This document shows positions 1-64,000 of a DNA stretch of 64,000 nucleotides, piece by piece (positions within the stretch are counted from its first letter, which is position 1; each line of letters begins with the position of its first letter). The notes under the pieces were generated by a model. The model was given only the letters and a program-made list of their open reading frames with translations. It searched no databases and was not told the origin of the DNA. Source of the stretch: Rhizaria sp. SCN 62-66 (Eukaryota); assembly GCA_001724265.1 (NCBI GenBank), contig MEDY01000038.1, positions 1 through 64,000 on the forward strand. The letters are read 5' to 3'. Position numbers and translations under genes: made by a program.

Positions 1-415
1 CTTGGTGGGGAAACGCGCGGTGGCGCAACCACGGCGCTTACCGTAGCCGGTGTGGCGGCCCTTGGCCTTGGCCTCAGCGCGGCGGTTCACGCGGAAGCGG
101 GAGTGCACGACGTTGGGCTTGCGGACAATGTAGCCGTCCTTGACAAGCTTGCGGATGCCCTTGCCTGGAAGCGAAAAAGAGCGAGGGAGATACAGAAGAA
201 AATACGTGAGCGAGGATCAAAGAAGGCGAACGATGGTTCGATGAGTGGCCGATGCGAGCACAGCAGAGAACAGCAAGAGTGGCGAAGGGGTGAGACGTAC
301 GGGAAGTGCCGTTCTTGCCGATGACGGTGGCCTCGTTGGGGTCAAGCCAGACCTTGCCCTTGCCACAGGACATGACGGACGCCGCGAGGCGCTTCTGAAG
401 CTTCAGGCTCACCAT
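1..415 (-). CDS. RPL19: 60S ribosomal protein L19 (eL19); exons 415-301 and 164-<1, truncated by window edge
   Basis: Spliced translation [28 protein letters not shown]...[19 protein letters not shown]...[21 protein letters not shown] intron 300-165. Confidence 0.97.
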
Positions 416-1297
416 GTTAGCTCTACACAGGGGATGGGGAAAGACGGGCAGCGGGGGACAGGGTGGGGTGAGAAGAGGTCTTCAGGAAGGAGCTTCGCAG
501 CGAGACAATAACGACGCCGCACAAGAAAAGCTATATGAATTCGAATAGATGACGTCAGGTAGGCTTCAAAAATTGACTAAACAGACACATTTTCCCAGAA
601 AGTGTCGAGAACGCAGCGTTTGAATGAGCCACGCAGGTGGTGGTGGGGGCATTTCGGCTCGGCTACCTCGTCTGTCGTGGTTTGAGGCATACGTGATTTG
701 CCACACCAAAACAAAGAACTAGATGATAGAAAATATTCCCCTACACGCATAAATCACGTCAGCAAACCAAATTAGCTATCTCGTAGCGCAGAAAAGGCCC
801 GCCCAAACTTCGCACTTGCCGCCGCTCGCCAGCCCAGTCAGTCCAAGTGACCGTGAGCAAGTAGCCAGCTGTCCCTAGGACCGCTGGGCTGCGTGGAATA
901 AACATTGAGGATTGGACTTTTGTGCTTTACATTAAGAAGTCTTGCTGTATTTGTCGTTTTGCTGTAATTTATGAGAGACGGAAAAACTAAGACTATGAAA
1001 ATGAATTGTATTACGTCACAAACAACGTCGTTAAATACTAAAACACCGCGCCATTACGGGCGCAGTTCCACACACATGCACGAAGAGATTTAAGAAGAGA
1101 AAATAGTTGTTTAAAAGAGATCGAGAGAGATATTATTTTGATAACAAGACAAAAAAGAGGAGCACTTATGTACATGTAGACTTCTTTTATAAGTCATACA
1201 CATTGTTGTTACTTTGAGCTTCCTTCTTTGTTTTCAGTCTTCGTTGTCACCTGCTGCTACGACTTCCCCGTTAACTTATGTCAGAACAACAAACACT

Positions 1298-2788
1298 TTA
1301 CTTCTTCTTGGGGGCAGCGGCGGGGGCCGCCTTGCCGCCCTTACCGCCCGCAGCAGCAGCACCCGCGCCAGCCTTCTTGCCGAGGGTCTCGGCGACGACG
1401 CCGGCACCGACGGTGCGGCCACCCTCGCGGATGATGAAGTTGAGACCCTTCTCCATGACGAGGTCCTCGATGAGCTCGATCTCGAACGTCGCGTTGTCGC
1501 CGGGCATGACCATTTCGCGGCCCGCGGGCAGCGTGACGGTGCCCGTGATGTCGGCCGTGCGGAAGAAGAACTGCGGACGGTAGTTGGACACGAAGGGCGT
1601 GCGGCGGCCACCCTCAGCGTCGGTGAGGATATACACCTCGGCGTTGAAGCGCGACCAGCACTCGAGCGAGCCGGGCTTGGCAATGATCTGGCCACGGAAG
1701 ATGTCCTCGCGCTTGAGCGAGCGCAGCAGCAGACCAACGTTGTCGCCGGCCTGGCCGTTGTCGAGCTGCTGCTTGAACATCTCCACGCCGGTGCACGTGG
1801 TCTTCTGGGGCGCGACGAGGCCGAGGACCTCGAGCTCATCACCGATCTTCACGCGGCCACGCTCGATGCGGCCGGTCGCGACAGTGCCGCGGCCGGCGAT
1901 GGAGAAGACGTTCTCGATGGGCATGTAGAAGTCGCCGTCAATCTGGCGCGGCGGGTCGGGGATGTAGTTGTCGACGGCGTCCATGAGCTTCTTGATGGCC
2001 TCGACACCGAGCTCGGGCTGTTTGTCCTCGAGCGCACACAGGGCGGAGCCGCGGATGAAGGGCATGTCGTCGGCGGGGAACTTGTACATGGTGAGCAGGT
2101 CCTTGACCTCCATCTCAGCGACCTCAGCGAGCTCCATGTCGTCGATCATGTCGCACTTGTTGAGGAACACGACCATGGCGGGGACGCCGATCTGGTGCGC
2201 GAGCAGGATGTGCTCGCGGGTCTGGGGCATCGGGCCGTCGGCGGCGGAAACGACGAGGATGGCACCCTCCATCTGCGCGGCACCGGTAATCATGTTCTTG
2301 ACGTAATCGGCGTGGCCGGGGCTAGAGACAGAGAAGAGACAGGCAGCAACAGGAACAGAGAGAATGTGAGAGACTGGACACGATGATGCGCACTATAGAG
2401 CGCAAAAACAAAAGATAAAGCGAGATATCGTCGGATTTCGTCAGCCTAGCGATGTAATAATGTTTGCGTACCAGTCGACGTGACCGTAGTGGCGCTTAGC
2501 GGTCTCGTACTCGACGTGGGACGAGTTGATGGTGATACCACGGGCCTTCTCCTCGGGCGCGGCGTCAATGGAAGAGTAGTCGCGGAACTTAGCGCCGCCG
2601 GCCATGGCGAGCACCTTGGTGATGGCGGCGGTGAGCGAGGTCTTGCCGTGGTCGACGTGGCCGATGGTGCCGATGTTCATGTGCACCTTGGAGCGGTCGA
2701 TCGACATGAAGCGCTGCGAGGCAGACTGCACCTGCGCGCCCGTGCGCGCGGTGAGCTTGGTAAGACCGGACTGAAGACGGAGAGCCAT
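1298..2788 (-). CDS. TUFM: Mitochondrial elongation factor Tu; exons 2788-2472 and 2321-1298; TAA stop
   Basis: [33 protein letters not shown] and NKCD motifs; N-terminal basic presequence-like leader; GTACGC..TAG intron. Confidence 0.97.
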
Positions 2789-3117
2789 CTAAGCAACGCA
2801 AGCGTGGGGAACGCGAAAAAGAGACAGTCAACAAAACAGGAATGAGAGAGAGAATAGCAGACAGCGAGAATGCGGCGTGAACAAGAACAAGGACAGGCGC
2901 AGCGCCCGCTTTGGCATCTGCCACCGCGCACCACAAAGTCCTCCAGAAGCAACAATAAAACATATGAGCACCCACTGAAGCATTTTATCATTATGTTATT
3001 TTCAATGCAGCGAACGAGCGCCCCGCGATCCCCTACGACCCCGTCTTTGGCAGTCCGGTGTGTGTGCTGGGGCCCGGCTCGACCGGCTTAACTTTTGGGC
3101 TCGAAGCTTCACCAACT

Positions 3118-3148
3118 GACCGACCGACCGACCGACCGACCGACCGAC
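3118..3148. repeat. (GACC)n/(CCGA)n tetranucleotide tandem repeat in the divergent intergenic region between EF-Tu and mucolipin
   Basis: gaccgaccgaccgaccgaccgaccgaccgac read directly. Confidence 0.9.
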
Positions 3149-3650
3149 AACTCGCTAGCCACAGTCTTCTGGCTCAGTCGGTCGGGTCGAAGCGGCCGAA
3201 CTTCGAGATTGTGTATCTCCGCAGCTGTTCGTTATTAGCATTTCATACTGGGTGTACCTGTTGTCATTTTGGCATTAGTATACATTCTTATTATTTATTG
3301 CGCTGCAGGATCTTTCCTGGGTTTGCTTCAGGTGGAGTCTGAGGACATGCTCAGTCTCAGCATCAAGTCGTAGCTCCGCCCCCTTCTCCTCCTCTAGCTC
3401 TAGCCTCCTGTTCCTGCATCTGTCACTTATTTTTTATGCATCAGCTCAAAGATCCATTTGCTCAATCTTGTCTGCCCCTGCTATTACTCCCCCAGCCGCT
3501 TCCCCGGCCTACGAATCCCCGCTCCCCCGCGGCCCCCACGTCGTCGTCTTCTACGTCTGGCCATCAGGCCCCGCCTGTCCTGCTAACTCACTCCCTCGTC
3601 GTCGCTTCGTCGCGCTCCCACACTCGCGCCGCCGCCGCCGCCCCTCGGCG

Positions 3651-6600
3651 ATGTCGCACTACTCGCTGCTGCGCGATGACACGGCAGCCGACAGCAACAA
3701 TCACACCGCCGGCTCCAACACTGCTGGTGGTGCTGACTCCGGTGCGCACCCGTCGTTCTCGTTCGGATACAACAATGCCGGCGCGAGCAACGTGAACGGC
3801 AACAACAACAGCGGCGGGTACGCACCGCCGACCGCGCCCGGCCTGGCCTCTGGTGCTGCCTCTGCCTCTGGCGCGGGCGCGGGCGCGGGACCGATGTCTT
3901 CGAGCCCTTCCGCGGGGCCGGCGACCGCGTCCGCCTTCACATTCACCCCTAAAGCCGCCAAGAGCAGCCAGGGCGCCGCCAACGCGGCTCTCGCCGGCGG
4001 TAGCTTTCCCGTCTTTTCGGCCACGTCTGGCCCCGCGCCCGACGCCGTCAGTGGCGCTGGCGCTGGCGCTGGAGCTGGAGCTCACGCAGGAGGCTCGTTC
4101 CCGCGCGCCACGCCCTCCGGGCTCCAGGGCAGCGCCCTGCAGGGCAGCGGGCTCCAGCGGAGCGGCTCGCAGTCGTCTTCGTCGGCGCAGGTACAACAGC
4201 GCCCGCGCGGGTACTCGTACTCGCACATCCCTGGCGCGCTCCCCGCCTCCGTCTCGGGCTCGGCGTCCGTCTCCGGCGCCATGGCGGGGGGCTCGGTGCC
4301 GCCGGCGCGCAGCCAGGGCGCGTGCGGGGCCTGGCTCACCGACTGCTGGCAGCGCTACAACCGGCACATGACACCCCGCGAGTACCTGCGCCTCAACGCG
4401 TGGCAGAAGTGGCAGCTCTTCCGGCGCCCGCCGTGGAAGTTCATCCTCAACCTGCTCATCGTCGTGTGCACCACGATGCAGGTCGTGCTGCTTAACACCT
4501 ACTTCGCGCCCTTCTCGCGCGCCAACGCCGCCACGTGGGCCTTCCTCATGACGCCGCGCCTCAACCCCAGCGGCGACACCATGGGCGCCAGCACTTCGTA
4601 CAACCTCTACCAGGTGAGTCTAAACAAAGATGAGGATATACATCGCAACGATCGACACTCTGTGGAAATATAAGGATATATTTATGTTTAAATGTGATAT
4701 TTTATATCAAATCACTATTTTATTTTTTAAATATATCTTATGTCACTTCATTATATACCATTGCATTCTTTCTCTTGTTCAGGTGCCCGAGCTGGTCGAC
4801 AGCGTGCAGCAGGCGCTCGACGTGTACTACGACCTGCAGTCCAACACGGTCGACTACTTCGAGTACTTTTTCCAGAACGACGACCCGACGCGCCCACTCC
4901 CGGTCTCGCTCTCGGTGGACTCGTACAAGCAGGGCCCCGGCATCTTCGACCTCTCGCTGCCGTTCGACAACACACTCGTGACGCGCGAGTACGAGCTCCA
5001 GTCGACCGCGGACCTGGGTCCCTTCTCCCCGGACCGTCCAGACCTCCGTGACGGCAACTCGGTTAACACCTACATCCACTACCTCTACGCCATGCGGCTG
5101 AACTTCCGCGTGCGCAACTACGAGCTGTCGGACTCTGTGCGCATCTGCTACCGCTGGGCCGTGCAGCTCGCGTACGACTTCTCCGTGCGCGGCCGCATCG
5201 TGATGGACGTGTCCACTGACACGCAGCTGTGCCCCGAGGAGCGCCGGTCGTCGTGGTACTCCCGCGCCATCCCCACCGAGGTCTTCCTCAACATCGCGCT
5301 CGTGTTCCTGGCCGCCATCTCGCAGGCGCTGCACCTCAAGGCTACCTACCGCTCCATGGTCATCTTCCAAGAGGCCCGTCTGGCCTCGCGGCCCGCGCAA
5401 GAGGCCGCCGCTGCCGCTGCGGCGGCCGCGGAGGCCGCAGCGCAGGCCAAGCGCGACAAGCGCGAGGCGCAGCGGCAGCGCGCGCGGGAGCGGCGGCGCG
5501 CGCGTGTGCAGCAGCAGCAACAGCAGCAGCAGCAGCTGCGGCTTATGCGGCAGCAGCAGCAGCTCGCCGCGGGCGGCGCGGGCGGCGACTTTAGCCTCAA
5601 CAATAACGCCGGCGCCGACGGCTCGGCGGCAGGCTTGGTGGCTGACGGCTCCAGTGCGATTTCGTACCAGAATGAGGCCGAGGCTAACGCGCACAACGAG
5701 ACGCTGATTGGCGGCAACAACAACGCTGCGTCGTCGTCGTTCTCTCTGCAGCAGCAGCAACAGCAGCAGGACTCCGAGAGCAACCTGGCGGGTTACAACA
5801 CGACCAACGGCTACATCAACATGAGCAACATTGCCAACGACGGCGATGTCAACACCACCGGCGGCGACATGATTGGCAACAACAACATCAACGGCGCCGA
5901 CTTCGGCTACGGCTACGGCGGCAACGGCAGCGTCGGCTACTTCAACGACGGCGACGGCGCCGATGCTGACAACGAGTACAGCCATGTGCGCCACCTGCAT
6001 AACGGCATGCACGGGCTCGGCGACGACAACGAAGAGGAGGACGAGGACGAGGACGCCGACGCCGAGGCCGACGCCGAGGCCGAGGCCGCCGCCGCGGCCG
6101 CCGCGGCCGCCGCCGAGACGAGCGCGCGCGGACTGACGGCGTGGGGTGACTTGTCCCTGCGCGACAAGCTGCGCTTCTTCAACATGTGGTTCGTGCTGGC
6201 AACGATCGGCAACGTGTGCAACCTGGTGGGCCCACTGCTGGCGCTGCAGACGCAGGTCACGCTGCACTCGGACCGCACGCGGCTCTACTTTCTCGGCCTG
6301 GGCTGCATGATGGCCTGGGTCAATGTCGTGCAGTACTTCGAAGGCGCGGCGAGCTACTATGTGCTCATCACGACGCTGCGCAAGGGCATGCCGCGCGTCG
6401 CGCGCTTCCTCATCGGCGTGCTGCCCGTCTTCCTGGGCTACGCCATGTTCGGCGTCGCCTTCTTCTCCACGGCCTCGGACAACTTCGCCACCGTCGACGC
6501 CGCCTGCGTTACTCTCTTCTCGCTGCTCAACGGTGACGTCGTCCACGACATCTTCGACGACCTGTACGTTGACTTCATTCTATAGCTGCTTCAATTCGCA

Positions 6601-8427
6601 ATGTTCAATGTTAAATATGTTTATTTTAACGTGTATCTTTTCATCTAGAGTTTTATTTCAATCATTTTCATCTTTATGCGATATGATCTTATACTGTGTG
6701 TTTTTCCCTATCTTCGTTTTCTCGCCCTTGCTGCGCTTCGTTAGGTACCCTGCGCATCCGTTCGTGTCGCGCGTGTACCTGTACACGTTCATCTGCCTAT
6801 TCATCTACGCCGTGCTCAACATCTTCGTCGCTATCGTCGAGGACGCCTTCTTTGCCTCCAAGGCCTTCCAGCTCCACGGCCAGCCCGAGCTCGAGGACAA
6901 GGAGCGCGCCGACCAGGTCCGTGGCAGAACAAGATTGATGCTATTTTGCCCTTAAGCATCAACGCTGTATTTTCGTGCTGCATACCGAGGATTATTTTGT
7001 TAACATTTGGTTTAATTTCATTGAACTCACATCTTGTTCTCTCTATCTCGCCTTCATATTTTTGTTCGATCACACACACACAGGTTGACCCGTTGCTGCT
7101 ACTCGAGTTCGAGGGCATGTTCGGCGACGGCGCGGCGTCCGAGAGCTCCGACGACGGACACGAGGGGCACGGCGGCGGCGGCGACGGCGACGCGGATGGC
7201 AGAGCTTCGCAGCACCACGGCCACAGCCACCACAGCGGCCGCCATGGCCATGGCAAAAGCGACACCAGCTCCAGCTCCAGCTCCAGCAGCTCCAGCAGCT
7301 CCAGCAGCTCTAGCTCGAGCTCTAGCTCTAGCTCCAGCTCCAGCTCGTCCTCGTCTTCATCGTCGTCCTCGTCGTCCTCCGACGACTCCGACTCCAGCTC
7401 TTCGTCCTCTTCAAGCTCGCGTTCACGCGGCAGCGCCGAGTCCGCGCACAAGTCGTCGCGCCGCCGCGCCCGCCGCGCGCGCCGCCACCGCCGCTCCGCG
7501 CGCAAGGCGGCCCGCCGTGCCTCGCTGTCCGCCTCTGAGGCCGCCACCGAGGCTGCCGAGGCCGCGGCCGCCGCCGCTGCCATCTCGCTGCCCGGGTCGC
7601 TCGTGGACGGCAGCAACAGCAACGTCGTCGCGCAGGCCGCCGCCGCCGCCGCTGCTGCCGCCGCCGCTGCCGCTGCCGCTGCCCCTGCTGCTGCTGCCGC
7701 TGCTGCTCCCACCGCGATTGCGCCTGCCTTCGCTCCCGCCCCCGCTCCCGCTCCCGTGCCTGCGCCTGCGCCTGTGCCCGTTGCCCCTGCCTCAGCCTCT
7801 GGCTTTGTCCCTATCTCCAGCTCCAGCGCAGTCGCCGCCCCTGTCGCCGCCCCCGTTTCTGCCCCCCTTGCTGCCCCCGCGTCTAGCGCCGCCGCCCCCG
7901 CCGCCGCCACTGCCGGCGGCGCCGTGTCCGGATCCGGCGACTTCCTCTCGGTGCTGGCTCAAACGCAGGCGTCGCTCAACTCGGACTTCTCCGCACGCTT
8001 CGCGTCGATCCTCTCGGCGCCCAGCGCGCAGGCGCTGGCCACGCGGCCGCCGCACGACCCCATCTTCTTCCCCTGCGGCTTCGCCGACTGCGTGTACTGC
8101 ACCGTGCGTTTGGCCGCCGCTAAGACCATGGCCGAGGCTGAGCGCAAGCTCCAGGCCGCCTTCATGGTTAACCAGCAGCAGCAACAGCAGCAACAGCAAC
8201 AGCAGCAGCAGAGTCAGGAGGCCGGTGCTGCTTCGAGTGCCAGCGCTGAGGTGCCCGCATCTGCGTCTGCTGCGCCCGAGGCTCCTGCTACGGCTGCTGC
8301 TGCTGCTGCTGCCGCGCCTGCGCCGACCCCGTCGGCGACCGACAGCGACGACGCTCCCACTGCTGCTGCCGCCGCCGCTGCCGAAAAGAAGCGTAGCAAG
8401 GGCAAGGACGCGAAAGAGCCGCGTTGA
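3651..8427 (+). CDS. MCOLN: Mucolipin/TRPML-type cation channel; exons 3651-4613, 4783-6563, 6745-6916, 7084-8427; TGA stop
   Basis: N-terminal 'LNAWQKWQLFRRPPWKF', pore 'LFSLLNGDV', S6 'SRVYLYTFICLFIYAVLNIFVAIVEDAF'; GT..AG introns preserve frame; long Gln/Ala/Ser/Asn tracts. Confidence 0.9.
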
Positions 8428-8936
8428 GAGTCGTGAGAAGGCTGCAACTGTAAGACTAAACCGTGTGATTTGAACATGTTTTTTTTTTTCTTTTGGGTTA
8501 TCACTTCAGTACATTTGATATCGTAATTAGTCCTTTGTTTTTCTGTTTTGCTCCAGTGTATGCGATCTAAGTAAAAACTGTCCAAGTTGCCTGTGTTCGC
8601 ATCCGTTGCCGCTATTGAGTTTGTTTATTTGAATCATGCGTCACACTGGAAGTTGTAAGTGTGTTAAGACTTTCGTTGTCAAGGGTTGTGGGGGGCACTG
8701 CTTGCGTCGTGTGAGTGTTGAAGTGCTTCTCAAGATCGCCTAAACAACAACAACCTAGGCCGTCATACACATTCTTTCTTTGATTTATCTGCGAACCTCG
8801 CAACATTATCGTCGTGAAGTGTGTTTTAGTCTTAGTTATGTTTGAAAAAGAGTGTATTTTGTATTTCCCACAGATCAAGACAGAGAGATTGTAATAAGTT
8901 AATCTCCCGCCGTAGATAGAAGCAGCGGTTCATTCG

Positions 8937-8962
8937 TTTGTTTGTTTGTTTGTTTGTTTGTT
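8937..8962. repeat. (TTTG)n microsatellite
   Basis: Read directly between the convergent mucolipin and mL43 genes. Confidence 0.85.
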
Positions 8963-9344
8963 ACGGCAGCCCGTCGCATGGAGGGCCAGCTGGCCCTGCG
9001 CGCGGGCCGCGTCATTAGCAAGACGCATTAGCATTATTAAGTGTTGGGCGTGCAGCGCAGAGCCACCGTTGCGCTTCATCTGAGGACAAGACTTCAACCA
9101 GTCTCTAGCCGTTACGCTTTCCACCACTCATAGAGCTACTGCGACGCACAGCGCGGGCGACATAAATTAGCCATTGTTGCAACTAACAGCATGAACGAAG
9201 AAGTGCGGACGCGCGGCTCAGGACAGCAGCGCCACAGTGCGCGATACGCTCACAGGCACACACGCACGCGCACGGAGACGCCACAACACAACGCAGCCAC
9301 TCAGTCAGCCAGCTTCTCTCAGTCATCTAGCGCAGTCGGGCACT

Positions 9345-9985
9345 TCACTTGGCAGCCTTGGTGGGGGCAGCCGCGGCGGCGGGGGCAGCAGCGGCGGCAA
9401 CAAAGCGGGCCGAGAGCAGGGGGTAGACCTCGGTCATCTCGGGAGACCACTCGCCCTGAATTGCGGAGTTAGCAAAAGCAGAGAGAAAAGAGCGAGAAGA
9501 TCATATAGAGGGTATATGTGAGAGAACAGGCAAATAAAGTATGTAACACATAAGTAAGGATGCAGACAACATTATAAATGAACAAGAGAGCCGTCAAGGG
9601 CGATCTTCGCGGACTAGAGCGCGCTTGAGCGAAGTGTAGAGCGTAAACGCACCTGGAAGCTGGGCTTCTGGGAGAGCGCGTTGGCCCAGCGGACCTTGGC
9701 GAGCTCGTTGCCCTTGCGCTGGCGCAGCGTCTCGCAGAAGTGGAGGACCTCCTTGGGGGACTTGTTGCGGAGGCTGATGGTCTGCTTGCGGCCGTTGTTG
9801 AAGAAGCCGATGAGCTTGGGGTGGGAGCCCAGGTCGGTGGAGTTGACCACGTCGATCTTGAGGTGGTTGTGCTGCTGCGCGTACTTGAACAGGTCGGACT
9901 TGATGAAGGAGCGCACGCCCGTGGACGCGCCGCCGGGGTTCATCACCACGCGCAGCTTCTGAAGGCACCAGATACCGTTTTGCAT
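9345..9985 (-). CDS. MRPL43: Mitochondrial ribosomal protein mL43 (L51/S25/CI-B8 domain); exons 9985-9653 and 9455-9345; TGA stop
   Basis: MQNGIWCLQKL...GGASTGVRSFI...HPKLIGFFNNG...PSFQ/GEWSP matches the mL43 pattern; GTGCGT..CAG intron. Confidence 0.85.
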
Positions 9986-10515
9986 CTACATAACGCGCAA
10001 GCAAGTGGGGCAAGAACAACGAACCAGTGAGGCCACTTCAAGCACCTAACAGAACAGGTAGTTCGACACGACAATGCATGGAATAACAAAGATAAAATAT
10101 CCACAACACATAATATACCAGCACCCAATCAAATTGCTATTTGACGAACACTGACGCTCGCTACAAACCCTTTTAGATCACCCCAGTCAGGTGCGCCCGC
10201 GGCTTGACTTTCCCTGACTGGACCGCCTGCCAACCGAGTGAGCACCACGAACCAACCGACCCACCGACTGTGGGCGCCCAACCGGCTGTGGTTGGAGGGT
10301 TCGTGAGCTTGTGTTCATGCAGACGGAATACTGCGAGGCTTCCGCCAATAGATTTTTTTAACCTTACCAAGGAAGTGTCTTTGCTAAGCCTACTTGGTAT
10401 TTTTGTTATTTCTGCGAGAACGAAATAACCAAGTTTGCAACTGCTCCTAAGTCAAACTCGTACACTCTTCTTCTTGAAGACCGCTTGCTCAACAAAGGCT
10501 TAGCAGAGTGACAGA

Positions 10516-11002
10516 ATGGACGGCGACAACTCTCCCCCCGTGTTGCGAGGTGTGGTTAAGTTCACGGGCGGCAAGGTGTTCCGCAACGGCAGCTTCGACG
10601 CGGACGACCTGTGGGTCGACACGGGGCTGCCGCTGGAGCCCGGGCAGCCGATGATGGCGCAGGCGACAGTGATCGACCCCAAGCCGCGCTTCTGGCAGGC
10701 CGGCCTCACCAAGGACTACGCGTCGCACCTCACCTTCGACGTCTCGGGGCTGCTCGTCGTGCCGGGCTTCATCGAGCTCCAGCTCAACGGCGCCTTCGGA
10801 GTCGACTTCAGCACGGTCCCACTCAACTAGCCGCTCTCGGCCGCCGCCGCCGCCGCGCTCGCCGCGCGCGCCGCCGCCGCGCCCGCCGCCGCGACGGCGC
10901 TGCCCGCATACAACACGTTCGACGCGGCCGCGCTCGAAGCCACGGCGGCCGCGGAGGCCGCCTCGCTGTCGCCCGAGGCGGCCGCGCAGGCGCAGGCCGA
11001 GG

Positions 11003-11034
<32 letters not shown>

Positions 11035-13017
11035 GCGGCCGACTGCCTCTTCTCGCAGGCGGCTGCCAAGCTGGACTGCGCGCGCCCGCTGGCGGCGGTG
11101 GCCGCGCAGGGCCCGCTGGAGAGCGAGTTCGCGACGAGCATCGAAGTCAAGCCGTGCTTCAAGGACGAAGACTTCGACGCCGCGGCGCCGCTCACGGTCA
11201 CCGTGCCCTGGCACCTCCGCGGCGCGCTGCGCACGCGCGCGCTCACTGGGGCTGGGGAGCTCGACGCCAGTGCAGGCAGCGATCAAGACGGCAGCAGCAG
11301 CAGCAACAGCAGCAGAAGCAGTAGCCTGCGTAGCTCCACCGGCAGCAGCTACGTCACTGGCCTCGTCCCTAGCCGCAGCGGCGACAGCGCGGCAGCGACG
11401 GCGACGAGCGTGGCCGTGGAGCACCTGCTGGCGTTCGACCCCGACCTCACGACGGTCTCGCGCAAGCTGCCGCGCTTCGGTATCACGTCCTACCTGCCCA
11501 CGGTCATCTCCTCCTTCCCGCGTGTCTACCGCGCAGTCGCCGCGCGCTTCCGCCGCTACCTTGCCGCGGTCGCGGAGCTCGAGCGCGTCGGCGATGGTGG
11601 CAGCAGCGGCAGCGGCAGCGGCGGCGTTGGCAATGGGGCGAAGCAGCCGCTGCGTCACGGCATGGCGCAGGTGCTGGGGCTACACCTCGAGGGGCCCTTC
11701 ATCTCGGTCAAGGGCGCACACGACCCCAAGGTACGTTTTCTACAGAAAACACAAAAAAGATTATCATTTCGATATATTGGCGTGTACGCGTGAAATTGTC
11801 GTCCAATATTCTATCAATAATCGAAATTATTCACTGGTTTTCGTGTCGCGTGTTTCTCACTTGACGTCCTTTGTTCCCCTTGCGCCCACTTTGGCTCGCA
11901 TAGACCCTGCACGCGCCGGGCGTGCTGCCCGCGATGGAGCTGCTGGCGACCTACGGCCGCTCGCTGCTGCCGCTAGCGCGTCTGGTGACCCTGGCCCCCG
12001 AGCTGGCGGGCTCCATCGAGGTCATCCCCCTGCTCCGCGCGGCCGGCGCCGCCGTGTCGCTGGGCCACTCCAAGACGGATCTTAAGACGGCCGTGCGCGC
12101 GCTCGACGCCGGCGCCGGGCTGGTGACGCACATGTTTAACGCCATGAGCTCGTTCCACCACCGCGACCCCGGGCTCGTGGGGTTGCTCGGCGAGGACCAC
12201 CAAGTACGCGCATATCTCGCTTGCATTACGACGTATCACGGCAATAATATCCACTTTATTAATAGTAACGGGCTTGTCATATTTTCATTCAGTTTTTCAT
12301 TTATAGAAACTCATATTGATTTATTTTTCATGATTTGTGTCCTTCTATCTGCAGGTGCCGTACTCGATCATCACCGACGGCATCCACGCGCACCCGGCCT
12401 CGGTGCGCATCGCGCACTGCGCCAACGCCGCGGGCACTGTGCTCGTCTCCGACGCCATGTGCGCCATGGGGCTCGGCGCAGGCACCTACAAGGTACGACA
12501 CCGGCCACTCTTTACCAAAGCCGCGACTCGTCACGCGCGGCAATAAGACAGTTATGACGGTATTTTTTATCTAGACTTACGAAGTCATAGTCGAATCACA
12601 ACCAATTCATTTCGTCACATTTCTCATCGGTGTCATATTCTTCTGTTTCCCCTTTCCCTTTTATTCTCTTTTATTCTCCAGCTCGGCGAGATGACGGTGA
12701 CGACGGACGACGTGCTGCACCGCGCGGTCATCGCTGGCACCGACACGCTTGCCGGCGCCATCCTCTCGCTGGACCGCTGCGTGCAGAACCTGCGCCGCTT
12801 CACACACTGCTCGCTCGAGGAGGCCGTGGCGGCGGCCACCGAGACGCCCGCCAAGGTGATCGGCGCGTTCCCGCGCAAGGGTTCGCTGGCCGTGGGCGCT
12901 GACGCAGACGTCGTGATCCTCGACCCCGTGGACCTGACTGTGCTCGCCACAGTCATCAACGGACAGGTCGTCTACGCGCGCGGGGGCGTCTTCCCGCCCG
13001 CACCCGTCCACGGCTGA
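10516..13017 (+). CDS. nagA: N-acetylglucosamine-6-phosphate deacetylase (NagA/AMDHD2); exons 10516-11730, 11904-12203, 12355-12492, 12682-13017; one in-frame TAG (10828-10830); TGA stop
   Basis: [47 protein letters not shown] and GADADVV motifs in the expected order; the frame is continuous across the TAG. Confidence 0.93.
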
Positions 13018-13041
13018 TGCCGAGGCCGGGCTGCGGCGAGA

Positions 13042-13066
13042 CGAGGCGAGGCGAGGCGAGGCGAGG
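13042..13066. repeat. (CGAGG)5 pentanucleotide repeat just after the NagA stop
   Basis: Read directly. Confidence 0.8.
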
Positions 13067-13470
13067 TGAGTGAGCTGCAGGCGCTGCGCAAAGTGTACAG
13101 TTAGCAAAGTGCTTGCAAACAAAGAGTGTTCAACTCTACTTATCATTTTTTTAATATTTATAGAGTCTTATATGTTTATCACGGCCAATAATGTGAATGT
13201 TTTCTGATTAAAAACGAATGACTAAATACAATGCGTGAGTTTTGTGATCCCAATCAGTGATCTTTAGTGGAAATGTTGGTGTTTAATAGAGGTTAAGCGA
13301 ACAGTTGCAGCTGTGCGGCAACGGGCTGTCTCTTGGGAGTTCGACACCTCTGGTTTCTCAAAGCGGTACCGATTCCGTTCTTTCGTCAAATAACGATTTA
13401 TGAGAATATATCGACTTAAAATAGCTATTCCTTTTGATTGTTTGTTTATTTTTCAGCCCAAGTTGCCGGA

Positions 13471-14113
13471 ATGTCGTCTGTTCGCGGCGAAGTGATCAAG
13501 GCCTACCGCTCGCTGCTGCGCGGCGCCTTTAAGGTCTTCCACAACGATGCGCGGATGCGCACCGGTGCGCGCATGCACGCTCGCGAGGTACGTTATTCTA
13601 CAACAACAATACCATACTGCTGCGGTGGGGTGCACTGCTTTCTCTTTTCCCCGTCCCGCATTTCATCGCGCTCTCTCGTGTTGCTCACTCTCACTCTGTT
13701 TTCGTTGCCTCCGCTCTTTCTCTGCGCAGGCGTTCGTAGCCAACGCGGCTGCGACGGATCCCGAGGAGATCCGCGAGATGATCAAGGTTGCGTACGACGC
13801 GCGCGACTACATGTTCCACGCCCTCGTCCAGGTCCAGTACGACGAGACCAAGGGCAAGCACGGTACGCTCTTGCACCACTTAGCAGCGCGATATATCACG
13901 AATATCTTTAACTTATGAAAAGAAAACACGATTTTACTTTGCCACGATGACTTTATATTAGTTATCCGTATATTTTTGCGATAATTATTGATATATGTAT
14001 TCACTTCCTCACCTTTGTGTGTTTTGTGTCCGTTGCACGCAGTGGCCAACCTGGAGGACCGCCACCTTAAGGACAACGAGACGGGCGAGTTCATCGTCAA
14101 GCCGCGCGATTAA
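13471..14113 (+). CDS. LYRM7: LYR-motif protein, probably complex III assembly factor LYRM7/Mzm1; exons 13471-13587, 13730-13862, 14043-14113; TAA stop
   Basis: EVIKAYRSLLRGAFKVFHND...AREAF...DPEEIREMI...LVQ pattern; about 106 aa after splicing. Confidence 0.75.
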
Positions 14114-15095
14114 GCTTGCCGATGCCGCGATCTACGCATTATTTGCTGTGCTGCCCCTCGGGGACCTGTTTGTCGCGTGTCATGCGATGCGAGCCGACTG
14201 GTTGGGGCTTGAGCAGTGATGTCACTATTATATATTCCCGATGTTACAGAGTCACACCTTAGTTTTATCAGAACAAAAATAAATAAATGTATAATTATAA
14301 GTTATTCCTATGCAATATTGCAGATTAGACTCAATATCTCTTCACTAAGGCACATTTAATAGGGTTTGCATGGCACAGACGAAGAAACGAACACTGTTTC
14401 AGCTGACGCTGGCCGCTGATGGCGAGTTTGTGGCGTAGCAGCGGTGTTGAGCAAGCAGCGATTCACCAATGGACGATTCCCGGCGCTTTCCTTCGTGACA
14501 GAGTCATTTTGGTTGATGAAGTAGAATGTGTACGCTACGGGTAATATTTCTCTTTTGTGCGGCTGCTATTGGGGTTTATGGTCGTGCGTGTGTTTGTGTG
14601 GCGTTTTGCCAAGATTCGGTCGCGACGCGTGTGTCCTTTGGGCTGCGAAACTGTCCCCGGCCTTAGAGCATCTTCCCGTACTCTGTTTCTGATACGACCC
14701 ACACATCACACGAGCCAGATAACGTTGTGCGACCTAGTTATGCTGTTGTTCCATCGGAGCACTGCTTTCAGGATATGCAGCGACTCCGACTGGCTATTCC
14801 AAGCGCACCGCAACCGCGCCCTTATCTTCGCCCCTCAATCCTTAAAAGCACCGGGATATACGCATGTAAACGGATTTTTTGTTTATTCTCCAATGTAACT
14901 CTGTGCAATCCTTTCATTAGTTCTTGGGTATACGTTAAATATTTACGTATCCTCGCGATATTTTTCATTTAATATTCCCCGCCACCCCTCTTATCTCTCC
15001 TTTCCTCTCGTCATTGCCGCCCCGCGCGCCACCCCACCCCGTCTTTCCCCCTTCGCCCCACCGCGCCCCGCGCGCACCCCCGCAGGTCTGGAACC

Positions 15096-18000
15096 ATGGG
15101 CCGCCACGGAGCTCCCCTCCCGTTCGGCGCCACGGCCACTTCCGGTCCCTCCAGTGCCAGCGCCAGCACTCGGTCGGCGCGGTCGTCACGGCCCCTGCTA
15201 GTGTCGCTGTCGGCCGCCACGCTCTCGGCGCTGCTGCTGGCGCTGCTGGCGCTGCTCTCGGCCCACGCTGTCACCCCCGCGCTCGCCTCGGCCGTCTCGG
15301 CAGAGTCTGCTCTCAGTGCCGCCGCCGCTGCCAGTGCTGCTGCGAGGACTGTTGTTGGTAACGACTTCGAGCAGTACGACGAGTACGAGATGAACGACGG
15401 CGGCGGCGACCACGGCGACGACGACGAGTCCGACCACGACGACTACGAGGACGAGGACACCAACAGCCGCCGCCGCCGCAGCGCGCCCTACGGCGCCGCC
15501 TCGACGGCCAACTACTACAACAAGGGCAGCCAGACTCTGCGCTCTCCGCAGCGTCAGAGCCACGCGCCCGCCTCGGCGCGCTACGCCACGCAGCCCCAGC
15601 GCGCCAACAGCGCCGCCGCGAACCACAACAACAACAACAACAATCACGCTGCCGCTGCTGCCCCGGCGCACGCGCCGTCCCCGTTCGCCACCGCCGCCGC
15701 CGCCGCCGCGCCCGCGGCTCCCGCGGCTCCCGCGGCGCCCGCGGCGCCCAGCCGGCGCAACCGGCGGTCTGCGTTCGCTGCGCACCCGGTCTCGGCGATT
15801 GAGACGATGCAGGCGGCGACGAGCGACTCGCACCGGTTCACGCGGCCCGCGGGGCAGGTGAAGCTGCATCAGCCCGAACAGTTCCGCACGCTCACCGTCA
15901 AGCTGCTCGACTCGCCGCTCGTCGACATGAAGTGGTCCATGAAGAAGAAGGCGGGCGTCTTCACGCAGCACGTCGTCTTCGGACTCTCAGCCCACGGCGT
16001 GCTCTACCGCTCCGTCGACGGCGGACACGTCTGGGAGAGCCAGGTGCGTTTTGTGCAATCGTCTATATATCTCGATGACAACTCTTTTGATTAAATTAAG
16101 TTTGTGATAATATGTGTTTGTTTCATATTTTAAACTAGTATGTGTACTTTTATTTCATATCTCACCTCTCTTGTATCGCATATATTTCCTTATTGCTCTT
16201 TTGCTACTTTTAGGCTGACCGCGTGAACAACGCGCGCGTGCTGTCTGTGCACGTGTCTAAGGCGGACTCGTCCTACATCGCGTTCCGCTGCGCGCACGGC
16301 GTGCACTGGTTCACGCCTGACGCGGGCACGACGTACCACTCGCCGAAGGAGATCATCTACCTGCACAATCACCCGCGCACGCAGTCCGACTCGCCCTTCT
16401 TCGGCGGCACCTCAATCGACCCTATCTCGTTCCTGTCCGAGGTCGTGGCGGGCATCAACTCGGCGCTCGCGGGCGAGGACACGGACCCGGCCAACGAGGT
16501 GATCCCCGAGCACGTGGCCGAGACCGTGAGCACGATGCACGTGTCCGACTTCAAGCTGCACCCGACGCAGCCGGCGTGGATCCTGGCCTCGGTCCACTCG
16601 CGCGGCTGCCTCAAGGGCGCCGTGGCCAACCCGTCGGCGGCGGAGGCGGCCGAGGAGGCGCAGTTCGGCGAGGCTGACGCGCGCACGCTCTGCTACCAGC
16701 GCCTCATGCTCTCGCTCGACAACGGTCACAACTGGAAGCAGATCGTCTCGCACGTCATCCAGTTCGACTGGGGCGCGCCGGCACCCAAGGGCAGCGTCGA
16801 GGAGAAGCGCGTCTACGTGACGGGGTACCTCGAGAACGACGTACAGCCGGTGACGACGTCGTGGGACCCGAATATCCACTTCATGACCTCGACCGACTTC
16901 TTCCTCGATGCCGAGCTGCTGGTGGCGCACGGCAACCGGTTCTTCACGGGCCACGGCTACTTGTTTGTGGCGGCCGACGACGTGTCGAGCGAGCTCGAGA
17001 ACGACGTTGCGCTCTTCATCCGCGCGCCCGGCTCCACGGATTTTGTGCGCGCGCACATCCCCGTCGAGGGGCTCGACCAGTTCTCCTACACCATCCTGGA
17101 CACGAGCGAGTCGCAGGTCTTCCTGCACATCAACCACGCGCCGCTGGCCGAACGCTCAATCTCGGGCAACCTCTACGTCTCTGAGGCCAACGGCACCATG
17201 TTCTCGCTCTCACTGCGCAACCTGCAGCGCTCGCCCGAGGGCCACTGCGCCTTCGCCAAGGTCGAGGCGCTCGAGGGCATCTTCCTGGCCAACTTCATCC
17301 CCCAGGATGAGGCCGCCGAGGCGGACCCAGACCTCTACCGCTTCGCGGGCATGGGACAGGACGGTACGTCGGTTGTTGAGATATTTTTTTCCCACGCATA
17401 ATTGCACATTATCGTTCTCTACTATTGTTTTTTTAATGTATGTAAATGCACTACTAAGGTTAAGCATGAATCATTTATTCAAAAATACTCACATATCTTT
17501 TCTTTGTTTTCTCCTCTTTTTCTCCCCAGGCACGATGGGCGACGCCGCGAGCGTTCACGGCCGCGGCGCCTCCGCCGCCCGCCAGCGCCAGGCGCGCGCG
17601 ACGACCGCGATCTCGTTCAACAAGGGCGCGCAGTGGTTCTACCTGTCGCCGCCCGAGAAGGACTCGCTGGGTAACGACATCGTGTGCCAGCCCGACGCTT
17701 CTGGCCAGCCCTGCCGTCTCCACCTGCACGGACTCGCGCAGGACGAGTACGGTCCCTTCTACAGCGACGAGCGCGCGCCCGGGCTGATTCTCGGCACGGG
17801 CTCCGTGGGCCACTACGTGCACCAGCACATGGGCGGCGTCAACACGTTCCTCTCGCGCGACGGCGGCTTCTCGTGGTACGAAGTGTTCAAGGGCTCGCAC
17901 GTGTATGAGTTCGGCGACCACGGCGGGCTCATCGTCATGGCCGACGACACGGCGCCGACGCAGTACCTCTACTTCAGCTGGGACGAGGGCGCGACGTGGG

Positions 18001-19746
18001 AGGGCGTCATGATGACCACGCTGCCCTTCCTCGTCGAGAACATCGTCATCGAGCCCGACAACATCAATGTCCAGTTCATCGTCTACGGCTACATGCCTGA
18101 GACGGCGAACCAGCACGTCGCCGGCGAGATTCACGCGCGCTCGCCCGCGGGCCGCGCCGCCGCCGGGGGCGCGTCGTCCTCGGCCGACGCGGGTGTGGTC
18201 GTCTTCGTCGACTTCGCGGACCTGCACAAGCGCAAGTGCTCCGGCTTCAACACGCCCGGCGCGGCGCAGTCCGACTACGAGTACTGGACGCCGCACGACG
18301 ACCGCATGGAGGGTCAGTGCCTGATGGGCCGCCGCGTGACGATGGTGCGCCGCAAGCAGTATGCGCAGTGTTTCAACCCCGTGGACCGCGTGCCGGTGCA
18401 GCAGGTTTCGCGCTGCCCGTGCACTATCTCCGACTATCAGTGCGACTACGGCTACGTGCGCGAGATCGAGGGCGGGCCGTGCGTGCGCGACGCCTCGGAC
18501 GCGCGCTACCGCTCGCTCGAGTCCATCGTCGCCGGCAAGGACTGCAAGGACACGTACCTCTTTTCCAAGGGCTACCGCCGCGTGCCGGGCAACGTGTGCA
18601 TCGGCGGCCGCGAGTGGGAGCCCACGGTGCGGTCCTGCCCCGGCCGCATCCGCATGGGCATGGTGCTCTTCCTGGTGCTCCTTGTTGGCGGGCTCGGCTA
18701 CGCGCTGCTGCACTACCACAACAAGCACGACCTGGCGCAGGTTGCGCTCGACTTCTACGACCGCGTCTACGGCAACAAGGCCTACGCCCTCATCGGTACG
18801 TCGTCGAAACAAAGATATCATCATTTTAATATAGAGCTACTATAGATATGTGTACTATTGTGGATTTATTATCGCTTATATGTATTTTTTAACCTTTTTT
18901 AAAAATATATTTCACTAATCTTATGCCTCTTCATTTTTTCCCCCTGTTTTCACAGGCTCTGGCACCCGTGGCGCCCACGGCGGCGACGACGACGACGACG
19001 ACCTGGAGGCCGACATCGGTCCCTCCTACTACGACGCCGCCGCCATCTCCTCTTCCAACGCAAAGCCCGCTGCCGGCGCCAGTAGTGCCAGCGCGGGCGC
19101 GAAGCGCATGGGCGGCTTCCACGGCAACAGCGCCGCGCACGCGGGCGCGGGCGGCGACGACACGACCGACAACGACCTAGACGGCGGCAGCAGCTACACG
19201 GGCGCGGGCGTGGTGCAGTCCGCGGCCGCGACGGCGCGCGGACTGGGCGCCGCCGTGGCGTCGTCGCTGTCGGCGGCCACGGGCCTCAGCGTCGCGGGCG
19301 TGCGCGCGACCGCCGCGGGCGGCGCCACCTACTCCGCGCTCCCCGCCGCGGGCGCGAGCGGCGCCAACGCGGGCGCGATCAGCTTCAAGGGCACGGTCGA
19401 CGACTCGGACGACGACCCGCTGCTCGCCGCCGCGGCCGCGCGCACCGGCGCCAACAACGCCACGGGCGCTGCCGCTGCTTCTGTGAAGAGCAACGGCGGC
19501 GGCGTGCCGTCCGCGGCCTTCGACGACGAGTCTTCGGGCGCCGAGCACATCTCCATCAAGCCCAACGCCAGCGCCAACGCCGTGAACGGCAGCGGCATCA
19601 CACCTGTGTTCGGCAAGCTGCCCCCGGCTGCGCCCGCGGCGGCGGCGGACCTGTCGGCCTATGCGGCGAGCGCGATCCCGCTGCCGCCACGCGGCGAGGA
19701 CGACGAGGCGCGCACCAAGGCCGCCTTCAACCTCCTCGACGAGTAA
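15096..19746 (+). CDS. VPS10: VPS10/sortilin family sorting receptor; exons 15096-16043, 16214-17363, 17530-18795, 18956-19746; TAA stop
   Basis: Asp-box repeats (RSVDGGHVW, SLDNGHNW, SFNKGAQW, SRDGGFSW, SWDEGATW), Cys-rich 10CC region (CPCTISDYQCDYGY, GYRRVPGNVCIGG), single TM segment, acidic dileucine C-terminus (FNLLDE). Confidence 0.93.
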
Positions 19747-20197
19747 GCTCGGCAGCCATGGCTGCCATGTCGGTGCAGGAAGCGAGGTGTTTCGGTCAGG
19801 GTGAGTTGTGAAGCTGGTTGGAGGTGTTGTGCTTTGAGTTTGCGTTTGAACGTACATTTGTATAGTATACGTAGTCGTCAGGAGGGAGTTGTAAGAGAAT
19901 AGTAATATTCGTAGTATCAGTGGCTAGTCTTAGTTTCGTGAACGTATTGTGTGTACGCTAATGATGCGTTGGTTGTGTTTGTGTTTGTGTTTTGCTTAAC
20001 ACAACACAATCAACGACATTTGAGCACCCACACACACCTGCGTATTCGCATAGAATTAGTACTGCTGCACGTGTAAGTATATTAGAGAAAAAAGAAGTAA
20101 TAAAAAAATGAATAAATTAACTGTATAACTATCTAACACTGAATCTTTAAACTTTGAGTGGCAACACAACCTTTAAACGTCGTCACTTTCGCTCACA

Positions 20198-23100
20198 TCA
20201 CATCACGTCTTCGCCACGCGCAATGCGCTCCAGATCTGCGAGACAAGCGTCCCTCTGCGGACTGGCCTCAAACAACGCAGCCAGCAAGTCGGCAACCTCT
20301 GCGCTGGTGAGGCTCCACAACACGCCGTCCTTGGCGAGCGCGCGCACAACGCGGAGGTTGAGGTCCTCGTGCAGCAACAGCGCGACGGCGCAGAAGCGCA
20401 GCCATGGTAGCGCGCGCTGCGGCGGCGGGCCCAGCGGCGGCAGGTTCGCGGCCAGCTCCTCGTCGCTAAGCGCGCCGCCCGCCGCCGCGTTGGCCGCGCG
20501 CACCTGCCGCTGCGCGTCGCGCACCGCGCTCAGGTGGGCCTCGAGCGCAGCGAGCTCGGCGCGGCCGCAGAGCCCCGCGAGCGCGGCCCAGTCCGCGGGC
20601 GCAATGTGCGTGTGCGCGAGCAGGCGGCGGCCGGCCGAGGCGGCGACGACGTGCGCCAGCGGCGCCTGCAGCCGCGCGGGCAGCACGGCCGCGATGCCGC
20701 CCGGCGGCAGCTGCTCGGGCGGCACCTGCTGCAGCTCCGTCACCGTCTGCGCGGCGTCGGCGCCCGCGACGGCGGCCAGCGAGACGGCGGCCGTGCGCGC
20801 AAGGATCTCGGCGGCGAGGCGGAAGAGCCGCGCCGTGGCGGCCGTGGAGAGGTCGGGCGCGTCGAGCACCCAGGCCGTGAAGCGCTCGGCCACGGGCAGA
20901 GTCAGTGCGGCGGCCACGGTGAGCCCGCGGAACTGCCCGCGGTCGCCGGGGTCGCGCAGCCGCTGCCACGGGACGACGGCGGCCTCGGCGACGGCGACGG
21001 CGGACTGCACGGCGCGGGACACGGCGGCCGCAACCATCGAGACCTCGATGCCCGCCACGCCGGAGACTGAGTCGAGACGGGCCACAACGGCGGCCTTCTG
21101 CAGCCGCAGCTGCGTCTTGAGCGAGGCCAGCGCCGCGGCGCGCACCTGGCTGGCGCACGCGGCGAGCAGGGCGCCCGGGGCCGTCGGTTCCACGACGCTG
21201 GAGAACATGTCGATGTCGCCGGGGTTCGCGGTGCTAAGCGCGTGTGCAGTGGCGGCGACGAGGGCAGTCGGCACTGCGGCAGCCGCTGACGGCGCAGTTA
21301 ACTGAGGCGGGAACAAGGCCGAGGCTGGAACGAGCCACGGGACACTGAAGGGCTCAGGCTTGCGATTGTCGCTGCCAATGCTCCTCGCGCGAGATTTCTG
21401 TTGTTGCTGTCGCTCTGCCGCGTTGATATTGCGCCGGAGGTGACGGCGATTCACGATCGCACCAAGCGCCCCGCTGAGGCTATCGATCTCAACCTCGCCA
21501 TCGTCATCATCATCGTTGTTTTGGTCCTGATTGTCGGCGTTCGCTTCACCCGTGACCTTATCGTCGTCGTCATCGTGGAGGTCAACGCGGATGAGCGTAG
21601 TGCTGCCGAGCGCGGCCGCCGCGTCCATCGTGCTCTTGCTCAGCAGCAGCGCTACCGCAGCGGCGTCTAGCACCTTCGCCTGCGCGCCCACGCCCGGCGC
21701 AGCGCTCGCTGACGCCGCTGCAACAGTGGCCTTGACGGCGGCAACCGCCGCGTCCAGCGCGCTCGCCACAACGCCCGCCTGCGTGGTCAACAGGTGCGCG
21801 TCCAGATACGCCCCCGCGGCCGCAGCGGGCGCGCGCCGCCGCAGCTGGCCCGCGGGCAGCGTGGCGGCCGCGGCGGCGACAGCGCTGGCCTCGGCCCCCG
21901 CGACGGACGCCAGTGCCCACAGCGCGCAGATCGGGGGCGAGAGCAGAGAGGAGATGAGGGCGGCGCCGTCGCGGGCCTGCAGAGGTGAGCGGGACAGCAC
22001 GGCGCGCGCCGCTGCAGTCTCGGCCTCCGCGACGTTGCCGCTGACACTGCTCGCACCGGCACTCGCAGGCGCGGTTGAGACCTCAGCCTCGACTGCGGCC
22101 CTGGCGAGCGAGGCGACGGTGAGCACGAGGTCGCCGCACGCGAGCGCGCGCGTAGCGGCCAGCGCGGCCCGGTGTAGCGCGCGCGCAAGCGCCACGGCCG
22201 AGAGCGCGAGCGTGACGGGCAGCGGGTTGCCGTGCGGATCGCGCCGCGCAGAGGGGTCGTCGACCACGGAGCGCGCAAACGACAGCGTGACGGAGTAGCA
22301 CGACGCGGCCGCCGCCGACAGCGCCGCGGCGCCCAAGGGCGGGTGCGGGCCCAACCCGCTGCATGCGGCCTCCGCAGCCGCAGTGCCCGACGCATGTGCG
22401 GTGTTGATGGTCTTGCTGTTGCTGAGAGTAGCGAGCGCGGCGGGCAGCGCGGCGACGGCTGCGAGCACGCGCTGCGGCGACAGAGAGAGCAAGGCCTCGT
22501 CGCCAGTAGCGTCGTCTTCGGTGGCCGCCACCTGCGGCAGCGACAAGAGCGCTAGATACGACGCGGGAGCCGACGGCAGCGCCGCAGCAACCCAGGGAGC
22601 GACTAAGCCTGGTCCCGACTCGGGAGTACTCGCACTAGTACTCACAGTTGTCTTAGGTGTGTCGCCCGAGTTGGCAGTGCCCGCAGCGGTGGCGATGGCT
22701 CCGAGCTTCTGCGCCAACCACTGCGCAGTGCGCGCGGCCACCTCGTTGGCGTCTGCGTCCTCGTCGTTGGCGTCGCCGGCGACGGCGCAGGCTTCGGCCT
22801 CGAGCGGGAACAGCATCGGCAACGCTTCGACAGCGACTGGCTCGTCCTCCTCCTCCTCCTCCTCTTCCTCCCCGTCCGCGCCAGCAGCAGGCTTGCTGAT
22901 GCTGCTCGGAGACTGCGTGTCAGCAGTGAGGCGCAGCAGCCGCGCGGCGCGGCGCGCGGCCGGCCCCAGCGCGGCCGCAACGGCGGAGCGCAGAGTGGCC
23001 TCCGTCTTGGCGGCCCACAGTCGCCAGAAAGTCCAACCTGCCCCGGCACTCGCAGGCGCCCTAGCGCCGGCGGCTGTGACCGCGCGGTTGTCACAGAGGC

Positions 23101-25993
23101 GATTGCTGGGGAGCAGCAGAGCCGCGACGGAGCCCGCAGCCGCACGCTGCGCCGCTTCGAGCGCGGGGCCAGCAACGGCAAGCAGCGGTAGCAGCAGGTG
23201 CGGGGCAGTGTGCGGCGGCACCAAGGCCGGCGCGGCGGCGGCGGCGACGGCGGCAGTGGCCGCTTCGACCAGCCAGTGATCGGCATTGCTGCTGTCACTC
23301 TTGCTATAGGGAAGCAGCAGGTGCAGCAGCCGGTCCCAGCCCGCCGTCGCGCCCGCGGTCCACTGCAGCCAGGGCAGACGGTCAGCAGCGACGTTGCCAG
23401 CGAGGCTGTTGTTGTTGAGATACGACTCGACGCCAGGCAAACTGCCGGCAGCCACTGCCGCCGAGACGGCTGCCGCAGCCCCACCAGCACTGCCAGAGCT
23501 GAGCCTGTCGACGACGGCGCGCACCGCCGCCTCCGCCTCATCACTGTCACCGTCGGTACCGCAGTGGTCGTCGTCCTTGCCACCACTGAGCGCAGCGGCG
23601 GCCAGCGCGGCCGGCAGCGCGGTCGCGAGCGCGAGCGCGGCGGCGCGAGACGGCAGCGCGCCGAGGCCGCCCCAGCTCCGGGCGAGGGCGCATCGAGCAC
23701 GGTGTGACAGCGCGAAGGAGGGAGATGACGACTCTGAGATTGGAGACTGGAGCTGGGGCGGCAGCAGGCGCGCGGCGGCGGCGGCGGTCGCGGTCGGGTC
23801 CGCCGCCACGCGCACGGTAACGGCGCCGGACTGCGGACACGTGCGCACCGACGTGGCCCAGTGCAGAGGCGCGCGGGGGCCGGAGGGCACGGCGACCGGG
23901 GCCCCGGGGGCCACCGCGAACGCGCCGCTCGCGGTGGAGTGCAGAGACAAGTTATCGGCGACATACAACGCCCACGCGGCGCGCGCCACGCGGACTTCCT
24001 CCTCGTCTTCGTCGCCGTCAGCGTCGTCGTCTTGATCATCGTCGTTGCCGCCGTTGTCGCAGAGCAGCGACGGCTCGCGCAGCAGCGTCGCGGCGACGGC
24101 GGCGTCCGTCTCGCTCACGCGCGCCGACTGCAGCGACAGTGCGCTCGGCGCGCGCACGACTACGGTGGCGGCGGCGGCGGCGACGACGGCGTCGCGGCTC
24201 CGCGCGCCCACGGGCGTGTGCGTGCGGGCTGTCAGAGTCGACAGCGCAATGACGCCGTTAGACACGCCATCAGCAGCGGAGGTTGCTGAGTTCACAGCGA
24301 CCGCTTCGGGCCCGGCGCCAGTGCCTGCGGCCGCGGTGGCGAGCGCGCGCGCCAGCGGGGCGGCAACCGTGGCCGCCAACGCCGCGGCGAGGTCGCTGCG
24401 GAGCGCGTCTAGGTGCCCACACTCGCCCGCACTTACACTCGCGTCGGCAGCAGCGTCGGCAGCAGCAGCTGGGGCAGCCGCTACCGCATTCGCGTTGCGG
24501 CAGTGGCACTGGTGCAGCGCCCGGAGCCAGTCCGCGGCGGCCGTCAGCGCCGCCGTGCTCACGGTCACCTCGAGCGCGCGCCCCGCCGCGACGGCCAGTC
24601 CCGGGCACGCGCGCGCGAGGAGGCGCCGCACGGCGCAGGCGGACGCACTGGCCGGGGTCGAGGCCGCGCAAGACAGCGACTGCTACAACGACGGCGGCAG
24701 CGGTAGCGGGAGCCCGGGGCCCAGGACGGCGCCGGCGGCGGCTGCAGGGCATGCTACAGGGCGCGCTGCTGAGCGCGCTGCGGGGGCAGCAGGCGAGTCA
24801 ACGCCCTCAGCAGCAGCGGCGGCGGCGGCGGCGGCGGCGGCCGCGGAGCCGCTGTGGAGCGAAGTCACTTCAGTCGCCCAGCGGGGCGCGGCAGCAACGG
24901 CGGTGTTGGCGGACAACGGCACTGCACCAATGAGCGCGATGCCACTGTGGCGGTGAGCAGCGTGACCGTGGGCAGAGGCCGCGAGGTGCCCGTAGCTGGC
25001 GGTGAGGCCGCCCACGGTCACCCCCAGCCGCTCCCGCTCCTGCCCGCGCTCGCAGTCACGTGTACAGTCCCCCGCGGCGGCTGCAGCGGCTGCAGTGGCA
25101 GTGGCACTTGCAGTGGACGCCGCAGAGAGCCACACGGCGTGCGCGCGCAACCCCCAGCGCAGGGCGAAGGCGCGCACGGCCAGCGGCACCTGAGCGCCCG
25201 TCGCCGCCGCCGCGGTGCGCCACAGTCGCAAAACCGTCTCGGACAGCGCGCCGCGCGGCTCTGCGCCGCCCCCCTGGATGCCGGCGTGAGCGGCCGCGGC
25301 CGCGGCAGCGTTGACGGGCTGAGGCAGCAGGCCGAGCGCCTTCATGAGCACGCGGAGCCTCGCGCTGGCCTCGACGACTGCCGCAACGGCCGTCGCGAGT
25401 GCTTCCGTCGCCTGCGCCTCCGCGGCAGCATCATCCTCGGCCGACACTGTCGTCACCGCGGCGCCGGCCGCAGCGGCCGCGGCGACGCCCTCCGCCGCCG
25501 CGGCGAGCAGGCGCGCGCACACGGCGGCGGCGCGAGCGCCCGCCAGCCCGTCCGCGGCGGTCGCGATCGAGACGGAGAAGGCCTGGTGCTGCGCCTCGAC
25601 CGCGGCGGCGCGCGCAAGCGGCGCGGGCTGGTCAGGGCGCTGCGCCGAGGGCATCGTGGCAAGTCGCGTCAGCGCGGTGGCCGAGGCGGCGGCGGCGGCG
25701 GCGGCCGCGGTAAGGGGCCGCATGGTGGGTGCGATTGCGGGCTTCGCGGGAGCAGGGGCGGTCAGTGCAGGCAGAGATGCCGCAAGCGCGGTCTCAAGCT
25801 CGGCCAGGCGGGCCGAGAGGGCGTCCGAGGAGGCCCATTGCGCGTCGGGGTCGGCGAGGGACGCTGACGGCGACGACGGTGATGTGGGAGTGGCACGAGA
25901 AGCAGGCGAGGCTGGCGCGCGAGAGGATGCAGCACACCAGGACGCAAGCGGCGCGGGAAGTGGAAGCGGCGCGGGCGGGGATGCTGTTGCCAT
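20198..25993 (-). CDS. ZW10/Dsl1-like tethering protein, extremely Ala-rich, about 1930 codons, apparently intronless; one in-frame TAG (24685-24683); TGA stop
   Basis: C-terminus 'WLRFCAVALLL...LTSAEVADLLAALFEASPQRDACLADL' resembles the ZW10 C-terminal motif; ORFs 26014-24683 and 24631-20198 share a frame and are separated only by one TAG. Confidence 0.65.
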
Positions 25994-26542
25994 GGGGATG
26001 TTAGGCAGGATCAATTAATCTAGGGTCAGAAAGGAGGGCTGGGGAGACGATGGGAAAGAGGAGACGTAGAGCTGGTGTCAGCAGAGGAAGTCACGCGAAG
26101 AAAGGGCGCCGGGGAATAGCGAGGATCGACGCCTTTCAAAAGAATATTTCAAATTCACAACTAATAGTAAAATTGGTATCATAAGCACTAAAAATCAGAA
26201 GTAATGACGCTCAATTGGAGTCTATGCTGCGGAGATCTGAAGTGACTTGGGCGGGTGCCCAGTCGACCACAACGCAACGGCAGCCTCATCAAGCTGCGGC
26301 ACCTTGCTGCGAGGCCCGTCAACGTGCATGGATTGCGCCTACTTCCCGTCGATCAGCTCCATGTAGCGTAGCTTCACAGATTATAGATGTTGTATTTGGT
26401 ATAATATTATTTCCATACATTGTGAGTCGCTGTTCTTATCTCACATGCCCCACTCTTTCCCTGCGCACCTGCACCCACTCGCCGCACATCTCACCACCCT
26501 TCCCTGACGCCGCCCGCGCCCCGCCCTTTACTCACAGCAGCT

Positions 26543-27938
26543 ATGGCCGAGCCCACCCCCGAGCCCGTTGCGCCTGCACCCGTCGCCGGCGCTGACGCCC
26601 CCGTGGACGTTGGTCTGACCCCGTGGGAGGCCGGCGACGTGATCGACTACAACAAGCTGGTCGACATCTGGGGCGCCAAGCTCATCGACCCCGCGCTCAT
26701 CGAGCGCATGGAGCGCCTCACGGGCGAGCCCGTCCACCCGTGGCTGCGCCGCGGCATGTTTTTCTCGCACCGCGACCTGGACCACATCCTCGACCTCTAT
26801 GAGCGCAAGCAGCCCTTCTACCTCTACACCGGCCGCGGCCCGTCGTCCGACAGTCTGCATCTGGGCCACCTCGTGCCCTTCAAGTTCACGCAGTGGCTCC
26901 AGCGCGTCTTCAACGTCCCGCTCGTCATCCAGCTTACCGACGACGAGAAGTTCCTCTGGAAGCCGTACCTCACGCTCGCCGAGGCCGCGCGCCTGGGCTT
27001 CGAGAATGCCAAGGACATCATCGCCTGCGGCTTCGACCTCCAGAAGACCTTCATCTTCCGCGACACCGACTTTATCAAGTACCTCTACCCGACCTCGCTC
27101 AAGATTGCGCGCTGTGTCACCTTCAACAAGGTTGTCGGCACCTTCGGTTTCGGCCCCTCGGACCACATCGGCAAGTACGGCTTCCCTCCAGTCCAGGTAC
27201 GACGCGCATCCGCAAACAAAACACACTATAACTCTTCACAATATCATGTTTTGATTAATATATTTCGTCTTCAGATCCATCTAATAATATGTTTGATTGC
27301 TATTATTTGCTTTAGAGAATGTTCATTATGACTCACAATGTATCACTTTGCAATCTTTGACCCACCGCATCTTGTTTCTGTAGGCCGCCCCGTCGTTCTC
27401 GTCGTGTTTCCCGTTCATCTTCGGCGGCCGCGAGGACGTCCAGTGTCTGATTCCCTGCGCCATCGACCAGGACCCGTACTTCCGCATGACGCGCGAGGTG
27501 GCCCCCACGCTCGGCTGGCTCAAGCCGGCGATCATCCACTCGAAGTTCTTCCCCGGCCTGGCCGGCGCGCGCAGCAAGATGTCGGCCTCGCTCTCCAGCA
27601 CGACGATCTACGTCACCGACTCGCCCGACGTGGTGGCCAGCAAGATCAAGACGCACGCCGTGTCTGGCGGCCAGGAGACGATTGAGCTGCACCGGCAGCT
27701 CGGCGGCAACTGCGAAGCCGACGTGTCGTTCCAGTACCTGACCTTCTTCGAGCCCGACGACGCGGTGCTGGCGCATTACGCCGCCGAGTTCACCGCGGGC
27801 CGCATGACGAGCATGGAGATGAAGCAGGCGCTCATCGACGTCGTCGTGCCCATGGTGCTCGACTTCCAGCGCAAGCGCGCCGCGGTCACCGACGAGCAGG
27901 TCGAGGCCTTCATGACTATCCGCGAGATCAAGCCCTAA
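26543..27938 (+). CDS. WARS1: Cytosolic tryptophanyl-tRNA synthetase; exons 26543-27196 and 27384-27938; TAA stop
   Basis: [32 protein letters not shown] and KMSAS motifs. Confidence 0.97.
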
Positions 27939-28232
27939 GCAGGCAAGCCTCAACAAGCCGTAGAGTCGAGGTGTGATGATGTCTTTTTGTTTTGAGTTAT
28001 ACTAGAAGAAAATACGTGTAAATACAGTTCAATGTCAGAATAACAAGATTTCCTGTGAGATAAGTAGCAGTATGTATTGTAATTGGCCTTTAAGAACTGC
28101 AACAACGTTCAATAATCTGTTGTTGGAGTTGTTATTGTTAATGACCGCGAATGCTGTCTGAATTTCTTCAGTCCGTGCCCAGGGCCAGTTCGACATAAAC
28201 TTGGCTTCAGTTCACTTGACTTCAGCCTCGGC

Positions 28233-29012
28233 TCACTTAGTGCCGAGGTCGCCGCGCCAGCGCTGCCACTGCTGCTGCTGCTGCTGCTCCGACACACTGC
28301 TGCTGCTGCTGCTGTCGCGTCTCAAGACCGTGGCGTTGGGAGGCACGCCGTAGGACGGAACCTGCTCCTGCTGCTGCTGCTTCTGCTGGAAGAAGCCGCC
28401 GCTCTGCGCATCGTAGCTGTTGTCGTTGCTGTTGCTGCCGTAGTTGTTCTGCGGCAGAGCGGAGCGCGAGCGGCGCGACACGCGCGCCGAGGCCGAGAGC
28501 GCGGTCGACGCAAGGGGCGGGACGTCGCCAAAGCAGTCGTACTCCTCCTCGTCGGCCGCCGCGCGCGGGGCGCCGTTGTACTGGCCATGGCCGTAGCCGA
28601 GCGCGGCGGCGGGCGCGGGGAGACCCTTGACGGGGGAGAGCGCGGACCGGAGCAGCCCAGCCGACCCGGCGCTGGCGGTGGCGGCGGGCTTGGGGGCCGC
28701 GGGCGCGGGCGCGGAGGCGAAGGGACCCAGCTTGGCGAGCGCGGCGTTGTACTCTGCGTACTGCTGCGCGAGCTGGGCCTGGAAGATCTCACGGTACGTC
28801 TCCTTCGAGGCGTCCGCGCGGCACGAGACGGGCGCGCAGAACTCCGCGGGGTACGTTGAGACAGAGCCTGTTAATGAGACAATACGATGGTTGAGTTTGG
28901 TAAGCAATGGTGAATATGACAAGGCACTACGCAGACTGGGGGTGAAAGACAAGAAGAAGAAGGGCGCCGTACCATTGGCTCCGCCCATGACGGCGTAGAG
29001 GTCAGTGTTCAT
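28233..29012 (-). CDS. Hypothetical protein; probable exons 29012-28973 and 28867-28233; TGA stop
   Basis: GC-rich codon-like ORF; a 105-nt AT-rich GTACGG..CAG segment looks like an in-frame intron; no family recognised. Confidence 0.65.
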   Translation of the reverse strand: MNTDLYAVMGGANGTAPFFFLSFTPSLRSALSYSPLLTKLNHRIVSLTGSVSTYPAEFCAPVSCRADASKETYREIFQAQLAQQYAEYNAALAKLGPFASAPAPAAPKPAATASAGSAGLLRSALSPVKGLPAPAAALGYGHGQYNGAPRAAADEEEYDCFGDVPPLASTALSASARVSRRSRSALPQNNYGSNSNDNSYDAQSGGFFQQKQQQQEQVPSYGVPPNATVLRRDSSSSSSVSEQQQQQQWQRWRGDLGTK

Positions 29013-29488
29013 TCCGACTGGGACTATAATATTGGGTCCTTAAAGAACTTATGTATACCTATCTCTCTGTTCACCAACAGAATAAATGACGATCAGGCAA
29101 TTCCACACGAGCAACGTTTTATTTCGGGACGAGACACAACGGGCGGCGGCAAAGTTCGCGAAAAAGAAAGTAATTTTGGCGAGGTGACCGTGAGCGCCCT
29201 TAGGGCTTGTTGGGGGTCGAAATCGAAGGAGAGCTCAAACTTTTTTGTTTCCTTCGTACCGCACCTGGAGCGCTGCCGTTGCATTCGCTAGTTATTTGTT
29301 TGAGCTTTCATTGCCTTATATTTACTTGCCATTGATCGCCACCGACATTTGTCCTCAGGAGTGGTGTGTATTTCTCTTTTCAAAGCTGTCCTCACGTTCC
29401 TGTTCCTGTCTGACTCCTTGCCCGTTTGTCTCACTCCTTTGCCCTGCTCGCCCGGGTCGTTTCGTATTGTCGCCGTTGATAGAAAGCA

Positions 29489-30457
29489 ATGCAGCTTACC
29501 CGCGTGCTTGCTCTGGTGTGCGCCGCTGTCGCGGTGATGGCCGCGCAGGCGCAGAACTTCGACCTTCAGTCGATGGAGGCGCAGCTCGCTGCCTACGAGG
29601 AGCAGGAGTCTCAGCTCGCTTCACTCGTCGAGGCCAGCGCCGAGATGGGTCTGGACGCCGAGTTCGAGACCGAGGCCGATGCCGAGCATGAGGTCGACGT
29701 TGACGCCGAGGCCGAGTACGACCTCGAGGCTGACAACGACGCCGACGCCGACAACGAGGCTGAGGGCGAGGCTGAGGGCGAGGCTGAGGCTGACGCCGAC
29801 GCTGAGGCCGACAACGAGGCCGAGGGCGAGCAGGACGCCGACGCCGAGGCTGAGGCTGAGGGTGAGGAGGCCTTCCTCGAGACCGAGGTTGACGCCGACG
29901 CCGAGATCGAGTCTGAGTACGACCTCGAGGCTGACCCCGCCCCCGCCGCCGACGCCGCTGCCCCCGCCGCGGACGCCAAGAAGGACGAGAAGGCTGCCGC
30001 TGCCCCCGCTGCTGATGCCAAGAAGGCCGATGCCAAGCCCGCCGCCGCCGATGCCAAGAAGGCCGATGCCAAGCCCGCCGCCGCCGATGCCAAGAAGGCC
30101 GATGCCAAGAAGCCCGAGGCTAAGAAGGCCGAGCCCAAGAAGGCCGATGCCAAGAAGGCCGATGCCAAGAAGCCCGCGGCCAAGAAGGAGGAGAAGAAGG
30201 ACGACAAGAAGGACGAGAAGAAGAAGGAGGAGGGCCCCTCCCCCGGCGAGGGCGACGACGGTGGCTGCACCAAGAAGTTTGACCTCCTCAAGCTCCTCAA
30301 GAACAACGGCAACTTCCTTGCCGGCAAGACCAACAAGAAGCTCGACGAGGCCGTCGCGGCCTGGGAGAAGACTGCTGCCGCTAAGCCCGCTGCCGCCGCT
30401 GCCAAGCCCGCTGCCGCCGCTGCCAAGCCCGCCGCCGCTGCTGCCAAGAAGTTCTAA
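29489..30457 (+). CDS. Secreted repeat protein with signal peptide, acidic E/D/A block and Lys/Ala-rich (AKKAD/AKPAA) block; TAA stop
   Basis: MQLTRVLALVCAAVAVMAAQA signal-like N-terminus; strong C/G-ending codon bias; intronless 322-aa ORF. Confidence 0.85.
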   Translation: MQLTRVLALVCAAVAVMAAQAQNFDLQSMEAQLAAYEEQESQLASLVEASAEMGLDAEFETEADAEHEVDVDAEAEYDLEADNDADADNEAEGEAEGEAEADADAEADNEAEGEQDADAEAEAEGEEAFLETEVDADAEIESEYDLEADPAPAADAAAPAADAKKDEKAAAAPAADAKKADAKPAAADAKKADAKPAAADAKKADAKKPEAKKAEPKKADAKKADAKKPAAKKEEKKDDKKDEKKKEEGPSPGEGDDGGCTKKFDLLKLLKNNGNFLAGKTNKKLDEAVAAWEKTAAAKPAAAAAKPAAAAAKPAAAAAKKF

Positions 30458-31430
30458 GCACCCTAGTCTGTAATTCTGTATTACTCGCTGGTTTGTTTGG
30501 ATCTGCTGGCTCTTGTTTGACTGTGTCTGCGTCTGTGGAAACACGGCGCGCGCACAGGGGGTCTTGCTGCGCTGTTGCGACTATTCTCAACCCAATCCTG
30601 TTGTTGCCTTGATGAATGCCACCACGCTCTCAGCCGTGCTTGCACATGACAGCACTGTAACGCTACGTTTGTGTTTGTGCGCTGTTGGCTTTGCTGTGCG
30701 CAGTGTGTTTGGTTTGATTACAATACACAATACAAAAATGCATCAAATATGACCAGTTTCAGTTCAATTTTATGCGTTTCCTTCAATACGTTCCATGTCA
30801 TGAGAAGTCATGCATGACAATTGTTGATGTTTGTGATTATTGGATTAAATGAAAGTTGATTGGTTTATTGTTATTTGTTGACTATAATAATAATATATAA
30901 GATTTCGCCACGCCACTCCTAGTCATAACAATGAATATTATTGATAAGCATACTAGTATACGCAGAAGCAAGCAACGTGACAACACATACGAACAGATAT
31001 AAAGATAAAAGGAATCAAAAAGAGAAAGAAAGAGATACTACTAACAGGTTGAAGTCCGAGCAACGATGACAGACAACAACATCACGACATCACAACATGT
31101 GTTCATTGTGTACAAATAGACACCAATTTCTGACCGAACGAAAGACTGCATTGTCCTTCGGAGTATGCGTCTGTGGCAATGTTGTTGGAGAGGAAGAATC
31201 AAATAGAGTGCGATAACACAGCAGACACATTTCTAACAAGTGGCATCAAACGGATGTGAACTTGTTGGTAGGTTGCTCGCGTGTTCGTTGGCGCACAGAT
31301 CATTAATACTAGCTATAATATTAGATATTAATTACATAAGTACAAAGCAAAATAGAGCAAAACAGACACACCGCAGCGAGTAAAATACATACATGCGCTA
31401 AGTTGTGTGTTTTGTGTTCTATATGCTCGC

Positions 31431-32026
31431 TTACTTGGCCTTGGCGCCATTGGCGGCCTTGATGTCCTTGCGGCGCTCAAGCTTGAACAGACGCTTCTTC
31501 ATCTGGTCGGTCAGCAGGTCAGGGCTGGACTTCTGGAGCTCGAAAAGCGTCGGCAGCGGGTTGTGCACGGTCCAGAGCCAGGCGGGGTACTCGGCGTCGG
31601 GCTTCTCCTCGATCGCGGGAGCGTCCTTGAGCACGTTGAGGTCGAGGCGCAGCGAGACGGAAGGGTTCATGTTCTTGTCGCCTGTGTCGTGCAAAGTAAA
31701 GAAAAAGCGGAAGATATAAAGGTAGGGGAGAGATAAGAAGTGTGGTGAGCGAGATGTAAAAGGAGAGGGCGAGAAACTGCGATTGTAAAGAAAGCGGATC
31801 GTTTGCAGAGGCGTGCTTTAGGCCACAACGGGAGACAATGAGGCATGCGAGCAGCGAGGGCTGAAAACGTACCGAGAGCGGCAGCGTTGGCGTTGGCAAC
31901 AGCGAGGTTAGCGGCAACCTTGGCGTCGACCTTGGGGCCGAAGTTACGGAGAGGAGCCGCAGTGACAGCACTCACGCGAGGCAGCACAGACCGCGCGGCG
32001 CGGAACGAAAGAGCCCGGAAAGACAT
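31431..32026 (-). CDS. MRPL54: Mitochondrial ribosomal protein mL54; exons 32026-31873 and 31681-31431; TAA stop
   Basis: LNVLKD...KPDAEYPAWLW motif, C-terminal RRKDIKAAN, Arg/Ser-rich presequence. Confidence 0.88.
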
Positions 32027-32420
32027 CTGCGGGAGCAACACACGGGAGTCAGCAGCGGGGGCGGCGGGTGAGTCAGCGACGCATGCGAAAATAATATTTA
32101 AATAAAACACAGCGTAAGCAGTCTTGAAAAAGCAATACAGGCATCAATGACGGATGTTTCGGCCACTTTTGAGCACGACATTGGTGCCACTCAGTCAGTT
32201 GCGGGCGAAGTCAAGCCGCGGAAGTGGGGCGGAGACAGACTGGCTGACTGCCCGCTTCAGGTTCAAGGCATACCTCGAGATAGCCCTCTTGCCGACGCGT
32301 CTACCGCGCTCAATCAATCATCAATAGCACTGCACGCCTACCACACAATTGATATTTGAGTCGACAACACGAATTTTATTTTATACACGCATCGGACGTG
32401 GCTCCCCCGCTGTACCGCAA

Positions 32421-33977
32421 ATGTCCCTGCGCGTGAGCCTCTAGTCGCAGCTGCATGAGACGTCGCTGCTGATCCGCGAGCTGTGGCCCGCGCTGCACTC
32501 CACCGCCAACTCCGCGCAGACCACCAAAGTGCTTTCGGCGCTGCTTGTTGCCAACGCGGACCTGCAGGCCAGTCTGTCCCGGTTCACAACGCGCATCGCG
32601 CTCCACGCCCGCGCCGCGAGTCTGACCGCCGAGGCAGAGGAGAACACGCGCCGTCTGGGCCAGTTCTCGGAGAAGGCGCAGTTGCTCGACGAGCGCATTC
32701 ACACACTGTTGCGCCAGCACCCGCTTGCGCCGCCCATCGACGCGCCTGCCTTTAGGGCCTCGCCGTCGGACGCATCGGCGCTCGCAGCGTACGTCGTCCA
32801 AAATAACACATCCAACGGCAATGACAACAACAGTACCGCCAACGATCACGATGAGGTTGCGGAGGACGAGGACGGGCGCGCGCGGCGGCATGCCGTGAAG
32901 CGCGCGCGCCGTGCCGCCGCGATGTCTGCCCAGCCGGGCTCTCTGTCGTCGCTGTACCGCACGGAGGTCGCCCTAGGCTACTCGCCCTACTCCATCCCCC
33001 TTACCACCGCCGCGTCTAGCGCCACGACTTCGAGCGCAGGCACAACCGCGGCTAGCAGCGCGACGGCAGTGGCCTCGTCTGCCGCGGAGGCAGCCGCACG
33101 CGAGGAGGGCGTCGCAATGGAGCGATTGCGCGCGCTGGGCACGGAAGTAAACGTCGGCCAGCTGTTGCAGATGGCTGAGAGGCGCGCTAAACACCTGGCG
33201 CCGGTCGAGACTCCGCCCAGTACGCGCGTCGTCGTCACTGCTGCGGCACTGACGCAAGCAAAGCAACAGCGTGCGAGTGCGCACGACGGCGACAAGGCTC
33301 ATAAACACGCGAGCAACGACAACAACAACGTGTCTGCTGAGTCTGAGACCGCTGCTGCTGATGATGCTGCAGCTGCTGCTCAGACCGAGCCCGTGGCCGC
33401 GCGCGTTGAGTTTAAGCGCGCGGGCGCGTGGGGCGGCGGCGGCCCTGACCAGCAGCAGTGGCCGCTTTCGCTCGCCGCTCTGCTCCCCGTGCCAGCGGCG
33501 GAGACCTTCGCGGCCGCCAAGTGGAGCCCCGCCGACTGGCCACTCGCCAAACTCATCCAGATCCTCCGCGACCCGCACCACAACGAGCGCGGCTCCTTTG
33601 CGCTGCCGCAGAGCGGCGCGGGCGGGGGCGACTGGCGGGAGCAGCAGGAGCGCCGGCGCGCTGAGTGGCGCGCCAGCAGGGACGGTGTCGCTGGGGACGG
33701 ATCTCTTGGCCCCAGGTGATATGCGAGCAATTAATATATCTGTTTTTTTTTGTTGTCTTTATTTAGTCATACCGAATACAAAGCACTTGTTTAAATTTCA
33801 AACACGCTAAATTTCACGGAGATATACATGTTTGTGTGTTGCAGAAAGGCGTTTGTGGTGCCAATGAGTTCTGAAAAACTGCGCGCGTCACTCGCGCGCT
33901 CACAGTCACTTTGGCTGACCGACCTCCGGCGGACCGCGGCCACCGGCGAACACAACCGACCGCGAGACGAGTTGTGA
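32421..33977 (+). CDS. Mediator subunit MED4-like protein; exon 32421-33715 with in-frame TAG at codon 8 (32442-32444), probable last exon 33845-33977 (alternative end at TGA 33717-33719)
   Basis: N-terminal helical/coiled-coil MSLRVSL*SQLHETSLLIREL...VLSALLVANADLQASL, 'VNVGQLLQMAERRAKHLAP' and C-terminal 'PMSSEKLRASL' recall MED4 architecture; identity tentative. Confidence 0.5.
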
Positions 33978-34040
33978 AGGCGTGACGTGCATATTGCTTC
34001 CTGTTGCAGTATATACTTAACGTTGAACATTTCCCCCAGT

Positions 34041-36454
34041 ATGGAGCACGATTCTACTGCACCTCTGCCTGATAACAAGCTTTTTGTGGTACGTTGCGTT
34101 CTTTTCCCGGTCAAACCGGCGATCATTATTTCGACATGCCGGCCACGCTGCCTTGGGATCACGACTTTCTCTCTAACGCGCGCGCCTCGATCCCGGCGTC
34201 GCTCGTATTCCGTATTATCGTTCTGATTGCGCTAAACTAGTGCAACGGCATCGCATGATCCACTTTCACGCGCTATTGATGGTTTATTTTTGCGCGGCAA
34301 GCTCCGACAACGCCTCCGGCGTTCGAGGCCACTCCCATCGCATCGCCACTTGCCGGCCTCTTGTGGGGTGTCTGCGCTTCCTATTGGCCTTAGCGCGCAT
34401 GTCAACATAAACAGCACTCAAACATCCCTTAAGCATCTCTGCTGATGCTTATAAGTGCTTGATGCGACGAACGCGCTCGGCTTCCAATTAGGGCCCACGT
34501 TGACGCGCGTGGCCGCCGTTGGCGCCAAGTATTGAGCTCCTGACGCCGCCAGTCGCCATGCATTGGACTTTCCACACATTATGATATAATCCCGACTTTA
34601 TTACATCCATCTCATCTTGCTATCTTTCACCCTGTTACGTTTCCTCGGTTATAATCTCGCTTTCCTCGCACACCCCGATTCCAACCCCACGCCATCGCAT
34701 CCGACTTTTTCCACTACTATAATGCGCACCCCGTGACCGTCATGTTGCATACTTCATGTGCCATTGGATGTATTTAGGGCCAAATCCCTCCCGCCATCGA
34801 TGAGGTCACGATCTACGAGCTTTTTAAGGCCCACGGCACTGTTCTCGATGTCACTCTCCTCCGCGTACGTCATCACTTGACATCCTCCCATTTTTACAGC
34901 CTTTACCTCCCCCTAGAATAGTCTTCTGCCTGTGTGCTGCCGCGCATTACGTACTTTCAGCTGTCGTTTAAAAGTTTTACTTGCAATGGGCGCCATTTAA
35001 CCCGTTTCGGAGGTTGTTTTATCTCTAAGCCACAAATAACGGTCTCGTTGGATCTCCCCATCTAGGCTAAGTCCGACTCGACAAACCACCTTCATCTCGT
35101 CCCCATCCTCACTCTCTTTCTCTTTATTGCCATGTTTTTTCTATGCCCCCTCGCTCCTTCTACTGCTCCCTTTTTATTTTTCTCTGCTGCACGCATATCA
35201 CTCCCATTTGTCACTCTTCTGTCACCACTTGTCGCACCTCCGTCATCACCTTATTCACTTTTTGGTACACTTATCACTCCCCAATCGCGCCCTCCTCAAT
35301 CCCCTTTGCGCGTACTATATTTTGTTATCTTCTCCATTGTCTGTCCGTCTCCATATCTATTCCTTGCATTCCCGCTTCTTGATTGTACACGCGACCACAC
35401 ACAACAACAACCTCACCCGACCACATCCACAGGACCGCCTGACGACGGCCCCGCGCGGGTGCGCGTTCGTGACGATGCTGTCCAACGCCGAGGCGCTGGG
35501 CGCGATCGACGCGCTCGACTCTAAGGTCCAGCTCCCGGGCGCGCGCCGGCCGCTGCGCGTGCGCATCGCGGGCGTGGTGCCCTCGGACGAGAAGCCCAAG
35601 GCCGCCGACACCAAGCTCTACGTGTCGATGCTGTCGCGCAACACCTCGGAGGCGCAGCTGCGCGCGCTGTTCGAGCCTTTCGGCGAGGTTACCGAGGTCC
35701 ACGTGATGCGCGCCACCGACGCCACGCGTACCTCGCGCGGCTCGGGCTTCGTGCGCTTCGCCGACCAGGCTGCCGCCGAGGCCGCCATCCAGGCCCTGAA
35801 CAACGTCTACAAGGACGGCGACGTGCCCTCAATGCTCCAGGTCCGCATGGCGCACACCAAGCTCGACAAGGCCCGCTTCGCCGCGCAGGCCGCCGCCGCC
35901 TCCGCGGGCGCGGGCGCCGCGGGCGCTGGCGTCCTCGGCGGCGCCGTCGCGGCCGCCGGCCTCTACGGCGCCGGCGCGGGCGCGATGGGCGTCAACGGCA
36001 TGCCGATGGGGCTCGGCGCGGGCGCGCTCGGCGCCGGCAACGGCTACCGCATGCCCTACGGCAACACCGCCAGCAACGGCGGCAGTCGCGGCGGCGTCCG
36101 CGGCAACCACCAGCAGCAGCAGTACCAGCAGCAGGGGCAGCAGCGCCACTACGGTGACAGCGGCAAGTCGGCCGCCGACGCCGCTGCCGCAGCCGCCGCC
36201 GTGGCCGAGGGCCAGGACCCCTCGGCCGCCTGGTGGGCCCAGCAGCAGCAGCAGCAGCAGCGCCAGCAGCAGCAGCAGCAGCAGGCGCAGGCGCAGGATC
36301 CCGCCGCCGCCGCCTCCGCGTCCCAGCAGCAGCAGCAGCTGGGCTACGCGCCCCACCTGGTTTCGCTGCCGCACTTGGTCCACTACTCGCACATGGCCTC
36401 GCTCTACCCCGGCGCCGGCAACGCCGGCAACGCCGCCGCGGGCGCCAACGGCTC

Positions 36455-36495
<41 letters not shown>

Positions 36496-37310
36496 CCTAC
36501 CAGGGCGCCAACGGCAACGCCTCGGCCGCCGCCGCCGCCGCCGCCGCCGCGGGCGCCGCTGGCTACGGCTACAGTTACCCTCCCGCGGGCTCTGCCTCCG
36601 CGGCCGCCGCGGCCGCGGCCGCCGCGGCTGCCGCGATCAACGGCGGCGGCTACGGCGCGGCTGCGCCCGGCGCCGCGCTTAACAACGGCTACGGCGGCCT
36701 GAACGTCTACGGCGGCGGCCACAACGGCCACGGCCACGGCCACAACGGCCACCACGGCCACCACAACGGCAACGGGCACAGCGGCAACGGCTCGCCCGAC
36801 GCGGCCGTGGTGCCCCGCGGCCCTCCCGGCGCGAACCTCTTCATCTACGGGCTGCACGAGTCTTTCACCGACGCCGACCTGCTGGCGCTCTTCTCTTCCT
36901 TCGGCACCGTGCTTTCGGCCACTGTGCAGCGCGACAAGGTGACGGGCTCCAACAAGGGCTACGGCTTCGCGTCGCTCGCGGACCCCGTGTGCGCGGGACA
37001 GGCCATCGCCATGCTCGATGGCTTCGTGCTGGGCTCCAAGCGCCTCGCCGTGCGCGTCAAGAAGGGCGAGGAGGCCGCCGCCATGGTCGCCGCGAACGTC
37101 GTCGCCGCTAACGCGGCCGCCGCGGGCGCCGCCGCCGCCGCCGCCGCTGCCGCCGCGGGCGCGGACAACGTGCATGCCGCCGCCGCCGTCGCCGCCGCCG
37201 CCGCCGCTGCGGCCGCGGCCGCGGGCGTGTCGGGCTCGCCTGTGGACGGCGTTGAGAGCGGCAACGGCGTCAGCGGCGTCGGGATGCAGCAGGAGGGCGT
37301 CACTGCGTAA
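34041..37310 (+). CDS. CELF: CELF/Bruno family RNA-binding protein (3 RRMs); exons 34041-34088, 34778-34864, 35433-37310; TAA stop
   Basis: Spliced NKLFV/GQIP...R/DRLTTAPRGCAFV (RRM1), KLYVSMLS...RGSGFVRF (RRM2), GPPGANLFIY...KGYGF (RRM3). Confidence 0.92.
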
Positions 37311-37829
37311 GCGGATTTGTGTGTATAAAACAAATCTAGCTAAGCTAAAGCTGTTATATGACTCAATATGTCAGTAAGTTAGTCAGCAAGTAAGTCAGTA
37401 AGCTTAAACGCATGCGAGCAGTGGAGTTGGGTGACGCAGTCGCGTTTATGTTGTCGTCTGGATCTGAGTCGTTCTTCAGCTTGCTCAAGTACATGAGTGT
37501 TTTCCACACGATGTCACAGCAGAACGACTCGCAACAGCACAAGCACCAGGCGCACACCTACACTCACATGTACGCACACATACGAACATACGCGCACGCA
37601 CATGCCACATCAGTGCAACACAAGACGCCACAATCCTGCATTCTAGTCAACCCGTCAGCCTGCATATCAACTTGCCGAAAGGAAGTATGAAAGAACCTTA
37701 GGAAAAAAGAAAATGCGCAGAAAGAAAAGAACGATTCCCAAACATAGTTCAACGTGGCATGTGAAGCAAAAGCCGAGATGCCCCAGTCGTTCAGCCCATT
37801 ACGACAGTGTGTTGACGCTTTAACCTCAT

Positions 37830-39980
37830 GTGCTCGTTTCGTGCATCGTTCTAGTCTTTTTTGCTGCTTTTTGTTTTGTTTTGTTGTTTTCGTCCTTATT
37901 TGTAAAGTATTTTCTTCTGCTCCTGCCTCGTTGTCTTTCTCTCTGTTTCCGGCGTGTTCGTTCGTTTGTTTCCGTATTTGTCTCTGTCTGTGTCTGCTCC
38001 GGCGTGACTCGAAGTGGCTGCGGTGCGAGTTGCGACTGTGTGACACACACACACACACACACACCGATTGACTTGACGTTGACTCGGACTGGAGCTCTTG
38101 TACTATCAGCAACAACCCCCTATTCCCAACATCGTCCACACATTCATTCTCCAACTCACAACACATAACCAACACACACACACACACACTCCAATACCTT
38201 TTGCGTTTTTTTCCTTATGTTTTGCTTTCCGTTGTCATCACTGATTGTCGTCGCTTTTCTTTCTTTTTCGCATCTCTTTCACTTATTGCCGCTGCTTTCT
38301 CGCTCTCTTCTCTCTATTTCGTTTTCATTTCTTATCACCACTTTCTCTCTTCTGTCTATTAAGAATATTGTACTGCAACTTCTGCAACACATCTAGTGCG
38401 TCTTTCTTTCCTCCACACACTGAGCTCGACCAACTCGCACGCGCGCCCCCCTACGCGCGTCTGTGCCGTTGCCGCGTGCGTGGCCTCCGTGTTCGTGACG
38501 TCGTGTGTTTTCTGTGTGTGTCTGCCAGTGTGTTTGAGTGCCTGTTTCTCCGTCTTGCTTGTCTTTATTTCAGTTTGTATTCTCTCTTTCTCGTTTCTCT
38601 CACGGCGTCAAAACCATTTCTCGTACAATTATCATCTTAATGTAACGTTGATAGCTTGGGCCACTGCTTATGAGTCGAACCTGTCTCTGTTGTCTCTCTG
38701 TGTTTGTGTCTGCGACTCCCATGGGTGCTTTCCGTGTCTGCCGATGTTTCTGTGTTATGCAAGTCATTAATTCGCATTTTCATCAATTTGCGTATTTGAC
38801 TAGAATTGTCATTACATGAACAAAAGCCACTCACCACCAATGCGCCCACAGCATGAGTAGACACACAGACTCATTTAGCACACTGCACGCACGCAGCACA
38901 GATTCAGCTTTAGGAAATCGCAGTGCTCGCCGTCAACAGTTCACAGTAACCATATCCACATCAACATCAACACCATGTAACCCCCCGACACAAATCGCAC
39001 TTCGTGTGCGCGCACCCTTTTGAGAGAGGTTGGCGGCTCATCTTTTCAGCAGTGATGGAGCCAGACAGAGAGACAGACACAGAGAGCTGTGATGCTAGCG
39101 AGCTTAATTCTAGCTATTGCTCAAAAGACAGACACGAACGGGCAACCGTCGTCGCTTAACCCTGACCACCACACACACACACGGACATACGCTACGCTCT
39201 CACGAAACCACGCTCCTCCTTCCGTCAAGCAACCCTTGTTCGGTGGGTGTAGTAAGTAGTCGCAAGCAATTCGTGCTGTTGTTGTCGTCGTTGTAGTTTT
39301 CTTTATTATGATCGTAAGGCTTATCGTATATATGCATTTCCCCTCTAGATCTGGGTCTGTATACTTCGTGTCTCTTTTTAGGTTTCTTCTCTCTCTTTAT
39401 TTTATTTTGTATTATCTTGTTTCGTCTTGTGCCATGTGTGTTTCGTTTCGTTCATGCCACTCTTAGTCGTTGTCGTCTTTCCTCGCGCAGCGAAGCGATA
39501 CCGACGGAGTGCTGTGTCTCGTCTCCACATTGGCTCGCACGTCCACGTCTCAACATATCTATGCTGTTATTAGTAGCTTCAGTATCACCACGCACACCTT
39601 CCCACGCCACACCGTTGCCGTTGTTGCTTCGCCGGGCTGGAAGCTGTGTGTTGTGTTGTGTTCTCGTTTCGTTTCGTTTCGTTTCGTTATCGTATCGTTA
39701 TCGTGTGTTTTTCATCGCAAGTTCTTCTTCTTCTTTTTTATTTTGTTTTTCACTTCCCTACCTGTCGCGCGCCGTCCTGGTGCTGCGCTGCGGTATTGGG
39801 TTGTGCTGTGCTGTGTTGACTTGAACGCGGACAGGCGGGCTGGGAGGGCGAGTGTGAGAGCGCAAGTAAGTGTGCTGTCCACTATTCCCATCTCGAGGTC
39901 TCCTCCGTGCGCGGGACACACTCACTGACGCACAGGCGCAGACACACACACGCACGCGCACTCGCACGCGCGCACACGGC
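37830..39980. repeat. Low-complexity region downstream of CELF with (CA)n, (TG)n, TTTG and (GTTTC)n tracts
   Basis: (CA)n near 38043-38063 and 38172-38189, gtttc repeats near 39666-39686; no credible ORF. Confidence 0.7.
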
Positions 39981-40418
39981 GCTGGGGTTGATAAACTAAA
40001 TCAATATAAATAAATCTTGTCTCTTTCGAACTAAGCAACACCACAGAGCAACTTGAACAATCAACTTAAAGTCTCATGCTAGCATAGCACTGTACATTTG
40101 TACGTAGATAACAATACTCATGTCACGAGCTTGACCAAACATCACAATCTCTCGATCTTGGTCCCTAAGAGAAATACGTCTGATGTTGCATGTTGGATGC
40201 GACCGTGCACAAGCACCGTGACTGTGGACCTCGACCCAACTTGAAGTCGATTGCGCATCAACTTTTGGAAGCTCTTCAAGTCAAATTAAGTCGTTTAAAC
40301 AAAATGATCTTAATTAGATCAGAACATAAATAGACCTGTTTATATAAATCTTGTTATGAAATCCTCTTTCACTTATTATTTGGACCGTGCCAACTTGTTT
40401 TAGAAAGACGGGTCTCGG

Positions 40419-42468
40419 ATGTCAACATCTACATCGCCTACACCGCGCCTCATCTCACGCACCGAGGTCGCCTCACACAACACCCCAACTAGCTGCTGGG
40501 TCATCCTCTTTGGTAAAGTGTTTAACTTGACGTCTTTTGCCGCGATTCACCCCGCCGGTGCTGCACTCATCCACGACCGCGCAGGCACGGACGTGAGCGC
40601 AGACTTCGCCCGCTTCCACGGCGCCGCCACGCTCGAAAAGTACGCCAAGACGCTCTGCATTGGTCACCTCGCACCGGACCCGGCTCCCACCGGCGCCGCG
40701 GGCGGGCTGTTTGCGGGCTCAAAGCCGCGCCGTAGCAGCGGCAGAGGCAGTGGTGGCAGCGGCGAGAGGGACACGCGTCTGATCCCCATGTCTGTGTCAC
40801 TGCCGTACACCGACCCGAACTACATGCAGGGCTGGGTGTCGCCGTACTACAACGACACGCACGTGCTCTTCCGTAAGCACATCCGCGCCTTCATGGACGA
40901 GCACATCGCGCCCTACTGCCGGCTCTGGGAGGAAGCAGGCGCCGTCCCGCGCGAGGTCATCATCAAGTGCGCCGAGCAGGGCCTGCTGCCGCTGGTCTGC
41001 GGGTTGCCATGGCCGGTGGACTACGTCAGCGACAAGATCGAGCGCGATGGCGTTGAGTACACGTCGGAGCAGCTGGACATGTTCCACGAGCTCATCATGA
41101 TCGACGAGTCTGCGCGCGTGGGCTCCGCAGGCGTCCTCTGGGCCATCTCCGGCGGACTCTCCATCGGGCTCCCGCCCGTCGTGCACTTCGGCAGCGAGGA
41201 GATGAAGCGCCGCGTGCTCAAGCCCTGTCTGACCGGTCAAAAAGGGATCTGTCTTGCCATCACTGAAGCAAGCGGCGGCAGCGACGTGGCGCATCTCGAG
41301 TGTCGGGCGGTCAAGTCCGACTGCGGGACCTATTACACCGTTAACGGGCACAAGAAGTGGATCACGGCCGGCACGACCGCGGACTACTTCACCACGGCCG
41401 TGCGCACGGGCGACGACGAGTCGGGCGCGCTGGGCGTCTCGCTGCTCCTCATCGAGCGGAGCTTTCCGGGTGTTAAGACAACCCCAGTCAAGGTTTGTCA
41501 CTTAAAGTGGGCGTCACAAAAAGTTTTGTTGTTTTTCAACCTGAAATCAAAATCACATTGTATTTTATGATACATGTAATGCCAATGAAATAATGATGAT
41601 GTGTCGATTCTGTAATGACATTGCAAATTGACATGATGTTCACACCACATGATATTTATCATCGATTGCTTTTCGCTTCAGTGCTCGGGCGTTCTCTCTA
41701 GCGGCACTGCGTACGTCACATTTGAAAACGTGCGCGTGCCGGCTGAGAATCTCATCGGTGAAGAGGGCATGGGGTTTCTCTATGTCGTCCGCAACTTCAA
41801 CCACGAGCGCTGGGCTATCACCGTGCAATCGCTCCGGTTTGCGCGCGTGTGCATCGAGGACGCGCTGCGCTGGGCACTCAAGCGGCGCACGTTTGGCAAG
41901 GAGCTGATTAAGCACGCCGTTATCCGCGCCAAGTTCGCGGATATGATCCGGCAGGTGGAGGCGACGCAGGCGTGGCTGGAGCAAGTGACGCACCAGCTCA
42001 ACACGTTGCCGTTCGAAAAGCAAGGCAAGCTGGCCGGCTCCATCGCGCTGCTTAAGGCGCACTCGTCGCGCGTGTTTGAGCTGTGCGCGCGTGAGGCGCA
42101 ACAGATTCTTGGTGGCGCGGGCTACACGCGCGGGGGACAGGTGCGTTTTTATCAATTCACAGCGATGTTTAGGAAAACGTAGTTTCAATTGGGATTTTAT
42201 TGGATCCATGTTATTGTATTATAACGGATGTGATCTATCTATGTACATGTATATATGGGGTTTGTATGCCAAGTCGCTAAAATATTACTCACACCCTTTG
42301 ACCGTAGTCCTTTCGTTGTGTTGTTTTTGCTGAACGTCACTCACACAGGGAGAACGCGTGGAGCGCCTGGCCCGGGACGTCCGTGCGTTTTGCGTGCCAG
42401 GAGGTAGCACCGAAATTATGGAAGATCTGGCTATTCGTCAGCTCGCAATGCGTGCCGCAAAGCTCTAA
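40419..42468 (+). CDS. Cytochrome b5-fused acyl-CoA dehydrogenase, probably peroxisomal; exons 40419-41492, 41682-42140, 42349-42468; TAA stop
   Basis: EVASHNT..SCWVI..HPAG (cyt b5), CLAITEASGGSD, VNGHKKWIT, NFNHER, QILGGAGYTRGG, PGGSTEIM; ends in -AKL (PTS1-like). Confidence 0.92.
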
Positions 42469-42980
42469 GGCAAGTTACGCGGCGTGACTGTCTTAAAAGT
42501 CTCAAGTACACGATGTCATGTGCACAACGTGTATATTGAGTAAAGTTGACTTCAGTTATAAATTGACCACACGCGTTGTATTATTATCCTTTGGATATAT
42601 CTTCGTTTTGTCTTCTTGAGACAAGTACGCGATCCTGTGAATATCAGTCACACGAGGCTCTTTGAGGTACGCAATGTTAGAGAAAAGCAGAAACCAAATA
42701 ATAAATGCTGTACAATCACAGATTAACAAAAACAACGACTTAGTTAAAGCCGACAGCCATTATGAGGTTCGCAGGGCATGAATTTTGTTGATGAACCACA
42801 TTCTTGCTCAAGATAGTTATCCCCACGCTGTGCCACATCGAAGATTATAAACTTCTAAGATGGATTTTTTAGCGTGGCAATTAAAAATCTGGATGCTGCA
42901 CAGTCTACACTGTTGAGATGTCTTCATACGTACTCGCAGGGTGATTACGTATGTGAGTTAGAGACTCTTTGTTGGAACAC

Positions 42981-45314
42981 TCACCAATACGACGTGCCCA
43001 TTTTCACACTATAATCAAACGGCCTGGACACGAATTTGGCCAAACGACGGCACACTATTGCAACGTTACGACATGTCGCTATGTCTTTGAGCACATCAAA
43101 GGCCATCGGTGAAGTCACACGACATGAAAACTCTACCTCATTTTCAACTTCGTGTCCGCTCGTGACCAGCGTTGAACAGCCGAGAAAGCTGCGGGAGATG
43201 AACAGGTTTGCGTCTAGCACAACCATATTCTCATCACAACACTTGTCACGGGTACTGTTGCTACGTGCGGGCATGTCAATGTCAATGTCAACATCAATTT
43301 CACAGCTCGCGTCGCAGTTTAGAGAATCTTCGCAGATGGTTGCCGGAGATGTGATGATTATCTTGTTCTGATGCGTTAACATAAAGCCAGGAACAAGGCA
43401 ATCCAAGAGATGGAAGTGACTCATTGTCATATTATGAGTGATAGCCGCAAATCGCTTGGCATCAAAAACATGATCATATCCACCTACATTGCTTGAGTAT
43501 ACGTATTCTTTGTCACTGTTTGGGTTGTTGCTGAGCAGCTTCCACAGAAGCATACGTAAATGTCCACTCACCTTCGAGTAGTACTCACTTACTGCCGTTG
43601 CAAAGCAATCATGTTGAGACGGAACAATGCAGTCTTCAGGGTTGTAGCCTAGGTCTTTGATCATGATCGGCAGAGCCTCTTGAATCTCGTCCTCATTCCA
43701 CATGCTAGTGTAGCGAAAACCACAGCGACCAGTCTTGCCTTTTTGATAGACTCCTGCGTAGTTGTTAAGGTCGGGGGTTGATGCCATAACAAAGAAGGCA
43801 TGACCGTCATCTTGATAGCAGTGATTTTCCGGGCCGTTCTCTCCAGGATCATAGAGATAGAGAGTTGCATCCTCCCAAAGGAGGTTCTTAAACTCGGTTG
43901 AGCCTGCTTGAACAAACCTCGCGTTGCCGTCAGGGAGCAGCACAAGAGCAATGTCCTCCATACTGCAGTGGCAGAGAACCGTTACGCCGTCTTTTTTCGC
44001 CGCGAGTTGCACCAGATAGTTGAGCGCCGCCGTTTTCCCAGTGCCAGAGGGACCGCTCAGGATAGTTGCTATGCCATTTGACCGCGCCGATGAACACTCG
44101 CTAAACCGCGACATTACGTAGTCGTAGAGAGGAAGGTGTGAGCGCCGGATGATGAGCGTGTTCCAGTCAGCGTCTGTGCCCGTGAAGAACCAACGCGCAT
44201 CGTCAGGCACAGAAGTCACGAGCACGTGCGCCAGCACGGTCATCTTTACGTACATGTGCGCGTTGTCACTTTTGAGGTACTTCCACAGTTTTGCTTGGGC
44301 CATCAACTTTGGCATCATGTGTTCTTTGTCTAAAGCAATACTTTTGGCAATCCCGTGCGTTGCCCTGTCCCGTTTATACTCTGAGTAGGCAATTTGACGT
44401 TTCGCCTCGGCATGCCGAGCTTTGGCATTGTTGAGCTCAGTATCCGCATCCGACAGCCCAAGCTCAAACTTCTCGAGTAAAGCCTTCACTAGCCCCAGCC
44501 GATAGTCGTAGCCCGCGGTTTTAGCCAGTGATGCTCTCGGGTCACGCACAAGCTGAGCGTACCTCTGATCCGCGGATGCATCGTTTCGAATGTACTAGAG
44601 CCTCCTAATGTTGCGTTCAGCCTGCGCATGTTCGAGCCTGCTAAACGCCAAAGAGAATTTATGCCGCGTCATCCTGAACTTAGCAGCGGCTTTAATGAGT
44701 GCAATCGATACCGCAGCACGCCTAGTCCGAGCCGCAGTCAGCTGCTTTTCCGCACCATCAACTCCGTTGACGACAGCAGTTTTTGCATCAACTACGTCAC
44801 TCTTTGCATTTTGCAAGCTATCGTAATGCTTTGCGCGCATAAGCTTTGCGACAGCCATGTTGAAACAAGCCTCAGCTTGAATGTAGTCGGCCTTCATAAC
44901 TCGTGCGTCCTGAGAGTATCGGTCACTTTGCAAGCGGATAATGACGGCCTTCAATTTACGGAGAAGCTAGTCTTTGGCCGAGGCAACTAAGAGCCTAAGA
45001 CATTTCACATCTTTGGCCCTATTATTCCATTCACCGTCGCTGCTTTCATCGTCGTCGCTAAAGTAAGTGTCTTTGGTGCAGGTGTCGTCATCGTCACTGG
45101 ACAAAGATGTGAGGGTCTCCGTGTCATTGGGCTGCTGCTCAATATCATCATCTTCTTCTCCTTCTTCCCCTTCTTCGTTGTTGTTGTCGACGCTACTGTA
45201 TTGCGGACATGAGACTGCCAGATTGGAGAGCTTTGTTGTGGGCACAACATTAGTTGAAACACTTTCTGGAGTGCTGTTGCGGTGAGCTGCACGAGGACTC
45301 AGACGGAGAGCCAT
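42981..45314 (-). CDS. Crinkler/RHS-like P-loop NTPase with N-terminal acidic and coiled-coil regions, intronless, about 778 codons; two in-frame TAGs (44969-44967, 44597-44595); TGA stop
   Basis: Walker A 'ILSGPSGTGKT', 'LYLYDP', 'MASTPD' and 'WNEDEI' segments typical of CR-NTPases; three ORF-track ORFs in one frame joined only by TAGs. Confidence 0.65.
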
Positions 45315-46259
45315 CGTCTGCTGTGACGCAAATGAGATTGTTCCAAAGGGAGAATCAAAACAAAATTGAAAGTTGGCGCATAGACGTGAGAAAATGAGTG
45401 GGGGAAACAAGTTCAAGGACAGTGGGCGGCAACGCAGAATGAACTAAGATCACAAGCGGAGTGAGTTTTGCAAAGAGCCAATTGCGAATGTCGTTGATTC
45501 AAGAAACAGGGTAAAAGCATGAAGTAACTTTTCTTCATCGAAATCATCTTTTGTTATTGAACGCCATTTCGTAGTTTGGGGTTACTGGAGCACAAACGCA
45601 CGGGAGGGTACAACTGGGAGAGGCAACGCGTGGATTGCGAGCTAGATGAAATCAAACGTACATCATCTGTTTCTTGTTTGTTGTTTGCCCCGTGCTTGGA
45701 CAGCATAGCACACAAACTATAAAATAGAAAAAGCAGCATGGCAAGTCCGATGGGTCAATTTGTAAGCGTTATGAGGCCAACTAGATTGAGTGCTGGGAGG
45801 TGGTGCCAAGTCGACCCACGCGTGGCCACTTTGGAACGTCACAATGCAGGGGGGATACGCTTTGCACCAAAAAGAGAAATTGTAGACGAAATAACATGAT
45901 GTAATAAAGCAAACAACAAAGCCCCGCTTAAGTTTAAGGTTCTTGATTGTCCTGAAAGCACGACGAGTAAATCCACGGCCTTGGGGCTTATGGGTGAGTG
46001 ACTGTGAGCACCCATGACCATGGTGACTGTGAGCACAGCTGCTCACCGGCCAAGAGGGATGGTTGCAGTTAATAGGCATAGCTTCTTCAGTCATGATCAA
46101 AACACAAAGCTAACTTTATACTTTGCAAGATCTTATCTTCACTTTCACCCCCTTTTGCACAGCACCGCTCAAGTCTTCGTTCTGTTGGGATCTCACTTGA
46201 AGAACTGACCGCACATTCAGTCGGACGAAGCAGTCGCTGTGCCCGCATCCGCCGACTCG

Positions 46260-49200
46260 ATGCCACTGACTGAGATGCGCATGGCCAAGCTACGCCGCGA
46301 CTAGTAGACCCCTGAGCCCGTGATCTACGAGGCCGACAAGGGCGTCGAGCTTCCCTTGCATCGCGTGTGGCTTCTATGCTGTTTCATGGCTCTAGGCGGT
46401 TTTCAAGTTGGTCTCGTACGTTCTCTTGCTTTGTTCTCGCACTTCTGACTTTTTAGTCCCACGCGGCACAAACTTACAGAAAATAGTATGTACTCACACG
46501 TATGTAAGTCTATCCCTACATTGTTTTCCCCCACAACAGTCTCTAGGTTTGTTTAATGGCGTGCAGCTGAACAACAGTTTCCTGCGTGACTTTTGCATCA
46601 ACGATAGCGCTTACAACGGAGGCTACGGCTCACCTGCCGCTTGTGACGCCTCAGTCAAGCTTAGTGACCAGCCCTCCGCCTATGTTCTCTTTAAGTCCCT
46701 TGTTTCCGCGCTCCTCTCGATTGGCTGCGCGCTTGGCGCGATGATTCTGGCGCCCCCCGTAGCCGACAAGCTCGGCCGCTGCCGCACTATCTCACTCGGC
46801 GCCTTCATCTCCCTCGTCGGCCTTGCGTTTACAGTCTCCGCACACTCCCGCGCCGCGCTGCTGGCGGGCCGCGCCGTGGAGGGTTTTGGCCTGGGTGTCG
46901 TCGCCTTCGCGTGCCCCATCTACATCGCGGAGATCGCGCCCCCCGCGCACCGCGGCCGCATGGGCTCGCTCATGCAAATGGCCTGCGTGCTGGGCCTCGC
47001 CGTTGCGCTCGCGCTCTCTCTCACGCCGCTTGGCTGGCGGCTGGTGCTGGGCGCCACGGCCATCCCGGCGGTGCTGTTGCTGTGTGGGACGTGGCTCATC
47101 CCGGACTCGGCGCCGCTCGCACTGGCGCGGCACCAACGATGGGAAGCAGCGGCCACGCGCGCGGCCGCCGCCGAGGCGACCGTCGCGCTGGCCCAAGCTG
47201 CGGTGGATGCGGAGGCTAGCGCTGCAGCCGCGACGGCCGCAACAGTCGCCGCCGTCGCAACAGGAGAAGCATGGCAAGCAGGCGGTGTGAAGGGTCTTTC
47301 AACATCGACGGATGCCTTTGGTACTGGTGCTGACAACACTGCTGCTGCTGGCGTAGGCGGCATCAATTTCGGCGAGTGTGACCAGGCAGCAGTCGTTGAC
47401 CGGGCTCTAAGGCAGGCCGCTGGTGCAAGGCGGGACGCGGCAAAGGCTGCCGTCGCGCGCGCAAAGCAAGGACTTGAGCCTATACATCCAAACGTGGCAC
47501 AGCGCGTGCAACAACAACGTTAGCAACAGCAGCAGCAGCGCGGCTGCGTTGAGTGTCACAGGCTCGGTTTGCGCCAAGATCGCCATCGCATGGGTGACGG
47601 GCTACTCGACGAAGACGAGGAGCAAGGAGGCTTCGGCAGCAGCAGTAGCTCTAGCATTGGCATTAGCAGTGATGCGCACGCTACTCCACGCGCTGCCGGC
47701 ATGCACAGCACCGATCACAGTGATTTGCTGCGCACTCACAGTGCTCCGCGTGACATCACGAGCGCGAGCAGCGCCGTGTGCCACTGCGGAGGGCAGCCAG
47801 CCCACTATCACGCGAGTCAAGACAATGCTGCGATGAACAACGTGGATAACACTGGATCTACCGCTGCTGGGTTTTGCGCAGCCCACCATCACCTGGCTCA
47901 AAGCTACAGCGCGCTGCGTCCTCTCGCAAGCAATATCACTGACGCGCAGGACCGTATACGCTTTGCTGCCGCTCACGATCACGGACACTACCCCTGTTAG
48001 CCTGCAACGGCGGCCGCGTTTGCTAGAGAGGCCGCCGTGGCCAAGGCCGAGGCGGCAGCCACGGTGGCGGAGCCGGCGGACGAGGGCGCGGTGGCGAGGG
48101 CGACCATGTGGAGTGGGCTTGAGTTCGCGCCGTCGGCCCCGACAGAAGAGCAGTTGCGCGTGCTGACCGGAGAGGAAATCGGCGGGGTGTCGCCGTACTC
48201 GGAGCTGGAGTCCTAGCCGGAGTCGCAGTCGAACTCGGGCTCAACCTCGGAGACAGAGGCGACTGAGTCAGAGTCGGACAAAGAGAGTGGTTCCAGCAAG
48301 AAAAAGGTGCCGATGGCCACGGACGGGAAAGGGAACGGCAGCCGTGCAACCGTTGGAGATGCACATGCACCCGCTGTCACAGCAACTTCAGCTAAAGCGC
48401 CTGCAGCAACTGTTGCAAGGCCCGTAACGAGTGCTATCGTGCCCACAATCTCCGTGACGGCGCCTGCAGTCAGTAGTGCTGGCGCCCAGAGTCATTATGC
48501 GAGCAGTCACGAAGGCAAGTACGACGACATTGATGATGATGTGCAAAACAAGATGAAGAACAAGAGCGTTCTCTCTGGAGCACGTCCAACCGGCAGCGGG
48601 GGCGCTAACGCAAGTGTTCCCGGCAGCAGTCTCAGCACTCAGGGGTCCACTCTTAGTACGTATGCTGCGGAGGCCAGGGGGAAGAAGCAGCAACAACGAC
48701 AGCAGGATAAGACTGCTCATGATCACGCAGGCACAGACACTGTTACAACAACGACGACAGCGGAGCCCACAGCAGCAGACTTAACTCAGTCGTTGCCGCG
48801 AGCGTTCACGGTCGCAAAGCGCGACAACACAAGTGCAAACAACGCGGCCAGCACACAGATTGCAGCGTCCGCGGCTGGCCCATCTCCTAATGCAGACGCA
48901 GATAAATCCGCGAGGAAGCTTGTTTCAGATGCTGTTGCCACTACAGACACAGTTGATGCCAGCGCCTCCGTCACTGCTGGCATGGGTAGCGCCGCAGATG
49001 GCGCTGGCACTGGCACCGCAGATGGCGCTGTGCTGTCTATGACGAAAAGTGAGCCGCCGACTCTATGCGGTCCTACCCAGTCAGCCTCGTCGCCAGCAGC
49101 GTCAAGAACTCCGCCACCGCTGTCATCGTCGTCATCGTCGCTGACACCGGTACAAGCGGACCGTAACACGACTGGCACAAGCGCATACGCAGGTGCGCCC

Positions 49201-50608
49201 GTGTCAGCGGCTGCTCTCGCAGCGACCACTGCCGCAACGGCGTCCGCGCATGCGGACGCGGAAATCAACGCCACAAAGGGTGACGCAAGCGCAACTCCAG
49301 CGGACACTGTCACGGACACAGAAGTTGATGCGCACACAGCTGCAGACGCGAGCGGCGCGGCGACGAAGCGGAAGAGTAGGACGAAGTCAAAGCGCAAGAC
49401 TCCGCCGTTGCTGCTCCCGGTTGCGGCGCCACTGATTGCTGCAGCTCGCCGCAGCCGAAGTCATAGTCGCAGTCGCGACAAGAGCCATGATCACTCGCAC
49501 GGACACAGCCGCAACCATAGTCACAACGCCGCCGTCGCTGGTTCCGCTGCTGCCATCACAGACCGGCCCGGCTCCGGGACGCTGCTGCTGCAGATTCTGC
49601 GCTCAGAACCGCTGCGCCGGCGACTGATTGTTGCATGCTTCCTGCAGTGGCTGCAGCAGCTGACCGGCATCAATGCGTTTATGGCATATTCCGCGACGAT
49701 ATTCGAGGATGCAGGCGTGTCATCGTCTCTGCTTGCTGCGACAATTCTCATGATTCTAAACATCATCGGGACTATTGCAGGCATCTCGCTCATTGACCGT
49801 CTGGGCCGCAAAGTGCTGCTTTCGACCGGTTCTGTCGCGATGACGGTCGCCCTGGTCACGGCTGCGGCGATGCTCGTGGCTGCGGGCGGCAAGGGCGTCG
49901 CGGGCTCGGCAGGCGTCGCAGTCGTCGTCATGTGCTCGCTGTTTATCTTCGCGTTTGCGATTGGCTGGGGGTACGTTTGCCATACTTGATTGTAGCATCT
50001 TATGCGAAACATGTATCTTGACGAATCTACGCGACACCGAGGTCGCGTCATCACTAGTGTCACTAATTTTATGACTCGATTTGAACGCGGTGACTCACCA
50101 TCAAAGTTATATTATGCACTTGGATTGTTCATAAACTTATAAAACGCGTAGCCCCGTGCCGTGGGTAATCCCAAGCGAGATCTTCCCGCAGCGCTACCGC
50201 GCCGTGGGTGTGACGACTGCAATCGCGAACCAGTGGGTCGCGTCATGCGTCGTCATCTTCACGACGCCGCTGCTGATTGCCGCGCTCGGCATCGGCGCCG
50301 TGCTCTTCATCTACGCCGCGCTGTCGCTGCTCGGGCTCGCGTTCGTGCTGCTGCTGGTGCCAGAGACCAACGGCGTAGGCATCGACACGCCCGAGATGGA
50401 CGCGCTGTTCAACAAGAAGCGGCGGCTATACCACCAGAGCAGCGAGAGCAGCAAAGAGACGCCGCTGGCGCTGGCGTATAACGCGGGCGCGGAGAGCGAA
50501 GGCGAAGATGGGCAGGCGGAGTTGAGGGATCTGCGAAATGCAGAGATTGAGCTTGAGCTCGAGGATAAGGAGGCTGATGCGGCTGCGGCTGGCGTGCGAG
50601 CGCGATGA
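46260..50608 (+). CDS. MFS sugar porter (about 1347 aa) with a giant central loop; exons 46260-46415, 46540-49970, 50152-50608; five in-frame TAGs; TGA stop
   Basis: TM1 ALGGFQVGL/SLG, ADKLGR, PIYIAEIAPPAHRG, QQLTGINA, IDRLGRK, GWGPVPW, SEIFP and PETNG motifs. Confidence 0.92.
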
Positions 50609-51218
50609 TGGGATGAAGAATAGAATAGAACAAATGTCTAGGATTGCAACAACTTGAATATAAATACAAAAATACAAGTCATGATTATTGATAACAATTT
50701 TATTGCACAAAAAGTCTGTTGTACTTGAATAAGATACTGGTGATTGGTCCCACCACAAACGCTTCGGGCTGTGGTGGAACAGCCGCTGGAAGGTGCTCGA
50801 GATCGCTCGCGAATGTGGGCCAAGCGATGGCCAACTTGCTCGTCGGATATGCAGGCAAAAACATCTGTCACCGCGGGTTTAGCCAACGCTTAGGAACTGC
50901 ATTTGGGTTATTCTACCTTTTACTATTTGGATCTTGATTGAAACTGCGAATGTAATCTTCTAGACTAATATGATCGATGCTCGAGTGTCATGGTCCCATC
51001 ATTGATGACTCATCCCCTCTAAATCCACGCTCTACACGCCAAAACGTTGTTCACAAAATATCTGTCTTGCATATACGGTATTATTTCTTTAGTGCAGTCT
51101 ATCTCACGTAAAATAATTTATTCTGCTCTCATTCCTTGCTTTCTATTCAACTCGCACGCTTGCAGTTCAAAGCCAAAGTACACTCAACAAGACTACTACT
51201 ACCACATACTGTATCACG

Positions 51219-53779
51219 ATGGGACCGCCCCCGCGTCACTCCACCTTTCCATGGGGCTCGCTTCCGCGTCGTCTCCTCTTGTCTTGCGCGTTTTTCTTTG
51301 CGCTCTCACTCGTTTCGCTGACTTTCGCCCCCGAGACTACTACAGCGCTCGCCGCCCCCACCCGAGGCAACGCCAAGCCCAGCGCTGGCAGCGGCGGCCG
51401 CGGCGGCGGCAAGGCGGGCGCGAAGCCCGCGGCGGCGTCGAAGCCGAAGGACTACTACAAGATTCTGGGCGTGGGCAAGAACTTCAACGAGAAGCAGCTT
51501 AAGAAGGCCTACCGCAAGCTGTCCCTCAAATACCACCCCGACAAGAACCCGGATGACCCTGACGCGGCCGAGAAGTTCATCGAGGTCTCCAACGCCTACG
51601 AGGTGCTTTCGGACCCGCAGAAGCGCGCCGTGTACGACCAGTACGGCGAGGAGGGCCTCAAGCCCGGCGGCGGCGGCGGCGGCGGCCCCGGAGGCCAGGC
51701 TGCGCACGGCCAACCTGGCGGCGGCGCGGGAGGGTTCCACTTTAACTTCGGCGGCGGCGGCGGCGGTGGCAGCGGCGGCTTCCAGGACCCGTTCGACCTG
51801 TTTGCGCAGATGTTTGGCGGTGGTATGGGCGGCATGGGCGGCATGCGCGGCGGCAGGGCCGGCGCGCGCGCCGGCGCCGGTGGCCGTGCTGGCGGTACGT
51901 TTACTCTCACGATATCCTGTCTATCTCGTCACTTTTCCCCGTAAATTTTGATTATAAGGACTATTTGTTTTATTAATGCTATTATTGGCGTTGTTGTAAA
52001 GTATTGTCTCACGAAACATTTAATCTCATGGATATATCTTATCTTGTGTTTTCTCCCCATTCAGGCCAGCCCCAGCAGCAGCAGCAGGAGCAGAGCCTGT
52101 ACGCTGGCGCGCACCCGAACCTGTCCGAGCTGACTGCGCAGTCCTGGCCGCTGCCGTCGCCGGGCCACCCGCGCGAGGAGTCGCAGGCCGACAAGGACGC
52201 CATCTGGGTGGTGGAGTTTTACGCCCCCTGGTGCGGCCACTGCAAAAAGCTCGCGCCTGAGTTCAAACAGGCCGCCAAGGAGCTCAAGGGCATCGTCAAG
52301 TTCGCCGCCGTAAACTGCGCCAACGAAGAGGAGCTCTGCGGCCGCTTCGGCGTCACCGGCTACCCTGTTATCAAACTGTTCCCGTTTAACCGGCATGAGT
52401 CCCCCGAGGACTACAACGGTCGGCGCACCGGCGAGGCCATCGCCAAGTGGGCCACGGGCCACGTGCCTAACTACATCACGACGGTCCCGCTCGTCAACGC
52501 CCAGGCCAGCGCCGGCGTGCTGACGGCCAGCGCGGCCGCCAGCGAGGTGCTCGCCGCGGTGCGCGCGACGGCACTGCGCAAGCCTTTCCTCCCGCACGTC
52601 GTCTTCTTCCTGCAGCACGGCAAGAAGCCGCTCGTGTCGCCTGCGCTCATGGCCATCGCCAAGGGCATGCGCCAGCAGTACCGCTTCGTCGCCGTTGAGG
52701 CACCCGCGCCCGAGGCGTTTACCGCGCCCGAGCCCAAGGACGGCGATTCCGCTGCCGATTCCGGCGCTGGCGCTGGCGCTGGGTCTGAGCTGCCAGTGAG
52801 CAAGGAGGCCGCGGCGTGGATTGCCCTGGCGCGCGAGTACGGGCTCCTGACGGTGCACGCGCACGAGAGCCCCGCCGTCGTGGCCGCCGCGGCCGCCACC
52901 ATGGCCGCCGGTGCCGCGCGGCTGTCGGTCCGCGCCGGCGCCTCGGCCGACGCGCCCGGAACGATCACGCTGCCGCTGCCGATCAAGAGCGCGTTCAACG
53001 CCAAGACCGTCTCTGACTTCCTCAAGCGCTCGCACACGTCTCTCAAGTCCCAAGGGGCTTATAGCAGTGACTTCGCGGCCCAGGTGCTTGCGCCGCGCGC
53101 GACGGCCGTGAGCGAGGGCGACCGGGCGCAGGCCGTGCTGCAGTCGCAGACCCCCGGGTACCACCCCGTGTTCGTGCTCTGCGAGGACGCCGCCGCCGCG
53201 CTCAAGACGACACACGCAACCACGAGTTCCACCGCTGCGGGCGCCGCGGGAGCCAAGGCCAAGGCCGGGGCGGGCAAGCCTGCTTCTGCAAGCGCGAGTC
53301 CCGCGGCCGCGGCTGCTACAGCTGTGCACGACATCGCGGCGGCCTTCACCGAGATGCAGGTGAGCGCCGTCCCGGTCGGCAGCCCCGCGTTCGGCGCGCT
53401 GGTCGCCGTCGCCGACGCCGACCTGCGCGCGCACCTGGCCGCGCTGCAGGCCAAGTGCCAGGCGCAGCAGGCCGCGCAGGCCGCCGCCAGGACCAAGGGC
53501 CCGGCCGCCGTGGTCGTCGCGGTCAACGGCAAGCGGCGCCGGTTCGCCGCGCTGTCCGCGCTGAGCGACGAGGACGCGGGCGCGGAGGCCTGGGGCGCGG
53601 CGGACGAGACTGCGAGCGGAGCGGGCGCCCCCATCAGCTTCCCCTTGAGCACCGCGGAGTGGGTTGCCGGCCCAGCCAAGGGATTCCTGGAGGGACTCAG
53701 CGGCGGGGTTGTGCGCTCCAAGCCCTACAGCAAGGGCGCCGACAAGGCGCGGGCTGCGGAAGAGAAGGATGAGCTGTGA
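51219..53779 (+). CDS. ER-luminal DnaJ plus thioredoxin domain protein (ERdj3A/DNAJC10-16-like); exons 51219-51894 and 52065-53779; TGA stop
   Basis: Signal-like hydrophobic stretch, DYYKILGV...YHPDKN J-domain, G/F region, [11 protein letters not shown]-terminal KDEL. Confidence 0.92.
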
Positions 53780-54338
53780 GCTACAGCGCAGCAATAACAT
53801 ATTGATGTGAAATGCGGATTTACGTTAGTTTTTGTTTCTGTTTAATCTTGTGACGCTGTGTTCGAGTCTTGTTTCAACTTCTTTGTTTGGCGGTTTTCAA
53901 ATGCAAGATGCGCTCCGAGTAGATTTATAATACGGATGGCCTGTGTGCACTACAATAAAATATAGTATATTAAGTTGTCACTTTTATTAAGCAGATTATA
54001 CATGATAAAATGTCTGCTTTTATTGAAAAATAAGAGGCGAAGTGACTGTGAGCAATATGACTTTTTAGGAACCGTGGCTGGCGGCTGGTCTCTACTATGG
54101 GTTGGGGCTTCGTTGAGGTGTCAAAAGAGGGCAAATGTCACACCCGAACGCAGTTGTTTTGCTATGTAACAATTTTATATAGCATGTACACAGAGAATTT
54201 TATTCAAACTTGTTTTTACACTACGCAACTAAGCTGGACATGGCCCGCTAGCTGTGTCTGTGAACGACCTCTTCACTCTTCACACCCCACCTTGTCCTGT
54301 CTTGCTTCCTTGCTTTGCTCCACAGCCCAACCCGCCCG

Positions 54339-54899
54339 ATGCAGCGGTTTGCTCGTTTCGCCAAGTCGCTCGCCACTGTGGCTCCCCGCGTGTCTGTTGC
54401 TGGCTTCGCTGCGCCCGTGTCCACGGCCGCCGCGCCTGCGCGCTCCTTCTCTCTGTTCTACAACCCCCCGCCGCAGGAGACGCACTGCAAGGAGGTCGTC
54501 GCCAAGCAGGCCGCCGCCGCGCGCCACACCCCGCTCGACCACGTACGTTTAATTCACTCCCGACTACACGCCAACACGGGCTACTTCCACACGCATGCAC
54601 ACTGTTCTCGTTGCAAACACTCTCTTTTAAATCCTTCGCTCACTTTTCGCCCTCTTTGTATATGTTGCTTCCCCTTGCTCTCTGCCACCCTACTCTTCCC
54701 ACAGCAAAATAAGACTTCGATGGAGTACATCGCCGAGGTGCCGGTGATTGACGTGGACGGCGTCACCGCCATCTGCGACGGCGGCGACACCTTTGGCGGC
54801 CACCCGCGCGTCTTCATGCAGCTCAACAACTCCCAGGGCAAGCCCGCCACCTGCAAGTACTGCGGCCTCCGCTACCAGATGAAGAAGCACCACCACTAA
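54339..54899 (+). CDS. NDUFS6: Complex I 13-kDa zinc-finger subunit; exons 54339-54542 and 54705-54899; TAA stop
   Basis: IAEVPVI...CDGG....GHPRVF...CKYCGLRY zf-CHCC motif; mitochondrial presequence. Confidence 0.93.
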   Translation: MQRFARFAKSLATVAPRVSVAGFAAPVSTAAAPARSFSLFYNPPPQETHCKEVVAKQAAAARHTPLDHVRLIHSRLHANTGYFHTHAHCSRCKHSLLNPSLTFRPLCICCFPLLSATLLFPQQNKTSMEYIAEVPVIDVDGVTAICDGGDTFGGHPRVFMQLNNSQGKPATCKYCGLRYQMKKHHH

Positions 54900-55443
54900 G
54901 CAACACGCCATACACCCGGTGTGGGCGCATGATGAGGTCTGCGACAACACAACTAATAACAATAGCAACAACAACTAGCGATATGATGATGCGGTGACAC
55001 ACGGAGGCAATGAGGACGTTTTCCGGTGCCTCAGTGGGCTGCTTATGATAATATGACGGTCACAACGACCATTTTGAGTTTTCTTTTTCTTTTTGTGAAG
55101 CCGGGCGGAAACCGGCTTTTTATTTTATCTATTCCAATACACAAAACCCCTTTTATCTTCGCGTGTTCCCAGTCAACTGATCGCATAGCCACAAGCGCAT
55201 TTCGCGATGGCAGTCGCCGGCCAGTCGGTGATTAGACGAGCTGCATTTTAGTCAAGTTCACAACTCTGCGTAGATCCGTGCTGCCAAGAATCCCAGATAC
55301 TATACAGTATAGTACCAACGTTTATATTATATATACTTTTATTTTGGTGTTTCACTGAAGTCTCACAGGTAAAACAGCTGTAAGGTTGTCGCATCGTTCT
55401 TAACCGACATCATCCGTTCCTAAAGACCACTTTCAGGCCCACA

Positions 55444-57768
55444 ATGCCTTATTTCAATCGCTACATCGAGTAAGTTTACTTATAGACAATATTACATACG
55501 ATTAAGTATTATATTTTTACGTGTACATACCGATATCATGCGAATTTATTTCTAAACTCCCTCTTTAACGTCCGCATCACATCCCCCTTCGCGACTTCTC
55601 ACTTCCCTCTCACCTCTTATTTCGCATCTCTGCGCCCCACATCTCTCGCCCCAACCACAGCGCACAAGGCGCCGAGGCACTGCGCCACTACAAGTACGCT
55701 GGAAAGGACCTCTCACTGGCGTACACTTACGTCTTCAACCCGATCTACAACGTGGTGATCGATTACTTCCCGGCCTGGATGGCCCCCAACCTAATCACGC
55801 TCATCGGCTTCTGCTTCCCGCTTGTGTCGTATGTGCTCATGACGCTGCACTGCCCCGACTTTACCGGCGAAGCCCCCACGTGGCTCTACGCCTACAACGT
55901 CGCCGGGCTGTTGCTGTACATGATGCTTGACAGCATCGATGGCAAACAGGCCCGTCGCACCGTACGTTCCCTGCCAGCAAAACAAAGCTACTAATCGGCA
56001 ACAAGCTTAATGAGTACTTGGATCTGCAATCTTCAAATATATTACGGATATCGGTGTTGTATTACTCAATTTTATTAGTCTAGCTTGTGATTTTTACTCA
56101 TGACGCCTCCTTTTACTAAACACTCGACTCAAACCTTGCCGCTGCTGCTGGCTTCCCTCTCTGTCTCTGCCCCCCCACTCCAGGGCTCGTCGTCGCCGCT
56201 GGGCCTGCTGTTCGACCATGGCTGCGATGCCGTCAACACCTGCATGTCCTCCCTGACGCTGTGCTGCACCCTGCAAACTGGCGCGAGCGTCAAGACGGGC
56301 CTGCTGCTGGCGGCCACGTCCACGGCCTTCTTCGCGGCGACCTGGGAGGAGTATTACACCGGCGAGCTGGTGCTGCCGCCCATCAACGGGCCCAACGAGG
56401 GCGTTCTGCTGTCGTGTCTTTTCCACTCCATCGCTTTCTTCGGCGGCCCCGCCATCTGGCTCACAGAGATCTCCATCGTACGTCCATATTGACGCAAATT
56501 GCGTGAGATCTCGTGAAAATAAGGGAAGATTATGTTAGATTATGTATTCTATCACAACATGTTATTTTGCATATTAATTATCAATGTGACTCTTTTATCG
56601 CTCATTGTTTTGTGCTATATCATGTTGTTCTTGATGTATCTTTATCTAGGCGCCGATCATTTCCCTTCTCTCGACCATCACCACGGCAGCGCTCCCAGCC
56701 TCCGTCTGCGCCTCGGTCACCGCGCCGCTGATCGCACTGCTGCCCCTGAGCATCCACGCGCACTCGCTCGTTGTCTTGGCGACGGTGCTCTCGGTCCTGC
56801 CTACGGTCGCCGTCAACTTGCGCAACGTCTTCGTGATGCGCAGCAGCCGCGCTGCCGCCGACGGGGACGGCTCCCTGGCCGTCGCGCTCACCCGCTGGAT
56901 CCCGCTGCTGCTGCTCAACGCCAGCGCGGCGCTCTGGATTTCGCTCTCGCCCAGCAACATCCTCGCCAAGGCCCCCCGCCTCTTACTATGGGGCTTCATC
57001 ATGATGTTCGCCAAGCTGACGATGCAGGTGATGCTCGCGCACCTTACCGCCGCGCCGTACCGCCCCTTTGGCAAAACGGTTGGCATGGCGCTGTTTTTGT
57101 TGTCCCACTACGGCTACCTCGTATATTCGGGAGTTAGCAAGCTGAGCGACGGGATCATCGAGGAGTTGCTCGTGTGGGAGCTGTTCCTCCTCTCGCTCGT
57201 TTCGTTCGGCCATCTCGTCGTGCACGCCATCTGGGAGGTCTCGGCCGCGCTCGGCATCCGCGTCTTCGTTATCGACGTCGCCAAGGCGCGCCGCATGGTC
57301 AAGGAGGAGCTCGACGCTAAGGCACAGGCAAAGGCACAGGCTAAGACGGCTAAGGCTGTCAAGGCGACCGAAACTGCGACCGCGGCCGCGGCCGAGGGCC
57401 CGAATCAGAGCCAGAGTGAGGCGAAGACGAAGACGAACGCTAGGAGCAAGAAGAGCCCCCGCGCCACTGCTGACTTGAGCGCTGACGACGATGACGCTGA
57501 CGCCGATGCTGTGAACAGCGGCGGCAGTCGCAGTCGGAGTCGTGGCCGCACGGCTGTTCCTGCGGCTGCCGCGACGAATAACCGTAGTGCCAGCCGCAGC
57601 CGCAGTCGCATCAGCAGCACCAAGTTCAAGGCCAACAGCAGCAGCAGCAGCAGCGGCGGCAGCAGCAGCAGCAGCACGAACAGTGACTCTAGCGCGAGCG
57701 CGAGTGCGGTTCGCGCGCGGGGCGCGTCGCGCGCTCGCTCGGGCACGCGCAAGACCAAGGCCGTGTGA
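55444..57768 (+). CDS. CEPT1: Choline/ethanolamine phosphotransferase; exons 55444-55469, 55661-55961, 56184-56477, 56650-57768; TGA stop
   Basis: YKY..D.S, PAWMAPNLITL, DSIDGKQARRT/GSSSPLGLLFDHGCD (CDP-alcohol phosphotransferase motif), TWEEYYTG. Confidence 0.94.
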
Positions 57769-58303
57769 GCGGCTTAGCCGTGATTGCGATGTATACGCAA
57801 ACATGCTTCGGGGACTTGCGGTGCTGTTTGTCAACAGTTTGCGCCTCGAGTAACAGTCGCAAGGCCATAAATTATGTAAATGCTGTATTTAATGTGATAG
57901 ATAGTGCATATTTGAAATAATCGTTTGACATTATAATAAAACCCATTAAGATTTTTGTCTAACGCATTGATAGTGCCACCATAAAAATCCTTGAGTCTAC
58001 ATGTGTGCATTTGTTCGATTTTGAGGACGAACAGCTTGCTATGGCTTTGTGGCGAGGAGGCAACCCCAACGGTCATGGCCGATTTCGACATTAGCCCAGT
58101 TGATCAACTGATCGTGAAATTGACTGTACGCGTTATAAATATAAATGTTTAGATGTAAACATTTCATAATTTTTTTTGGATTTCAAAATTGTTTTGTTTT
58201 CCCCCTCAGCGCTCGACTCTAGGCAGCACACGGACGAACCCGCTTCGCGCGCCCTATCTTCTCCCCGCGCCTGGCTCCCAGCGCCGCCCCTGCGCCTCGA
58301 CAC

Positions 58304-61300
58304 ATGTCACACCTGTACCCACCGGCGCGTCTGTCTGGCCCGCCTACATCTGCCGCGGCCCCAGGCACGACGTCTGCGTTCCCGGCGCCGTCACCGCGCT
58401 CCCCGCGGCCCGCCCGGCCCATGACCGCGGCTCCCCACGCCTTCGTGGTTACGCCGCGCCGCACGGCCAATCCCACTACTTCTGGATCTACCCCCGTGCG
58501 TGGGCCTGCCACAAGTGCTACAGACACCTTTGCGCCCGCCGGAGCTCCGTTCCCGGCTCAGCTTCGCGCCGCCCCAGTCCAGGACTGTCAGCCGCAACCG
58601 GCGCTGTACCACTCACACTCGCTGCCTGAGTCCCAGCCTCAGTCTCAGTTGCAGCAGCCGGAGCAGTGGCAGCCGCAGCCGCAGACCAAGTCGGAGTCGT
58701 ATTATTACAACAACAGCCGCCGCGGCCTCGCCCCCACGAGCAGCAGCGCGAATGCACACGCGAGCGAGAGTGCTGATAGTCGGCACAGCAGCGACTGGGG
58801 CTGGGGACGGCTGCCGCAGCGAACGCATCAACAGCATCAACAGCAACAGCAACAACAACAGCATGACTCCCAGTCAAGCGCACACGCACCGTCGCAGGTA
58901 CAGCAGCCGAAGGGGTCGCCCTCCCACCTCGACTACTACAAGTGGTCGAAGCCCGGGCAGCAGCAGCAGCTACAGCAGCAGCAGCAGCAGCAGCCGCGCC
59001 GTGCGTCACTTGATCAACAACAGCAACAACAGCAACTGCGGCCTCTTCGCTCGCAACATCTGCAGCAGCCGTCACAGCCTCCACCGCAGCCGGAGTCGCA
59101 GTCTCGGTGGCAGCTGGTAGCGGGCGGCCGCGGCAAGCCGTCGAGTCGCTTCGTTGATGAGGGCTCTCTCTCGAGTCGGTACTATCACCCAAACAGGTAC
59201 GACGGCAGCGGCCGCGGTGGCGGCGACGTGAGTCACAGCTACACCAACAGCAGCGGCAGGGGCAGCTCGAATTTGACTCGGCACACCGCCAGTGGCCAAG
59301 GACTGGCGCCACAGTCGTCAACGCAGCACCAGTCGCTCGTGCACTCGCAATCGCCCTCTCGGCTACAGACGCACCCACAAGCACAACCGCGGCCGCGGTC
59401 ACAACCGCAACAGCAGCAGCGGCTGCCGCAGCCGCCGTGCACGGGCATCGTGCCGTTTCCGTCTCCAACCGCGCCCGCCCCGGTTTTCCCCCACAGCTCA
59501 GTTTACAGCCCCGGCGACAGCGGCAACGCGCCCGCTGCAAACGCGCTCACGCCTAGCGTCGACTACAGCAGCGCCGCGCTCGCTGCCGCCCCCGCTGCCG
59601 GCGAGCAGCCCGTGGTGACCCCCGAGCTTGCGCTGCTGCTGGCCGCCCGCAAGCCCTCGCGCGCGCGCCTCCGCGTCCAGCTGCAGCGGCTGCGCAACAT
59701 GCTCTACGCCGAGGCCGCGTCCGTGCCGCAGGCCGCGGCGGCCGCGGCGGCGGCCCTGGCCCTGCTCGAGGCGGCGTGGGCGAAGGACGCGGTGCCGCTG
59801 CTGCGGGGAGGCGCGGCCGCGGAGCACGCTGCGCTGGTCACCAAGGCCCATGTGGCGAAGCAACAACAAGACAGTCGGCAGCAGTAGCCGCAAGAACTGC
59901 AGCTACAGCAACACGGGAGGCGCGGCGCCAGCGGCAGTAGCCTGGAGAGCTCTATGTACGACACTGACCGTGACGCCGACTCGAAGGACCTCGGTGGGCT
60001 AGCGGGCACCAGCGCCGGCGCAGTGAACGCAAGCACCGACGTCCCTGTGCCTGGGAGTGTGGCGGGCCGGTCGCTGACCGACGTGATGCGCAACAAAGTG
60101 GTCACCATCCCTCAGATGCAGAACGCTGACTCGTTCGCGCGGATCAACAACAGCTCAAGCACTGGCGGCAGCCCAGGCGCGACCACCAGTGACATCGTTG
60201 TCAAGGGCGAGGACAAGAATGCGCTGTCGTCGATTTTTTCGGCCCTGGACAGCACCGCGGCGCTGCAGCGCGCCGCCAGCATGCACTCGCGCCATCTGGC
60301 GCTCTCGCCCGCCGCCGCAGCGGCCGCGGCGGCCGCGGCGGGCGGCGCGGCGGTGGCCGCGCTCGAGGCGGCGCTCGTGCGCGCGCGCGTGACCGCGACG
60401 ACGGGCGCCTGGGGCAAGGCGCTGCGTGCGCTGCCCGCCGTCGCCGGCGCGCACGCGCAGTGGCTCCAGGCCGAGCGCGCGCGCTGCGAGGCCGAGGTCG
60501 CGGCGGCGAGGCAGCGCATGCTGGCGGCGCAGCAGAGGGCCAAGGGGTCGCTTGAGCTGGTTGCAAGGAAGGCGAAGACCAATGAAGCTATCTCAGCCGC
60601 TGATGAGGCAAATAAGAACCATAGCGTCTCTAATGCCAGCGATATTGTTTCATGTGACCGCGGCTCGAGCCGCAGCAGCAACGGCCGTCTCGGCTACGGC
60701 AACGCTGACCGGTTTGACCGGACCGTGCAGAGCGACCGTGAGCGCAGCGGGCTAGCCACGTTGCTGGCCGCCGACAGCGACCGGGAGCGCGGGGCCGCGG
60801 CGCGCGCCGACGCCGAGGCCGCGGCCGCGACGCTGCGCGCGTCGCTCGAGGGCTTCCGGGCGGCGCAGCGCGAGGCGGCGGCCGCGGCCGACCTCGAGAC
60901 GGGCTCCAAGTTCTTCAACATCAGCGACAACGACAACAAGCCTGCTCCTCAAACCGCGATGGGTGCCAACAAGATGTCGAAGTCGAATAAGGTCAACGCC
61001 AACGGTGCCGTCAAGCGCACCGTCGCGGCGGACGCTGCTGTGGATACAGTAACCGCCCTCGTCGACCGTCTCACTCAGCCCCGCCTCACACCGAGCGCAG
61101 ACAACTCTAAGTACTCCCTTACCGACCCGGCGTCTTACTTCGACGCCGCCTCGGCTCCCGACCCCGAGATGTGTCTGTTGCTGTCGCAGGTCATCGACCT
61201 GCAGGCGCGCCGCGCGCTGCGCCAGGCCCAACACCGTCGCGCGCGCCTCGCGCTGGCGCAGCACCGAGCTACCGCCGCGCTCGCCGCGCGCCGCAGGGGC

Positions 61301-63037
61301 GAGGCTGCCGTCCGCTCTATCCGCGCCGCCGCCGACGCAGAGGCGCTCGCGCAGCGCGCCGCGGCGGCGCGGGAGCGGCGCGAGGCGCTCGCGCTGGCGG
61401 CGGCGCAGGCCCGCGAGATGGTCGCGGCCTACGCGCGGCAGGGGCAGGCGATGCAGAGCCACATGCACCAGGCCTCGGCCGCCGTTAACGGCTGCGTTAC
61501 CAGCAGTGAACAGCTCGCTTCAGCTGACGCTAGCGCATTAGCGCTTACTCAGCAGCATCCGTCAGCGCTCGAGGCCGGCGCGCTGGGCGTGGCGGTACGC
61601 GCGCTCGAGTCGGAGCTGGCGGCCGCGGACGCCGCGGTGCGCGCGGCCCGGCTGCAGATCGCGGCCAAGCGGCGCGCGTTGCACCGCGGGAAGCTGCGCG
61701 CGTCTGCGCTGGCGCGGCGTGAGCGGGAGTATCAGACAGCGCTGCAACAGTGGGCGCGGTTCCGCGCGGTCACACTGGGCGGCGCCGAGCGCGCCACTGC
61801 GGCCGCAGCGGCGCGGCTGCGGCGCGCGCTGTGGGAAGGCACCGTGATCGAAGGCGAGATCCGGCGCGTGCGCGGGGAGGGCGCGGAGCTGGAACAGGTG
61901 TTGGCGCGCGCCGCGGCCGAGCTGGCGCGCGCTAGGGGCGAGCGCGAAGGGGCCGTGCAGGATCGGGTGGGGAAGCTGGTCGAGGGAATGATGGCGGCGG
62001 CCGAGAGGATGGGCGGGGAGCCGCTGCCGAGCTACACTGGCAGTGATGTCAGCAGCGTGAATGACAGCTGCACCGGCGGTGGCGATGATGAGGTCGAAGA
62101 GAACTATGACCAAGATGAGTTCGAAAACGACGACGGTGGCGATGATGATGACTATGAGGGCGACAGCTTCGTTGACCTTGACGCTGATGTGAACGAAGGG
62201 GACTATCTGGACGAAGACGAGGGCGATTTTGACTGCGAGGGTGACTGGGATGATTATACCTCCGATCAAGGCGATGCCATTGACAACACTGACAATAGCG
62301 ATGACATTAACGACGTGAATCAAGTTGACGCTGATGCGGACGGCTACGATGACGATGCGCTTGAGGACGGCGCGTTGACCCCGCACACCAAGCTGGCCGC
62401 GTCTTATCACCCCCACACTTTTTCTCGGAACAGTAACAACGCCGCCCTTAGCGCTGCAACTGCAACGGGCGGCCTCGATGCCGACTGCTCTCTGCTGGCT
62501 GCCGTGCCGCCCCCGTTGCCCGGCACGGCCGGCGCGCCCTCCCCGTTCGCAGCCCGCCGTAGCGCGTCCAACACAGCGAGCACTGCGAGTGTTTACAGCC
62601 AGTCAGCCCAGAGTCATAACAGCGACGGCTCGTACAAGAGTGACCAGGAGCAACAACAACAACATCAGCAGCAAAGCAACGGTGCAGATGAGAGCGTGGA
62701 CGTCAGCGTTGAGGTCAGTGTTGATGCAAGCGGCGACAACGCCAACGCAAATACCCACCATCACGGCAACCCGTTGCTACAGCCTAGCATCAACATTGGC
62801 GCTGATATCGACGCCGGCGACGCCGAGTTCGAGTCCGACGCCGGCTCTGCGCGCCGCTCGCTGCTGCTGTCTCCACTGCACGCGCCGCCGCTGTCGCAGC
62901 AGCACTTGTACAACGACGGCGTCAACAACACGCTCGATAGCGCGGTGGGGCTGCTGGTTCTCGGAGCTGACAGCGGCCGGGGCAGTGGCAGCGAGGTCGG
63001 AGACAACGCGCGCAACCCGCTCGTGTTCAATTTCTAA
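58304..63037 (+). CDS. Large hypothetical protein (Gln-rich N-terminus, Ala/Arg coiled coils, acidic C-terminus), about 1577 aa; one in-frame TAG (59885-59887); TAA stop
   Basis: ORFs 58304-59887 and 59954-63037 share a frame with a stop-free, GC-rich linker; no family recognised. Confidence 0.7.
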
Positions 63038-63456
63038 CACCGGTCGACGTGAACGAATGCTTAGCGCACGCTTGACGAACACTAATGAATGATATCTAGA
63101 TAAATCATAACAGCAAACAATATGTTAGCAACCTATGTTAATACATCTTACATATGAATTACATGAACCTACACTGCATTAATGTTCAATGTGAATCTGT
63201 ATTTGAGTGGCCGGATAGACTCGGCTTTGCCACGCTTGACATAATTGATCCACTAAGAACAAAGGTGGGACATAACACGCGTTACTTGTTAAAAACTAAA
63301 TTATTCATATCTAATTACAAAAAGAACAATATAAAACTACAATGACGATGTCTCTCGACTTGCATAAACAGCGAGGCTCCACTTGCATCTTGCTCTTGGC
63401 GTACATGTTGTTTTGCTATGTTGCTAAAGATGTTGTTGCTGCTATTTGCCTTGCGC

Positions 63457-64000
63457 TTACGCAAAGTGGAAACCGGCCTCGTTGAACATGGCGAGCAGCT
63501 TGAGGTACTCGTCCTGCGTCATCTTGGTCGCGCGCGCAGTCTCCATGCCCGACTCGGCCAAGATCTCGGCCACCTTGTTCTTGACGAAGTCGGGGTCCTC
63601 GTCCGGCTCGACGCCGTTCATCGCGCAGTGCGTGCGGTAGTTCTTCTCCAGCAGCTCTTCGACCGTGGAGAGCTTGAAGATCGCGCCCATCGTCTTGTTC
63701 TTGCGCAGGAAGCAGATGCGCACGAAACCGTCCCATTCGAGGAAGTTGATCGGCGGCGGCGGGTTGTGCGGCTCAATGCTGTGAGGGCAATAAGATGATA
63801 AAAACAGATACATTTAAAGTGAGAAAAGATTACAAAGTGACGATGTACAGACGAATTGTCATTTCAATAAAAGTAACTGAAGAAGACACAAGCATAACAC
63901 AACTACACTTCGGAATGCAGTGATCTAGTTTTACATCACCGCAATCTGTCCTTGCTATGTAGCTTGTTAAATGTAAACACCACGTACCGGACGACGGAGG
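63457..64000 (-). CDS. DIM1: 18S rRNA m6,6A dimethyltransferase, 3' end only; exons >64000-63988 and 63778-63457; TAA stop
   Basis: SVVR/IEPHNPPPPINFLEWDGFVRICFLRKNKT...LLAMFNEAGFHF matches the DIM1 C-terminus. Confidence 0.93.

Follow-up and report, generated by a model that had tools for sequence, protein, structure and literature searches.

A 64,000-nt stretch of DNA (the window, i.e. the whole stretch analysed) carries long protein-coding frames that contain TAG, raising the question of whether UAG is translated in this organism and, if so, as which amino acid.

Origin of the contig

The contig has a GC range of 0.51-0.71 and contains spliceosomal introns and genes for complex I subunits. 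It is best explained as nuclear DNA of an uncultured, GC-rich, intron-bearing eukaryote whose habitat is wastewater and bioreactor communities, and which resembles neither ciliates nor fornicates. The best named match of the mitochondrial EF-Tu encoded in the window is Guttulinopsis vulgaris (70% identity, 533 bits, compared to at most 506 bits for the best bacterial matches). The genus Guttulinopsis is a member of the sainouroid group, which includes a rhizarian with UAG = Leu. This single protein offers one weak lead to a possible sainouroid affinity, and a comparison of TrpRS gave no rhizarian signal.

In-frame TAG codons and the genes that carry them

An approximate CDS set of 13,326 codons in 32 exon-like segments holds exactly 11 TAGs in frame, which are spread over 7 segments of 6 genes and amount to 1.9% of CAA+CAG+TAG. 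These are the 11 TAGs in 6 genes listed in the preliminary description, all of which were recovered by a sequence check. Minus-strand TAGs are named below by their first base as read on that strand.

10516..13017, plus strand: NagA-like (N-acetylglucosamine-6-phosphate deacetylase) gene with a long Ala-rich insert; stop TGA
10828..10830, plus strand: TAG in the NagA-like gene, 9 codons past the conserved GAFGVDFS motif
20198..26014, minus strand: Ala-rich large ORF, 1,938 codons with one TAG read through; stop TGA
24683..24685, minus strand: TAG in the Ala-rich gene, joining 443-codon and 1,494-codon ORFs
32442..32444, plus strand: TAG at codon 8 from the ATG at 32421 of a 432-codon ORF
42981..45314, minus strand: STAND / P-loop NTPase gene, 777 codons, with a coiled-coil-like N-terminal part; stop TGA
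44967..44969, minus strand: TAG at NTPase codon 116
44595..44597, minus strand: TAG at NTPase codon 240
46260..50608, plus strand: sugar porter (MFS) gene, with introns at 46416-46539 and after 49970; stop TGA
46302..46307, plus strand: tandem TAG TAG in the sugar porter, codons 15-16 from the ATG at 46260, upstream of TM1
47521..47523, plus strand: TAG in a polyQ tract of the sugar-porter loop (QQQR-TAG-QQQQQ)
47998..48000, plus strand: TAG in the sugar-porter loop
48214..48216, plus strand: TAG in the sugar-porter loop, in a local repeat (GAG TCC TAG / GAG TCG CAG)
58304..63037, plus strand: Q/A-rich large ORF; stop TAA
59885..59887, plus strand: TAG in the context RQQ-TAG-PQELQLQQ, linking 554-codon and 1,049-codon stop-free stretches

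As the preliminary description also held, no TAA or TGA occurs in the TAG-bearing frames. The remaining five frames of the same stretches contain 2-58 TAA+TGA each, with the exception of one antisense frame of the 32.4-kb ORF, which likewise contains none.

The N-half and C-half domains of the sugar porter are parted by an open loop of ~810 codons. The Sugar_tr match (E = 7e-62 over two stretches, plus the last exon) flanks the three loop TAGs both upstream and downstream, and the 810 loop codons include no TAA or TGA, compared to 11-28 in the other frames (P(0) <= 1.7e-5). Reading through the TAGs gives the ORF at 46324-49989 a length of 1,221 aa. No ATG lies between the tandem TAGs and TM1 (one lies within TM1 itself), and the exon-1/exon-2 junction is confirmed by spliced contigs.

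Read through in the same way, the NTPase ORF (42981-45449, minus strand) encodes 822 aa and matches nSTAND_NTPase5 with a score under that profile's cut-off. From its ATG to the first Met past the second TAG, 332 codons are free of TAA and TGA, of which the other sense frames contain 7 and 25. Its relative P0138 (709 aa) crosses TAG 44597 and reaches into the NTPase domain; the database fragment P0130 ends exactly at TAG 44969. The NagA-like gene has an Amidohydro_1 match in its last exon and a GTACGT donor at 11731. Its relative P0124 (625 aa) aligns colinearly on either side of TAG 10828, and the flanks of this TAG score 42.9 and 33.1 in a codon-usage model.

The other three genes have less to identify them. 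The two large ORFs, Ala-rich and Q/A-rich, belong to no Pfam family, and the labels 'ZW10-like' and 'MED4-like' of the preliminary description found no Pfam match at E <= 0.01. The frame around TAG 24685 has no TAA or TGA (10-33 in the other frames), and the stop-free frame at 58145-63037 encodes 1,630 aa with two TAGs read through, one of which precedes the likely ATG. TAG 32442 is the least secure of the 11, since its ORF, for which the ATG at 32421 is the sole one nearby, may have a further exon upstream or start elsewhere.

The TAGs occupy weakly constrained regions. Pfam-matched stretches contain no TAG in 2,279 codons, so that none of the 11 lies inside one, and the GC3 of TAG regions is lower than elsewhere (median 0.69 vs 0.85, p = 0.012). 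In the codon-usage model (trained on the TAG-free genes), at least one flank scores approximately zero or negative at 9/11 TAGs, and the support there therefore comes from open frames rather than codon bias.

Could the code nevertheless be standard, with the TAGs being assembly errors, parts of unusual introns or UTRs, or marks of recent pseudogenes, and the long frames a chance product of high GC? Long spurious ORFs are common in this GC-rich contig: a six-frame test for stops with at least 100 open codons on either side returned TGA 15, TAG 12 and TAA 6. The corresponding codon-model test (threshold 5: TAG 7, TGA 2, TAA 0) has low power, and its TAG positives include intron and antisense sites. 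The occurrence of TAG alone, never TAA or TGA, is also less striking because transition-only nonsense changes would already give 71% TAG (P = 0.022 for 11/11). In addition, TAG 32442 (codon 8) and TAGs 46302/46305 (codons 15-16) might conceivably lie in 5' leaders. Against this, homology or Pfam domains lie on either side of TAGs in the NagA-like, sugar porter and NTPase genes, and past the first TAG the frames continue for 332-1,938 codons with no TAA, TGA or frameshift. Decaying pseudogenes would lose such openness.

Introns, RNA contigs and independent assemblies

Two introns in the window are validated by spliced joints.

46416..46539, plus strand: spliceosomal intron, 124 nt, GTACGT...ACAG, GC 0.43
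54543..54704, plus strand: spliceosomal intron in a zf-CHCC (NDUFS6-like) gene, 162 nt, GTACGT...ACAG

The first (joint 46415>46540) is found spliced in X5 and X6, and the second in X6 and X10. The GTACGT donor is used by both and by at least 10 inferred exon ends. In the 600 nt preceding each TAG this donor is absent, a search for AT-rich GT..TAG introns gave no candidate, and none of the TAGs is spanned by an intron of the host type (AT-rich, with a GTACGT donor). X5 and X6 were flagged 'probably DNA' by the program, yet both carry spliced joints.

Assembly error is countered by independent data carrying identical TAGs. Run X4, from another study and another year, covers 7 TAGs (record 10 covering the polyQ site at 47521), and its sole listed difference is at 48677; JGI contig L001 carries both NTPase TAGs. 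At the RNA level, a cDNA-library contig (X5 record 18, 47784-48145) and a polyA RNA contig (X10 record 2, 48177-48469) are colinear, with 0 differences, across TAGs 47998 and 48214, respectively. These RNA-library contigs are unspliced and unedited through the two TAGs, and the libraries with colinear TAG contigs also show spliced forms of the two introns. By a 31-letter rule, RNA bridging extends to 2/11 TAGs. With true introns spliced in the same libraries and intron signals absent near the TAGs, a standard code is very improbable.

Gene ends and the base following TAG

The preliminary description counted 21 gene ends (11 TAA, 10 TGA) and none at TAG. Of these, 20 were checked, giving 10 TAA and 10 TGA; the absence of TAG stands. 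Family support is lacking for two of the 20, the ORFs at 28236-29039 (minus strand) and 29480-30454 (plus strand). Since TAA and TGA were used to delimit the ORFs, the zero tally for TAG is in part circular. Its non-circular part consists of 14/20 genes without any in-frame TAG, all of which stop at TAA or TGA (P = 0.044 if TAG made up 20% of stops, 0.007 if 30%). Two stops that directly follow C-terminal motifs are bona fide terminators.

53777..53779, plus strand: TGA directly 3' of the C-terminal KDEL of the DnaJ-thioredoxin gene
42466..42468, plus strand: TAA directly 3' of the C-terminal AKL of the cytochrome-b5/acyl-CoA dehydrogenase gene

C following a stop codon is the leakiest context in eukaryotes. 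The base following the in-frame TAGs is C in 7 cases, T in 3, A in 1 and never G, while a purine follows 15/20 real stops (Fisher p = 0.0006); compared with CAG codons, the shortage of purines after TAG is marginal (p = 0.04). It might be suggested from this bias, and from the rarity of TAG and its location in low-GC3 regions, that UAG is ambiguous, i.e. still seen by eRF1 and efficiently read through at weak contexts, in a leaky-stop intermediate stage. However, the sugar porter requires five consecutive read-throughs and the NagA and NTPase TAGs lie upstream of catalytic domains, so that ordinary leakiness would yield almost no full-length protein. In addition, TAG terminates none of the 14 TAG-free genes, and the C bias is accounted for by the base following Gln, Leu or Ser codons: the base after TAG resembles that following CAG, CTG and TCG codons (and TTG), unlike GAG, TAC and TGG. 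A leaky UAG is accordingly improbable.

Coding sequence on both sides of the TAGs, the absence of introns around them, and the identical TAGs in other assemblies and RNA contigs argue that UAG is not a terminator. We consider it very likely that UAG is a sense codon and that UAA and UGA are the stops, which upholds the core claim of the preliminary description.

Identity of the residue

Since no TAG lies in the 2,279 Pfam-matched codons, the residue is not given by any conserved column. 'Probably Gln', as the preliminary description put it, draws weak support from polyQ contexts, one repeat and one homologue. By a neighbour-count likelihood, Gln is preferred to Leu at ~12.6:1, a ratio that rests on the 2/11 TAGs within polyQ tracts; relative to Gln, Ser scores 0.013 and Glu 0.034. 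The local repeat at 48214 pairs TAG with CAG, and the base after TAG, similar to that after CAG codons, also fits Gln. At TAG 44597 the closest relative, P0136, has Q opposite the X, while four others have R, A, W and A; at TAG 44969 the X faces E or D in the closest homologues, and at TAG 10828 an Ala of P0124 within a variable loop. The polyQ context may reflect the mutational origin of TAG from CAG rather than its decoding.

That UAG is sense yet stands for Leu, or for another residue (Glu, Ser, Tyr, Lys or Trp), is a tentative possibility that leaves the sense-codon reading intact and bears on the residue alone. The 9 sites outside polyQ slightly prefer Leu over Gln in the neighbour model, the contexts SL-X-QSL, KD-X-LLRKL and RRL-X-YIR are Leu-friendly, and the next base after CTG and TTG codons is similar to that after TAG. 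The EF-Tu match to G. vulgaris also points this way, since the closest sequenced relative of exLh, the sainouroid rhizarian with UAG = Leu, is G. vulgaris (Panek et al., section 8). The neighbour-Q count, the lack of a rhizarian signal in TrpRS, and the standard code most likely retained by G. vulgaris itself (Panek et al.) speak against Leu, as does the abundance of UAG in exLh at conserved Leu positions, in contrast to its rarity here and its absence from conserved blocks. On the premise that UAG is sense, we regard Gln as probable, Leu as unlikely, and any residue other than these two as equally unlikely.

Comparison with known codes

According to a 2024 PLoS Genet paper, UAG-only stop-to-Gln nuclear codes occur in Iotanema spirale (Fornicata), Protocruzia tuzeti and two phyllopharyngean ciliate lineages. 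NCBI table 15 makes identical assignments. These likewise have UAG as sense and UAA/UGA as stops, and their code would be shared by the present host should its UAG stand for Gln. In Iotanema, UAG is a minor codon (~8% of Gln codons; Panek 2017, section 8); it is rarer still here, with none in conserved blocks. In contrast to these lineages, the present host is GC-rich and intron-bearing with complex I genes, and belongs neither to the ciliates nor to the anaerobic fornicates.

In exLh (Sainouroidea), 384 UAG occur in 71 genes, with Leu at 82/86 hyperconserved UAG positions and gene ends comprising 56 UAA and 15 UGA; UAG = Leu is also found in one phyllopharyngean ciliate. Like the present host, exLh is a non-ciliate with UAA and UGA as sole stops, and the EF-Tu of the window has its best named match in the sainouroid Guttulinopsis; the differences are the abundance of UAG there and a context here that is mildly for Gln. 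The green alga Scotinosphaera has UAG = Ser (2024 PLoS Genet), and Oligohymenophorea sp. PL0344 has UAA = Lys and UAG = Glu (2023). UAG and UAA are decoupled in both, as here, but these are other lineages, and Ser and Glu are a poor fit to the present contexts.

In the ambiguous codes of Condylostoma, karyorelicts and Blastocrithidia (UAA), the translated stop codon also terminates genes. The resemblance lies in translation of a 'stop' within genes and in a possible context effect (the pyrimidine after in-frame TAG), whereas TAG is found at 0/20 checked ends here. Programmed readthrough, in which a near-cognate tRNA acts at a leaky stop (tRNA-Gln being a known agent; PMC13192750), likewise involves UAG followed by C. 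However, it lengthens an already complete protein, whereas essential domains are here preceded by as many as five TAGs.

Proposed decoding and significance

In the proposed mechanism, UAG would be translated as an amino acid, leaving UAA and UGA as sole terminators, and would be decoded by a tRNA with anticodon CUA, which alone reads UAG without UAA (following the logic of Panek et al. 2017, section 9). No tRNA genes were found within the 64,000-nt window. The putative tRNA(CUA) would most likely have arisen from tRNA-Gln(CUG) by a single anticodon change, giving UAG = Gln, presumably accompanied by an eRF1 with weakened UAG recognition. The rarity of UAG and its confinement to weakly constrained, low-codon-bias regions fit a codon that was either reassigned recently or is decoded inefficiently. 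The use of UAG as a sense codon would be a rare kind of code change, previously known in a few other protists.

Gene content and introns

The window (GC 0.51-0.71 in 4-kb windows) is filled with ordinary eukaryotic nuclear genes carrying short AT-rich introns. Genes were assigned from Pfam matches and translation, and two introns are validated by spliced contigs.

Genes and validated introns in the window (coordinates and strand where determined)
1-481, minus strand: RPL19, partial, at the left edge of the window
Mitochondrial EF-Tu
Polycystin-like channel
CI-B8/NDUFA2-like protein
NagA-like deacetylase
Sortilin/Vps10 protein
TrpRS
RRM protein
40419-42468, plus strand: cytochrome-b5/acyl-CoA dehydrogenase fusion, C-terminus AKL then TAA
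42981-45314, minus strand: STAND-type NTPase
Sugar porter
DnaJ-thioredoxin protein with C-terminal KDEL
zf-CHCC (NDUFS6-like) protein
CDP-alcohol phosphatidyltransferase
63466-63774, minus strand: end of a DIM1-like methylase (rRNA dimethylase), TAA stop, near the right edge
46416-46539, plus strand: intron, GTACGT...ACAG
54543-54704, plus strand: intron, GTACGT...ACAG

The AKL C-terminus of the dehydrogenase fusion is one that we take to resemble a peroxisomal PTS1 signal. The two validated introns have a GC content of 0.43-0.49. There are 19 GTACGT donor sites on the plus strand, at least 10 of which coincide with inferred exon ends (6564, 11731, 17364, 18796, 46416, 49971, 51895, 54543, 55962 and 56478), and this uniform donor could act as a binning signature for the organism's contigs.

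Long low-complexity inserts sit within conserved proteins of the window. The sugar porter carries an Ala/Ser/Thr/Gln-rich loop of ∼810 codons between its two halves (47158-49587, plus strand), and the NagA-like deacetylase carries an insert of ∼200 codons (10850-11450, plus strand), coding sequence that it has in common with a metagenomic relative (P0124, 625 aa, 45% identity). In the channel gene, the AT-rich intron following GTACGT 6564 contains three TAGs (6583-6744, plus strand) and no TAA or TGA in the frame of the upstream exon, and the gene mimics a single 1,267-codon ORF if TAG is read through; these TAGs are taken as intronic because the sequence beyond them lies in another frame, and the preliminary description likewise left them out of its count.

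UAG codons within open reading frames

The preliminary description, made from sequence alone, read UAG as a sense codon on the strength of 11 in-frame TAGs, and a sequence check confirms all of them. They are the sole in-frame TAGs of an approximate CDS set (32 segments, 13,326 codons) and fall in six genes, while the remaining read-through TAGs fall in introns or leaders.

In-frame TAGs, with the open stretches joined when TAG is read through
10828: NagA-like deacetylase
24685, minus strand: ZW10-like gene; 443 + 1,494 codons
32442: MED4-like gene; TAG is codon 8
44969 and 44597, minus strand: STAND-type NTPase; 158 + 123 + 537 codons
46302, 46305, 47521, 47998 and 48214: sugar porter; 375 + 158 + 71 + 590 codons
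59885: hypothetical gene; 554 + 1,049 codons

The decisive evidence is homology anchoring combined with a frame-specific lack of TAA and TGA. In the sugar porter, Pfam Sugar_tr matches flank the loop TAGs, with the N-terminal half before them and the C-terminal half and last exon after them. The 810-codon loop contains no in-frame TAA or TGA, versus 11-28 in any of the five alternative frames (P(0) ≤ 1.7e-5). The tandem TAG TAG of this gene occupies codons 15-16, between the only plausible start (ATG 46260) and TM1. The NagA relative P0124 is colinear with the deacetylase on both sides of TAG 10828, and an NTPase relative (P0138, 709 aa) covers TAG 44597 and extends into the NTPase domain. From the NTPase ATG to the next Met past the second TAG, 332 codons contain no TAA or TGA, versus 7 and 25 in the two alternative sense frames. 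For two large ORFs without a protein family, the evidence consists of frame openness (TAA/TGA 0 versus 10-33 and 0 versus 15-58), and TAG 32442 is the weakest of the 11 cases.

Window-wide statistics are less informative. A six-frame ORF-merge count, in which stops flanked by at least 100 open codons number 15 TGA, 12 TAG and 6 TAA, gives no discrimination in this GC-rich DNA. Codon-usage tests have low power because the TAG-bearing regions are mostly of low complexity with weak codon bias; they also flag sites in introns and on the antisense strand, and for most TAG flanks the scores are around zero or negative.

Programmed stop-codon readthrough, in which one leaky stop ends a complete protein, does not describe these genes: the TAGs lie upstream of catalytic or transport domains, and there are up to five per gene. 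Decaying pseudogenes are disfavoured by the hundreds to thousands of downstream codons that are devoid of TAA, TGA and frameshifts.

Sequencing errors, introns and RNA editing

Assembly error is addressed by independent DNA. A run from a different study and year (X4) shows no differences from the window over 43597-46800 and two over 47205-48925 (only one of them, 48677, is listed), thereby confirming seven TAGs. Both NTPase TAGs are also present in a JGI contig (L001).

The TAGs could alternatively lie within short unrecognized introns. No GTACGT donor was found within 600 nt upstream of any TAG, nor any AT-rich GT..TAG intron candidate at the TAGs. Tiny GT..TAG introns (15 or 30 nt) were considered and rejected at 48214, where an RNA contig is colinear, and at 10828, where P0124 retains the residues concerned.

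Splicing and editing are further addressed by RNA-library contigs. One contig from a cDNA library (X5, 47784-48145) and one from polyA RNA (X10, 48177-48469) are colinear with the window and unchanged through TAG 47998 and TAG 48214, respectively, and true introns are spliced out in the libraries concerned. UAG is therefore present, unspliced and unedited, in mature mRNA at two of the 11 sites (bridging by a 31-letter rule), a count from contigs that leaves room for rare transcript forms. X5 and X6, a further set of contigs, were flagged as 'probably DNA' by read comparison, yet both contain spliced joints. Not counted as bridging are the X5 and X6 contigs at TAG 47521, which stop 21 letters beyond it, and a spliced contig at 46301, which begins one letter before TAG 46302. 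Among the matches listed, no RNA pieces cover 44597, 44969 or 59885. The RNA and read comparison covered one 20-kb stretch, with TAGs 10828, 24685 and 32442 lying outside it.

Termination codons

The preliminary description counted 21 gene ends, none at TAG. For the 20 that we checked this is upheld, with 10 TAA, 10 TGA and no TAG, including a TGA straight after KDEL and a TAA straight after AKL. The tally is partly circular because the ORFs were bounded by TAA or TGA, and the six TAG-bearing genes would count as 'TAG-terminated' under the standard code. Its independent part comes from the 14 genes that lack TAG altogether, every one of which terminates at TAA or TGA (P = 0.044 if TAG made up 20% of stops). 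Added to this is the evidence given above for coding sequence beyond the TAGs. In this small sample UAG does not serve as a terminator (P = 0.007-0.10 across the TAG shares considered), and UAA and UGA are kept as terminators, with none in the homology-anchored frames. The occurrence of only TAG in frame is weaker evidence than it appears because, given the codon usage here, TAG is expected to account for 71% of the nonsense codons that arise by transition (P(11/11) = 0.022). A code in which UAG is sense and UAA and UGA are stops is very probable.

Since UAA remains a stop, the decoder would have to bear the anticodon CUA. Such a tRNA(CUA) would be one step from tRNA-Gln(CUG) or tRNA-Leu(CAA), and eRF1 changes weakening third-position G recognition would be expected alongside it, following the logic of section 9 of Panek et al. 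(2017). No tRNA genes or RNA families were found in the window, where ARAGORN, run with introns permitted, reported just two candidates, both implausible (278-nt and 584-nt 'introns'); the eRF1 gene is absent from the window.

Identity of the encoded amino acid

None of the 11 TAGs falls at a conserved column or in a conserved block. The nearest homologues have Ala at TAG 10828 and Glu or Asp at TAG 44969, while TAG 44597 aligns with Gln in the closest relative; four further homologues have Arg, Ala, Trp and Ala there. Two TAGs lie in polyQ tracts, and a local repeat pairs GAG TCC TAG with GAG TCG CAG. Judged by the Gln count in six neighbouring residues, likelihoods relative to Gln are 0.28 for Trp, 0.08 for Leu, 0.04 for Tyr and 0.03 for Glu. 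The nine sites outside polyQ show a slight preference for Leu, and the polyQ context may merely record origin from CAG. The base after TAG resembles that after CAG, CTG, TTG and TCG, unlike that after GAG, TAC and TGG. Gln is the commonest outcome in the published precedents considered here.

The earlier assignment as 'probably Gln' is thus favoured by context, with mixed homologues, no conserved-column TAG and nine Leu-leaning sites on the other side. Given the contexts and the precedents, Gln is the probable meaning of UAG; Leu is unlikely, and some other residue equally so.

Rarity and sequence context of UAG

UAG makes up ∼0.08% of codons (11/13,326). Genes free of TAG, conserved for the most part, total 6,994 codons; no TAG was found in the window's conserved housekeeping genes or in genes with strong codon bias. 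GC3 over ±40 codons has a median of 0.69 at TAG sites versus 0.85 for all CDS (p = 0.012, although TAG sites within one gene are not independent). The base following the in-frame TAGs is C in 7, T in 3, A in 1 and G in 0 cases (purine 1/11), versus G in 13, T in 4, A in 2 and C in 1 for 20 TAA/TGA stops (purine 15/20; Fisher p = 0.0006). After CAG codons a purine follows in 38% of cases (p = 0.04 versus in-frame TAG), and C follows CAG and CTG codons in 46-49%.

Preferences for neighbouring residues explain part of this bias, and the pyrimidine excess after TAG may signal residual competition with release factor or may just reflect which codons tend to follow. The rarity and context bias of UAG are consistent with a sense codon that is young or poorly decoded, with release factor still competing for it.

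The organism and its occurrence

The same DNA is present in bioreactor, wastewater, activated-sludge and microbial-fuel-cell metagenome runs from seven studies (15 of 17 rows listed), and the organism has turned up repeatedly in wastewater reactors across a span of ten years or more. High GC and GTACGT introns of 120-160 nt fit ciliates poorly, and complex-I subunit genes are a poor fit to an anaerobic fornicate. No rRNA was found in the window. In a search that scored 8,000 candidates sharing most words, mitochondrial EF-Tu has metagenomic relatives at 77-87% identity, and its best named match is Guttulinopsis vulgaris (70%), above every bacterial match among the scored candidates. The Guttulinopsis match matters because the sainouroid rhizarian exLh, in which UAG encodes Leu, is its relative; G. 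vulgaris itself apparently uses the standard code (Panek et al., 2017). The best named TrpRS matches (57-64%) are scattered over Acanthamoeba, plants (grasses), Pterocystis, Hemimastix, Pyxidicula, Paulinella and others. An ESM Atlas search gave generic sortilin clusters only, a metagenome scan with the NTPase gave two loci, each a fragment of this organism itself at 100% identity, with no relatives, and all 42 loci from a contig scan with the NagA alignment are labelled as bacterial genomes or MAGs.

The EF-Tu protein is listed on five contigs, the longest of 176,181 nt, which means that public assemblies contain further parts of this chromosome. The NTPase is present in public protein collections only as fragments (P0130, residues 1-115; P0132, 140-239; P0129, 631-777), of which P0130 stops precisely where the first NTPase TAG lies. 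NTPase relatives on metagenome contigs of 146-203 kb are partly short fragments too (P0131, P0136 and P0133), which hints that related organisms may be mis-called likewise.

Relation to known code changes and implications

To our knowledge, nuclear code changes that split UAG from UAA were unknown before 2017 and can still be counted on two hands; the probable UAG-only change in the window is of a kind already known. Published cases include exLh (Leu), Iotanema (Gln) and Scotinosphaera (Ser), together with Protocruzia and phyllopharyngean ciliates (Gln/Leu) and PL0344 (Glu) (Panek et al., 2017; a 2024 PLoS Genet paper). The Discussion of the 2024 paper places the UAG/UAA split in one rhizarian, one fornicate, one green alga and a few ciliates. 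UAG occurs 384 times in 71 genes of exLh, whereas the window has 11 in 13,326 codons with none in conserved blocks, and frequent UAG at conserved Leu positions is not seen in it.

The reassignment had been proposed as possibly independent and undescribed. The literature searched contained no description of a eukaryote from wastewater or sludge in which UAG is sense. The change may have arisen independently and may be unusually early in its course. The fuller reading, an independent and evolutionarily young reassignment at an early stage in a previously unsampled aerobic, GC-rich eukaryotic lineage, is a tentative possibility. If it is true, eRF1 and a newly arisen tRNA(CUA) would still be in competition for the codon, and the organism would capture the ambiguous-intermediate route of code change as it happens in nature.

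Standard gene callers truncate this organism's proteins at TAG, fragments of this kind are already public (P0130), and the annotation of eukaryotic bins recovered from wastewater metagenomes may accordingly be wrong. Its recurrence in seven studies means that material for tRNA, eRF1, Ribo-seq and metaproteomic work should be obtainable. A further non-ciliate, intron-rich and GC-rich case would add independent evidence on the way in which such changes begin, of greatest value if UAG is still rare and context-biased.

Follow-up and report, generated by a model that had tools for sequence, protein, structure and literature searches.

Is UAG a sense codon in the genome from which this DNA derives, and if so, which amino acid does it encode? 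The question is raised by a sugar porter gene (46260-50608, plus strand) in a stretch of 64,000 nucleotides, which was analyzed as a whole and is called the window here. The gene has three exons and a spliced product of 1347 residues, it ends with TGA, and its frame contains five TAG codons and no TAA or TGA. An initial annotation had described five TAGs, including a tandem pair, in an intact transporter, and all positions and the frame were confirmed. It had placed the end of the feature at 48216, which is only the last TAG.

Table 1. Parts of the sugar porter gene and in-frame TAG codons of the window
Feature	Position	Strand	Remarks
Sugar porter exon 1, N-tail and most of TM1	46260..46415	+	First ATG past an in-frame TGA near 46206
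Tandem TAG-TAG (46302, 46305), residues 15-16	46302..46307	+	Acceptor scores -5.3, -10.1; upstream without good donor
Intron 1, phase 0, GT..AG, 124 nt, predicted	46416..46539	+	GTACGT donor, donor score 6.5
Exon 2, TM1-TM6, ~800-residue low-complexity loop, TM7-TM10	46540..49970	+	Single frame, interrupted by TAG only; Pfam Sugar_tr and MFS_1
In-frame TAG, residue 380, within CAA/CAG run	47521..47523	+	X3 and X5 contigs without difference; X4 also spans
In-frame TAG, residue 539	47998..48000	+	Covered by X3, X4, X5 contigs
In-frame TAG, residue 611	48214..48216	+	X3, X4, X5, and polyA run X9 contig with 0 differences
Intron 2, 181 nt, predicted	49971..50151	+	GTACGT donor; conserved TM10-TM11 stretch restored on joining; poor acceptor score (-5.2)
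Exon 3, TM10 end to TM12, C-tail, TGA stop	50152..50608	+	Pfam Sugar_tr E 9e-17
TAG in NagA (GlcNAc-6-P deacetylase) gene 10516-13017	10828..10830	+	Flanked by homology to JGI protein P0002
TAG in 1931-codon ZW10-like gene 20198-25993	24683..24685	-	Open codons: 443 upstream, 1494 downstream
TAG at codon 8 of 432-codon gene 32421-33719	32442..32444	+	Coding-like segment across; next ATG 159 codons further
TAG in 777-codon P-loop NTPase gene 42981-45314	44595..44597	-	Best frame on both sides, symmetric test; X3 and X4, 0 differences
Second TAG of the P-loop NTPase gene	44967..44969	-	Best frame on both sides, symmetric test; X3 and X4, 0 differences
TAG in Gln-rich stretch of 1577-codon gene 58304-63037	59885..59887	+	580 open codons up, 1049 down; passes the blind tests with 60-codon flanks and of the 100/150-codon series

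The sugar porter gene

Residues 35-52, encoded by exon 1, match TM1 in a profile of 115 sugar porters, and the first in-frame ATG after the tandem TAG-TAG lies within TM1. The phase 0 splice proposed earlier for exon 1 is borne out as a prediction by its canonical GT..AG borders and by its donor motif, which is common to most introns of the window (n=21, 124-222 nt, median 39% GC). Pfam Sugar_tr (PF00083, gathering cut-off 22.3 bits) matches exon 2 with 210 bits (E 7e-62) and exon 3 with 61.5 bits. The three loop TAGs lie between two intact six-helix halves, as had been claimed. The profile score of the protein is 440 bits without a frameshift, the median of the 115 training proteins being 494. 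Hydropathy analysis revealed 6+5 segments, and both halves align fully to the family profile. Compared with the sugar porter family (PF00083, MFS), the same two six-helix halves are present and their motifs align without gaps, and the difference is a stretch of about 790 residues between the aligned halves. Sugar transport is a putative function, based on the family. An AlphaFold model of exon 2, made without an alignment, had a mean pLDDT of 37.8 and was set aside.

In the 819-codon loop (47104-49560) the coding frame contains no TAA or TGA, while the other five frames contain 11-28 each. Dinucleotide shuffles of the loop had a mean of 13.5 TAA/TGA and a minimum of 5, and zero was reached in none of 1000 shuffles. 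A search of 1.84 billion representatives gave relatives of the transporter with 28-41% identity, which ranked behind its own fragments; the best non-self matches that span the two halves had 34-41%, and no close relative was found. Apart from the gene's own fragments, the loop was without a match in the 150 listed matches. The longer of these matches have at least four matched stretches, and the two longest that were inspected are tandem fusions. In a separate search for long-loop sugar porters of 629-2002 residues, none of 8000 candidates scored. The gene has already been deposited in databases as stop-delimited fragments (P0005, P0006, P0061). An open reading frame of 590 codons starts after TAG 48214, and, judged from the sequence, the presence of both halves in one chain would depend on UAG being read.

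All five TAGs are spanned by contigs of another study (X3) with 0 differences. The TAGs are likewise spanned by contigs of a third study (X4), which have 0 differences in 44300-46800 and differ at 2 positions in 47205-48925, the listed one being 48677. The identical TAGs in contigs of independent studies ruled out an assembly error as their source. One strain recurs across runs from bioreactors, wastewater and activated sludge that belong to several studies. Cluster look-ups brought up no variant of the strain in which a TAG is read through, and ENA contigs of up to 176 kb contain the proteins. Run X5 is probably DNA. The listed contigs of the polyA run X9 cover 44300-44359, 46692-46850, 48177-48469 and 50626-50806, as well as portions of the following gene. 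One of them, which may be DNA, has the TAG at 48214. None of the listed X9 contigs has an intron-spanning joint, and the sugar porter introns are thus predicted from the sequence.

No splice signals capable of removing the loop TAGs were found. The best donor up to 300 nt upstream of any loop TAG scores at most 1.5, whereas the two donors of the gene itself reach 6.5 and 5.4; low scores occur also in 3 of 19 real donors. Exon 2 contains no 100-nt window under 46% GC. A role of the sugar porter TAGs as splice acceptors was ruled out by scores of -3.5 to -10.1. The TAGs at 10828 and 32442 score -0.5 as acceptors, which is inside the low range of real acceptors, and for TAG 10828 this role was ruled out by homology (NagA).

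TAG in other genes and at gene ends

Besides the sugar porter, five other genes carry six more in-frame TAGs. The total is 11 TAGs in 6 of about 21 genes with 13,701 exon codons, none of which is TAA or TGA, as tallied with a segment finder that passes TAG and penalizes TAA/TGA. The six genes are free of frameshifts, TAA and TGA. Homology is present on both sides of a TAG in only two of them, the sugar porter and NagA. NagA matches P0002 on either side of the TAG (43% over 399 columns, E 8e-94), and P0002 carries Ala at the gapped position opposite. The match of gene 20198-25993 to ZW10_C2 is weak and under the cut-off (E 0.012). Gene 32421-33719 had been presumed to resemble Med4, and this name was dropped, as neither Pfam nor PDB supported it.

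The 21 gene ends comprise 11 TAA, 10 TGA and no TAG. The chance of this result is 0.009 if TAG makes up 20% of the stops and 0.033 at 15%, and the small sample still fits a TAG use of up to about 13%. In addition, blind tests were performed in which the three stop triplets were handled alike; these missed several true TAGs and returned some false ones. In the strict test, passes were 1/299 for TAG, 0/418 for TGA and 0/164 for TAA, the sole pass being the NagA TAG. With 60-codon flanks the values were 2/117 for TAG, 0/363 for TGA and 0/48 for TAA. A best-frame symmetric test gave 6/48 TAG, 3/185 TGA and 0/11 TAA at 100 codons, and 6/20, 0/80 and 0/4, respectively, at 150 codons; at 60 codons 12 TAG, 4 TAA and 8 TGA passed. 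The probability that random nonsense changes were all TAG is about 0.0016, a value that is partly circular because the segment finder let TAG pass and penalized TAA/TGA. The tRNA scan of the window returned no genes, and eRF1 is not among the window genes.

TAG is rare and concentrated in weakly biased genes, and it is absent from EF-Tu, TrpRS, sortilin, acyl-CoA dehydrogenase and others. The base following internal TAGs (+4) is a pyrimidine in 10 of 11 cases and never G, while true stops are followed by G in 14 of 21 cases.

A genome-wide reassignment of UAG only is very likely, because of the sugar porter TAGs, the six TAGs in five other genes, and the lack of TAG among the 21 gene ends. The initial annotation had proposed full reassignment of UAG; the sense reading gained support from the latter two results, from the lack of splice signals that could take out the loop TAGs, and from the identical TAGs in independent assemblies, while the word "full" may overstate the case in view of the +4-base bias.

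The amino acid and the alternative explanations

Gln is the leading candidate for UAG and probably correct; Leu and Glu are possible. None of the 11 TAGs lies in a conserved column, and therefore the amino acid rests on neighbor statistics. A leave-one-exon-out neighbor model gave 9.7 for Gln, 3.0 for Leu, 1.2 for Trp, -1.8 for Ser and -2.0 for Glu. The margin of Gln over Leu was reached by random true-Leu sets in 0.15% of 2000 draws, and that over Glu by true-Glu sets in 0.05% of draws. Most of the Gln signal is supplied by the poly-Gln sites 47521 and 59885; at the nine other sites the summed scores are about -3.5 for Gln and +3.0 for Leu. A poly-Gln context was found for 2 of 11 TAGs, compared with 25% of CAG, 2% of CTG, 1% of GAG and 3% of CGG. 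Together with the neighbor model this favors Gln by a factor of about 7-12 against Leu and of about 50 against Glu at a strict poly-Gln threshold, and the ratio drops to about 1-4 with a looser threshold or against rare codons (CAT, CTA, CGA). The log-likelihood of the +4 base is best for Gln (-13.5), followed by Leu (-15.4) and Glu (-18.7). If UAG is Gln, it makes up about 2% of the Gln codons (11/589). The TAG at 47521 within its CAA/CAG run had been put forward as the best clue for Gln. Gln is still the best guess, but the clue is weaker than implied, because the signal rests on two sites, with the nine others no better than Leu, and because a C-to-T change in a CAG run makes TAG whatever TAG means.

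That UAG is sense genome-wide and stands for an amino acid other than Gln is unlikely, although the whole evidence for sense reading applies equally, since both the neighbor model and the poly-Gln context point to Gln. Within this group, Leu is a rather improbable choice. It is ahead of Gln at the nine sites outside poly-Gln, and the tandem TAG read as Leu would form what we take to be a putative di-leucine sorting signal in the N-tail. The tree described below points to Cercozoa, and the sole known rhizarian case, exLh, is Leu; in exLh, however, 384 UAGs were found in 71 genes of a set probed by conserved proteins (PMC5304391), whereas the about 21 genes of the present window have 11, all of them outside conserved domains. 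Glu has very little probability: TAG 48214 is in phase with GAG codons, but 48% of Glu codons precede a G, and none of the 11 TAGs does. Ser, Trp, Tyr or any other residue together have equally little.

Under the standard code, the TAGs would have to be bypassed or the genes broken. Bypass, which is very unlikely, could occur by leaky readthrough at UAG-C/U, by U-to-C editing to CAG, by splicing-out, or by two half-transporter genes. The +4 pyrimidine is a readthrough-favoring context (PMC4615788), but little product would be left after five serial readthroughs. Weak splice sites do exist among the real donors, but the donor scores near the loop TAGs and the GC content of exon 2, which is above intron-like level, argue against splicing-out. 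The stretches between TAGs also keep their codon periodicity without TAA/TGA. The X9 contig with its TAG argues against editing, provided that it is not DNA. The 590-codon frame could encode the C-half alone, but an N-half encoded on its own would lose part of TM1 unless the tandem TAG is read. The least probable explanation is that six genes were recently broken by nonsense alleles, with the TAG excess arising from CAG, GAG, AAG and TCG in a GC-rich genome. Depending on the gene, 38-79% of nonsense changes would be expected to yield TAG, five TAGs in the sugar porter alone have a P of about 0.045, and codon bias is relaxed in the TAG genes. In addition, the samples are near-identical strains, so that their agreement says nothing about the age of the TAGs. 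On the other hand, the six genes lack any other lesion, the transporter halves and introns are all intact, and the explanation requires 6 of about 21 window genes to be dead, among them NagA, in which the GC fraction at fourfold sites is 0.91. The missing TAG ends and the avoidance of conserved parts by TAG would be left unexplained.

Taken together, the nuclear code probably has UAG as a sense codon, most likely for Gln, and UAA and UGA as stops. By analogy to Iotanema and Tetrahymena (PMC5304391), a duplicated tRNA-Gln(CUG) could have acquired the anticodon CUA by a one-base change, which would pair with UAG and not with UAA, and eRF1 would have lost most of its UAG recognition. The sugar porter would then be a single transporter of 1347 residues and 12 helices that contains a disordered cytoplasmic loop of 800 residues. 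UAG would be a rare, non-optimal synonym of CAG/CAA, born by C-to-T change, tolerated chiefly in genes of weak codon bias and in flexible protein regions, and missing from strongly biased genes. The +4-base bias hints that the release factor still competes at UAG, and such competition might, more tentatively, explain why internal UAG shuns a following purine. A speculative extension, which we consider doubtful, is that this GC-rich, probably cercozoan lineage is part-way through reassignment, a living ambiguous-intermediate stage set by the +4 base. A tRNA(CUA) would decode UAG and eRF1 would terminate at UAG plus purine; UAG would be purged from gene ends, held rare, and persist inside genes almost only before C/U. 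Less probable than this stage is a code in which UAG specifies Glu while UAA continues to terminate; the literature searched contained no such nuclear code.

Host lineage and known codes

A TrpRS tree has a 96/92 split that puts the organism on the same side as Paulinella, based on one gene and one named anchor. The tree contained no opisthokont, excavate or apusomonad rows, and no sainouroid was among the named TrpRS matches listed. The sequence suggests that the host, an uncultured wastewater protist, is probably a cercozoan without a named close relative. It is neither a fornicate nor a ciliate, because it has mitochondrial ribosomal and complex I genes, introns of 124-222 nt, about 60% GC, and a TrpRS that groups with Paulinella. 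Matches to EF-Tu in a plasmid search were all bacterial (73-75%). When metagenomes were scanned with NagA, a single relative emerged from 105 pattern matches, and it is the organism's own 3.7-kb contig L001. No relative was found in viral scans (NTPase 0/5; TrpRS 11 distant loci) or in a genome scan (28 loci). Two loci, L031 and L039, belong to other eukaryotes (52-57% to P0167, which together with P0002 represents the sister lineage).

Stop-to-sense nuclear codes known so far are mostly from AT-rich genomes. With about 60% GC, AT pressure is ruled out as a driver here. By its look, this is a further independent origin of a UAG-only change, probably the second in Rhizaria and with an amino acid unlike the first. 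Screens with conserved marker genes would miss a UAG that is so rare and limited to unconserved regions, and therefore such codes may be undercounted. As the same strain is present in the runs of several studies, it could be isolated and the competition of tRNA and eRF1 tested.

UAA and UAG nearly always switch meaning together, the nuclear exceptions being exLh, Iotanema, Scotinosphaera and a few ciliate lineages (PMC11687900). The type of code is known from Iotanema and some ciliates, while the lineage seems to be new; in the literature searched, mostly outside subscription journals, this code was not described for any protist from wastewater or from Cercozoa besides exLh. Oligohymenophorea sp. 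PL0344 (UAG=Glu, UAA=Lys) and Scotinosphaera (UAG=Ser), both as cited in PMC11687900, show the same uncoupling of UAG from UAA. In contrast to the former as cited there, UAA commonly terminates genes here (11 of 21), and the neighbor-model scores for both amino acids are negative. Rhizarian exLh (Sainouroidea), which is insect-associated and has UAG=Leu (PMC5304391), shares the UAG-only reassignment and probably the supergroup, but in the present organism UAG is rare and outside conserved parts, and Gln fits better than Leu. The closest parallel in code type is Iotanema spirale, with UAG=Gln and UAA/UGA as stops (PMC5304391) and a GTS change in its eRF1 (PMC9161772), a code also found in two phyllopharyngean ciliate lineages and Protocruzia tuzeti (PMC11687900). 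The present genome has the same in-gene UAG, only UAA and UGA were seen as stops, and Gln is likeliest; unlike in Iotanema, the host is not a fornicate or a ciliate, and Gln is suggested by neighbor statistics instead of conserved columns.

The sugar porter and the genes around it

The window consists of eukaryotic nuclear DNA with about 60% GC and about 21 genes. The sugar porter gene has three exons, and exon 1 and the first intron were found in the gene model just as the initial annotation had placed them. The spliced frame comprises 1347 codons and ends with TGA, and TAG occupies residues 15, 16, 380, 539, and 611. Both halves match the Pfam family Sugar_tr. A profile was built from 115 relatives, the porters among the database matches P0009-P0154 that have 400-660 residues; it aligned with residues 35-280 and 1067-1295 without a frameshift. 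The alignment scored 440 bits; the training proteins gave a median of 494. Both transporter halves are kept, as the initial annotation had claimed. The 819-codon loop contained no in-frame TAA or TGA, compared with 11-28 in the other five frames; after shuffling the mean was 13.5, and none of 1000 shuffles reached zero. The product would be a single 12-helix chain with three TAGs in a long disordered loop. Protein, metagenome, and cluster searches revealed no relative near enough to align this loop. In TM1 a Ser is found at the profile's Asp, which suggests that the protein may be a uniporter.

Features of the window
Feature	Position	Strand	Basis or description
Sugar porter gene	46260-50608	+	
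Sugar porter intron 1	46416-46539	+	splice modelling
Sugar porter intron 2	49971-50151	+	splice modelling; additional to the intron annotated initially
Direct repeat upstream of sugar porter	45997-46036		short, imperfect
NagA gene	10516-13017	+	
In-frame TAG, NagA	10828		
Ala-rich (ZW10-like) gene	20198-25993	-	single exon, 1931 codons; sole family hint a sub-threshold C-terminal ZW10_C2 match
In-frame TAG, ZW10-like gene	24685	-	
Repeat-rich gene	29489-30457	+	322 residues; signal-peptide-like start, acidic Glu/Asp/Ala repeat region, Lys/Pro/Ala repeats; no Pfam family matched
In-frame TAG, gene without family assignment	32442		
Acyl-CoA dehydrogenase	40419-42468	+	fused to an N-terminal cytochrome b5 domain
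P-loop NTPase gene	42981-45314	-	intron-less, 777 codons
In-frame TAGs, P-loop NTPase	44969 and 44597	-	
DnaJ and thioredoxin domain protein	51219-53779	+	C-terminus KDEL; presumably ERdj5-like
In-frame TAG, Gln-rich gene	59885		

This genome typically carries long insertions of low complexity, which were also seen in mucolipin and NagA. The NagA insertion of about 200 residues lies inside the amidohydrolase domain, has conserved motifs in common with the JGI protein P0002, and is absent from the matches P0003 and P0004; it is a possible clade marker. Many further contigs of the sequencing runs X4 and X9 aligned with the repeat upstream of the sugar porter, with small indels; it could be a dispersed element, of this organism or of a different one.

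TAG as a probable sense codon

Six further in-frame TAGs were found outside the sugar porter, giving 11 in 13,701 codons. The homology of NagA to P0002 extends up to the codon before TAG and resumes after it. The 21 gene ends comprise 11 TAA, 10 TGA, and no TAG. Because the segment finder favoured TAG, three blind tests treated all stops equally. The first was passed by 1/299 TAG, 0/418 TGA, and 0/164 TAA. The second yielded 2/117, 0/363, and 0/48, respectively, with flanks of 60 codons, and 3/186 (one antisense), 1/563 (a gene end), and 0/113 with 40 codons. In the third, 60 codons gave noisy results (12/117, 8/363, and 4/48), 100 codons gave 6/48, 3/185, and 0/11, and 150 codons gave 6/20 (one an intron TAG), 0/80, and 0/4. 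Under random nonsense mutation, TAG would arise in 38-79% of cases, depending on the gene; the probability that all 11 are TAG is about 0.0016, a value that is partly circular due to the TAG-favouring segment finder.

The words of the stretch were present at 0.88-1.00 in four runs from three studies (bioreactor, wastewater, or unlabelled; X1 is possibly the source). Contigs of four runs were compared over 44300-54000. No difference was seen in the X3 contigs, which covered all five sugar porter TAGs and the two of the NTPase. The X4 contigs, which cover the same TAGs, matched fully up to 46800 and differed at 2 positions over 47205-48925 (one of them listed, at 48677). An assembly error is thus ruled out by contigs carrying the same TAGs. 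The TAG at 48214 was also read in a contig of the polyA run X9; none of the X9 contigs listed for 44300-54000 contains an intron-spanning joint, and the one at 48214 may be DNA. Removal of the TAGs by splicing was assessed from the splice signals. In the 300 nt upstream of each loop TAG no donor scored above 1.5, versus 6.5 and 5.4 for the gene's own donors, although real donors can be weak as well (3 of 19 reach no more than 1.3). The acceptor scores of the five TAGs were -3.5 to -10.1. The 21 modelled introns have 124-222 nt, a median of 39% GC, and mostly start with GTACG; exon 2 has at least 46% GC in every 100-nt window. Stronger donor-like sites occur in the loop at 48519, 48656, and 49193, and all TAGs lie upstream of them. 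Removal of the sugar porter TAGs by splicing is therefore very unlikely, and the initial annotation's check for a spliced-out loop revealed no signals able to excise the loop TAGs.

TAG went together with weak codon bias: the sugar porter has five (GC at fourfold sites 0.64), the NTPase two (0.52), genes at 0.77, 0.79, 0.82, and 0.91 one each, and the remaining 14 genes counted none. The NTPase gene is lower in GC and nearly unbiased in its codons; it weakly matches nSTAND_NTPase5, and no relatives were found in viral contigs. It may have arrived recently or belong to a fast-evolving family, but TAG already occurs in it twice. The true stops have a strong context, with G after 9 of 11 TAA (mostly TAAGC). 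At +4 they have G in 14/21 and a purine in 16/21 cases, whereas internal TAGs are followed by C (7), T (3), A (1), and never G (Fisher P 0.0004 for G, 0.0005 for purine). Measured against the base that follows Gln codons (27% G), which is the proper background, the lack of G has P ~0.03 and was noticed post hoc. In the accessible text of PMC4615788, termination is weakest when C or U stands at +4; this bias weakly suggests that the release factor eRF1 still competes at UAG. Taken together, UAG is very probably read as sense. The proposed reassignment is backed by the TAGs of the other genes and their absence from 21 ends; only its being full is weakly doubted by the +4 bias.

The amino acid and the organism

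None of the 11 TAGs is in a conserved column of the alignments to the homologues found. A leave-one-exon-out neighbour model scored Gln 9.7, Leu 3.0, Trp 1.2, and Glu -2.0, and among 2000 random sets of 11 true sites the observed margins were reached by 0.15% for Leu and 0.05% for Glu. The Gln score is driven by 47521 and 59885; the other nine sites sum to about -3.5 for Gln and +3.0 for Leu. This pattern fits a mixture of poly-Gln and isolated Gln, and also Leu with two CAG-to-TAG changes. Poly-Gln context was compared among codons as a control for mutational proximity, CGG also being one transition from CAG: it was found for TAG in 2/11 cases, versus CAG 25%, CAA 30%, CGG 3%, CTG 2%, and GAG 1%. 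The likelihood ratios were about 7 (CGG), 12 (CTG), and 50 (GAG), and smaller with a looser threshold or versus low-count rare codons. Judged by sequence context, Gln is the favoured meaning of UAG. The CAA/CAG run at 47521 had initially been regarded as the best single clue for Gln, which indeed ranks top, with two sites carrying the score.

An aerobic mitochondrion is indicated by genes for mitochondrial EF-Tu, ribosomal L37 and L51/S25-family proteins, and a zf-CHCC protein (presumably NDUFS6-like). TrpRS gave 2567 matches; of the best 120, the nearest (84%, 75%, 71%, 71%, and 68%) are environmental sequences, and all named ones have at most 66%. In a quick tree built from the window and 90 of 119 matches (91 rows in all; 28 rows from grasses and a short one were left out), the window fell in a seven-row clade (99) nested in a 21-row clade (92), the only named member of which is Paulinella micropora. 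A careful tree of 35 rows, picked after the quick tree was seen, united the window and Paulinella on one side of a 96/92 split, with amoebozoan, plant, red algal, cryptophyte, haptophyte, centrohelid, hemimastigote, stramenopile, and alveolate rows on the other. This placement uses one gene and one anchor and a set without opisthokont, excavate, and apusomonad rows; the organism is fairly likely to belong to the Cercozoa. Two contigs from the genome scan (L031:1847-3230 and L039:10001-11240) contain eukaryote-type TrpRS genes, each in two pieces, the break being a masked stretch in L031 and an intron-like gap in L039. They are filed under the bacterial MAGs UBA3031 and M30B20, which therefore likely carry eukaryotic contamination.

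Mechanism and comparison with known codes

Of the mechanism, the TAG distribution is observed, and the tRNA and eRF1 steps are inferred from precedent. UAG would be read apart from UAA only via the anticodon CUA, which is one base from tRNA-Gln(CUG) or tRNA-Leu(CAA), and a change in eRF1 would accompany such a tRNA (both in the available part of PMC5304391). The Iotanema eRF1 has a GTS change, according to the accessible part of PMC9161772.

Genetic codes are not mentioned in the accessible text of PMC12021597, and no description of this organism's code was found in the literature searched (main texts; supplementary tables might list further cases). Single-stop reassignments occur in giant-virus genomes, also from activated sludge (PMC13524828, available part). 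UAG-only nuclear codes listed in the accessible part of PMC11687900 use Leu in the rhizarian exLh and some phyllopharyngean ciliates, Gln in Iotanema, two phyllopharyngean lineages, and Protocruzia, and Ser in Scotinosphaera. The lineage with UAG-only reassignment described here appears real and is probably new; the type of code change is already known, and the lineage carrying it is the apparent novelty. The code would work in the same way as that of Iotanema, and the stop usage of the window agrees with the Iotanema pattern.
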